Source: Magallana gigas (Eukaryota). From it: a stretch of 64,000 nt of DNA. Positions within the stretch are counted from its first letter, which is position 1. Each line of letters begins with the position of its first letter. The stretch lies in assembly GCF_963853765.1 (NCBI RefSeq), contig NC_088857.1, positions 13,392,001-13,456,000 on the forward strand. Reading direction: 5' to 3'. Under the pieces are notes generated by a model, which was given only the letters and a program-made list of their open reading frames with translations, had not been told where the DNA came from and did no database searches. Of the stretch, positions 1 to 64,000 are shown piece after piece. The translations under genes and the position numbers were made by a program.

Positions 1-13272: not shown

Positions 13273-14065
13273 CTCGGTAACTGCTAGAAGGTGAATTCCT
13301 GATTTCCTGTAATTAACCTTCTAAGTATTCACTAAATAGCTGGCAACTATGTAGGGTTATTCTATGTGGCCTACATGCTATTTTAAGAAAAAAGTGATTG
13401 ATTTATAAATGCAAGTGATTTTTTTTTTGCTTAACTGTGGGTTTCAAACGTATTTTATGGGTCAGGGCACTTTATGGTTAAAAAAAAGATCAAAAAAGCT
13501 AAAATTAAAAAAATCAAACGGTTACTTCCTCCAAGGATTACTTCCCACTTGAAAAACAAAATACTAGGAATGATTCTGCATGCGGTGATTGCATAAAGCA
13601 TGTATCCTTTTCGTTTAATTGTCTGACTGATGAAGCAAGGTTTTGAAAATGCCTCCAAATGTGATCCTTCAAAGGGCTGGAAAAATACACTTACTCGTTG
13701 ATCAATGATATGGGGATAAAATTCCTATAGAGAAAATTGGTTTTTTTTATTCTTCATAAAAGGCATGATAATTGACCCTGACCCTTTTGATATATTACGC
13801 AACATCGAGTTAATAAAGAAGGTATTATCTTGACGTATATGAAAAAGAATGAATGACGAAATTGGCACATTTCAGTCTATATCACCCCAATCTCGACAAT
13901 ACAAATGAATCTGTAAAATCCAAAGCCATTAACTTGTCTTTAAATTTAATTAAGTCTAATTAATTTAGGTATTAGAATCAATTTATTCATCAGCCTTACA
14001 AATTTCTCGATTTTTCAAAAACAAAAGTTTAGAAGTTTGAAAATTTCATTTTTACTTGAACAAGC

Positions 14066-14070
<5 letters not shown>

Positions 14071-14110
<40 letters not shown>
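14071..14110. repeat. (AG)n microsatellite
   Basis: Direct reading. Confidence 0.95.
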
Positions 14111-14113
<3 letters not shown>

Positions 14114-14116
14114 TAA

Positions 14117-14535
14117 AGCTGAACACCGCTCGTAAATAGGCACCGTCACACATGTACCTGGTATATAAACCCTTCGATTTCGTTACACCCGATTGCACAT
14201 CTGAAACTCGTGGCCGACGTGTAGTGTTCCTTTCGTTGTCTTTGGATTTTTATGCATTTAATTGTTATTTATGTGCATATTATGTCTGTAAATAATGCAA
14301 TGACCAGTTCATTTGATGTTAGTACTCTCCTGGTTTGAAAAAAGTGCGTAAAACTTGACAATTTCATCGCGACCGAGTAACATGGCGAGGCAAGATGTAC
14401 GTCCACACAGGTGAGACCTCTACAGTGATATACTTTGAACTGTTAAGAGGTCTATGGCTTATATAGGGGTGTAGGAAGAGCGGTGCTGAAAGAGAAATAT
14501 GGCGGACAGTGCCTATTTACGAGCGGTGTTCAGCT
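14117..14535. mobile_element. Kolobok-like MITE with a TTAA TSD
   Basis: Perfect 27-bp TIR AGCTGAACACCGCTCGTAAATAGGCAC, flanked by TTAA at 14113-14116 and 14536-14539. AG termini fit Kolobok better than piggyBac. Confidence 0.8.
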
Positions 14536-17500
14536 TTAATGAGAGAGAATTTAATGACTACTGAAAATGAGATGTGCACATCCTTGAATCATCCCCACGG
14601 TACTTGGCACAATAAGAGTATCAAAGACGCACCATGGTGATTGTCTAGAATATCATTTTCTCTTAAAATTCCATCGGTGGGCGAACCATGAAAAGGACGC
14701 TCAAGAGCCGTGATGTTTGAATAAAAGCCGTCGTGAAAATTGAATAATAACAACAATGGACTGTGTTGAAGAACACCGCTTGTCACTCGGCTTAGGAGAA
14801 CTATGTATATCATATTCTTTATTGACTCTTCCGCCGCCAGGGGTAGCTCGCAATAAACCTCGTTAATACACTTTTATGATGGAATAATTTTCACGCAAAT
14901 GAACTGACGTTATTGTGATGTCGATGGGAATCTGCTACGTGATTTGCAATATCAAAAAGCATATGATAGCAATCAGAGCATTTTCTCCATTTCTTCGCCA
15001 ATTTTATGATGTGTAAAAAGGTGTAAAAATATACATTGTAATTGTCGATTTTATCCTTTAAACATTTGAATTACATTCGATACTCACTATTTCTATACGC
15101 AATTCACATTTTTAATCCAATGATAAATGATTTAGTATTTAAAGGAGGGATTCTTTCTCCAAGCTAATTGAAGAAGCTTTCATGTTCAATCGTTTTTTTT
15201 TATACATTTAACGTTAACATCTCTTCGTTTCGTCACAATACGTTAGTACAGGTCAAAAAAACCCAACAGATTTTATGATGATTAAAAACTCAAATCAACA
15301 TGAGACCTAAATACAACCTTAAGCATAGTTATGTTTGGTAATGAAAAAACACAAATCATGGAAAATGCCAAGTTTTCGACTTTTCTTTAATTCTTCTTAC
15401 GTGGAACAGATCATAATGCAATAAAATGCAATAATTCCTTTAAAAAAACCCCAAAACAACATCGAACATACGTAAGATCGATTGTGAAAAAGTGGGAATA
15501 TATGTTAGGCTAATGTCTTGATATACCACGGCCGACGTCCTGGTTATTTGATTTTGGGAGACGAGACTCTCCGTATTAGTATTAGTAGATTTTTTAATGA
15601 TTTCTTGGCATCAGGGCAAGCTATGGATCTTACATCAGTGTATTTATATGCAAATGTTGCACAAGAAACACACCAGATTTAAAACAGCTAGTACTGTATG
15701 ATTTTTTCTTCTTCTGAAGACAGAGGGAGACAAACGGAAAAAAACACCTCACCACGTAGTTTGATATATAAATGTTGCGTGGATTAGATGTAAAATAATA
15801 AATTTTTATCATAAAAATAACTGTCTGTAGGAAAACGGTCAAACTCTATATTTTGTTTTACCAATAAAAAGCAATATTTCTCATTGTTTGGGGTCTGTGT
15901 TATTTCCATTGATTTTTGGTAATTGATAAAAAGAATAGTATATCCTCTACTCCGTGTCCCGTAATCAAGACATTCAATTTCCTGATGAATCTTGCATCAT
16001 CAGACGTAGCGTGCCATGATGACGTGAAGGTTGATTTCTGAGCAAATTGTGTTTACGGGCGGTAACGACCACCGTATTTAGGGTCAGTGTTGTATATTAG
16101 AGTCTATAACATATCAAAGAACTTCAAGAATTATTCAGACAAATTATTTTTCTAAAGACACGAATTGCAAATATTGAACGGTGAAGAACACGGCCTTATG
16201 TACTAACCAGCACGAAGAGGACTAGGTAAGTAAGTAAGTAAGTAAGTTACTGTAACGGTGAAGAACAGTGCAGCTGCTTGGTATCTTAGGTTTAAGAAAG
16301 TTGCCTATTGTACCCACACAAGTCATCTAGCTTTAACCAAAAATGTTTCTAATCAAAGACTGTATTGTAAATTGTGATCGCTGTAACAAATCGTTAGAGT
16401 TTTCATGTTTAATCATTTTGTCCGCACTTAATTCAGTGCTTGTCATGATCAAGCAACAAATTGAAGTTAATGGGATAGTTAGCGCAACCTTCGCACATCC
16501 TCTGACTTTGATTACAATGCAGAAAAAATTCTTTTTGATAATCACGATGCAGATATAAATAAATGTTGATAGTAGAGATTTATATATCAAACAGAGAAAA
16601 CCCCCACTGAATTTAGAAAGAAAGTTTCAAAATATTTTTTATTGATGTATGTTGTGGGTATTTTATTTTAACTTTTATGATACCTATAGGAATGTAAGTG
16701 TCATTAAAGTTTATTTGCCGGTTTAAAACAAAAGTACAAAATATTTACCTTAACGTGTGACAAATTCCCATGAAATGAAACTAAAAATCCGAATGACGAA
16801 ACGATGAAATCATCTGTGTACAGTGCACGCACTTTCAGTATTCCGAGCCGTGAGTTCCCGTACGGAATGTGTTTTGACTGTGTGCTATCGACGTTTTTGC
16901 TGTTCACGTTCTCGCCCTCCTCGTCGGCTTTACTCCAGTACTATGCTGTGATGGTCCAGGCCGTGTAGTTCCGAGGTTTAGTCACAAAGTCAAATAGCAC
17001 AGATCATGAATGAAGCGTCTTATGGAAATGATCAGAGATTATATTATTTACGATACGTTTAACGATTGTGTCTGATGACTCTCGCTCTCTCCGCTCCCTT
17101 TACTCCAGTACTACGCTACTTGTTCCAAAGTAGTATCGACAAATAAAGTTTGTCTCACAGAGCTGATAAAAAAATAAGACATTTTATGGAAATGATCAGA
17201 GATTTTTTTCTTTACGTTGGAAGATCTGTATGCTGACTGTCTTACTCACAGCATCTGGGGATTCATTATATCCATCTTAAATCAAACTGTAAAACTCATA
17301 ATATGGATCAATCGCTTCCGGAATTTTTCATTTCATACCGATATTTTAACCCATACTTTAGACTGTGGGCTGAAAGATATATTCATTATTAACACACCAT
17401 CAGCCGATCAACTTGGTAACTGCAGATTAACGTGATAACAACATCACTAATTTGTACAACAGAAAACCCACGGTTATCGTTAATTCTTTGTTCAATGCTT

Positions 17501-18756
17501 GATGGATTGCTGAAAAACTGTTTTGAGCAATCTTTGCAAGAAAACGTCTAATTATGATATTTGTACCGAGGGTAGGCGGGAGTGAGATTTTTTAACAAAA
17601 CGAAGTTGGGTACAGCGAAGAAAACTCCATAATCATTCAAACACTGACATCAGATCTGTTATTCAGCTTATTTTGTTTTCTGTTTTTTTTGTACCTCGGC
17701 CGTTCAGCAGTGAATGTGTACAGTAAGAAAGTGCACGTGCGCATATGTAATAACTTGCACAGCGCATGTGTGTGTTGATAATGATAAATATGAGATAATA
17801 AATACATACAAGTTGCTGGCCTTTAAAAAAGGACTACAATACGTGGACCATTTGCATGTGTTTCAAAACGAAAACGTGAAAGCCTTAAAATTATCAGAGA
17901 TTCCACAGAATCCAGCCCTCTGCTTTTAACCACTTGTACGTTGTATTGCGTATACATGCATGTATAGCCCTGACTTTTTATCTCAGAATTTAAAGGATTC
18001 ATACTTCTAAAATAATTATCATTTATCTATGAATGAAGTTTGCATGTATGGTATCAGGCATTCGGTGAATTCTGCTATTTGTACACACATTACGATTCGC
18101 TTTACTTTATTAACTACGCAGTGACAACTTTGTGTAAATTAAAAAATTTCATATTTTGATGCATTTTTCTTGAGATTCAAACTTTTATAGTGACATAATT
18201 ATTCAATCATACTTAAATGATTAAAAAATTTAATCGGGAATTTCTCTAGCCTCGCCTACTATAAATGTAAAGTTAAGTTACATGTGTATTCGGAAAACAC
18301 CAAAACATTGTAAATTATGCTATTTAATGCATGTTGTAGTTTCGGCATAACATTAACTTATTTCATAATACTGATAGTTCATATCACATGCCAATCATTT
18401 CTTTAAAAGGAATACCTTGTCTGTACCGTTTACCGACAACTTTACAATTACAGCGCCTTTGAACTTATATGTGTCATATGGCACGGAATCCCGATCCCGA
18501 TTCAGATAAACTTGTGCTAGCCTGGTTCCCTGAGCTACCCATTACGCACAGGAACCAGGTTAGCTCATGCGCAGGCTGAATTTTCCCCATAGCATCCGGT
18601 TTAACCTCGCTTATATATTTTCTGCGTGGACCTCAGGGTCCACGCAATTAACCAATAAATGTTTAACTTTAAGGAAATGATAATGATGATGATAATGCAA
18701 TACATATCAACCAATAAATGTAGAACTAACTATAAAATGAAGTTCATTAACCACTA

Positions 18757-20148
18757 CTGTATACAGGGTTATTTTTATCCCGTGTTATTTTCGCCCTTTT
18801 TTACTTGCAAACGGTTTCGCCCCGTACATTTTTTACTCAGGTTTGAGTTCTCAAATTCGGATTGTTACAAAGTTCAATGTCATGAGTAAAATTTGTTCTT
18901 AACACTAAACGTATTTATGAAATGATTTTTTTTGACAAACCATTCGATATGTTTACTATGTTATGGATTTTGGCTCAAACAAAGTTGGACCTTTAGCAAA
19001 ACAGAGGAAATTCAGACTAAAATTTTTAGATTTTGTTTTTCAATGAAATATTTTTGGTAGTACTGTAATATTCAAAGTTCAGATTTTATTTGTTTGTTAT
19101 CATTATTTTGCATATTTTCTGTTAGTTTTATCTCACTTTTTCGTTTAGATATTCGAATGGCACACACTACAAAAATATTGAAAAATGCTTAAAAACGATC
19201 AAAGACACCATATCTCAAAATTTTGATCATTGACCTTATATAACGTTTATGCCTGCAGAGTAAGGTCAATATACCTAGTTTAATGCTATAAATGTCTGAG
19301 TATTATCATCATTCAGTTTTTTGTAAAATTTAATCAAAAAAGGGTAGGAATTTGAAAAATGATACAGGAAATTCGGACTGGAATATTTATAAAAATTGTG
19401 AATTAAAACTTAATGCTTTCTGTCTGTTTAGTGTCACTGCTATTCATAAACTGTATTTCATTTTTAAAAGAGTTAAGCAATTATTATTATTTTCACAATT
19501 AAGAAAAACTCAATCATAGTGTAAAATTTTTAGGGACTTTTCTTCAATTTTCAAAAAATATTCAATGGCCATTATCTCAAAAAGTTGGTCATTGACCGGC
19601 TTTTTTGAAAGTGAAAAATAGCACTACCACGATAGGTCTTTTACACACAAAAGATGATTTTTCATTATCATCAGTGGAATTTTTTTCATTCTTAGTAAAC
19701 ATATACCTTAATATAAATTCGCCTTAATATAGTTGATTTTAAGAGATACAATTTGAGACATCACACTGGCGTCGGAAGTAAATTGAAAGTGGGGGGGGGG
19801 CTAGACTAATCCTCAGAAATATTGAGATAAAAGTAATTCCCTAAATCATGGAAATCCTAATCCGTGGGGGGGGGGGGGGGGGGGGTATACCTATTCTTCC
19901 AAAAAAAAAAATTACTTACCCAAATTTCTTTTCCAAAATCATAAAATTCCTAATCCGTGGGGGGGGGGGGGGGAGGGGGGGGGGGGGGGAGTATGCTTCT
20001 GAATCCAACTTCTCAATCTTTCAAGGTAAATTTAGGAACAATAATCTTTCCTGCGAGAAAAAGTGGGGGGCTGAACCCTCTATCATGCTATGTTTCTAAT
20101 GGTTAGGTAAAACTTTGCAAAAAAAGTGGGGGGGCTAAGCCCCCCTAG

Positions 20149-20189
<41 letters not shown>

Positions 20190-20287
20190 TCCGACGCCTA
20201 TGCATCAGAACTCGCCCAGTTCATCCGCCGACAACGAGGGCGAAAGGGATGAAAGTAAAACAGGGGCGAATATTTCCCTGTATACAG
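18757..20287. mobile_element. TA-flanked non-autonomous DNA transposon (TIR CTGTATACAGGG...) carrying nested insertions
   Basis: TA|CTGTATACAGGG at 18755-18768 and CCCTGTATACAG|TA at 20276-20289, with an extended imperfect TIR. Confidence 0.7.
19764..20202. mobile_element. Nested G/C-run-rich MITE (TIR CA(C/T)(T/A)GGCGTCGGAA)
   Basis: Inverted termini at 19764 and 20202 flanked by a CATCA direct repeat; long poly-G and poly-C runs inside. Confidence 0.65.
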
Positions 20288-23133
20288 TATTCAACCCAAT
20301 CTTGAGGAGAACATAGGGAACTTGAAAAAAAGAGGACCCCCTCCCAATAACGTTCAATGATCTATCAGTTCAGGGAAACTTTTTCCAGTTTCCAGGGTTC
20401 TGTTTTGGAGCCAATTATGGTGAATGTCTGATGGCTCAGGAACATGTCCTTTTTATGTTTTTTGATGCATGAATCATGTTCAGTGCTGTAAGGGCGTTGC
20501 TGGTTTTTAAGTCGTTGGTTATTGATTTATGTATTCCGAGAGGAAACGTTGCTTTGAAGGTAAATTAATATCGTACGTTAAAAACCAAGTTTGAATTTCT
20601 AATTATCTGAATTGGGTTAATACTTTGAGCTTGAGTATGGAAATAGCTAGCTTGAAGTAAAATTCTTGAATCGAACGTTGGCCGGGCTAGCAATTGATAT
20701 TAAATATTAATGCTAGAATATTTGAAAGTAAAAAAAAAAAATCAAATGTATTTAAGATTAATGAGAAAAAATTAAATGTATTTAAGATTAATGAGACTTT
20801 GGAGAGATTTGGAAAAGGAAGTCGGCATTCTATGCATTAAAACCCCCCAATATATACATCATAGATTGATTACAATGTAGGATACAGATAACTTAAAATA
20901 GAACGTATAAACCATATATTTCTGGATCATGCTGTCTTAGAGAAGGAACAGCTCCAGATGATGTTATTATGTGTTATAAGTCTGATTTAATTACTGATTG
21001 CATGTGATCTATTTATATTATGATATTTTCCATTTCGTTTGCTACGAAACAATTTCCCCTAGAATTTTACCAAATCGTTCATACCAAAAAATTAAATTGT
21101 ATTTGCGAACTGTTAGATGTAAGAGGGGCAGTCGGCTTTCGGATGGGTGGGTGTGTGTGTGTGGGTGGGGGGTTGAAGTGGTGTCCCCCTTCTATATAGG
21201 ATGGAATGGGTCTTCCAAAGATTTATGATACCTTTTATAATATATACGTTAGTGTGTTTTTTTAAATTTGCATTATAGACTATTCAAGAACTGCAAGTTT
21301 TACAATGTAGTTATTCGATGTTTCAGATATAATACATACGTATATAAAAAATCATTTATCGAAGGAAAAGATGGGGCGTTCGTAAGTATTTTCTGTTTAA
21401 GATAACATATAGTGTACATTATTTATATGACCTACATACAAGTCATTTTATTTGCACCGACTCCTTAGAACACCGTTGACCCTTCGCCCCTCGAAACTAT
21501 TGTGCTAAATACATTAAAGTCCATAGCACGCAGGTAATTTTGAGCAAAAGTAGGTTCGGATAAGTAACGATGATTGAAAAAGAAGTATTTTCGCTGCTTT
21601 TTAAAAAAGGAATTTGATATCTCCACTCCGTTCTAATTTAACAGCGATGAATTTCAATTCTTTCGGCGATAATGATTTATGAAACGATGGGGAAGATAAA
21701 TTTTGGATTGAAAAATTTGATATCATACATTGAATTTCAAACGTGTTTATAACAAAAAACATTTTATTCTCAATTAACGCGTAAATGTAAAATGTTTGTT
21801 GTTCAAGATGTTTTGTTTCAGAATATTTTAGACCTTTTTTGGGTACTAAATGTCATGGAACATTGCAAGGTTCTTCATCGTACTAATACCTACCGGAACC
21901 TCGGTATTGAGATATATATATTCACGTAGATACACGTAATTCACGTGGTTTCTTAGAAAATTGTCGCACCTCACTACAAATACGAACAAGGCTTTGTTTA
22001 TAGTCCTATCAAGAATATTTAGGCTATGATCACTATATACACTGTAGATCAGGGTATAGTACAAATCATAAACCACTATTTACTGCGTGACCGTAAAAAC
22101 GGGGGAATTTAAGGAAGCCAACTTTGTTTTTCATTGCGCATGCTTGTAAAATACCGTGTAACTGCAGTTTTTATGCAAAATAAGTCGGCCTTAAGCCGCG
22201 GTCCGGAGTACGCGCATAGCTCCTTCCAAAATGGAAAACTCTTATATAGAAGCATTGATCGTGGTTTATGGTTTGCGATTTGATTTTGATTTTGAAAATG
22301 GTAACACCCCACTGTATAAAACAGGATAGTTCACAATATACTACAGCATAATAGGGCATTGTATAGGTCAGAGTAATCTATTTAAAGTTACATTACATGA
22401 CGTCGAAGGCATAACAGAATATTTGCCCTAAGATAACAGGGAAGCTTTGGAGATTTATATCGTCCGATGTCGAAGACAGGGGGCGATATAACATCCAATG
22501 CTTTTCTTGTTTTTGTATTGTCACCGAGAAGCCATGATACATGTACATATGTATAATGCAATTTTCTTGTCAAATAAATTATCCTTGGCTTTCGAAATCA
22601 AATAACATTGTCCCGACAAATTAAAAATTGAATACGATTGCTTTGAAACTGGCTCTTCAAATTTAAACCCAACTTAATTAATGTGCATTTTAATTGCACG
22701 CGAGGGTGACATTACTGGTTTGGGAGGGCAGTACGCTGATAAAAGGTAAAATCTTTAATTTTTTCGAAAAGTTCAATGAAGGCCAAAATCCACCGTCATT
22801 TTATAAAAAAAATGATCTTGGGCATCGAACATTATAGTAAGTACAAACGAACTCTTCGCTCCTGTGGGTAAAGAAATCTCAAGGAGAATAAAACAATAAA
22901 TCAATTAAGGAAATATGTAAATGTATAGACATTTGGATAAATCAATTACATGCACACAGAAGAGCGGTTTGTCTCTTCCTGATTCCTACCGGGAACTAAC
23001 ACAAACAAAGTAAAATAAATTAACTAAATAAATCGTCAACAGGAATTTAAGGGCGAATTATGTACGTGACATAGATTTGTATGCATCATGTTTATATAAA
23101 TCAATATAGAGGAAATGTTCAAGGTTAAGGCAA

Positions 23134-23135
<2 letters not shown>

Positions 23136-23199
<64 letters not shown>
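23136..23199. repeat. (AG)n microsatellite
   Basis: Direct reading. Confidence 0.95.
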
Positions 23200-23204
<5 letters not shown>

Positions 23205-23493
23205 ACTTGTCCTAATTATTTAAAATTACAATGGGAAACCTTAGTGTACCAGTTGCAATTTTTTATTCGATATATTTATGTTTTTTAACTTGTCTATAGG
23301 TTCCCTTCTACAATCTATGTACTTTTCTGTCCATGTAGTGTCTATTCGCTCATAGATCTAATTTTAGTCTGCAACATGCTGTAACACACACAAGTAAAAG
23401 AAGATCCATATGATAATACTTCAAGAAGCTATATACATGTAGAACACACGTTAAAACACATAATTGAGGGTGTGCTGCAGTTTAAACTTATGT

Positions 23494-23600
23494 CATGTTG
23501 TAAATTTTGAATTTACCGGGTGGAAGTAAATTACAAAATTTACATCATGTTGTAAATTTTGTATTTATTGCCACCCGGTAAATTCAAAATTTACAACATT
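23494..23600. repeat. Inverted dimer of the ~55-bp hairpin mini-element
   Basis: Two copies in opposite orientation joined at CATG. Confidence 0.75.
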
Positions 23601-24190
23601 GCACTTAGTGCTAACTTAACTTAGAATTATGGAACTTTTATTGGAAATAAAATTTGGAGATTATTGCGTTTTGTAATATAGCGTCCACATATGAAGAGCA
23701 ATCTTTATAGAATGATAAAAAAACATTTTGCATAAAGATAGATGGTGTAATATTTTTGAATTTGTTAATCGACCTGACAGAACATTTATTACAACCATAT
23801 TTTCTTCACTTACTGAAAAATGCCCTACGTAATGTATTTTAAAACACTGGCCACGTAGAAAAAGACTGTGTTAAATGAAATGAAATTAAAACAAACTGTA
23901 AAACTGAAAGAAAAAAAACAGTCTGGTTCTCTCACAAGAACCAGACTGTTCATGTTTTACACATTATTGATTTTGAGCTTTTTACTGGGATTTCACACTA
24001 GGGTATAGCAATTCATTTACTGCACAGCACTGCCAAAGGTGAATTTCCAATTAATACGAGAACGGGTTAGAGAAGCATGAAATGACCGGTAATTGGCAAT
24101 TAGTAAGCGAACTAGGCAAAATGTGGAACACGATTCCCATAGTTTTGAACCACCTCAATCAATGACATGAGAAATACAAGGATGCATATC

Positions 24191-24730
24191 TACAGTTGCA
24201 GATATTTTTTCCTTATATCGAAGAGCATGCAAAACATTCATTTCTGTGTGAACTAATTCAGGGGTCAAAATGTCATTTTTATGACATCACAATGACCGTT
24301 GCAGGAACTCTTGGTACTTCTGTATTAATAAAATAGGTTCATGTTTTAGAAGATACTTGTATATTTTCCTTTACAACTGCAGATATTTTCCTTATATCGA
24401 AAAGCATGCAAAACATTCATTTCTGTGTGAACTAATTCAAGGGTCAAAATGTCATTTTTATGACATCACAATGACCGTTGCAGGAGCTTTAAGTATTCTG
24501 TATTAGTAAAAATAGGTTTAAGTTTTAGAAGATTCTTGTACATTTTCCTTTACAGTTGCAGATATTTTCCTTATATTGAAGAACATGCATAACTTTCATT
24601 TCTGTGTGAACTAATTCAGGGGTCAAAATGTCATTTTTATGACATCACAATGACCGTTGCAGGAGCTTTTAGAACTTCTGTATTAGTAAAAATAGGTTCA
24701 TGTTTTAAACGATACTTGTATATTTTCCTC
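24191..24730. repeat. Three tandem copies of a ~180-bp unit
   Basis: Unit starts at 24191, 24372 and 24551 (TACAGTTGCAGATATTTTCC...); the copies are highly similar. Confidence 0.92.
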
Positions 24731-25498
24731 AAACGTAATTATAAGAAATAACAATATCAACATGTTACCTAGATATTATTAAGAACGTGGTTTAATCACA
24801 TGGAGAAATCTAGGAGCTCCAGAGGATTTCGTCACGTTAGCTATCAATGTCTTATCCCTGTGAACTTTATTAATAAAAATAGGTTATTTGACTACAGCAA
24901 ACATATACAGTTGGTATTTATTGTAATAGATGATTGAACTGATTGCTGAAATCAAGGGATGATTTGTTTTTCAGTGTAATGGAATTGAAGTGTTAATTGT
25001 GTCATTTTTGTATTTTTGCTTATCGTTGAACGTTTTAGCGGAAATTTTGATAAAATGGGTAGGAATTTCATGTCATTTCTCAAATATAGGACTGGAGGAA
25101 TATGAATAATGAAACAGAACTCACCCATCACAGAAAACTTCGTTATAACCCTAATGGTCAGATGTCAGAGGTTGTTAATTCAAATCTCCCGAGAAAATCA
25201 CCGAAATCATGCAAGGAAATTCTACCCTTTCAATCATTTTGTCGGTTTTATAAATTATAAACTTCAGAACAATATCATTTCAGTTCGACCCAACACTGAA
25301 GACTTCTTGTATTGAATTGTGCATTTCATTAATTGATGGATTTTTGGTTATAATTGGCAAAATTTCGATAAGGAAACAACGCAGTGATCAATTATTAACA
25401 CACAGACAGCGTTCATATCGCATATATAATAGTGAAGATGTACTTTATTTCTATATCCCATTTTCAAAGAATGGAAAACGTATGGTGCATGCATTGAA

Positions 25499-25858
25499 TT
25501 ATTTATTGATATCCTTTTGTTTAAACTTTGACATATTCTTTTTAAGAATTGTTGCTATAGAATGCAGAAGTCTTATTGATCTCGTATTGTCAGATTCAAA
25601 ATGGTTGAGCTCATCTCGTTTGTGAACGTTACCTTTCAAGAACAAATGCCTGTCTGTCTGTGTAGAGTTTTGTGATAGTCCACAAACTTTCTTATGTATT
25701 GAAACACATCTGAGACAATGTAACATGATATGTAATAATCCTTCCTCAAGGTCGTTCAAAAAGGTTAGTGTCATATTCCATGCATTAATTAATGTTGTAT
25801 GAAGTACAAAGTAAAAAAGTAAGAAAAAGAGTAAAGCAATATGAGCTGCAATTTTCAT
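25499..25858 (-). CDS. Candidate small secreted protein or peptide precursor (119 aa from ATG 25858)
   Basis: Signal-peptide-like MKIAAHIALLFFLLFYFVLHTTLINA, a KR dibasic site, A at -3, an acceptor-like ttttcag 16 nt upstream of the ATG and AATAAA ~50 nt after the stop. No recognisable family. Confidence 0.4.
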   Translation of the reverse strand: MKIAAHIALLFFLLFYFVLHTTLINAWNMTLTFLNDLEEGLLHIMLHCLRCVSIHKKVCGLSQNSTQTDRHLFLKGNVHKRDELNHFESDNTRSIRLLHSIATILKKNMSKFKQKDINK

Positions 25859-28800
25859 GATCAAATTTTTTTCTCTGAAAATGTTATTTTCTACTAAAAT
25901 GACAAAAAAAAAATCATGGTTTTTAAATTTCTGTTAGCCATATTTTTGTGGGAAAAGCTGTAAAGAAGCCTAAAATGAAGCAAAATTGAAATTATTGTCG
26001 TCCTGTATAAAAATTGATCTGCTATATATTCCTTAGAAGAGAAACCTTTCTTCTGTTAAAAATTCGTGATTTTTTAAAATCTTATTTATCATAAAATTTA
26101 AGTTACATGCAGCATTATCACTCTAGCAGGTGATTGCAAAATAAAGGTCTAAAAAATACAACATATACACCAAATACACAGTTATTTTTATCTAGGTTCT
26201 TCGCAGTCCACTGTGCTATTAAAACCGGATGAATATTTATGGCTGAATAGAAATTACCATTGAATTTTTCGATTCCGTTTTCATTTTAGGTTTATTTTGG
26301 ATGAAATCACATTTTAATAGAAGGATGTTTATGCGAGTTACATCAGATCAATGAAAGCTTTAGCAACAAAATAAGTTAAACCGATTTACTATAGTAGTTC
26401 CGTTTTGACAACGCGAGTCTATATATAATGAAGCCTGTTGGGATCGGGCTTGGTGTTCTAGATATATTCTAATCAGATTTCAAGATATATAATGAAATAA
26501 TTGAAAAAAAACACAACCAATATGATTGATTACTTTTTTGTACAAATGGCCAGAGAGATGTTTTAATGCGTTTGATAATAATTAACAATGTACATGTATA
26601 TTGATAAGATTGCAAAATGCATCTTTTAGACTTAGGTGGTATTGGACACCCGTCGATATTAATGTGGATAGAAGTACAAAGGCCTAATATACTTTCGCCG
26701 ATTTAAAATTTTCGAATTTTACAATACTTGACCAAGAAAAATGTTTTAAATACTTTTTGGAAAGGTGAAAATTATACAAGGCCCATCTGGATTCGAACTC
26801 CAGACTTAAAAATCCGTAGTTAACTCTTTTAGATGAAATTAAAAAAATATCCCAGAAAAACCAAGATACATGTATACAACTATTGTAAAATGCAAATATG
26901 CTGCTAACGGCTTTAATAAAATTATATTTTTGTTTGTAAAAGATAAGAATCTGCGGTTGATATAACCATAATTATGTTTTTAATTTAACACTGTTTTCGA
27001 TATCATTGTTTCAACATATAGCATTGAATTCTTCCTTTTTTCATGCAAACAAAACATTTCTCTGTCTTTTATATACTTTTTGTTTATCACTAAAAGGAAA
27101 GGAAAATATAACATCTTTGAGTTAAAAATGAATAGATGTTCTGACAAAAGCCAAGCTCTTGATGTTCTATATCTGTAAAAAATATCACAAAAAACAAGCA
27201 AGGACAGAAAAAGTTGTTTTCCGATGAAAACGTGCACGTCCAATTGTTTTTCAAGGCAACCATCAGATCTTCCTTCGAGAGCAGTGACAGGGCCTGCCGC
27301 TACGGAGAATGAGGGTGAAACTTACAGCGCTTAGAATAGATACACAGAATTCCAGGTATCCAGTTCCAGCTATTTTCGAAACAATTGTTATTTATGACGC
27401 TTTTTTCCGACACCTCATCATTATATTCAGGCGTCTTTCAATACAACGGAATGATTGTCATCTAAACTCCTGATCATCCCCTCGTCAAAAAAAGACTTAT
27501 CGTTTCCGAAATCATAGTGCGAATATTTGGGAATTAGGCTATAATAGTAGACTTCCGTGAAATTTGAGTAAGTTATATTGGATATTTTCATTTCCTGCTG
27601 TGGTCATGGAATTCCAGGGTTTTAGGGGGAAAAGATAAATGAATGGGTTTGCAACAATGTAAACAGTCCCAAGGCCATTCACATGTCAATCATATAATAG
27701 ATTGATTATTGAGTCATATAGTGCTGATGCAGCATCTTTGAAAAAAGGTTTCCTTGAAATAAGTACGTGTATTCAGATAAAAGAAATCATTCAAAAGTAT
27801 GTAACTTAATTAAACATTTATTCTAAAAAAAAAAGTAAAAAAAAAAAACAAAACAAACAAAACAAAAACAAAAAAAAAATAAAAAAAACACCAAAAAAAA
27901 AAACCACCAAACAAACAAATAAATAAAAACAAAACAGGGAACGTTCAGTTCATCTGCATTGAATTGATCACGGGCGAAGCTGACCAAAATTATTTCTATA
28001 TACCGTAGGGTATATTCTGGCTTTATTTATAATATTCGTCGACATCAATCATACACAGATTCAGAGAGAGTCAAGGGAGGGGGGGGGGGGGGAGTTCTCG
28101 ACACCCATCTAAATTTTAAAATGAAAAATTAATTTTACATACAATACTTACGGAAATAGAAACTGGACCCCACTCTGCTTAACGGATAACACAGTTTCCC
28201 GAAATTAAGTTTATTTTCATGAACAAAAAATTGAGAGGAGGTAGTTGTAAGGACATGCACGAGCGGGCATTTCTTTAAAAAAATCCTTTACCCTTCTCAA
28301 GGATATGTAAAATTGATGCTGCAGACTAATAATATTTGTCCATGTTTAATTCTATGAATTATCCATAACACACTAACATCTATATTTAGAAGAGAATTCG
28401 CTTCCATGATTTAAAGAAACATCTAGAAATAATATAGGAAGTGTAATGGTCGGTAATACATGTAAGTGGTGCGTTATTGGTTACAAAAACTCAGACGGAA
28501 GGAAATGCGAATTCACTGATATTATGTACCGGTGTTTATTGAACTGGTGCATGTATAGGGGCTTTCTAGAGCAGATGTTTAATAAAGAAATCATAATTAA
28601 AAACTAAACCTCTGGGGAAGATATCACAGCAGGTAGCTTCACGATTAGGTGGAAATAAACATCAAACAGGAACACCTGAATCTAATAGCGCACAATCACT
28701 TACCTGACGGGGAATAGAGTTATTTGCGGTGAAGAATATGCTATTAATGCATTTCATTTTCAAATTTACAACCAGTTTTGACTCTCTGGGTGCCATATAC

Positions 28801-29210
28801 ACCCCCTCAAATGAACTTTTATGAAGCAGTACAATTGTGCTAAAATCAAGCGGTGGTATTTTAAATTGCAATTTTCTTTAAGAAATATTTCTAAGTTATA
28901 TTTCTAGGTTATGAAAAATGTTGTGTTCGGGATTTATAACAATTCACGGCAATGAACTTTCAAGAGCAGTATGAAAAAGGCTGGTCTTCAGCAAACCTTA
29001 TAACGTTAAGCAATTGCTTATGGAACAGGGAATATGCTTGCATTCTGTTAAAATACTGATCAAGTTCCGTATTTTTCATTATTCTATTTGGTCAAAAGGT
29101 CGAGAAATACTAAAAAAATAACCATGACCAACCAGCTTAAAGTTAATGACAATTTATCATGTTTAGAGCCAACCCCTTAAAAAAACCCCAAAACCCTCTT
29201 AAACACTGAA

Positions 29211-29703
29211 AGGGACGTGGTCACGATCTTGGTCAAAAATTATTTTTTCGATTTTAATGTTTACAATGCTTCAGTAAGGAAGTTTTAACAAACAACCTAA
29301 ATTTGAGTGTCATTCGTTGAGTTAAAAGCGAGTTACAGAGCTTACAATTCTTGCTATGTAAACCAAAGCTTTTGTTTACATTTTGAATGTTGAAATGCAA
29401 AAATTCAAGTTTTAGACCTAAAATGAATGTGTTAAACGTTAGGAACTGTTTATTTATGCTTGATATGAACTACATAGACAAAGCAAGTTGAAAACGATTT
29501 TTTACTAGTATATTAAACCTATGTAAACAAAAACAGGACACAAGCCTTGTTTACATGACAAAGAATTGTGAGCCATGTGTCTTGCTAATAACTCTACGAC
29601 TGACTCTCAAATTTCATTTGATCATTAGAAATGCATCCCTAAAGCATTGTAAATAATAGAAACAGAAAAAATAGAATTTGACCATAATCGTGACCATGCC
29701 CCT
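29211..29703. mobile_element. Kolobok-like MITE
   Basis: Imperfect TIR AGGG(A/G)C(G/A)TGGTCACGAT...TGGTCAAA, flanked by TGAA and TTAA. Confidence 0.75.
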
Positions 29704-29789
29704 TTAAACTCAGGAAGTATGATATAATACAGAGCCGGTTAGTTTGATCATTAAAACTATAACTACTTACGCTGTTTGATTAACATTAC

Positions 29790-30844
29790 ATGTCATTTGT
29801 GTCTGCTAGTGTGTCGCTATCAGCCCTGTTTCTGCTCCGTTTTGCGTTCCATTTCCGTTTCAATTCTATATTTGTTGCTGGTATGTTTGCCCCCCCCCCC
29901 CTCCCACGATTTACCATTGTTATAGAGGTACAGTAAGAAAGTCGAGTCATTTCCTACTCTCCGCTTCACATTTGTTTCAAGTGATAGACAAGATAAGTAC
30001 TGTGTTATCCAAAAGTACAAAAGTACACCCCCCCCCAAAAAAAATGTGTTTGATAATGATATACACACGTGTGCTTCTTATCTTTTATGTGCGAAATTAT
30101 GTCTGCTTTCAAAATTATATATAGCAATAAGTATCGAAAGAAAAAAATAACAGATTTGCAGATATTAAGTTACTTTCAAAACTCAGCAATTTTGCATGCT
30201 CTGCAGATAAACAAGTGCCGATTGCTTTATCCAACAAGGTGAACTTCTTTGAACCGTTCCCCACAAATCCCCAAGGAGCCTGGTCAGTCCATACCTTGCG
30301 TGCTTTTCCCGACTCAAGAGCGATGGTTAATTACGAAAACTTTCATAAAAACATGCCTTTGAACGCTGGTATGTTAAGAAGAAGAGGTAAATAAGAGATA
30401 GTGATATCATGAAAGCAACTAAAAATCCAGATCCTCCGAAGACAGGGGGTTTAACAATGTGTTGATTGGTCTTTGGTTTTTTGTTCATGACTCTCTAAAG
30501 ATAAGATCCATACATCGATGATAGGTAGTAATTAATTCGAACGCGTTTTTCTTTCGTAGCTCACGTGGATTTTCTGTTTTATACTAATAACACCTTTACT
30601 TGCAAATGAAACTGGAACAATGCAATAAAAATCGTAGATGTTTACAAACATTCTTTAAACACATGAGAAATCAATGCTATTTCGCTTTCATTGAGGCCGA
30701 CTTTATGGAAATGTGGTGTTAGCAAAAGCATTCTTAACAGTAGCAAAACGGTCTAAAGAGTTCTGTCTTCCAAAGTGGTTGGACTGTGATATCATGTCAG
30801 TTACAGTTATTTTTTTGTCTTTTTTGCCCTTTATTTATTTCTTA

Positions 30845-30916
<72 letters not shown>

Positions 30917-31738
30917 TAAGCGTCTTTTTTGCGACGTGTACTTGCTTCTCATTTCAACATGGACCAGAGAAAAAAAGAGATACCATAATTTTTCGTCACT
31001 GTTATGTCTGGGTCACCGACAAATGTTACATAACCCAGGCAACATGGGTACGTTATGATCGCATGTCAGATAGGAGACATTTATCTTGCTCACTAATTAA
31101 AAGATGCAAATTCCTTGTCATATTATAATGGATGCGCGGGATGATGGTATAAGCGATATGCATTGGCGTTGTTGCTTTTTCTGCTAACGTTACATCACGG
31201 TTCGGTTGCTTTTGGGTGCACTTTACTGCTTTATTTTGCAGGGATATGGTGAGGCGAGGAAAGGGAAGGTTTGTCATCGATTACAAACAAGATTAAAGTG
31301 TTCTCATTGCCAAAGGTATGCATCAAAAGAATAATATACTGTTGAATTATACTAATGGTAAGCGGTTTAAGAAACTTGTAAGCGTGTTACGTAATAAGTG
31401 ACCGATCGTTATTCATGAATCAGTTACAGTCAGGTTTAGGGCACATGCATGTATTAATATGAGAAAACAATTACAATAAGACCAATTCTATATTTCTGTT
31501 GGGTATATGACTAATAAGGAATTTTTGATCTTAATTCTTAGATAAAATAGTGCATGTTACCTTGAGACAGAGTATAAGAAAAACAAGCAAAAACAGTCAT
31601 GAAATCGCCGATCGGAGAGGATTATGTAGTAGTTAATATGCATCATATTGCCTTATTAGACGATCGATGCCTAGTTTCAGCTGTTATCAAACAATATGTT
31701 TTAACTGTGGAACAACTCATATCCAAATATATTTATAA
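29790..31738 (+). CDS. Candidate orphan multi-exon gene (~155 aa, hydrophobic N-terminus, Cys-rich C-terminus)
   Basis: Best-supported exons are 29790-29880 (ATG, donor G|gtatgt) and 30207-30368 (ctctgcag| to G|gtatgt, 162 nt open, GC-richer than the flanks). Tentative exons 30968-31047, 31242-31315 and 31681-31738 chain in frame. Confidence 0.4.
30849..30912. repeat. (AG)n microsatellite
   Basis: Direct reading; source of the ERERER ORFs. Confidence 0.95.
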
Positions 31739-31802
31739 CATTACGAATCAGTTTTGAAGACTATAACCCAATAATTTCATAAAAAGCTGAGCGACACAAA
31801 AT

Positions 31803-33046
31803 CATACATGCCAACTATCCCGATTTTTGCGGGATTCTCCCGATTTCACGTCGTCAAAAATAGAAATCCCGATATCCCGATCGGGATTGTCAAAATACCC
31901 CGAAATCCCGATTCTCAAAAAATCCAACCCGTTTTACGACAATAAGTCCCGATTTCCATCTAAAATTTCAAATCCCGCGCTGTTTGTCTACGCTAACCAA
32001 TCAAAAAGCGGGATTATGACCGCCATTGCTGTTTACCTGTATCGCGTGTGTGTATATCGGGATGTGTGAATTGATGTAATTATATGTACGCTACCTGTGT
32101 CTGGGTGTTTACAAACCTAATGAGGAGCATGTTATGATAGCCTAGTAATTAATCGGGAAGTATCGGGGTGAACAGCAAAATGCCACACTTTAAGTTTTTA
32201 CACAAACTTCGACAAGAATGGGGTTACACCACCAAAGAAAACGAAACTTTTATCCCAATATCGGGAGGCAGATTCCCGATTTTCGGGATGACTATCGGGA
32301 TCGTAATTGGATGACAACCATGTGTATTGCCGTGTAATAGGTATGTTTAACCTATATATAGTACAACTGAATATATTTATTGACAGTGTACATTCTATTG
32401 TGTACACATGCCACTAGGCGAGAACATTATCTACAAGAAGAATAGATATGTTAAACTTTATGAGTAACAATTTATTTTTATTTTGAGGGATTTTAGGGTA
32501 GACAATGATGGAATGAATGATGTTACAAAGAACACGAAAACAGCCATCCATCAAGCCACCTGCTGCTACCAACTTCTTTGTGAAATCAAAATTGGAGCAA
32601 GTTGAAGGTAACTAAAATTTTTAATAAGCTAATATATAATATCTATAAAGAATTTTAAGTCAGGAAACAATTATAAATACTTCTTTTCACTTTTTATAGC
32701 AACTTGACCCATAAATGCTTTTTAATATTTAATTTAATTAATTATTCATTTTATTTTGTAGATGTCACAAGAGCAGAGGTCCTGTTTGCCAACTGCATTG
32801 CAGAACTTAGTGCTTTTTGAACTGCTATACCATTCTATTTATTGTTTGTTGAGATTTTAAAGATTGATTTAATAAAGGTTGATTTAATATATGAAAATAA
32901 AGTTATGTACTTTATTTATGATTTCATTTGAAAGAGGAGATTGTTTGATAAACACATTAGGATAATGTTAATTTAATTTAATTTAATAGGAAAATGTCGT
33001 CGCGCGTAAAATCCCCCATGGAGATTTTCAAAAGTTGGCATGTATG
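31803..33046 (+). mobile_element. Internally deleted hAT transposon with a transposase remnant
   Basis: 14-bp TIR CATACATGCCAACT and perfect 8-bp TSD CACAAAAT (31795-31802 and 33047-33054). Many subterminal ATCCCGA motifs. Remnant peptides MNDVTKNTKTAIHQ (BED-finger tail-like) and DVTRAEVLFANCIAEL. Confidence 0.85.
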
Positions 33047-33195
33047 CACAAAATGGGCGTGTCTTATAACGTAATCGAAAAACGGCATTGGCATGGCCGC
33101 GTAGTAATGCATACCATGTGCTACATCTAAAAAATAGTTATTTTAAAATGCTGTTTTAAAATGTTGAAATTTGAAATAATATAACTATAAGTAAT

Positions 33196-33343
33196 AAGAA
33201 ATCATTCTTTGAATATTATGAGGTGATAATTTTGGTCGGAGCGTGGTCAAATCTATCATAAAGCCCTTCGGGCTTTATTGGATTTGACCACGCCCCGACC
33301 AAAATTATCACCTCATAATACTAAAAGAATGATTGATTCCTTA
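33196..33343. mobile_element. ~150-bp fully palindromic MITE
   Basis: Arms TATTATGAGGTGATAATTTTGGTCGG.GCGTGGTCAAATC and its reverse complement around the central hairpin ATAAAGCCCTTCGGGCTTTAT. Confidence 0.8.
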
Positions 33344-35122
33344 AATAAACACACGATTAAAAAAGAATGTAGATTTAACCACGTTAAACTAGTTATTCTA
33401 AATATTTCACTATGCTTCGAGGAATTTTGTTCTCGTTAGATGTTCACAAGGATAACAAGCTGTAGTAAGTACAGAGCACCAGATCGATTTATCTACATCA
33501 GCGTCAACTGATTGTTGTGATTCGTTTGATCTTGAAATTGTCCACTGAAGTAATGTTATTTTGCTAATATCTGCTGATGCACATGGTATAGTTATTAACA
33601 TATTATTCACTGAATTATTTCATTAATGTATTCTCAAGCCAGTGAATCGGAGTCTTTATTTTTTTTTGTATGACATGTACTTTCGGGCGTTAGATGGCGC
33701 ATAATGAATACAAGTACTGGTGCATTTGCTGGAAGTAACTGTTATCACCAAACTGGCAAATCTTAAGGTGAATCTTCTATCCAATACAAACATTTTTAAG
33801 GCGTGCTAGTAAGAAAATGCTAAATTAAACACGTGAAATATATATGCACGTGTTCACAAAACAACTCTAAAACAGCTCACGTTGAATCCTATGTGTAACT
33901 ACATTGTAAGAAATAAACTAGTATACAGCATGTTTGAGATTAATATTATGGTTATAAAAATTGCAAAAACAGTCTCTAATGATATAGATTTGACCCGACG
34001 AATATACAAATTCAAAATGTTCACGTATGTTAATAACAGGTAAACCAAAAAAAAAAAACCCCCAACACTTGATATAGAAATAGAGCCCAAGAACGCTAAA
34101 ATAATCCAGCTTTGTTTTAAACTGTTTCATTGTAGTAGGGCAAGGAATTCTGCAGAAGTGTGGGAGTTCATTTCTATACAATTTGTGAACTGAGTTTCCT
34201 TTTCCATGACGTCACTAGAATCATTGGATCTTATCAGTTCACAAAATACAGCAGAAATGCAATTGCTTGATTTTTCATTCATTACTTTTCAGCCGTAGTC
34301 TTAATCAATAGCGCCAAGAGAAAAGTGCATGAGCATGATGCAAATCTTTAATCGATTTTTTCAGAACACGATCTCTAAATATTTGTGTACACAAGATAAG
34401 AACTGTTTAAAAATAATATAGTGCATACAATTAATTATGATTAACTTTTGAAGTTTTTAATAACGCTGCTAAACATACAGATTTTTGGATTATTTTTCAT
34501 ACCAGGAATTTAATTGATGTTTCTAAATTTATTAATTTTACAGACAGATTGGAATCTTGAAATAAACTACAAAATCGTTTTGAAATTAATATTTTAACAT
34601 ATGTAAGAGCAAATACCACAGAATATACACCTAGAGAAAATTTAACATTGGTTTTTTTTTTACCGGGTACATTGCATGGAACGAGTTTCTTGAATACTTA
34701 TATTTTATTTGTAGATTACAAGGTTACTATACAGGTCCCTAGACTTTCCCTGACAGAATTTACAAATGCTGTAAATAATTATAGCGATTTGACATTTTAC
34801 TTTACTTATAGCATTAAAATATCCAATCTTCGGGTATCAGGAAAGACACATTTAGCATGAAGTTCACAGTTTTGAATTCTAACAATAAAACGTAAATTAA
34901 AAATAATTTTACAACACAACCATTAGGTACAAACATAATAAAAAAAATAAGTGTTGCTTAATATTCATTTCATCGCTAAAGGATCTTAAACATATTATGA
35001 TCGATTAATTATTGTGTTATTGTGTTTTATGTAAACAACAAAGGGCAAGATAAAAAAAAATAAATACAGAATATATCGAGAGTGAAAATATATTGCGCGT
35101 GGGAGTTCTGATGTCCAATTAG

Positions 35123-36008
35123 TCAAGGTTCTTTACCGCTGGCCTTTGGTGAGTCCAACATGACATTTTCCATAGAGTAATTAATATTAGTCACTGTGTA
35201 TGATGTTAATTTTTCACCATTGATGTCGGCTAGGAGCTCATCTACGGATTTACTGAAACAGGAAACAATACAAACATTAATATCCGACCTTTTTTCCTTC
35301 AAAGGAGGCATATTTGTGTTGTTTTAGTATCCTATTGAATGTCAAGGTTTCAAAGAGAAAAAAACCCGCCAAAGAATGATAATATTAAGAATATTTACAA
35401 CGAGAATTTAGCGTCGAAAGTACCCTCTGATATTTGCATTTTTCACTTTCAAAGTCTAAACAAACAACACTACATGTACATTTAAAACCATAGTCTCATA
35501 AAGAAGAATTCGAGAAAATGATGAAAAATATTTTTTGGTATCGAAAGATGTTTATTTTAATCGAAACTATGGGTTTCACTCAAAACGACATATTACATGT
35601 AATTTATTTGCAGTAAGATACAGTTGAAAAGTTTAGAAACAATCAGTGGTTCTATTTTCCAATCAGAAAACACCAAATTAAGGAGTATGTCATACGATAA
35701 AACGAAAAACAATTCATAAATATATTCAAATCCAAATATCTACAAACATTTTAGTTAAAAAAAATAACATTGTTATTATTTTGTGAGAATCGATTAATAT
35801 AAAGATATCTCCACAAATGTTGTAGAGATCATTTAAATTCATCTACAGATAACAAACCTGATAAAATCCTCACGGAATTGTTGAAGAAGAGCCATAGTAT
35901 ATAGCCCGGATTCCAATGGTTCATCGGCTGATGGTGATTGCACTTTACATAAAGCAAAGGAAATGATGAAATTATCTCCCCTTGGTTCTAATAAGGTCCG
36001 AGGGGGAT
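35123..36008 (-). CDS. Caspase small subunit (p10)-like exons of gene A
   Basis: PRGDNFIISFAL...SGLYTMALLQQF...KSVDELLADIN parallels caspase-3 PVEADFLYAYST...GSWFIQSLCAML...EFMHILTRVN. A phase-2 intron joins the two exons in frame. Confidence 0.7.
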
Positions 36009-39000
36009 CTGAAAAAAGTAAACTTGAATTTATTTTAAAAATGTGTTACATAGTGGTTTATGTTATTATGTGACAAAATTAACCACGGTAAAACTCATTC
36101 GCCTATCTATTAGATTCAATTTTTTCTCTGTTCACTTTATCAGTCTGAGAATAAACCCTATCTATTTACATTTTGACGTTATGTTAAAATTCCTTAAAAT
36201 TCATTTTTTTACTAAGTGAAGTTTACATTTAATTATAAAATGTGTTCAGATTTCGGTTTATAGAATTTGAATTTATCGAATTTAATATAGAAATGGTGAC
36301 ATTATTTATAGGGTGCAATTGCACATGTACAAACTACATGTAAACCTTCTTTGTTTGAAATATCTTGAACACAATACAGAAATTGCCGATTACATTCAAA
36401 TCTACTTACGTGGCATAGATACATGTAGGTTATTTCCTCAGACCTATTAAAATTCGTTTAAATCGCACGTATTAACCCTACGTGGTTTCATAGCTCAAGG
36501 AATTCATTGCACTCACTAATGTTTTGTGGATTATTTTGAACTTATATTACGGTTAATCTTTTTATTTACCGGGAAAACTATTGATCTGTTGATACTTTTC
36601 ATGAAAAATAAAAAAAAAACCCGAGTATATGTACCGCTTTTGGTTTTGACCTTTATCACTGTTGGAGCGTACTTCCGTTTTCCATCAACCAGTGTGAAGC
36701 ACTTGACAACGTAAGATGTCGATGACCATAGACCTCCAAACTCGCATTTGAACCTGGAAGATTTTTTGTGAAACGTGGCTTTCTTCTTTATTTTGTCCCC
36801 GTCCTCTCGTTCCAGCACAACCTGGTACTGCAACGATCCGGAAAAGTCTTTTGGAACTGGCGGGTTTTGCCAGGCGAGATGAATCTCCGAGGAGTTCACT
36901 TGGTGTACCAAATTAGCCGGCCCTTTAAAGATATACGCTCTTCTTAATGAAGATAAATGGCATGCATCAATGATGGATAGAACTTTGTGCACGTAAAACT
37001 TTATTACAAAAACTTTTGATTAAAGGAAGAAAACAACCCAAAACCACTTCGATGTATAAGTAAAAAAACACACGCATGAATGTCTAATATTGAATATCTT
37101 GAGTAAAAGTCATTGGAAAAAAAAGAATGCCAGGGTTTATTCTTAATAATCTTACCGAATTGAGGCGTTGTGAAGGATTTAACAGAGGGGTCGCCCTTAT
37201 CCTGGTTACGGACTGATACTTCATATTGGAGATCGGGATGCAAGTCTGTCAGGTGCACAGAATAACCCGGTACCCGCTTCCGTATTGGGGTTTTCATGAT
37301 CTTTGGGTCACATTTATACTCCACAATGTAAGTATTCTCCGTTTCCTCCGATATATAACTCTCCGACCAGTTGACAAGCACCTCAAAAGATGAGATAATT
37401 GTGATGGTCAGGTTTTCTGGGTTACCTGTAAAACCATTCATATATTTATTTTTTTATAATTATAACTAATGAATACCGAAAAAATGCAGGGAAGCATCAT
37501 GCATTCATTCCAAGAGTATGAACGACAACTCGGTTTGGTCTAATTACTGTTGCAGCGAGAGTGATTTACCTTTTGGTAATGTCTTTACTTTGACTTGTTG
37601 TGTGTACATCCTACTTTGCTTGTAAATTGAAACACTGTAATTAGTATTGCTTTCAAGCTTCACAATCTCGTGAACTTGACGGCATTCGGGTCCCAGTTTG
37701 AGAGGTACCGGTTTGAACCTCTTCTTTCTCGGGTCCAGGGGCTTGCAGTGGGCGGTGTAAGTAGAGGCCATGTCTCTATCTTGAATGTCTACCCACCATA
37801 TCAACTCGCAAGAGTTACTCGTTTTGGAGGAGACAAAAAGTCTCATCGCCTTATCTAAAAATATGTATCGAATCCTTTAAAATAGCTATCCAATCAATCC
37901 ACTTCGAAATCCAGTGGCTGAATTTTTTATAAAAATAATGATTATATTTTTACAAGTAGTTCAGCATGATTAAAATTGAGTCAGATAGAAAAGCTATCTT
38001 TTAATTCAAATGTTGATTGATTGACTATTTCCGCACTAAATGGTTAATATATTATATAAAATACGTGCATAATACTTGTTTGTTACACTGTACAGTCATC
38101 ATTGGATTTTAATTAATTATTATAATTTAAGACGGCGATGCATTGTCTCTTAAGTCAATATCATCTTAATAGACGACGTGGCCATATATTTACATGATGT
38201 AACGTGTGCAAAATGTCATTAGTTAAAAGTCAAATATTAGATACTTATGTAGAATCTTTTGAAGAAAAGCGAGGTCATTTGGTGATTATATGTCATCATA
38301 ACTATATTTAATAAATCATATTTATAATGTTAATACTTATTACCACACCATTGCAAATTCATTTTTTTAGAAAACAGAGTGTGGTTATTCAAAAACTAAT
38401 GTTCGATACATCTACATGTGACTGGATAAGTATGTAAAAGTCTAGTCAATAAATAAAAGTCTTTTTTCAGCACATACACTTGATAAAGTCTTTAAACTGA
38501 TCAGCAGGAGTCTTGTTTGTGACGTTTTATTTGAGGTTTATTTCTTTTTACCAGTTCTCACCTGTTTCAATGCGAGCGATGATGGACTCGTCAAGCTTCT
38601 CATCTGGACTTTCAGGATCTGAAATATAATGCAACAACAATTTCATGACCAAACAAAGAGAATTCTAAAATGTTATTGGCCGACGCTTCGCCTGCTAATT
38701 TTGACATTTCATATTATGAAATACAGAAACCGGATGCCGGAATTTCTTAAAGATTTTGGGGTAGTTGTCCTTTAAATTTTTTTTAAATTTGGAATAGTTG
38801 CCCTTTGAATATAAACGTTAGATTGTTGTGTCTGGAGCAGAACAAAATAGCAGCGTCGAGATTTGCTCAAATCTTTGCAGAGGAGAAGGAAGAACATTTA
38901 AAATTGAGTATAACATTATAATTAAACATTTTCAAAGAGTATTTGAAAGGTAAGATTAATAATTCTGAAGAGTTTAAATGACTGAAATTGGACAGGATGT

Positions 39001-42000
39001 TAGGCAGTTCGTACATGAATTTGCGTAGATCATCACTTTTGTGAATAAATTTGTCAATTCATAGTCCCCAGGGAAACAAAACAGTAATTAGGTTTGTTAC
39101 TGACTGACTTCAGTAATATATCGGGTTGATCAATATCATAGATGTTGAGGCGAAAGTATTGTGCATGTTTTTAAGAAAGTTTCTCACTCAAGGTACTTTT
39201 TCGTTTTAGATATATACTTTAATCGACGTACATATAAGTAATTGTGCCTGACGTTATTTCATATGATTTTTTTTTCACTTGAAATTTCATGTATAATTCA
39301 TATGAGGCATATTTTTTCATGATATGAAATGTTAAATTTGATGAATACTTTACACTAAGGTTGTCACGGACATTCCTTGTTGACCTTATTACCCGAAGTA
39401 TCTCATGATTTTGGAATAAATCAAAAGATGTCATTTGGGACATTTTTTTCTACATCAAATGTTCTAATAGGAATTGTCTATGAGTAATTTGTAGTTGATT
39501 TTTGTGCTCTTAATTACAAGACAGTTTGAAAATTTGATCACATTTTAAAGGACAATGACATTTGATAAGCAGACAGAGTGCATTATGTAATTCTAAATTT
39601 AATTTCTGTATTTGTGTGTTTGTACTAACCTAGGGATCAGAACATTGTACCAGACGTATAGTTGCATTTAAAACCAGACGACTGATCGCACTACAGACAC
39701 GCCAATTAATGCAAAAATAGACAGGTCTCTCTTTTCTCTTTAACTATGTCAATTGCTCTTCAAGATGGAAGTAATTGGAGACCATCACCTTTTAGATAGC
39801 CGTATTGAAGTCTTTATCTTAAAATACCAAGACCCAATGTATGTAAACAAGGAATTTCTTTAAATGTTTTTGTTACATGTATTTTCGTTTTAACTTCAAT
39901 AGATAAATTACTGGTAATTGTAAATGTATATAGTCGGACTTTGAAGCCAAGCATATGAAACGTCTTGTGTATTAGAAACTTACTCTGCATAGCAATAGGA
40001 ATTACTTTCACGTAGGCATATGGTATTTCAGGTATGTAATTCACCGGTAAACATCTCAGTTCTTTTGCAACATCAAAGGTCGTTGTCCTGTTATTCCGAA
40101 AAGACAAACAATCGGAGCAGACGACAACGAACTTTTCTAGCACCCCCTGTTTATCTACCGGAAACTGCCAGTCAACCCAAAACCCAGAGTGCGATTCCGA
40201 CATAGCAGTGACATGAACCGGTCTCAGTACATCTGAAAGAAAAATATATGATCATGAATAAAGCCATATCATATTTATAGGCATATAAAATCTTAGATAT
40301 TAAAGGTAACTTTGCACTAAAGAATTGAAAAACGAATTGGAAAGGTGTCCTATGAAAGTTCTTTCTCTTCTTAATTTTAAAAAATTAAAGATCTTCAAAA
40401 CCTAAATATGGTCCCACGTGGTAGCTGACGGGAAAGAAAACGTCATCGTATGACCTGATTGTTACTTTCACAACGTGTTCCGTATCCGGTCGGACATCTG
40501 TGATTGTGAATGATGTTTTCTTAGTTTCTTTTTCTGACCGTTTGGAAAGGGTAACATTGGCGTGGTCTGTCCAGGTCACAATATACGACAAATGGTTTGT
40601 TTTTCTTATCTCTGGAGGTTCCCAGAACACAAATATTTCTGTGTCCGATATCCTTTGCGCACAGAGACTTCGAACTGCTAATACATCCGTATCTGCGACG
40701 AAATATTACATGCTAACGTTTACGATAATGCAAAATAGAAACTGCAAAATAATTTCGGGTTTTTTAAAACTAAAATATTCGATTATACCTTTGACGATTG
40801 CTCTGGTTCTTATGTTTGCATAAACTAGATGTCCGTGTTGTTTTCGTTCCTTTCCAATAACTGGTGTTACCTGGAATCTATACTGTGTATTAGGTTCTAG
40901 GTTGGCAAATTCTATTCGAGAATTTGATTGGAATACTTCTTTCACTTTTTGAGAGCCTTTGAAACACTCCACGTGAAACTGAACCTGGTCTTCTTCGTGA
41001 TAACGCGGCGGTGTCCATTCAAGAATAACTTCTCTGGACGAATTCTCTGTCACCCGAACACTTCCATTTGTCATGGAAGGAACTAAAATTGTTTAAATTT
41101 AATGAATTAATCGTTGGCGCAAGAGCAAACTATTTTTTCTACCAAATTGGCGACATATTTGGTAAACAGTTTTAAATATATTTCAATTCGTGTCCTGTAT
41201 ACGCGAACTTGCAATCCAAACCAAATGTTTGATAATTTAAAATGACGAAAAAGATAAAATTTGTTTTAGAAATTTATAATAGTTAATTAAGGTCCGACCC
41301 CCCCCCCCCTCCTCCGAAATATGCTTAGATAATGTAAAAAAAAAAACCCTGAATAAAATGAGAAAGTGATACCTCTGTTTACGTGGACGTGTATGATGTC
41401 AACAAAAATAACTTTGGGTTTGTTTCCAAACTTGTCTTTGGTATGTTTGTAAATTTCGATGAAGGGAATAAACTCTTCGTCACTCCCGTAAAAGCCGTAA
41501 TAATCTCCAAAGCCGATGATGACACACACGAACATTTCGAATCCTTCAAACACTTTACTTCTATCTAGTGCCTTAAACCATTCACGAATTTTCTCCCTTG
41601 GCTGATTCTCAAGCTTGACAACAGTTTTAAAACGCAATGTTTTGTCATAAAAGTCAAATATTTCCCCTGAAAACAATATTTCAAGTTTAATTATATTCTA
41701 AGCAGCTAATTACCAGATAACGCATATAGATTTAAGAAAAGATGATTTTATTATCAAACGAGAAAACTTCATATGGATGTTTTGGTGATTTTTGATGTAG
41801 GAATTGATTTTCTGCCTGATATTCGAAAACATAAACCAACAATTTAAAGATTTTTTTCTTTTACTGAATGGTACGAATAAAAGAAATAAAAGTTCTTACT
41901 CGTTTTCACGCTTTGCTCAGTATGCATTCCGTCTTTATAGTCATTTACTATGATAACACACAGTTCTACAATTTAAGCAAAAATAAATTGTAAACGACGA

Positions 42001-42156
42001 AATAAAAAAAATTAGATTTGTGTCACTTTATGGTATTCAGCATTTAGACTTCTATACTTCTCTGGTCATATACAACGGGGGAATGTGGAGGGGAAAGAAA
42101 TTCACTTTCTTCAACGAATTCAAGACGTCTATCTACATTTAAATTTGAACAAACAA

Positions 42157-42238
<82 letters not shown>

Positions 42239-45200
42239 AGGCAAGAACGCATTTGTGTTTCTAGAACTGAATGCACTACTTCCTGAAGTGTGGGGAGCGT
42301 ACCTGTGCAAGCATGCGTTTGTTCTGCAGGAGAAATGACTTTGTCGCACAGTGCAGACACTTTCACCTCGTAGTCTGTCTCGGGCGTCAGGTTCTTGATG
42401 ATATAGACTTGCTTACTGCTCTCACCCCTCCGCCATCCTTTCTGTTCGCCTTTCTTTCTCCATTGTATTATGTACTGTATTCCGTCGAATTCATCCTTAA
42501 GTAACGTGTCCCACGTGACCTTCATCTCTTTACATCCTGGTGTCACGTTTAACTTGTGGACTCTTGGAATCTTGTAGTTGTTTTTCCGTATTGGTTTCCT
42601 TTCTGTTGGGATTAAAAAAAAGGTCTTTGTTAAAGACCACTTTTTTGAATTATTGATATTGCTAAGTCCGTTTGATTCACAATAGAAGCTCACCCTGAAC
42701 TGTTCTTGGGGAAGGGAGTACAAAAGTCTTTTGATGGCGGTCTGGCTGGTCAGTGACTTTCACTCCCCCTTCCTTTCCTTGCATCTCGAGACCCCCTTCT
42801 TCTTTTTCCAAGGAATCTTATTGATAAATTAAACTACATGTAGTTGATTTTGATACAATACACTGATTTAATAATATCATGAGGGTTTTGTACTGTGCTA
42901 CATAAAGATGATACATATGAAGCTATGCCAAAGAATTCATTTATAATATTGCACGTATTATTTTGCAAAGTAAGATCATGTAAAAATTCGTATTTGATAT
43001 CAGTGATAACAACGTTATCAATGACAAACGACACGCACGATTCTGATACACGAACGATCGCGCACTATACACGAACGATCGCGCACGACACACGAACGAT
43101 CACGCAGAATACATGGACAATCTTTAACTTACTAAATTATCACGATACACAAACGATAAGGATAAAAAACGCAAACGAATGATTTTACACCATTGAACAC
43201 GCAAAATGAAAAATATTTTTTAAGATTAGAATTAAGAAAACGTATCGATTTAATATGTTTTACAATGCCTGTGTTTTATTGAAAAGCGGCATGTACAATA
43301 TCTATGCACTAATTTATTTTTACGAAATAAGCGATAAGATAGGATTCACATACAAATTAAATTGTTTTGTCCCTATAACGAATTAATGTAAAGTTTTATC
43401 ATAAGGTGAAGAAAAGTAAGTGTAGAAGTAAAGATACTGCATAATCTTCACGAATTAATTTTAAATTACACACGAGTTGATGTTTATGTAAATCTAAAGT
43501 AGTGGTTTTTAAGAGAGATGGAGTAGTTGCAGGTACAGAAAAATGGACGTTCATTAGGAAACCTATGGGTGTGGAGACTTATTACAAGTATCTTGGTCTC
43601 ATATTTTCCTGTAGACTGAAATGGGTCAAATGTTGTAAGTCACTTGCACCACGGGCACAAAAAGCATTAGATATGTTTTAAAAACTCCTTTAAAATCCTG
43701 AATAACCGTGAACCTAGAGTGTGTTTTAAAATTTTTGATAGTATTATTGTTCCTATTCTAACATAGAGATCAGAAGTGTGGGGAACTGATATCATTGAAG
43801 AGGCTGAAGCTGAACAGAGTGACTTCTGTAAATGGATATTAAGAATAAACATAAAAGCTACTAATATAATGGCTTGGGGAGAATTTACGTTATAGACATG
43901 ATAAAACAAGTGAAATACTGGTTGAAAATACCAAACAAGAGGCCAATAGGCCTGAACGGTCACCTGAGTACCATAGCCCAAACCCAAAGTTGTGGAGGAG
44001 TGTCATAAATGCATTTAATTGAGTTCACTCCCTGCCTGCATTCTCTTAATCCTATATGTTTTCAAAGATAAACTATAACAAGTATACTACTTATTACTTT
44101 ACTATTATAAAGTCTACATGTTTATTTTAAGAAATTTAAAAACTGGTTTTGTTTCAAATGATAAAAAACTTGCATCACTATTTTGATCATACACCTTCTT
44201 TATTACATTATTATCTAATGATTAATTACTGAATATGAACAAGCCAAGGAAGATAACTCCATTTTGAAGAAGCAAGGGAAGATAACTTCATTAACTGTTA
44301 TACTCCTTTTCCCTGAACTCCTTTCAAATGCTTTCACAATATAATATCAATAACTTTGATGGACAGCTTCATTATTTTTCTGTTCTAAACATGTGAATTA
44401 ACTCATTTCTTTTATTGAAATTCCTGAGCAGAATAAAATAAGACAAATACATAACCCTCTTCCCAGCCATAACCCTTGCCTTACATGCTGGTGACAAAAA
44501 ATATTATTAAAGATGACAGGATAATTTTTTCCTAAATATGCAGCTAGTTTTTATTCCATGATCTGTGTATGTAGATAAGATTTTTAAACATTATGTGTAT
44601 TAACACTATATGGCCATATTGCACCCCCCCCCCCCTCCGACTTGAACCCCTGACCCAGGGGCCATGAATTTCACAATTTAAGTAGATGAGTTTGTGGACA
44701 TCATAATCATGCATTCAGTTTTTTCCCAACATATGTGAATAGAGAATGTTTTCTAAGATATAATACATTTTCACTATATGGCTTAATCGGCTCCGCCCAT
44801 GGGCCTCAAATCCTGTCCCAGGGGTCATGAATTTCACTATATAAGTAGAATAGTCAGTGGACATCATAACCATGCACTCAGGTTTTTTCAAATATATATG
44901 GGATTAGAGAAGACGATTTTCTAATAATTAATACATTTTCACTATATGACCAAAGTGACCCCACCCTATAGCCTGAACCCCTGATCCAGGGCCTATAAAT
45001 TTCACAATTTTAGTAGAGGGCTTCATGGACATCATAATCATTCCTCACATATGTGGGAGTAGAGAAAAGGATTTTTGAAAATTTAGCTTTTTTGCACATT
45101 TTGCCCCTTCTGTGCCCCCCCCCCCCCCCCCCCCAGGAAAGGTAGAGCCATAAATTTCATAATTAAGAACCCTCTTACCATAGAGATGCTTCACACAAAA

Positions 45201-45297
45201 ATGGTAACAATTGGCCTTGTGGTTTTCAAGAAGAAGTTAAAAATGTAAAGTTGTTACTCACAACGCACAAACGCACGACGATAGACGAAGACCAACT

Positions 45298-45329
<32 letters not shown>

Positions 45330-47423
45330 GCAAATGAAAACTTCAAGATACCCAAGACAGTGTTTTGAGATGCTTTATAATTTGGATTTGTGCAGCAGTC
45401 GTTCAGCTCCAAACTGGGTATCTGAACTGAAATCAGTCTCAAATCACTACGGCTTTGGGAACGTGTTGTTAATTGGTGGACCTGGAGATCCAAAGGCCTT
45501 TCTGTCAGAATTGAACCAAAGGATGAGAGACTGTGCCTCTCAGAAATGGAAATGACAGTTAGCAAATTCACCAAAGTGTGCTTTCTATGTTATATCAAAA
45601 AAAAACCCAGCTTACATGTGAGAGTTGCCTCTCTTTCCTATGCTACCCCTTAAAACAGGCATTGGCTTCTTTTAGGTGTTCCTTACACAAACTACGTATC
45701 GAAGAGGCTAGATTTGAGGGAATTGATAGTGTAGATGAATTATATCAGCTTTGCAACTTAAGACAAATTGTCAATGAAATACATTTTCAATTTCACTGTC
45801 TAAAGTTGGATGACTTAAGAAAGAATTTTCTAAAAGAAACAGCCAAATCGTCTCCTATGAGACGTTGAGTCTGACATCATCATGATTATTCACGCAGTCC
45901 GTGATTTTTCTTAAGCGGCTGAAGGTTACGACCAATTTCAAAATATTTCAGTCCTGTCAGTTTCTTGTCAGTTTCAGCCGCTGTAGATTTCGACCAATCG
46001 ATGAAGGGGCGCGTAGAATTCAGTTTGGCCGTTTCTAAAGAGCTATGAATTTACGAAAGTTTCCGTAAGAAATAGAGGAAATCATACTCGGTAGATTTAA
46101 ATATATGAATATGATGCCTAAAGGAACAGTGGGCAATGGCCTTTAAGTACCAAATAAACATCTTATCCCTCTGGTATTTATTTAGTCCGATTTTCTACGT
46201 ACGATTTAATTATGCAAATTGGTAAGTTTGTTACCTTGTTTCAAAGACTTTCGATTTTACACATTCCATTATCAATTGATTGAATTCTATTTATTTTAGA
46301 TTTGAAAGCGTCTTAGTTTTAAATTATAATTAATGGTTAAACAATGTAACAGAGGTATACTTGACCGCTTTCATTTAACGCGTCTCTCTTGCTCTACGCA
46401 GACTGATAATAATTAAATGCATGTGTCAAGATACAAGGGGTGCTTTATTTATACTAATAACAAAATCATGCAAAATTGAATCGACCGATCAAACGGTTAA
46501 TGAGCTGTTGAAATACTTACTAAGAGATAAAAATTAAAAAGGGTTAGTGCCAACGTGATACATAAATGTAAACAATTGTCAATATTCTTCTATACAAGTT
46601 CGAAATCACATTTTTGCATTGTTTAAAAAACTACTCGTTTTTTTTTAAGGATAAATCCTGGCATTCCGTAGAAAAGGTACAAAACGAAAATAAACCACAC
46701 GATCACGCACGGAAAAACGCAAACTTATTTTTCTGATAAATTGATCATCCCGCACGATACCGGAACGACCCCCCCCCCCCCCCCCCCCCGGTACACGAAC
46801 TTTTTAACACGATTTGTTTTTCAACAATCACGTTGTTACCACTGTATCCATTTACCTGTTTTAAAAAATTAGTAATCATTCGTATACTTTCAAAACAGGT
46901 AAAATATATTGGTTGTTTAATTAGTCATTGCTTAAAGAGTGTCTAAATAGCATGATAAAGGATTTTATTTGTATTACTGATTGGTGCAATTATCGCAATT
47001 TACTGCGTTGAAAGTCAACAGTTTTAAAGGTTTATTGGGACACAGCCTATCTGAACGCAAAACATGACATTTCAACAAATGAGTGATTGGGAGAAACCAG
47101 CAATGCACAGGGATGTACATGTACATGTACATGTTGGACGGCCATGCAACTTTGTTTCGAAAATCATGGGCCAGGTTACAAAGCTGTCCTAAGATTCACC
47201 CTGAGATATGTCTTAAGACTATCCAAAGGTTAGACAAATGAAAACCTTTTACAATACCGTGGACCCGGATCCCGTATTTTCCGCGCACACTTGCGGTCCA
47301 AATTGCAACGCTGTTTAAACATCTGTCTCAGGTAAAAACCGCGTGCCCCCGCGGTTCAATCGTCCATTGATAATTTTTTTTGATAATTTTTTTGATAAAA
47401 AAATTATAATTTTGTCATGTTGT

Positions 47424-47461
<38 letters not shown>

Positions 47462-47494
47462 TACAACATGACAAGTTGTCATGTTTTAAATTTT

Positions 47495-47525
<31 letters not shown>

Positions 47526-50500
47526 ACAACATGACAATTTGTTCGACAAATTGATTTCAACCAGCTCTATAGAATGACTAGTTGTAGCTTTATATAAAAA
47601 AACAATGTGGCATGACGTCGACGTTGTCTCACAAGTATCACAAATCTATTCAAACTTAGACTTATTTTAATAAAAAATGATTTTTACGATTTTTTTGGAT
47701 ATATTTAAAATTTTAAAATGCACTGGTAACGGGTTTAATTATACATTAGTTGTGTTAACGATATTAATGAATAAAAAAAAATATACTTATATCGTGTCTA
47801 ACACTCTAACGAATTAAATTTTGAAACCGGTGAAAAATAAGACTGAAATATCTGATGTTTTCCTGTTTTTCTTAAACGGTTTTGATATATTACTTGTACT
47901 AACTTATAAAACGTTAGAACCGGCGCCATTAAATAAACTGGAAATTCGCCATTTCCTCTGTGATTTCACTTCTGTAAAAAGACTTCGAAGATAAAATAAA
48001 GAGTATACCTTATTAGTACATTCAGTTTTGCGGTTGTGGTTAGTCAGAAACATTGTATTTTATACGCATGCCCAGATCGCATTTTCCATTATTATACAGC
48101 TTGTGGAAAGAGAGAAAAAAATGCTTAAAGCTTACGACCAATTTTGAAATCAATATAGAAATCGTACATAGATATAGCTAACATAAATTTAAATCTTTAT
48201 CAAATGTTTCTCAATTTCATGATCTTAATGATAATGATTTTAACTCTTTGTCCGGGGATTTAAGAAACCCACCATTGCTGTTATAGTCAAATTATTTCAT
48301 GCGCTTTGTCTTTAAATATCTGTTAATCTGAGCATCTTGTGCATGCAATGAGTTTAAAGGGACATGGGGATAATAGGTGCAGAAACCCCGTGTCCATCAG
48401 ACACATCACAGTACATTTGATAACAAATGATTTAATAACAGGAATTTGTTGTATATGCATTAAGGTATTACGTTAATAATTTTGGTAGGTTAATTTTGTA
48501 AGTTTTAGCGTCTCTTACATTGTCATCTGTCAAGGTTTGTTAATGTACTAACTAACCTATTTCTGATACATCATATTTTGATTTAACATCATAAAACATA
48601 CCAGATTTTTCTCTAGTTGTCTCGAGGTCCATTACAGATGGTTTACTAGAGAAATACATAAATCTCTATAAATTCGATCGCAATAGCATTAGCATACTTT
48701 ATTGGTTATCACTTTTTTGTTTCGAATAAAAATCAAATCTTTAGACAGAAATGAAATAATATTAACTTACTTAGTACATTTTAGAAAGAGCTATCGCATC
48801 CAAATTAATCCGGGCCTCTTTCCAAATGAGGATGGATATTGAGCCTAGCTTCATTTAATATCCAAATCTGTTTGTGATTGGTCGATTTACTGGCCTGATT
48901 ACCAATATCTATATATCAAATTTCAATTATCTTAAAGTGGCCATTGTGTGTGCTTCCCGCTTTTTATACAACCACGAAGCGGTTTAAACCTTTAAGAGAT
49001 AAATGTAGCATACGCCATGATTCTATATTTCGAGGTAGAAGGGAAAATAAAAGGAGACTTTAGTACTCTTCTATCTAGAAGCATTAGATTTACTTTGTGG
49101 CAATTGATAGATCCAACAGTGATGGTACATGGCACATAAACAATGTATTGCATATGTTACTATCCTTTTGTGTTGTGGGAATAAGAGATATGTTTTATAG
49201 AGAGGCATGCATATTGAAAATAACGACCAAAAATAGAATAGACTAGATCTCGTTACGAGTAACGAGTAGGTCTTCCGTCCGATTTTGGTTTATATGATAC
49301 AATGAAATATCGATACTCTCTGCCAAATCTGGGATCCTGGTGAAACTAGGTTTTTTGTCTCGAGACCGGAAGCGGACGAACAAAAGTGATTCATGAAAAC
49401 ATAAGCTGTTTTTTTTATACATTTGCTTAGTGCACATAACTGTTTATCATGCTAGATGAAACACCAAAGACTATCGGTTAAACTTGTCAAAAACATGAAC
49501 TGTTTGAACTCTTCTGGTGAGTACCGGAAGTGACAATTGACAGAATAAAACCCGTTAAACACATCTTCAATCAATTGTCTATAATTCATAAAAGTTCGTG
49601 TTCATTCACTTACAGTGACTAAAATCTCGCGGGTATCAAATTTGTAAAAAGGAAAGGTACCTAAGATATTTGATAAATCTCACCGGAAGTGGAATATGTT
49701 TGTTTATTTAGCATATATAAGATCGTGTAATTATAGAGCGATATTTATTCCATGTAAAAAAAAATAAGGAAAAAAAGGTATTTTAAGTGCTTCCGGTGAC
49801 GACTGGAAGTGACGACGATTTAAACAAAATAATGTAAACACGGATACATACTTAGGGTTATCATCCTACAAAGTTTGGTTGTTCATCACCGTTTTTTAGA
49901 TCTCGTGGAGTCATTGTTTTTTTGTCTCTTGACAGGAAACGGACAAACGGAAATGCTCAGTGAAAATAAAAAGTTAGTACTTCTTAAACATTAGACACTT
50001 GTACTTTATTGTTTATAAATTTTACTAAAATTGTCAAAGAAAAACAGTTAAAAACAGTTAAAACTTTCAAACAGCTTGATTTGTTTGAACCCTTCCGGTG
50101 AGGACCGGAAGTGACGGTTGAATGAAATGCTATTAAAATGAAAGCTATTAAACGCATTTTCTACCGAATGTCTATTATCTACATAAGTTTCGTGTATTAA
50201 TCACTTGACTGTCTTAGATCTCGTGGGTAAAACATTTATTAAAAAAAACGCTTTCTGAGATATTTGAGATATTTCACCGGAAGTAGAATTTTTTGTTTTT
50301 ATTTAACATCGGATACATGGCATATGTAAGGATTATTACTTATATTTCAATTCTATATGAACCAAATTAAATGCAAAAGAAACAATAATTTTTGAAGGGC
50401 TTCTGGTGACGACCGGTTATTATGACGAACAAAACAAAATAGTTTAAAGACATCTACAACTATAGGTCTATAATCCTACAAAGTCTGAATGCTCAAGTTC

Positions 50501-52516
50501 TTATCATTTTTAAGATCTAAATGTCACAAGCTTTTGTCGCGGGACAGGAAACAGAAGACAGGAAATGAACTTTGAAAAAATGACAAAAGGATACTTGAGA
50601 TATAATTTTGTTCTATTACTCCTGAAAGTTTCAAGAAAATCTATCGAGCCATCTCTGAAAAATCGTGTGTACAAAAATGGGTAACAAAATTCGTACCTAA
50701 TTTTCGAGCCACAGTGGGCTCTTAAGAATGACGCTATTGGCTTAAAACAAAAACAATAGGGACAACTACAAACTATGGTCTACCTATCCTGAAAATTTCA
50801 AAGTCATATCTCTGATAGTTTTTGAGATCAGCTCTGCACAAATAAGTCGTAAAAAATGACAAAATCGGCCGTCAATCAGGACAAGAAGTGACGACAACAA
50901 AAAATTCAAAAACATATAAAATTCAGGTAGTGTCCCATCAACTTTGAAAAAATTGTTGAGATCGGTCGAATAGTTTTCGAGAAATCGCGTGCACAAAATT
51001 TGAATGAAAAAATAAACAGTAAGAAAACAAAAAGGTCTTCCGCTGGAAACGGAAGACCTTAATAAGAGAATGTACGAAAACTATAAGGTCTTCCGTTGGA
51101 ACCAGAAGACCTAAAATATATGGTTGCTAAACAACGCACGAGAAAATACTGCGAACAACAGACCGATTTTTAATTACAGAACTTTGAAGCAAGTTTCAAG
51201 TCAGTCACCCACACATATACATATGTTTTGGATGTTGTTTTGAAAAGCAATACAGATCTCTTGTTTTTCCATAAAAAATAGGACATGTGCTTAAACAAAT
51301 GCCTTATTAATTATCACCCGACGATTGGTTTTTAGCATATATCTTTTTAAATATTTTAGACTTCCGTTCTACTTTTCAAAAGGTATTGAACTGATATGTC
51401 TGCAACCGTTGTACTTTTCATATAATGACTTCTTGCCATATGTAAGTTGTTATTAGAGATACAACAAGGTTGAGGACTTTGTGATTCTATAAAATTGTAT
51501 AAACATTCAATTCAGACAGCTTTGTTCAAATCACCGAAGAAGGTTTTTAAAGCACCTCTAGGTGATTGCATCTCCTACTTTATATATCAACGTTACAAAT
51601 TATTTAAATGTAACTAATCGAGGGCATGTCCATTTGAATATTATATGAAATTGTGTAAGTGTATACTCCTGAGTTACATGTTGAACAAGAGAGTTTCGAA
51701 GTGCAGTGTCTATGTTTAAAAAAAACACGGTTTATGAAATAATACTTACACTTAAAAACCGTTGAGGTCTGTGGAAATCTTGCATGTTGTTGCCATGACA
51801 ACAAGAAGAGAATAAGCATTGGGGCTCTTATTTGAATATCTGTTTTACTTCATACGCAAAATCTACAACCCCTCGCGGAAAAAAGAACTCTGTACTTTTG
51901 TTAGTGATTATCTGTTTTACTTATTAAGTAACATTTTGGTATGAAAAAGATGTACAAGATTTATATGTATATCAAGTGTGCTTTTTAAGCTTTTAAATGG
52001 AATGAAGAATAAAATGAGACTGTTTATTGTTCATTTGGCTAAATGGTGACACATTATCACTTTTTTCTAATTGTAATTTGAAAAGTCGTACCCATTTGTC
52101 GCTGAATATTTAAAAAAAAAAATTGCAATTTTGTTTGATAAAAGAAAACATTTAGCTACACTCGATTTGAAAAACTCAGAATCAACCTTGTCCTTTGGGC
52201 TCGGTGAAAATTATACCCCAGGATAGCTAATCATTGCAATATTATTCTTTTCAGATAAACAGGACTTAACAGCATAATCTGAACAAAATACCTCATGCAA
52301 ATATCCATATATTGCGTTATATAACCGACATACTTGCTACATACACAGTAAAGTTTCCAGTGTTTACCATGTATATGTGTATCTGAACATTCAGCTTTTG
52401 AGCAAAACACTCTCAGAATATTGCAAGGTGAAATGCTGGAAATAATCTTATCAGATAAATTGTGCATATATACTCACCAAATTCTTTAAGATAGAGGGAC
52501 ATTTCTTCATCTCGAT
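35123..52516 (-). CDS. FN3-interrupted pseudo-caspase A: FN3 - p20-like - 6xFN3 - p10-like (~970 aa modelled; first exon unresolved)
   Basis: In-frame GT/AG exons: 52478-52516, 42694-42816, 42303-42602 (FN3), 42058-42132, 41900-41965 and 41373-41666 (p20), 40789-41082, 40402-40692, 39984-40232 plus 38562-38618, 37570-37854, 37156-37425, 36635-36922 (six FN3), 35858-36008 and 35123-35252 (p10, TGA at 35123). A possible further upstream exon is 53082-53126. The link from 52478 to 42816 spans a 9.7-kb intron and is less certain. Confidence 0.85.
36635..41082 (-). CDS. Six tandem fibronectin type III domains of gene A
   Basis: Each ~95-aa unit has the FN3 W (strand B), Y (strand C) and L-x-P-x-T-x-Y pattern, e.g. 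ILEWTPP...NLEPNTQYRFQV and VNWSE...DLHPDLQYEVSV. All are on phase-1/phase-1 exons. Confidence 0.9.
41373..41965 (-). CDS. Caspase large subunit (p20, peptidase C14)-like exons of gene A, catalytically dead
   Basis: LCVIIVND (first strand), FVCVIIGFG (instead of ...LSHG) and KPKVIFVDIIHV (instead of KPKxFxIQACRG). Confidence 0.85.
42159..42233. repeat. (TA)n microsatellite in an intron of gene A
   Basis: Direct reading. Confidence 0.95.
42303..42602 (-). CDS. N-terminal FN3 exon of gene A
   Basis: MKVTWD...IQYIIQWRKK...IKNLTPETDYEVKVSAL; cag| and G|gtacgc sites. Confidence 0.88.
43490..45850 (+). mobile_element. Degenerate LINE (non-LTR retrotransposon) 3' fragment, split by a HINE
   Basis: Frameshifted remnants KVVVFK...YKYLGLIFS (RT thumb), KIFDSIIVPIL.x.SEVWG, VKYWLKI, RYPRQCFEML, and FRCSLHKLRIE...HFQFHC (C-terminal Cys/His motif). 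Confidence 0.8.
43933..45329 (-). mobile_element. HINE/Helentron-associated element with about four ~165-bp internal repeats
   Basis: Termini AAACAAGAGGCCAATAGGCC and GGTCACCTGAGTGACTCAGGTGACCT; repeats CCCTGACCCAGGGGCCATGAATTTCAC at 44585-45180. Confidence 0.8.
47413..47536. repeat. Inverted dimer of the ~55-bp hairpin mini-element
   Basis: Two opposed copies that form an almost perfect 120-bp palindrome. Confidence 0.8.
49243..51113 (+). mobile_element. Second HINE-type family element with AGGTCTTCCG subterminal repeat and two tandem 3' hairpins
   Basis: Starts CTAGATCTCGTTACGAGTAACGAGTAGGTCTTCCG, has internal degenerate repeats with CCGGAAGTGAC, and ends AGGTCTTCCGCTGGAAACGGAAGACCT plus a second variant copy. 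Confidence 0.65.
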
Positions 52517-55420
52517 CTTTAATAAAATGGCAATATTTTACGTTATCGATTATTATGTAATATAGAACATGTTGCTTAAAAAAATTGAATTGAGGATAGA
52601 TAATAGTAGAATGATAAATTTTTGCAAACATACAATTGTAAACAGTTGGCAATAAAATATGTAAATATCTATGTATCCTTCGTGGGTCATTAAAAGGTCG
52701 TTGAATACAATATTAATATTTTTAATAAATATAATTCGAAATTGAAATATACATCCAATATAATGATATTATTACTGTAATTTCACAAGACAAACAAAAG
52801 TGGAACTTTGTGTCTGGAACGTTTCCTACATGATGTCTGAAGTTATCTCTTAAGAAAATGCATATATATAATTATATATATATATATCAACCCCCCACAA
52901 AACATCATGGGTAGGTTTGTTTTATAATGCTTCGTACTGTGCTGGCCTTGTGGCCGATCGGTCGGGAATCAGTAATTAGCCTGCTCCAAATTAAGATAAA
53001 AATGTTTTATTTGTAGAAAAAAAACATGAAAATTTATTTTATACTTGATATAGTTTTCAAAATACCATTTTTCATACGTACTTTTATATAAATCTGGCAG
53101 ACTTCCTGCATGACCAATGAAGGAACCTGCAATAAAAATGAAAATGCCGGTGAAGACACTGAACAAATCATCATGATTATCACAGGTCAATCGTTAAATA
53201 ACTGTTATATGTTCAAACAAACGAATGCGATATCAGATCAACCCGACTAAAGGTTTATGCAAACATCAAACTGTACGTAGTTACCAACATGTAAAATCAT
53301 TTTCACACGCCATGTTACACACACGGTGAATTGTCAAAACTCTTCTTAATTCTTGTTTTTCTAGATCTAGTGAATGGATCTTTTTGAATCTTGTGAATCA
53401 TTTTTATTGTTTATTTCAGCTCTGCATAAACTGAAGTGAATTCATTTTAAGCCAGCCAGTTGATACAGCTTGTGCTACTAAATGCTTCTTCGTGTGTAAT
53501 GAAATTAATTTCCGGTCCTTCTCATATTCATTTAATCTATTTCTTTCTTCGGGGATTCCACCATAAAAAATTAAGAAATTTGTATCTTTTGCCTTAAAAA
53601 ATGAGTTACTTTGTGCCTTTCAAATTTAATTAGAGTTATTGTCTTTTGAATTTGTGTGCACTATTAGGAACTTCCATTTTGAAATAATGATGATCTTTTT
53701 TGACATTAATTCAAACTAGATATTTATTGGATGTAGGATTAACATATCCGAAGACTAAATAGGGTGTTCCAAGGATATGACTAATATACATGTATAAGAA
53801 TGAGTTAAATATTCCCTATGCCTTTTGGGACCAACATGGAATAAACCAATATGGACAGTTCTGAAGAGTCTCTTTGTCTATTCATAAAAAAGAAAAGAAG
53901 TCCCAATTTTTCCAGTTTAGAAATACTTGAGATAGAGAGAAACCCAGACATACATACATACATGTGTATTGCTTTTTATAAATTGTCAGACATTGTTACA
54001 AATGACAAAGAAGAGGGCTTGAAAGACTGCCTGTGGAAATAAATAATCCTGCAATGCAACCTCTTATACATATAATCGGGTCTGTTGACAAGATAAAGAA
54101 GAAATAATCGATTGTCATATACTAGTCTAATTTTTCAAAAGTTGCAGAAATCTGTGAGTACAACAGGGAGTCCCTGAAGGCAATGCACGATAAGGTTGTT
54201 GGAAAGAAAACCTGCCGAAGATGGAAAACTGAGAGAACACGGTAATCCGAACGAAGAAACGCATATTTTCCATGAACTAAATGCTTTCTTATTCAATATA
54301 ATATATTGAACGCATTGACATTGTTATAAAAAGAACTTAATAGGAATATATATTACATACCATTTATGGTATAAATACCTTCTGAATATATTTCTTTTAG
54401 ACGAAAGGGGCCATTGAGTTGAAAATACTGGTAAAGTAAGAAGATCATTTTAAAGAACCCGCATAAATTACGTGTAGACAGTTTTGATTCCATACTTGGA
54501 ATATTAACAAATATCTTAATATTTTACTTAATCCATGAACCATATCAAGAGGAGAGAAAGCCATCGCGAGAAAAAAAAAAGAAAACACGCTTATCATGAG
54601 ATGAACATTACATGCAACAACTGCCGCACACAGAAAGTTCATCATTGGATATGCAAGCCTATAGAAAGGATATCTTACTTAGGCACAAAGTTGTTTTTCT
54701 TGTTTCTTGTTTTCTTGTTGCTCTTCTTGTTTCTTGTTTTCGTGTTTTTAGACCGTAGAGAAGGTTACAACAAATCAAAAACTTGAAATAATTCGTTACA
54801 TTAATTCGCATAGTTTTGCTATTACTATAAACATTACAGACATACTACCAATTCCAAACACACCTGTGGTTAACCAGTAGGCGTGGTCAAGTTCTCAAAA
54901 AAAAAAAGGATATGACTTGCAATGTTAAAGAATTAGTGAAATAGTATTCCTTATGCCTCTTGATTTCTTAAAAGTATCACAGTCTTATCATTAGAGAGAG
55001 AAAATCCATTTTTTTTTATATGTAATAATACAAGTGCTTTTGAATGAAATGAGAAGATACCCATCAATCAAAACAAGATATTTGATTATTTGTCAGACAA
55101 TGATAAAGATGATGTTAAAGAGAGATAAGGAAAGTGTTGTTGGAAAACTAAATCCTGCAGGATATCCGCTCATTAAAATTGTTGTACTAGTTTCTTAATG
55201 ATTGCATAAATCTGTGAATACAAGTAGGGGGAGGGAGGGGTCAAGCACCTTTAAATTTAAGACAATGAATGATAGGACAGGTTGTTGGCATCTTGGAAAA
55301 CTTTGCCCAAAGATGGAAAATTGGGTGACCATTTGAATCCAAACGAAAGAAACGCATATAATGAAAAAACTAAATGGTTTGCTTTTCGATCTGAAATTTT
55401 GAGCGCACTGACATTGTCAT

Positions 55421-56260
55421 AAACAAGCGGCCCATGGGCCACATCGCTAACATGAGCAACATGAGACATAATAGAATTAGCTTTATGAAGTCATATATAA
55501 AATATTGGGACAATGAATGAGAAAAATAAACCCTGTCTTCAAAATTTCTCCAGATGTTCTTATGTATAGTCCCGTTTGTAACTTGATGATTTCATAGTTT
55601 TATCACATATTGAGTATTGTCATTCTATGTTTTAAAGATTTTTCTCTACATATTTATATGTAAAATTCGACTATCCCTCCAATTGCGACCCCACCCTACC
55701 CAGGGATCATGATTTAAACAAATGGAATCTACACAAGTTACAGCTTTTCTAGTCCATGTTTCTCTGTATAATTCTTATGTAAAAAATCGACCCCCGTTGT
55801 TGTCCAATTCTACCAATTCTAAAGTTACAGCTTTTCTGGCCAATAAATAATTTTCTCCATATATATTCCAATGTAAAAATTCGACCCAAATTGTGGCTCC
55901 ACCGTATCCCCGGAAAACATCATATGACCATATTTGAATCTACATTACTTTATGATGCTTCTATAAAAGTAACAGCGTTTTAGACCAATTTGTTTTTGAG
56001 AAGTACATTTGTAATTATATAAACAATTTTTCATAATTCTTAATTATGTCTCTTTAAAAGATAGCATGGTCCTTCATTTTAACAAACTTGTATCCCCTTT
56101 ACCTGAGGATGCTTTTTGCAATATTTGGTTAAAATCGACTCTATGATTCTGAAGAAGTCCGAAATTAAAAAAAACCTGACGGATGGACAGAAAGGCAGAC
56201 TGACGGATGCCCGACTAAAAGTGATAAGTTCACTTGAGCTTTCGGCTCATGGGAGCTAAA
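55421..56260 (-). mobile_element. HINE/Helentron-associated element, same family as 4740-6227
   Basis: AAACAAGCGGCCCATGGGCCACATCGCT at one end and TCACTTGAGCTTTCGGCTCATGGGAGCTAAAA at the other. Confidence 0.75.
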
Positions 56261-56462
56261 AAAAATCTCTGAATTGTAATTTCAATACCCTTTTAAAGTA
56301 TATAATATACCCCAGACTACATTTATTGTAGAGGAAAGAGACCACTAACTCGCAAAATACTGGTAAAGGTAGGAATATCATTTTAAAGAATATGAATAAA
56401 TTAGACCGTTTTGATTCCATTTTCAACATTTATTTTTCTTGATTCAGACACTGAACCAACTC

Positions 56463-56464
<2 letters not shown>

Positions 56465-56534
<70 letters not shown>
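56465..56534. repeat. (AG)n microsatellite
   Basis: Direct reading. Confidence 0.95.
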
Positions 56535-56537
<3 letters not shown>

Positions 56538-58658
56538 CTGACGAAGCACTAAAACTGTTTATCTTTCATAAAGACTGTGTATAGAAGAGTTACTCTATTA
56601 AAATGAATCAAGTGTCCCGCCAATCAATTCAACATCGTACGTCTAAGAATATTAAATATGCGCGTCCTATCAATAGCCTCTACCGTGTTTATTGAAACAG
56701 GCATTTTTCTGAAGTAAAGCATAATTTTAGATGTGTTCTGTTATCTGAAGATACCTGCAAAAGAAAACTAATCGTAATGTTTTTGACTGGTCTTAAACGT
56801 ACTTAACATTATATAAATTATGTATATATTGTATATGTCCCCACGTGAGAGTGTTAAAGCAAAGAACCTTTAATTTATTAGGAGGGCTGAATGGTCGCCG
56901 CCATTTTTAGACCTAATTAGCCAGAAAGTTGCTTTTTTTGTTTAAATTATGTTTTCAGACTCTAAATAAGATACCTATAAATCATTAATTCTAAATAATT
57001 CGTTACATTAATGCACATAGTTTTGCTAACACTATGAATATAAAGGAAATACTGCCAATTCCAATCACATCCACGTATCCTTCATGGTGAAAGGTAAGTT
57101 GTTTTTTGATAAAAAAAATCCTTAATTTCAATAATACAGTTTTTGGTTTCTGGTAATCTTTTGTTTACTAAAGTATTTTATTTATTTATATAATATACAC
57201 ATTTTCATAATAAATCCTATATGAACTATGCGCGGATTTTTTACCGGTTCTGAGGTCCATTTTCGGTAACTTAAATATATTAACTTAAAAAGTTTGTTTT
57301 TCCTAAAAAGGGACATGGGTCCCATCCCTTCTAACGAACCCCCTCAAGGTCCGCGCATGTGAAAGAACCATGTTAAATATATGTATTTTAATGTTTCCTT
57401 CCCTGAGACAATGTTTAGATAATGAAAACCTTTTTCCTTACCTTCGGGAACAAGTTCTATTCTTTTAAATTTTCTGGCTGAAAAGAGATGTTTCGAATAT
57501 ATACATGTACTATAGCAAAAAACCCGTATATATACCAATGTGAAAGAATAAACATGAGTTATTAACCTCATAAAGTAAAAAATAATAACGCGTTTAAGAG
57601 GTTGCTGTGAGGATGTACATTATTTTAAGTGATATGAACATACGCACTTATTCGATTTTGGAATCCACTAAGTAAAACAAAAATGTTAGGAATGTTAACG
57701 AAGTTGACTGTTAAACACTGAAATTATAATAGATATTAAAATTGTAGAAAGAGTGATGAATATATTATTAATAACGTAATGCATAGCAAGACTCGCTAGC
57801 TAATAAATAGACCGTTCAAAAATATCGACACAGCAGGAGTTATGACACCATATCATTAGAGTTGTTCATGTAGTCCTAAGGCGTAGGGAGGACAAGATGC
57901 AATGCAATGATTTACAATGGATTTGAAAATAAAACATCAGTTTTTCTTATATGAACAGTGCTTTTAATAATTCAAATTGTAAGTTTTGTCATATTTCAGC
58001 GTATATGTACATGTAACTGTAAGAGTTAACACTAATAATCCTTTACGTGTATAAAATCTAAAAACTTATCCCACAAACCCATTTTCAAGTCTTTGTATGG
58101 TTTTCTCCAACGTTAAGAGGAACACTGTCGTTTTCTTTTAGTCTGTAAGTAACGTTTTAGAAAAATGAATTCCTCAAAACAACAAAAAGGAACAGAAGGT
58201 ATTATGATTTAGTCCTATTTTTCTAAATTTGAAGAAAGCTTGAACGTCAAAAAGAGAAGTAAATTTGAAAATAAACAGAAATTTTATCATCATCAAGACA
58301 TCTACCTTGACAAATGTGCTATTTTTCTCCATATTTCATCCGTTACTCAAACGCAAAGTTCACAGGAGACACAATCTCTCTGGCACATACTCATTTTGTG
58401 TGACATTTTGTCCAGTGTGTATTCTGTAACGCTATTTAAAGGACAACACGTTCGGCAGATCCAGCCTTTTGATACTTTATCGTTAAAGCATTGGCTTGAA
58501 TGAAAAGAATTAAGACAGATCCCAGATCAACATTGCCATTGTTCTAACAACCGTCACATACAACATCTCAGGAGTCCATTTAAATCTGTGTTGAAACAGA
58601 CGGAAAGGATTCTTTTTTAAATTATAATTAATGGTGGATGATGGACTAAACATTTAAT

Positions 58659-61600
58659 ATGGCGTCTACTAGCGAGGATATAGAAGAAAACATAGATGAA
58701 AACGAGAACACTGAGAAAGACCCCAATGAACAAGAGAGCGAAGAGAAAGACCCCAATGAACAAGAGAGCGCAGAGAAGGACCCTAATGAACAAGAGAACA
58801 CAGAGGAAGGGCTAAATGGTGGAAATCATGAAGAAATTACGCCTAGGGTAAAGTTTTATGAATTGTATTTGGCCGATAATTACATTTTTCACCCTGATTC
58901 ATTCTGCTATATGTAATTAAATGTTTTTGTCTTTCAACTTTAAGACTCTGGAGACATTACCCGAAGAACCAAGCGATCTTAAAAACCCAGGTAACAAAAA
59001 TCAAATAGTAGTAATTGCGATTATAATTTAGGATACTTAGGATCCCCTGACGACTTTAGTCATTAACAGAATACTAAACAATTAATCGAGCCAATTCTGT
59101 ATTATTTTGCTGCCAATTAGCTTGAATAGGGGTTTGAAATTAATTCTGGATCTCACATCAGGCGTTTTTGTTTAATTTCGTTTAACCCGCTCTGTTCACA
59201 ATTTTATATCAAACAAAAGGTTAAGTGCATCGATGATTTTAGTTATTGAAACTTTTATAAATCACATTTTCAACTGTTAAATTTGTAGTAATGTTAATTA
59301 CAAATATGTAAAATAATGTTAAATATGTTAAAATATAGGGGAGATAAACAGTTCTACAATGAATGAAAAATAAACATTTAAATGCACGTTTTCGAAATAA
59401 TTTTTAAAACCAGATGAAGTTCTTGTGCCAACTGACCTAAAAGCTGAAATAGCCGCCAACGAAATCTTACTGACATGGGGGCCACCAGCGGGTCTATCTA
59501 AACACCAGGTCTCTTATGAGGTAGAATGGAAGAAACAATCCGATTCACAATGGACTAAGGCAATCACCCGGGACCACAAATATCTGATAAAGAACCTGGC
59601 TACAGAGACTGATTACGACATGAAAGTTTCGGCGTACGAGAAAATCATCGATCCACAGGAACCAGAAGACTCGGAGCCCGAACCAGAAAAAGAGAAAAGT
59701 AAATAATAAGAATCTTAATGTGATATCAAAACAGTGATTGCACGCTTCAAGTAAGAGTGCAAAGTTTTGTTACATGTATTTTCATGGTATGTTTTTGAAA
59801 TATTTTTTTTTATTCAGAGTTATTTGAACATATGACAATTTTTCCTGAAAGTAAGTATATTTTCTTTTACAAGAACTAAATAAAACCAAATTATTTCTTT
59901 GATAACTCATCTATAATAGCTTCTATTTTTAGAAGTGTATATTGTTCAATTTTGTTTCATTTTTTCCCCTAAAGATTCGACCGTTAGTCAAGTCGGAAGT
60001 GAGGTAGAGGCATTCACACGTAAGAAATAACTTTATTTTGAATATTATAGAGAACAAAATCCGATCTTGTATGAAAAAATATAACTGCATTTTAAAAAGA
60101 TAAATTTTCGTATGTATTTTTTCCAATTGATAACTACGATTGATATAATTTGAAAAATCTCATTTTGATTCTCAAATTTTATTTTAGGAAAACTTGCCTG
60201 AAATATATAATTATTTTTTTTGTGTTTCAAAATCTTTCAAGCTTTGGCTTTGGTAATAACTTCTAAATATCTTATAAAATTAATTAATCAAAATTCAACT
60301 GTAAACAAGTTAAATTCAAAATTAATATAAATAAATTAGTATTGAAGTAAAGTCGGTTACATGTATTCTTCTATTTTCTATTTGTGATATCCTTTAACTG
60401 AAAATTAAAGTAAAACACATAACTAGGTCACTGAGTAAATGCATCTATTGAAAACAGAGAGAACCAAGGAACTAGCAAAGATCGTAGCTGAACTAGAAAG
60501 AACTCTGGAGTATCAAAAGCGTAAGTAAATAAACCAAAATGAATTTGTTAAAATGAATATCCACAAATGATTTTAATAAATTGAATATATTTTTATCAGT
60601 TATATTAATTACTTGCATAATTTATACTCTTGACGAAAACGTATTCATATGATTATGTATAAAATCAGGTCTCAACAAAGGTGAAAAAATACCAAAAAGG
60701 CTTGAGTCTAAACTAAATATGGGTAAGTTGTGATTTTAAACACTTAAGTCTACTATTTTCTCGTAGGATAAAATACTTTCATTTATCAATCCTTTTTAAC
60801 ATACTTGAGTTGAAATACCAAATGAAAATTGAAGGGTTGTTAAATTTAGAAAAATATAAATTTAAGACGCATTTTAGCTAACAATTAAAATAGATGAAGA
60901 TATCGATGTGACAGCAAAAAAGAGTTAAGATCCAGAGTTGCAAAAAATATAATGAAATGTTGAAATACGTGTATTAAATAGGAACTCTCACAGAGTGGAA
61001 CGTTGTGATTTTCATATACCTTTTGTTTCAAATAGAAATTCTGAAACCAGTCAGAAGGAAAGATTGTCCAAAAAGTAAGAAAATATGATTGAGATAATAG
61101 AAAACGGAAAAATTATGATCCATATCTTAGTTCAAGAAGATAGAAAAACTCATATTTTATTGTATTCAAGTATTAATATTTTGTTTTAAGAATGTAATAG
61201 AATTTATCTTACACAGTATACATTATTAATGTTACTGTTAAAAAAAGGAATTCTCTCAAATGTCGACGTTTTTTGAACAGGAATTCTTTTCATTATTACT
61301 AATGATATGTTTGCAAGATCTCCACAACTAAAAGCTTCCGCCAGAATGCAAAGTAAGTTTTATGTTTATTTTAAAACAATGATACCTTAAAGAATTCGTA
61401 AAAGGTATTAGAATTTTAGAGAATTTGAAGAAAACATCTTATATAGTATCTTAATTTCGGTAAAACATCTGGATAAAACTATGTTTATCATTAGACACAA
61501 TATTTCTTTCTATAGCTGAAATTACCCGACTTTTTGAGCGCGATTGGAAAGGAGAAGGTGATATTGTTAGAAGAATCAGAAATGGCACTCGAGCACAAAT

Positions 61601-63991
61601 CTTGAATGAATTCGAAAAACTACGACAAAGATTGGACTTTGACAGCCATAAAATGTTCATCTGCATAATTCTCAGTTACGGAAACGTGGAGGGGTTCAGG
61701 ACAATGGATGAGGAAATGATCGAGTATCAAGAGATCTTCTCTATGTTCAATGGATCTAATTGGTTGCATTTCAGTGAAAAACCAAAATTTTTCTTTATTG
61801 ATGTTCAACCAATGAAAATGGAAAGAACAGGTTTGTATTGAAATCATAAGGAAATACCACTATGAGGAATCTTGCTTGATTAAAGAGATGTCTTCGATCC
61901 ATGTTATTTAAATAAAACGATCAAATTATGATTGAATTATTACTCTTCATCTTAGGTGATTATCCTCAAGACCTTCGTGTGAAGGAACTTTCAGAGGACG
62001 AAGTTGAGATCCGGTGGAAGCCACCGAAAATGTTTCAGAGCAGCCAGCTTAATTACTTAGTACACTGCTATAGGTTAAATGATCAAAAGGTTCATACTAA
62101 AACCCATGAACTCATTGCGAAGAAAACCAGTTGTGTTCTCGATGAAATGCAAAAGGACGTGACTTATAAAATAAGTGTATGGTCCATTCAGGCAACAACC
62201 CAGAAAAAGAGAGGGCTTCCAAGTCAAACCAAATATACTTTGAGAGAAAAGGGTATATATTCTTAAAGAGTGACAGTCGTTTGCTCTTTGAATTCCAATT
62301 AAATTTAAAAATGTGCATATTGATAGCCAATGTTGCTGTTTTTAATTTCTTGAATATCTTAATTTTTTAACATTTGGTTAAATTGTAGTTTTAGCTCCAG
62401 TATCTGAAAGGTTAACAGCGAAATCAACAACATACGACACAATAACAATTTATTGGCCTTTACCGTTGGAGAATAGAAAACCGCCGTATTTCGCGAAATA
62501 CAAAGAAAAAACAGCTGATAGTTTTAAAAGAACACTTTTACCTCCCAATGAGACTGAAGTGAATCAGGGCCACGTTTTGAACTTTTTAAAGAGTAACACT
62601 GAATATATTATACGACTTTTTGCTGGAAACTCTAGAATTCTCAACGAAGTGAAAATTAAGACACTGGCAAAACGTAAGTACCATTAAACACATATTAAGA
62701 CTTTGCATCAATGCACTGGATTTAAAACCCTATTTACACGATGTGAATTACATAATCTCTTGAACAATCTTCTGAGTTGGATATACCTCTATTGATTAGT
62801 CGGACATGAAGATGCTATAGAATAAGTATATTTACTATTTTTAAAATACAATAAGAAAACTGTCAATTTGATCTAGAGAATCTTGGTTCTATTTCTTTCC
62901 TGTCATTCTGACATAATGGATGGAATAAAAAAACTACCTTGCTATCTTCTTAATATTATTAAAACTAACCGTTTGTTTATTTATCGGAAGATCAGAGGAT
63001 TGACGTCATTTAACTTCATATACAGATTAGAATATTTCAATTTTCATGTGGTTCGATCAAACTTAACATATCCTTAATTATCTTTATTTAATAATTTTGT
63101 GATGATTTTCTCATTAGATTTGAAATTGCAAATTTGAATGTTTCTCGTAATGCCTTTTTAAGATCAACCCAAAGACCTTAAAGCAAAACACATAACACCT
63201 TTTGAGATTGAGTTAACATGGGCAACCCCAAGCGTATATCTTCGCGGAAGCTACAGGTACCACGTGTTTTATCAGATGAAGAACTCCACAGAGAATAGTG
63301 TTGTTACGCTCGTTGAACAACACACATTGACTGACTTAATACCAGATGTTGTTTACACTATATGGGTAACAGCTGAAAAGGACAAATTTATGGGAGATCC
63401 GTCGGACTCAATAGAGTGCCACACACCAAGATGTGGTAAGTTACAACGATGGTTTACTGCCTTTTAAGTTTCTAATTTGTTTAAAAATTTCAGTCGAAGT
63501 GAAGATTACTAAAAAGAGAGTGAAGATAATTGTTTTGTTGTTGGTATATTTGATAATTTTTTATAGATTCTCGAGGTCTTGAAAAATTGCTTATGTTTCT
63601 TCTATGCAAGGTTAATTAATTATAGAACTAAAAGCAAATTAATTTTTTTGAGAATTCAATTAAAGGTATACATCGAATTTCTCTAACGAATAATTGCAAT
63701 CAGGTCCCCAGAATTTACAAGTAGATGCCCATGAACGGAGTATACGTGTGTATTGGGACGAGGCTGTTGTTCCAGCCGAGACAGAAAGCTTAAGTTATAG
63801 AGCTCGTCTTCAAAATGATAATATCCGTCCAATAGTTGGAGAGGTGCTTCCTACGCCCGATGCCAAGTACAATTACGCCTGTTATTTTCGGGATCTATGG
63901 ACGGACACGCAATACACTCTAGTCATAACCACAGTGATTGACGAGGGAGACTGGGACCCACCCACCGAAGTACCAATCAAAACGAGGCGAG
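58659..63991 (+). CDS. FN3-interrupted pseudo-caspase B, paralogue of gene A: acidic repeat - FN3 - linker - p20-like - >=4 FN3; continues past the right edge (~750 aa modelled)
   Basis: In-frame GT/AG exons: 58659-58847, 58945-58990, 59414-59698, 59975-60019, 60458-60520, 60669-60722, 61036-61074, 61281-61352, 61516-61830, 61956-62252, 62389-62673, 63163-63435, 63704-63991. Confidence 0.88.
58713..58802 (+). repeat. Three 30-bp coding tandem repeats (EKDPNEQE(S/N)x) in exon 1 of gene B
   Basis: GAGAAAGACCCCAATGAACAAGAGAGCG.. three times. Confidence 0.92.
61281..61830 (+). CDS. Caspase p20-like exons of gene B, catalytically dead
   Basis: RILFIITNDMF; MFICIILSYG (His to Tyr); KPKFFFIDVQPM (QACRG lost). 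Confidence 0.88.
61956..63991 (+). CDS. Four tandem FN3 exons of gene B
   Basis: YPQDLRV...IRWKPP...; ...IYWP...FLKSNTEYII; QPKDLKA...LTWATP...LIPDVVYTI; GPQNLQV...VYWDE...LWTDTQY. All are phase 1/1. Confidence 0.9.
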
Positions 63992-64000
63992 GTCAGGCTA

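Follow-up and report, generated by a model that had tools for sequence, protein, structure and literature searches.

A caspase-family pseudoenzyme of a new architecture, in which the two halves of the domain are split by fibronectin type III (FN3) modules, is encoded on the minus strand of chromosome C5 of the oyster Magallana (Crassostrea) gigas by LOC105343466, hereafter gene A. The gene was analyzed in a window of 64,000 nucleotides, whose numbering is used throughout. RefSeq names it "tenascin-R" or "uncharacterized". Its protein of roughly 1000 amino acids very probably consists of a short N-terminal tail, an FN3 domain, the p20 half of an effector-type caspase domain, six FN3 domains and the p10 half, both halves being of caspase ancestry. 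According to the usual account caspases are activated by dimerisation and by cutting of a short linker between p20 and p10. Since the split layout is kept in three paralogs and in several oyster genera, the linker site can accept large insertions, and a caspase domain tolerates from four to six folded domains there.

Transcript and exon organization of gene A

The RNA contig X3 record 5 (2853 nt, minus strand) joins the beta1 exon, the p20 exon, seven exons that together make up the six FN3 domains, and p10-like exon 1, the joined exons running from 41373-41666 (p20) to 35858-36008 (p10-like). Its 5′ loose end agrees with the 66-nt beta1 exon (41900-41965) and its 3′ loose end with the last exon, which starts at 35252. 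Identical joints are present in the RNA of a second study (X1), the stranded reads of X21 are consistent with minus-strand RNA, and all exon junctions are of the GT..AG type. After splicing, an open frame extends from 42784 as far as the TGA at 35123-35125, within p10-like exon 2, and the window model is 99.3% identical to P0005, the 998-aa protein of an assembled transcript. The connection between the FN3_0 exon and the p20 exon is drawn from P0005, from the RefSeq isoforms and from the orthologs, rather than from RNA reads. The original prediction, made from the DNA letters, of a single spliced frame encoding FN3, p20, six FN3 domains, p10 and a stop is thus confirmed by RNA joints, P0005 and Pfam.

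The same prediction erred in the extent of the gene and in some exons (Table 1). Position 42816, at which gene A was thought to begin, is the start of an exon only; the gene begins beyond 57.4 kb and is about three times longer than had been stated. The ATG exon lies further upstream than the exon at 57442..57477, and there is an alternative first exon near 48.6 kb. The first FN3 domain is separated from the main p20 exon by a 75-nt linker exon and the beta1 exon; the third FN3 domain of the array is incomplete without a 57-nt micro-exon (38562-38618) that was missed in the ORF-based reading. Two RefSeq isoforms of 998 aa and 973 aa exist, and the linker exon may be alternatively spliced, as judged from these lengths only (a difference of 25 aa). 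One contig suggests an isoform that stops in the intron ahead of p10, near 36204, possibly by intronic poly(A) addition.

Neither a signal peptide nor a transmembrane segment was found in the protein of gene A, the true N-terminus included (maximal Kyte-Doolittle mean over 19 residues of 1.2), which bears out the earlier view of the modelled part. An Rfam search of 34-64 kb gave no match, and a search for contigs encoding P0007 or P0002, the Crassostrea virginica ortholog, returned no record.

Table 1 Features of gene A and paralog B in window numbering
Feature	Position	Strand	Basis or remark
Gene A, upstream coding exon ARKFKRIELVPEG	57442..57477	-	matched by P0005 in tblastn and read directly; GT/AG sites, phase 1-1
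Gene A, coding exon SFIGHAGSLPDLYK	53082..53126	-	tblastn of P0005
Gene A, coding exon RDEEMSLYLKEF	52478..52516	-	tblastn of P0005
Gene A, coding exon SLEKEEGGLEMQGKE...PRTVQ	42694..42816	-	start of the originally predicted span
Gene A, N-terminal FN3 (FN3_0), single phase 1-1 exon	42303..42602	-	Pfam fn3 E 9.1e-8, splice sites, P0005
Gene A, 25-aa linker exon DRRLEFVEESEFLSPPHSPVVYDQR (75 nt)	42058..42132	-	ortholog alignment
Gene A, caspase beta1 exon KLCVIIVNDYKDGMHTEQSVKT	41900..41965	-	66-nt loose ends of RNA contigs X1, X3 behind 41666
Gene A, main p20-like exon, alpha1 to beta4	41373..41666	-	Pfam Peptidase_C14, PDB alignment, RNA contig
Gene A, FN3-1	40789..41082	-	Pfam fn3 E 1.1e-9, RNA joints
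Gene A, FN3-2	40402..40692	-	Pfam fn3 E 5.1e-7, RNA joints
Gene A, FN3-3, first exon	39984..40232	-	weak Pfam fn3 E 0.19, RNA joints
Gene A, FN3-3, 57-nt micro-exon	38562..38618	-	RNA joints 38618>39984, 37854>38562 in X1, X3, X21
Gene A, FN3-4	37570..37854	-	Pfam fn3 E 0.044, RNA joints
Gene A, FN3-5	37156..37425	-	Pfam fn3 E 3e-8, RNA joints
Gene A, FN3-6	36635..36922	-	Pfam fn3 E 6.1e-4, RNA joints
Gene A, p10-like exon 1, beta5 and alpha4 (LEPRGDNFIISFA...GLYTMALLQQFREDF)	35858..36008	-	RNA joint 36008>36635
Gene A, p10-like exon 2, alpha5 and beta6 (SVDELLADIN...SYTVTNINY)	35123..35252	-	RNA loose end before 35858
Paralog B, head-to-head with gene A	58659..64000	+	tblastn, Pfam C14 E 1.9e-10
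Paralog B, FN3_0	59422-59698	+	predicted model; acceptor site not fixed
Paralog B, beta1	61281-61352	+	predicted spliced model
Paralog B, p20	61516-61830	+	SYG and IDVQPM: dyad lost
Paralog B, four FN3 exons	61956-62252, 62401-62673, 63163-63435, 63704-63991	+	predicted spliced model
Paralog B, p10 exons, just beyond the window end	64140-64284, 64500-64620 (window-equivalent numbering)	+	

The p20 half and the catalytic site

The p20 exon of the window was matched by Pfam Peptidase_C14 with 22.6 bits (cut-off 21.4), and the C. virginica ortholog P0002 with 39.2 bits (E 7.9e-10). In P0002 the match consists of two collinear stretches, residues 175-294 on profile positions 1-129 and residues 883-939 on positions 156-209. 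A PDB search with the p20 region returned caspases only, down to E 0.24; the best match was an ancestral caspase-3/6/7 (E 5e-4), and the top matches were effector caspases. The p20-like region had been predicted to hit the caspase fold, and in sequence searches it does so.

The catalytic His site of gene A is occupied by Phe (GFG, 41506-41514) and the QACRG site reads DIIHV (41386-41400), with Asp in place of Gln. The alignment with the ancestral caspase-3/6/7 sets Phe on His and stops two residues short of Cys, and a MAFFT alignment with oyster caspase p20 exons sets Ile on the catalytic Cys. The four oyster species compared, which include C. virginica and two species of Saccostrea, all show both replacements, His to Phe and Cys to Ile. 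In the S1 pocket, Gln283 (caspase-1 numbering) is aligned with Asp in gene A and in its two paralogs B and C, while Arg179 and Arg341 (same numbering) seem absent by eye. With other residues in place of the catalytic dyad and of the QACRG Gln, gene A is, as read from its sequence, not a protease.

The FN3 array

The two caspase halves of gene A are 578 aa apart, in close agreement with the interruption of about 580 aa that had been predicted and with the RNA joints. The array of six FN3 domains begins about 6 residues past the position of the former active-site Cys and stops about 12 residues ahead of beta5, and its site is exactly that of the short cleavable inter-subunit linker of caspases. 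With the fn3 profile, four of the seven exon translations exceeded the 25-bit cut-off, one reached 20.4 bits and two were weak (E 0.19 and 0.044); over the whole protein of the full-length ortholog the fn3 score was 119 bits.

The p10 half

The refutation named for the original prediction was that the exons at 35123-36008 show no p10 similarity or are not spliced to the FN3 exons. An RNA joint (36008>36635) and a loose end that fits 35252 connect them to the array, and a weak similarity was found by Pfam, by a family HMM and by hhalign. With Pfam the p10 part alone gave E values from 0.01 (the ortholog stretch on profile positions 156-209) to 0.22 (p10-like exon 1 alone, positions 156-193), and the p10 exons of B and C, each searched by itself, gave no match.

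The family HMM was built from the p10 tails of gene A (the window model and three orthologs), B and C and run against 3404 ORFs. Its best non-self match was L031 (E 3.6e-4), a genuine p10 exon of an oyster caspase; ranks two to five were taken by 'GSWF' p10 exons as judged by eye, and the sixth carries beta5-alpha4 of a caspase locus that Pfam also matches. Of these six matches, Pfam overlap was seen only for L031 and L008. The comparison of the p10 tails with oyster caspase p10 exons by hhalign gave P 2.7e-4 in the expected register, with EPRGDNFIISFA on IPVEADFLFFYST and GLYTMALL on SWFIQALC. A PDB search with a p10 profile from gene A orthologs only returned no caspase (the top matches were NUF2 and BMP10, E 0.07-0.25), and the best ESM Atlas score with the p10 piece, 0.84, was at chance level. 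One MAFFT run set the caspase p10 exons in their proper place; the other, the re-trimmed alignment A5, put them on p20 columns and was discarded. Taken at the level of sequence, the p10 half is a weak but consistent match to caspase p10, with modest support for the assignment.

Tandem paralogs B and C

Gene A is one of three tandem paralogs, a point missed in the original prediction; its sister genes B and C lie on the plus strand with the same layout and four FN3 domains between the halves. The gene models of B and C are predictions from the DNA sequence alone. That of B opens with an acidic first coding exon and, with GT/AG sites, is open from the beta1 exon to the stop. The exon plan of both is that of gene A and the domain correspondence is collinear, FN3-4 of gene A being the counterpart of their second FN3. 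Their p20 exons match Pfam Peptidase_C14 with E 2e-10 and 6e-10, their p10 tails score 64 and 57 against that of gene A (background ≤32), and a p10 with an internal phase-2 intron is kept in all three genes. Identity to gene A in the two caspase halves is 20-30%, and B and C are 38% identical over the core.

In paralog C the motifs ATHG and IDTCRT align on the caspase-3 dyad, so His and Cys are kept. The label of pseudo-caspase proposed earlier is therefore right for gene A, whose dyad is lost, and wrong for the family as a whole. The cluster offers a natural contrast between dead A and B and dyad-bearing C, which could be used in studies of pseudoenzyme evolution and of non-proteolytic control of a caspase fold.

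Predicted fold of the split domain

Secondary structure prediction places strands and helices in the caspase order in both halves. When an AlphaFold model was made from six near-identical orthologs alone, the mean pLDDT was 42.9 and a structure search found FN3 arrays and no caspase. In a second model caspase exons, placed on the p20 and p10 columns, were included in the alignment of gene A; the block-mean pLDDT of p20 was then mostly 64-85, with two blocks in the low 50s, and that of p10 36-54. Single-chain caspases superpose on residues 196-981 of this caspase-seeded model with about 45 more aligned residues than p20-only chains. Caspase-4 (6nry_A) gave Z 13.7 over 180 aa at 4.2 A and the protease-like domain of c-FLIP (3h13_A) Z 12.3 over 170 aa at 3.8 A, and caspase-9 (1jxq_A) and CED-3 (4m9r_B) superpose likewise; FN3 arrays superpose on AlphaFold model residues 328-906. 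Complex prediction with residues 195-330 (p20) and 903-998 (p10) of P0005 gave a score of 0.02 and a partner pLDDT of 30, values that weigh neither way on association. The chances that the two halves pack into one caspase fold are put at about even. Of the FN3 arm that was predicted to loop out of a reassembled caspase fold, the split stands, but the reassembly is seen only in the low-confidence, caspase-seeded model.

Distribution, conservation and annotation

The protein of gene A is predicted in five oyster species, and the split layout has so far been seen only in oysters. In a comparison that took in Magallana, Crassostrea and Saccostrea, the p20 half, with 81% and 72% identity, equalled the FN3 domains in conservation, and the p10 half (72% and 57%) was among the least conserved parts. 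A HMMER search with the gene A p20 exon against 1.84 billion representatives gave no matches other than orthologs of gene A and one low-complexity repeat protein; searches with mixed alignments for database proteins corresponding to B, C or non-oyster relatives recovered orthologs of gene A, fragments and insect Ig/FN3 proteins without kinship to them, and nothing else.

Other database names of gene A proteins are 'Fibronectin type-III domain-containing protein' and, for one Saccostrea copy, 'PTPRQ-like'. It had been foreseen that automatic annotation would choose fibronectin- or PTP-like names, and 'tenascin-R' and 'PTPRQ-like' are such names; it had also been foreseen that the caspase would be missed, but PF00656 is already on the precomputed Pfam lists for these proteins. 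Tenascins have a signal peptide, EGF-like repeats and a C-terminal fibrinogen domain. Pfam found neither EGF-like repeats nor a fibrinogen domain in the ortholog and the N-terminus is not hydrophobic; the tenascin-R identity was rejected, and the name reflects the FN3 repeats only. A PTPRQ-like phosphatase was likewise rejected, as Pfam found no phosphatase family in the ortholog and no hydrophobic stretch is of transmembrane grade.

No published account of an FN3-split caspase was found, in line with the expectation of an undescribed family layout. Since these proteins bear tenascin-R- or PTPRQ-like names and neither the gene A accession nor FN3 domains were found in the main text of one bivalve caspase survey, caspase surveys may overlook such genes. 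The "p20-only" mussel caspases of the literature may also conceal unrecognised p10 halves.

Origin and possible role

The FN3 exon boundaries of gene A are all in phase 1, and exon shuffling into a phase-1 intron of the linker is therefore the most likely way in which the array was acquired. The domain-by-domain correspondence with B and C places this insertion before the divergence of the three genes.

Taken as a whole, the data are best explained, with somewhat better than even prospects, by a split dead caspase, whose repacked halves would serve as a non-enzymatic scaffold. The p20 and p10 halves would still pack as one caspase-like alpha/beta domain. Packing within one chain would close the FN3 array into a loop; packing between chains would yield head-to-tail dimers. 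In such a cytoplasmic scaffold the caspase-like domain would act as a clasp or as a module for dimerisation, with partners carried on the FN3 rod; one of them might be paralog C with its dyad. The scaffold role taken by itself is a tentative and rather doubtful assignment.

A decoy of the c-FLIP type, as first proposed, is unlikely. In this reading the dead domain would heterodimerise through beta6 with an oyster caspase that is itself active and would modulate the activation of that caspase, the FN3 domains serving to recruit further partners. Like c-FLIP(L), gene A has a caspase-fold domain without the dyad, the c-FLIP protease-like domain superposes on its model and the neighbouring dyad-bearing paralog would be a natural partner; against this, Pfam finds no death-effector or other death-fold domain in the full-length ortholog, the nearest sequence relatives are effector caspases and not caspase-8, and the p10 half, which would carry the dimer interface, is among the least conserved parts. 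It is similarly unlikely that the protein is a cytoplasmic FN3 rod in which p20 and p10 are decaying remnants without a caspase fold or a specific role. Loss of the dyad and of the Gln of QACRG, the weak p10 signal, the low AlphaFold confidence for p10 and the possible isoform without p10 would all fit such decay, but p20 conservation equals that of FN3 across the three genera, the split layout including the phase-2 intron of p10 is retained in three divergent paralogs, and in both halves the predicted strands and helices succeed one another as in caspases.

A more speculative and improbable extension of the preferred reading, a split dead caspase acting as a scaffold, would place the genes in an old molluscan 'split caspase' family in which FN3-rod geometry or a ligand sets the assembly of the fold, C being conditionally active and A a dead regulator. 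If true, a caspase gated by mechanics or scaffolding instead of linker cleavage would represent a new gating mode. That the transcript is a chimera, formed by read-through or in assembly from an FN3 gene and a caspase pseudogene inside its introns, was rejected as very improbable: contigs are no proof of a single molecule and the reads cover only part of gene A, but the same joints recur in the contigs of both studies and among the raw stranded reads, the frame is held over 14 exons of the window model and over the three further upstream that tblastn located, five oyster species have the same predicted protein and the layout is repeated in two paralogs.

Relation to known caspase-like proteins

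Effector caspases (caspase-3/6/7, MEROPS C14A) are the best sequence matches of gene A p20 and of paralog C. They share with gene A the order of strands and helices in both halves and a KPK(V/L)(I/F)F motif ahead of the active-site loop. Gene A differs from them in the absence of the His/Cys dyad and of the Gln of QACRG, in the replacement of the short cleavable linker by 578 aa of FN3 domains, in the extra FN3 ahead of p20 and in a p10 that by eye lacks the SWR motif.

The human pseudo-caspase c-FLIP(L) has a caspase-like domain without the catalytic Cys that is under selection (PMC7586951). It carries two DED domains and an ordinary linker and is kin to caspase-8/-10, whereas gene A has an FN3 insert and an affinity to effector caspases; no DEDs were found upstream of its dead caspase domain, Pfam families of the ortholog being of the fn3 type and Peptidase_C14 only. 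The only FN3-caspase combination found in published bivalve work is that of Mytilus coruscus, a caspase with an FN3 'prodomain' for which a p20/p10 split is not reported (PMC10967218). Judged by that description, this protein may be related to paralog B or C.

As in gene A, the p20 and p10 regions of the single caspase-fold domain of type II metacaspases are set apart by a long insert, and metacaspase-4 (6w8r_A) aligns on the caspase-seeded model with Z 11.7. Type II metacaspases are active Arg/Lys-specific proteases of plants and protists whose insert is unstructured, roughly 150 aa long and autoinhibitory; theirs is a linker, whereas that of gene A is an array of folded modules. The paracaspase MALT1, a catalytically active cytoplasmic scaffold, also combines a caspase-like domain with beta-sandwich (Ig) modules, but these flank an unbroken domain, while the FN3 array of gene A splits it. 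A MALT1-like exon (L014) is present in the M. gigas genome.

Transcript and exon structure of gene A

The AT-rich, animal DNA of the window (C5:13392001-13456000) contains minus-strand open reading frame stretches which translate to FN3-like and caspase-like sequence. For gene A (LOC105343466, minus strand), the RNA aligned to 35800-41720 came from two sets of contigs, an unlabelled run and a run of raw stranded reads. A single 2853-nt contig of RNA set X3 joins the exon of the large caspase subunit (p20), the FN3 exons and the first exon resembling the small subunit (p10), and all its gaps are flanked by CT..AC on the plus strand, i.e. GT..AG on the minus strand. At its 3′ side the contig overhangs with KSVDELLADI, with which the last exon begins (35252); at its 5′ side it overhangs with the end of a short exon (41900-41965) encoding KLCVIIVNDYKDGMHTEQSVKT, the first strand of the caspase fold, otherwise missing. 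Identical joints are present in an RNA contig from a different study (X1) and in raw stranded read pairs (X21), the first mates of which map to the plus strand. Once the boundaries had been adjusted for ambiguous bases, no stop interrupts the spliced frame between 42784 and the TGA at 35123. The original prediction of one spliced frame running through p20, the FN3 domains and p10 has therefore been confirmed, including the joining of the p10 exon at 35858-36008 to the FN3 exons by RNA; the observed split layout is real and well supported.

Coordinates of features of gene A and its paralog C
Feature	Positions	Strand	Basis
X3 contig, p20 and first FN3 blocks	41373-41666, 40789-41082, 40402-40692, 39984-40232	-	RNA
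X3 contig, remaining blocks	38562-38618, 37566-37854, 37155-37421, 36635-36921, 35858-36008	-	RNA
Extra N-terminal coding of the 998-aa protein P0005	42785-42816 (exon beginning 42816), 52478-52516, 53082-53126, 57442-57477	-	traced in window
Paralog C	L005:5518-10000 and L006:1-6076 (window-equivalent 69.5-80.1 kb)	+	predicted exon model

Position 42816, where the originally described span begins, turned out to be an exon boundary and not the start of the gene. The protein P0005 (998 aa, assembled from public reads, 99.3% identical to the window model) extends the model N-terminally by 52 residues, and its coding exons continue to 57477, so that gene A extends at least from 35.1 to 57.5 kb. 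The exon 42058-42132 (minus strand) was recognised from orthologs as a 25-aa linker exon. An alternative first coding exon, MDLETTREKS (about 48555-48665, minus strand), occurs in RefSeq isoform X3 and in proteins of the UniProt A0A8W8N5W7 type. One X5 contig (36204-36923) continues past the FN3-6 donor site into intron sequence, ending at 36204 with a non-genomic T run; it could represent either an intronic poly(A) isoform devoid of p10 or internal priming. Another intron carries an interspersed repeat (38760-38980) with at least 747 candidate genome copies, about 79% identical and located on all chromosomes, which accounts for the spike of RNA depth (1832-5094) in this bin. A long (TA)n microsatellite occupies 42160-42250 in the intron that follows the exon of the first FN3 domain, and a run of 149 N lies near the window start (1983-2131).

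The p20 half

Pfam Peptidase_C14 matched the raw exon translation of 41290-41697 over profile positions 36-128, its 22.6 bits lying above the cut-off of 21.4. With the p20 exon as query, HMMER against 1.84 billion representative proteins identified the Crassostrea virginica ortholog P0002 (969 aa, 84% identical over the exon), in which residues 175-294 correspond to profile positions 1-129 (39.2 bits, E 7.9e-10); a word-index search with P0002 returned P0005 and one Saccostrea echinata protein. In a PDB sequence search the p20 region matched caspases only, down to E 0.24; a reconstructed ancestor of caspase-3/6/7 ranked first (E 5e-4) and caspase-8 next. The alignment with the ancestor pairs FVCVIIGFG with FVCVLLSHG and, at its end, KPKVIFVD with KPKLFFIQ; when gene A was aligned by MAFFT to the p20 exons of oyster caspases, its DIIHV fell on QACRG. 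By these pairings Phe takes the place of His, Asp that of Gln and Ile that of Cys, substitutions shared by C. virginica and two species of Saccostrea. Judged by these matches, the N-terminal piece is a caspase large subunit, as had been proposed.

A tandem family with a split caspase-like layout

The find is bigger than originally predicted, since the exon models describe a three-gene family with one copy retaining the dyad. A tblastn search with P0005 returned a second set of matches, which begins at 59.4 kb on the plus strand and reaches the end of the window, and a whole-genome search with the p20 piece gave exactly three loci, all in this C5 region. The exons of paralogs B and C, the latter downstream of B on the same strand, were predicted from the sequence of the window and the adjoining 30 kb of C5. 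Both follow one plan: FN3, a beta1 exon, a p20 exon (Peptidase_C14 E 1.9e-10 for B and 5.6e-10 for C), four FN3 exons and p10 as two exons. From the beta1 exon onward all modelled splice sites are GT/AG, and the introns are in phase 1 with the sole exception of the phase-2 intron within p10, positioned as in gene A.

Pairwise scores among the three genes are one-to-one and collinear, p20 matching p20 and p10 matching p10, which indicates that the split is older than their divergence. FN3-1, -4, -5 and -6 of gene A are the counterparts of the four FN3 domains that B and C have between p20 and p10; the difference reflects either a later gain of two domains in gene A or a loss of two in B and C. 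The caspase halves of the paralogs are 20-29% identical to those of gene A, and B and C are 38% identical to each other over the whole core; such low identities suggest an old family.

Paralog B, with SYG and IDVQPM, has lost the dyad. In paralog C ATHG and IDTCRT align on the caspase-3 His and Cys, Asp occupies the Gln position of QACRG and p10 has a GWFMSSIIKNL helix; the SWR motif was not seen in it. Paralog C may be catalytically active as a protease. Genes A and B form a head-to-head pair in which about 1.2 kb (57442-58659) separates the first known exons, an arrangement suggestive of one bidirectional promoter serving both; this gap would also have to contain gene A's ATG exon.

The p10 half

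Peptidase_C14 matched the exon translation of 35842-36045 weakly (E 0.22, profile positions 156-193). In the Pfam scan of the full-length ortholog a second, correctly ordered stretch was found (residues 883-939, profile positions 156-209), which alone gives E 0.01. A profile of four gene A ortholog tails alone found no caspase in PDB, but an HMM of the p10-like tails of genes A, B and C, in which B and C supply the diversity, searched against 3404 ORFs from 30 M. gigas caspase loci plus the window, had a genuine caspase p10 exon as its best non-self match (L031, E 3.6e-4). Non-self matches two to five bear, as read by eye, the GSWF motif of p10, and match six covers beta5-alpha4 of another caspase locus (L008). 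Alignment of the tails with oyster caspase p10 exons by hhalign gave P 2.7e-4 in the register predicted by the fold, EPRGDNFIISFA on IPVEADFLFFYST (beta5) and GLYTMALLQQF on SWFIQALCIVL (alpha4). In one MAFFT run the p10 exons of caspases fell on the tail columns and in a re-trimmed run they did not, which shows that the similarity is thin. The case for the C-terminal piece as a caspase small subunit, made on sequence, is modest but points one way. The reading of gene A as a catalytically dead caspase domain in two pieces has support on the p20 side and reasonable support on the p10 side.

Possible reassembly of the caspase fold

Prediction of the halves as two chains gave no verdict, and AlphaFold on the full protein with an orthologs-only alignment was uninformative (mean pLDDT 43). 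With alignment A4, to which the p20 and p10 exons of B, C and ordinary oyster caspases were added as fragment rows, block-mean pLDDT of p20 rose to 51-85 (mostly at least 64), and beta5, alpha4, alpha5 and beta6 appeared in caspase order at 919-978. In a structural search of this model against 48,161 chains, p20-only chains aligned over 122-139 residues within 191-340 (caspase-2 2p2c_A, Z 14.3; caspase-1 3d6f_A, Z 13.9, rmsd 2.3 Å). Single-chain caspases aligned over 168-181 residues across 195-981 at 3.5-4.4 Å: caspase-4 6nry_A (Z 13.7), caspase-9 1jxq_A, Dronc 2fp3_A, CED-3 4m9r_B and c-FLIP 3h13_A (Z 12.3). In the model the tail therefore occupies the p10 site. The predicted repacking of the halves agrees with this model but is not proven by it, as the tail pLDDT is 36-54 and A4 itself presented the tail columns as caspase p10-like. 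We infer that the halves may repack into one caspase fold and that gene A may act as a decoy or scaffold.

Foldseek with the whole model gave as best matches FN3 arrays of muscle thick filament and receptors, which reflect the FN3 repeats only.

Annotation, literature and other properties

No paper mentioning LOC105343466 or its accessions was found in the literature search. A bivalve caspase survey (PMC7836458) reports some putative caspases with no recognised p10, and neither FN3 domains nor a gene A accession were found in its main text. A lophotrochozoan survey describes many odd prodomains, and keyword look-up there, with keywords other than FN3, found no p20-p10 insertion. The nearest published observation is one Mytilus coruscus caspase with FN3 "in its prodomain" (PMC10967218), possibly a relative; the same survey lists 19 CASc domains with p20 only.

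The M. gigas RefSeq proteins XP_011449161.3 and XP_065940939.1 are named "tenascin-R isoform X3/X2"; cluster names are "tenascin-R", "uncharacterized protein" and "Fibronectin type-III domain-containing protein", with "PTPRQ-like" in Saccostrea cucullata. Pfam fn3 matches seven raw exon translations of gene A (E 1e-9 to 0.19). In line with the expected lack of a membrane segment, the protein has no transmembrane-grade hydrophobic stretch (maximum 19-residue Kyte-Doolittle mean 1.2) and its true N-terminus is polar. Between oysters the per-domain identity is alike for p20 and FN3 domains and somewhat lower for p10.

An exon with KVALLIGNYDY...FCGHG...LILDICR at L014:1501-1872 (G000:C6:42045221-42045592) looks like a MALT1-type paracaspase, not a caspase, and was left out of the caspase alignments.

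What the first reader, a model, noticed from the sequence alone, without database searches (positions are those of the whole stretch)
41373..61830. Both paralogues lack the His/Cys dyad, with different substitutions but intact frames
Seen: the SHG motif is GFG in A and SYG in B; QACRG is DIIHV in A and DVQPM in B. Both have Asp in place of the Gln. The genes are strongly diverged, yet no stop or frameshift occurs in about 970 and 750 codons. Inference: catalysis was lost before or early after the duplication, and the fold has since been kept by selection for a non-enzymatic role.
Basis: partly seen in the sequence, partly recalled or inferred. Interest (0 to 1): 0.7.

Follow-up and report, generated by a model that had tools for sequence, protein, structure and literature searches.

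The report
Two dead caspase paralogues in oyster
Two neighbouring Pacific oyster genes encode caspase-like proteins that have lost both catalytic residues yet are transcribed and strongly conserved, while a third copy next door keeps the residues, so these are maintained "dead enzymes", not decaying genes.

Summary
The window is Magallana (Crassostrea) gigas.

- **Gene A:** LOC105343466, minus strand, 18 coding exons, 998 codons. The catalytic His is Phe and the Cys is Ile (GFG / DIIHV).
- **Gene B:** XP_011449159, plus strand, 16 exons, 849 codons, not about 750. Its last two exons lie beyond the window end. His is Tyr and Cys is Gln (SYG / DVQPM).
- **Evidence of function:** Both are spliced and transcribed. 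Both are under purifying selection (dN/dS about 0.09-0.10 overall; p20 half 0.02 for A, 0.07-0.13 for B). Their altered motifs are kept in Crassostrea virginica and Saccostrea.
- **Fold:** Structure models of both give caspases and the FLIP(L) pseudo-caspase domain as best matches.

A third paralogue, C (LOC105343464), lies about 5 kb past the window end and keeps His and Cys (THG / DTCRT). The family ancestor was therefore dyad-bearing, and loss came after the first duplication. Two independent losses are favoured, but one shared loss is not excluded. Asp in place of Gln is a family trait shared with C, not part of the inactivation.

The parts
35123..58082 (-). Gene A (M. gigas LOC105343466) coding span: 18 exons, 998 codons. 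Layout: N-terminal tail, FN3, caspase p20-like half, six FN3-type exons plus a short linker exon, caspase p10-like half.
   Evidence: Spliced model checked against transcript-derived protein P0151 (991/998 identical). All introns are GT-AG.
41900..41965 (-). A, first p20-like exon (beta1 region, ...CVIIVND...)
41373..41666 (-). A, main p20-like exon carrying both former catalytic positions
   Evidence: Pfam PF00656 scores 37.7 bits for the full protein (cut-off 21.4). Splice sites are. dN/dS for the p20 half is 0.017.
41509..41511 (-). A codon TTT = Phe282 at the catalytic His position (GFG)
41386..41400 (-). A codons for DIIHV at the QACRG position; Ile321 replaces Cys
   Evidence: C. virginica has DISHV and S. 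echinata has DIINI.
36635..41082 (-). A, FN3 array inserted between the p20-like and p10-like halves (exons 41082-40789, 40692-40402, 40232-39984, 38618-38562, 37854-37570, 37425-37156, 36922-36635)
   Evidence: Pfam fn3; gene model
35858..36008 (-). A, p10-like exon (LEPRGDNFIISF...)
   Evidence: Aligned with B, C and canonical caspase small subunits. Confidence in the AF2 model is low here.
35123..35252 (-). A, last exon (end of the p10-like half and stop codon)
42303..42602 (-). A, N-terminal FN3 exon
58083..58658 (.). 576-base spacer between the divergent start codons of A (58082, minus) and B (58659, plus); candidate bidirectional promoter
   Evidence: The promoter function is inferred.
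58659..64000 (+). Gene B (XP_011449159, annotated 'titin') coding span inside the window: exons 1-14 of 16. The p10-like exon and last exon lie 140-620 bases beyond the window end (G000:C5:13456140-13456620).
   Evidence: Model of 849 codons, all GT-AG. Every intron in the window is seen as a joint in RNA-seq contigs. Stranded poly-A reads are consistent with a plus-strand RNA.
61281..61352 (+). B, first p20-like exon
61516..61830 (+). B, main p20-like exon carrying both former catalytic positions
   Evidence: PF00656 scores 54.3 bits. It is 87% identical to the S. echinata orthologous exon. dN/dS is 0.07-0.125.
61677..61679 (+). B codon TAC = Tyr330 at the catalytic His position (SYG)
61800..61814 (+). 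B codons for DVQPM at the QACRG position; Gln373 replaces Cys
   Evidence: S. echinata and another oyster have DVHPM.
61956..63991 (+). B, four FN3 exons inserted between the p20-like and p10-like halves (61956-62252, 62389-62673, 63163-63435, 63704-63991)
59414..59698 (+). B, N-terminal FN3 exon

Best explanation
A and B are functional pseudo-caspases. They are expressed, selectively maintained paralogues with a caspase fold that cannot carry out cysteine-protease catalysis.

They belong to a three-gene cluster that I found only in oysters (Magallana, Crassostrea, Saccostrea). In these proteins the caspase domain is split: the p20-like half and the p10-like half are separated by four to six FN3 domains, and still pack into one caspase-like domain.

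The third member, C, keeps His and Cys. The ancestor was therefore dyad-bearing. A and B lost the dyad after the first duplication and before Magallana, Crassostrea and Saccostrea diverged. I put two independent losses at about 0.7.

All three already lack the aligned Arg/Gln/Arg that bind the substrate's aspartate in caspases.

Inferred mechanism: the dead domains serve as binding or regulatory modules inside soluble, intracellular FN3 proteins. The single most likely mode (about 0.3) is FLIP(L)-like pairing with the dyad-bearing paralogue C through the caspase dimer interface.
For: - **Dyad substitutions:** placed by HMMER against solved caspases and by a 36-sequence alignment.
- **Gene integrity:** intact 998- and 849-codon spliced frames.
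- **Expression:** full-length transcript contigs in clusters of 92 (A) and 107 (B) member sequences. Every B intron in the window is seen as a joint in RNA-seq contigs.
- **Selection:** dN/dS is 0.096 (A) and 0.085-0.097 (B). The p20 half gives 0.017 and 0.07-0.125. C gives 0.053. Against Saccostrea, dS is saturated while dN is only 0.12-0.33.
- **Conserved motifs:** GFG is kept in four A orthologues. SYG with DV[QH]PM is kept in five B orthologue sequences.
- **Family match:** PF00656 is above its gathering score for all three proteins.
- **Fold:** B's p20 and p10 halves given as separate chains score ipSAE 0.82, against a best control of 0.03. That mark was reached by 51 of 78 solved complexes and 2 of 108 mismatched pairs. 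The runs agree in at least 72% of contacts and the partner's pLDDT is at least 73. The strand before the former Cys pairs with the first p10 strand.
- **Structural matches:** the best VIA-align hits span both halves. B: pro-Sf-caspase-1, Z 20.6, 214 residues aligned, rmsd 3.9; FLIP(L) protease-like domain, Z 20.0, 191 aligned, rmsd 2.5. A: caspase entries, Z 16.5, 168 aligned, rmsd 2.9.
- **C keeps the dyad:** THG / D[TN]CRT.
- **Location in the cell:** no hydrophobic segment or signal peptide.
Against: - No biochemical data exist. Inactivity is inferred from the residues alone.
- A's p10-like half is modelled at pLDDT below 50 and evolves faster (dN/dS 0.22).
- The complex prediction pass may reflect the model's memory of solved caspase p20/p10 complexes.
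- The order of duplications is unresolved. The caspase-domain trees change root with the outgroup sample, and A+B as a clade is not rejected (p-AU 0.26, 0.54 and 0.14).
- Pairing of A or B with C was not tested.
- C itself lacks the canonical S1 residues and may not be a conventional protease.
Confidence: 0.8

Rival explanations
1. One shared loss. The dyad was lost once in a common ancestor of A and B, shortly after it split from C, and the two then drifted to different residues.
For: A+B as a clade is not rejected (p-AU 0.26). With 23 outgroups the constrained A+B tree is even 1 lnL unit better. His (CAC) to Tyr (TAC) to Phe (TTY) is a stepwise codon path, so A's Phe could derive from a shared Tyr.
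Against: - B and C are much more alike than either is to A: 44% against 26% in the p20 exon, and 35% against 26-27% in the FN3 parts.
- B and C share four FN3 in the insert, tandem position and orientation.
- In the FN3 paralogue-rooted test, A+B is the worst topology (delta lnL 5.6, RELL 0.06).
- The residues at the Cys position (Ile ATA, Gln CAA) share no codon path.
Confidence: 0.25
2. The caspase fold in A and B is a purely structural clasp. It closes the FN3 array into a loop in a cytoskeletal or scaffold protein, with no relation to C or to proteolysis.
For: - The proteins are intracellular and rich in FN3, and are annotated by similarity as titin or tenascin.
- The FN3 parts are as constrained as the caspase parts.
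- A's former Cys loop varies between species (DIIHV, DISHV, DIINI).
Against: B's p20 half is the most conserved part of the protein between Magallana and Saccostrea (82% against 65% for the FN3 insert). This includes the former active-site loops, which suggests a specific surface is used. The three genes stay clustered in Saccostrea as well.
Confidence: 0.35
3. A and/or B still catalyse a reaction with another nucleophile or another chemistry.
For: Nothing was measured, so it cannot be excluded. A has a His two residues after the former Cys position in Magallana and C. virginica.
Against: That His is Asn in S. echinata. The only conserved Cys near the site is the structural one in the beta3 strand, which active caspases share. 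The canonical S1 Arg/Gln/Arg are absent at the aligned positions.
Confidence: 0.05
4. A and B are decaying pseudogenes whose frames are open by chance or recent origin.
For: None found.
Against: - The chance of open frames is about 1e-34 and 1e-29.
- dN/dS is about 0.09.
- Orthologues are intact in species with saturated dS.
- Spliced transcripts are present.
Confidence: 0.01

Closest known systems
FLIP(L) / CFLAR, the vertebrate pseudo-caspase
   Same: - It is a paralogue of active caspases with a complete caspase-like fold in which both dyad residues are replaced (His to Arg, Cys to Tyr; PMC7586951).
- It is kept by selection.
- Its protease-like domain (3h13_A) is among the best structural matches: Z 20.0 with rmsd 2.5 for B, and Z 14.4 for A.
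- A dyad-bearing paralogue is encoded nearby.
   Different: - There are no death-effector domains (Pfam finds only fn3 and Peptidase_C14).
- The replacing residues differ (Phe/Ile and Tyr/Gln).
- The caspase domain is interrupted by 4-6 FN3 domains.
- The origin is independent, within oysters.
- Heterodimerisation with the live paralogue is untested here.
Canonical animal caspases (Pfam PF00656, MEROPS C14A)
   Same: - Sequence match is above the Pfam gathering score.
- The order of secondary-structure elements is the same.
- The best structural matches are caspases, ahead of MALT1 (Z 17.3) and metacaspases (Z about 15).
- The family forms one clade beside 13-23 ordinary caspases (100/97 and 100/100 support).
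   Different: - His and Cys are absent in A and B.
- The aligned S1 residues (Arg, Gln, Arg) are absent in A, B and C.
- The intersubunit linker is replaced by an FN3 array.
- There is no CARD, DED or DSRM prodomain.
Oyster 'Cg3/7-like' caspases with degenerate p20 active sites (Vogeler et al. 2021, PMC7836458)
   Same: They are oyster-lineage caspase homologues with 'highly diverse p20 active sites', many reported as having only a p20 subunit.
   Different: That survey maps those genes to other linkage groups and does not mention fibronectin or FN3. None of the six A and C identifiers searched (four XP accessions, two gene symbols) appears in its text or supplements. Its screen excluded proteins whose BLAST hits looked non-caspase.
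Pseudo-orthocaspases of cyanobacteria (PMC6426788)
   Same: They are C14-fold proteins in which the His/Cys dyad is replaced, His by Tyr as in B, yet the genes are widely retained (abstract seen).
   Different: They are prokaryotic, p20-only, and unrelated in architecture and origin. I did not read the paper beyond the abstract.

Membership tests
Peptidase C14 caspase fold (Pfam PF00656) | Significant profile match above the curated gathering score | tested here: met
   A 37.7, B 54.3 and C 58.2 bits against a cut-off of 21.4. Only profile positions 1 to about 143 of 233 (the p20 part) are matched.
Peptidase C14 caspase fold (Pfam PF00656) | Complete alpha/beta fold with a small-subunit (p10) half packed on the p20 half | tested here: met
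   B: complex prediction on the p20 and p10 halves gives ipSAE 0.82 against a best control of 0.03. VIA-align gives Z 20.6 over residues 247-849. A: Z 16.5 over residues 203-978, but the p10 part has pLDDT below 50. This is model-level evidence only.
Active caspase (catalytically competent C14A) | Catalytic His in the (S/T)HG motif | tested here: not met
   A has Phe282 and B has Tyr330. C has His.
Active caspase (catalytically competent C14A) | Catalytic Cys in QACxG | tested here: not met
   A has Ile321 (DIIHV) and B has Gln373 (DVQPM). C has Cys (DTCRT).
Active caspase (catalytically competent C14A) | S1 pocket residues for P1 aspartate (Arg in the loop after beta1, Gln of QACxG, Arg of the p10 S-x-R motif) | tested here: not met
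   None of A, B or C has these at the aligned columns, and Gln is Asp in all three. Loop alignments are uncertain, and B and C have Lys/Arg a few residues away.
Pseudo-caspase of the FLIP(L) kind | Caspase-like domain lacking the dyad, retained under purifying selection | tested here: met
Pseudo-caspase of the FLIP(L) kind | Tandem death-effector domains for recruitment | tested here: not met
   Pfam finds only fn3-type domains and Peptidase_C14.
Pseudo-caspase of the FLIP(L) kind | Heterodimer with the catalytically competent paralogue | not tested
Paracaspase / metacaspase (C14B) | Closer in sequence and structure to MALT1 or metacaspases than to caspases; acidic S1 pocket | tested here: inconclusive
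   Caspases outrank MALT1 and metacaspases in structure (Z 20 against 17 and 15). Among the 60 sequence matches listed for C (of 94 at E up to 0.01) all are caspases. The Asp two residues before the Cys position resembles my recollection of MALT1, but that is a lead from memory, not a test.

The most novel reading that the evidence does not exclude
Oysters evolved, independently of vertebrate FLIP, a self-contained regulatory trio. It has one dyad-bearing caspase-fold protein with an altered, non-aspartate pocket (C) and two dead paralogues (A, B) that pair with it through the caspase dimer interface. All three are built on an undescribed architecture in which the activation linker between p20 and p10 is replaced by an FN3 array.
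Probability: 0.25. Interest if true: 0.75.

Novelty: new variant of a known kind. Interest (0 to 1): 0.55.

Why it matters
Pseudo-caspases are rare. The FLIP(L) review calls FLIP(L) the only human one (PMC7586951).

This locus offers one live and two dead copies side by side, conserved across at least three oyster genera. The two dead copies carry different replacements at the same two positions. That makes it a compact system for asking how a protease fold is re-used after catalysis is lost, and whether such loss recurs in parallel.

The genes are currently annotated as 'tenascin-R', 'titin' or 'collagen alpha-1(XII)'. Neither the searched identifiers of A and C nor any mention of fibronectin/FN3 appears in the main bivalve caspase survey, so oyster cell-death and immunity studies have overlooked them. 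The Saccostrea echinata reference model even fuses B with C and skips B's caspase-like exons.

Tried and rejected
- **Foldseek:** the full-length B model returned only FN3 arrays, which is uninformative for the caspase part. VIA-align was needed.
- **C. virginica DNA:** The look-up of encoding contigs has no record for the C. virginica A protein P0006, so no C. virginica DNA was available for A.
- **dN/dS against Saccostrea:** unusable as a ratio because dS is saturated.
- **Rooting the three paralogues:**
  - 13 outgroups give ((B,C),A) with 86/74 support.
  - 23 outgroups give (B,(A,C)) with 77/69 support.
  - The AU tests reject nothing.
  - The FN3 paralogue-rooted test favours B+C but does not reject the others. 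A's long branch could bias this test towards B+C.
- **Wider distribution:** none of ten longer, more distant hits combines Peptidase_C14 with fn3.
- **Literature:** searches by gene and protein identifiers found nothing. 'Caspase + fibronectin type III + oyster' found nothing relevant.
- **Other ORFs:** Pfam scans of other long ORFs in the window found nothing.
- **Neutral decay and chance open frames:** rejected.
- **Transmembrane or secreted protein:** rejected. The maximum 19-residue hydropathy is 1.21 and there is no N-terminal signal.
Full report
**What the locus is.** The window is G000:C5:13392001-13456000 of a 564-Mb, 29-contig assembly. Contig length (57,274,926) and protein names identify it as Magallana (Crassostrea) gigas. 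GC content is about 33% and coding sequence is in short exons.

The finding spans two divergently transcribed genes.
- Gene A is LOC105343466, with proteins such as XP_011449160/61, annotated 'tenascin-R' or 'uncharacterized'. It runs on the minus strand.
- Gene B is XP_011449159, annotated 'titin'. It runs on the plus strand.
- Their start codons (58082 and 58659) are 577 bases apart.

**Gene models.** I used transcript-derived proteins found in the protein collections as guides: P0151 (998 aa) for A and P0157 (849 aa) for B.
- A resolves into 18 coding exons (58082 to 35123) with 998 codons. All 17 introns are GT-AG, and 991 of 998 residues are identical to P0151.
- B resolves into 16 exons with 849 codons, all GT-AG.
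- B's last two exons, the p10-like exon and the terminal exon, lie 140-620 bases beyond the window end.
- At the window's base composition a codon is a stop with probability 0.076. Open frames of this length have chance probabilities near 1e-34 and 1e-29.

**The observation.** The exon 41373-41666 (minus) and the exon 61516-61830 (plus) each match Pfam Peptidase_C14. The full proteins score 37.7 and 54.3 bits against a gathering score of 21.4.

HMMER alignments to solved caspases and a MAFFT alignment with 13-23 ordinary caspases put the following residues on the catalytic positions.
- A: Phe282 (GFG) sits on the catalytic His. DIIHV sits on QACRG, so Cys becomes Ile321.
- B: Tyr330 (SYG) sits on the catalytic His. 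DVQPM sits on QACRG, so Cys becomes Gln373.

**A third paralogue changes the reading.** A search of the whole genome with the B exon found a third copy 11.6 kb downstream of B's p20 exon, on the same strand. I fetched that DNA.

Gene C is LOC105343464 (XP_011449158, 790 aa). It occupies G000:C5:13460985-13472076, starting about 5 kb past the window end. It has the same architecture but reads THG and DTCRT. Both His and Cys are present and align exactly with those of caspase-3.

C also has Asp in place of Gln. So do a few unrelated caspase-like proteins with DACRG. The Asp is therefore a family trait that predates inactivation.

All three paralogues also lack, at the aligned columns, the two arginines that hold the P1 aspartate in caspases. 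Even C is unlikely to be an aspartate-specific protease. This rests on loop alignments and is tentative.

**Architecture and fold.** Each protein has these parts in order:
1. a low-complexity N-terminus;
2. one FN3;
3. a linker;
4. a p20-like half (two exons);
5. an FN3 array (four in B and C; six FN3-type exons plus a short exon in A);
6. a p10-like half (two exons) with the conserved LEP..NF..(A/S)(Y/F) strand.

- B's p20 (residues 248-381) and p10 (762-849) halves, given as separate chains, are predicted to bind with ipSAE 0.82, against a best control of 0.03. That mark was reached by 51 of 78 solved complexes and 2 of 108 mismatched pairs. The runs agree in at least 72% of contacts, and the partner's pLDDT is at least 73. 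Strand 365-371, which ends at the former Cys, pairs with strand 774-779, as beta4 pairs with beta5 in caspases. The pass may partly reflect memory of solved caspases, so it shows likeness.
- The AlphaFold model of full-length B has mean pLDDT 68.8, with p20 at 67-89 and p10 at 65-86. Its best VIA-align matches all span residues 247-849:
  - pro-Sf-caspase-1: Z 20.6, 214 residues aligned, rmsd 3.9;
  - the FLIP(L) protease-like domain: Z 20.0, 191 aligned, rmsd 2.5;
  - other caspase entries, Dronc and CED-3.

  These rank ahead of MALT1 (Z 17.3) and metacaspases (about 15).
- The A model is poorer, with mean pLDDT 57.3, p20 at 56-82 and p10 below 50. It still gives caspases as its best matches over residues 203-978 (Z 16.5, 168 aligned, rmsd 2.9).

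Foldseek on the whole model saw only FN3 arrays. None of the three proteins has a hydrophobic segment or a signal peptide, so they are predicted to be soluble and intracellular.

**Expression.** The 90%-identity clusters of A, B and C hold 92, 107 and 76 member sequences. Most are full-length ORFs on 2.4-4.0 kb intron-less Logan contigs, that is, transcripts.

I laid RNA runs on window 58600-64000.
- Every B intron in the window appears as a GT..AG joint at the predicted positions in RNA-seq contigs.
- Poly-A reads all lie with the first mate on the minus strand, as expected for a plus-strand RNA in a standard stranded library.
- Reads and contigs ending at 63991 continue into the p10 exon beyond the window.

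**Selection.** I took transcripts of congeners from Logan. These were A at 94.7% protein identity, B at 94.5% and 91.3%, and C at 92.0%. Codon alignments gave Nei-Gojobori estimates.

| Gene | dN/dS overall | dN/dS, p20 half | Notes |
|---|---|---|---|
| A | 0.096 (dS 0.27) | 0.017 | 1 non-synonymous against 12 synonymous codon differences in 120 codons; p10 half 0.22 |
| B | 0.085 and 0.097 | 0.125 and 0.068 | two congeners |
| C | 0.053 | 0.039 | |

Against Saccostrea echinata, dS is saturated while dN is only 0.12-0.33. B's p20 half is the best conserved part of the protein (82%, against 65% for the FN3 insert).

The altered motifs are themselves conserved.
- A has GFG in M. gigas, a congener, C. 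virginica and S. echinata. Its DIIHV motif reads DISHV and DIINI in the last two.
- B has SYG with DVQPM or DVHPM in M. gigas, two congeners, S. echinata and another oyster.

The S. echinata reference protein P0153 fuses B with C and omits B's caspase-like exons. Those exons are intact in the genome (L030:5288-6028 and 11612-12020).

Neutral decay is excluded.

**When was the dyad lost?** Because C keeps it and the outgroup caspases all have it, the family ancestor had it. 'Lost before the duplication' is wrong. Both losses predate the split of Magallana, Crassostrea and Saccostrea.

One loss requires A and B to be sisters. Any other topology requires two losses.
- The caspase-domain tree, with the dyad columns removed, recovers the family as a clade (100/97 support).
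- With 13 outgroups it gives ((B,C),A) at 86/74. The AU test does not reject A+B (p 0.26).
- With 23 outgroups the root moves to (B,(A,C)) at 77/69. The constrained A+B tree is then 1 lnL unit better. This domain does not resolve the root.
- In the FN3 parts, B and C are 35% identical, against 26-27% to A. The three stems are 2.34 (A), 1.28 (B) and 0.68 (C).
- Present-day rates in the FN3 insert are alike: dN to Saccostrea is 0.22, 0.24 and 0.21.
- A test that roots each FN3 position by the other positions favours B+C (RELL 0.70). A+C follows (0.23, p-AU 0.33), then A+B (0.06, p-AU 0.14). A's long branch could bias this test towards B+C.

Taken together with the shared four-FN3 insert and tandem orientation of B and C, I put two independent losses at about 0.7 and one shared loss at about 0.25.

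**How it most likely works.**
- Shown: A and B are transcribed, spliced and selectively constrained, and they lack both dyad residues.
- Supported by models: both keep a complete caspase fold closed around an FN3 array.
- Inferred: they are non-catalytic.

For the mode of action I see two readings.
- FLIP(L)-like pairing with the dyad-bearing neighbour C through the caspase dimer interface (about 0.3). In FLIP(L), His is Arg and Cys is Tyr, and the pseudo-domain heterodimerises with caspase-8 (PMC7586951).
- Use of the dead domain as a binding surface or structural clasp, independent of C (about 0.35).

B's very high conservation of the former active-site loops favours a specific binding surface. 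A's variable former Cys loop fits a looser role.

**What is known.** The main survey of bivalve caspases lists 35 C. gigas caspases (PMC7836458).
- It describes a 'Cg3/7-like' group with degenerate p20 sites on other linkage groups.
- It never mentions fibronectin or FN3.
- It removed candidates whose BLAST matches looked non-caspase.
- Its text and supplements contain none of the six identifiers of A and C that I searched.

Among ten longer, more distant Peptidase_C14 hits I scanned, none carries FN3. The profile search of 1.84 billion representatives gave only six proteins at E below 1e-30, all members or fragments of this family.

I therefore file A and B as a new variant of a known kind: pseudo-caspases on an apparently undescribed split architecture.

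Noticed in passing
outside the window: G000:C5:13460985-13472076 (L027, L026): The third paralogue C (LOC105343464, 790 aa) keeps His and Cys (THG / DTCRT). At the aligned positions it lacks the Arg/Gln/Arg that bind P1 aspartate, and it has Asp at the Gln position. If it is active, its specificity is probably not caspase-like.
   Followed up: partly
L030:3001-50371 (Saccostrea echinata, GCA_033153115.1): The reference protein 'collagen alpha-1(XII) chain-like' (P0153, 1216 aa) is a fusion of the B and C orthologues. It skips B's p20-like and p10-like exons, which are intact in the DNA (L030:5288-6028 and 11612-12020).
   Followed up: yes
window 58083-58658: A and B are head to head with start codons 577 bases apart, so a shared bidirectional promoter is likely. 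The same head-to-head arrangement holds in S. echinata (L029).
   Followed up: partly
window 42817-52477 (large intron of A): NCBI and UniProt list shorter A isoforms (967-981 aa) that begin MDLETTREKS..., MYFSSKPS... or MATLFLKC... and join at the exon 42816-42694. This implies alternative first exons or promoters inside this 9.7-kb intron. I did not locate them.
   Followed up: no
window 41290-41330, 44550-45200, 46650-46920; also beyond the window at about 80.5-81.6 kb on the same scale: Short open segments containing poly-G tracts (translated as runs of Gly, such as ...GGGGGG...) recur in introns and downstream of C. This looks like a dispersed repeat family.
   Followed up: no
window 42140-42260; 56470-56560; just past the window end (about 64064-64115): Simple repeats sit inside or next to the genes: a TA-rich dinucleotide-type run (translated YIYIYI) in A's intron after the FN3-1 exon, and GA-type runs (translated RERERE) in A's upstream intron and in B's intron before the p10 exon.
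   Followed up: no
window 1983-2131: A run of 149 N (gap or masked).
   Followed up: no
proteins P0052, P0084: Two unrelated caspase-like proteins in the representative library carry DACRG, with Asp for Gln and the Cys kept. Asp at this position is therefore not unique to the oyster family.
   Followed up: no
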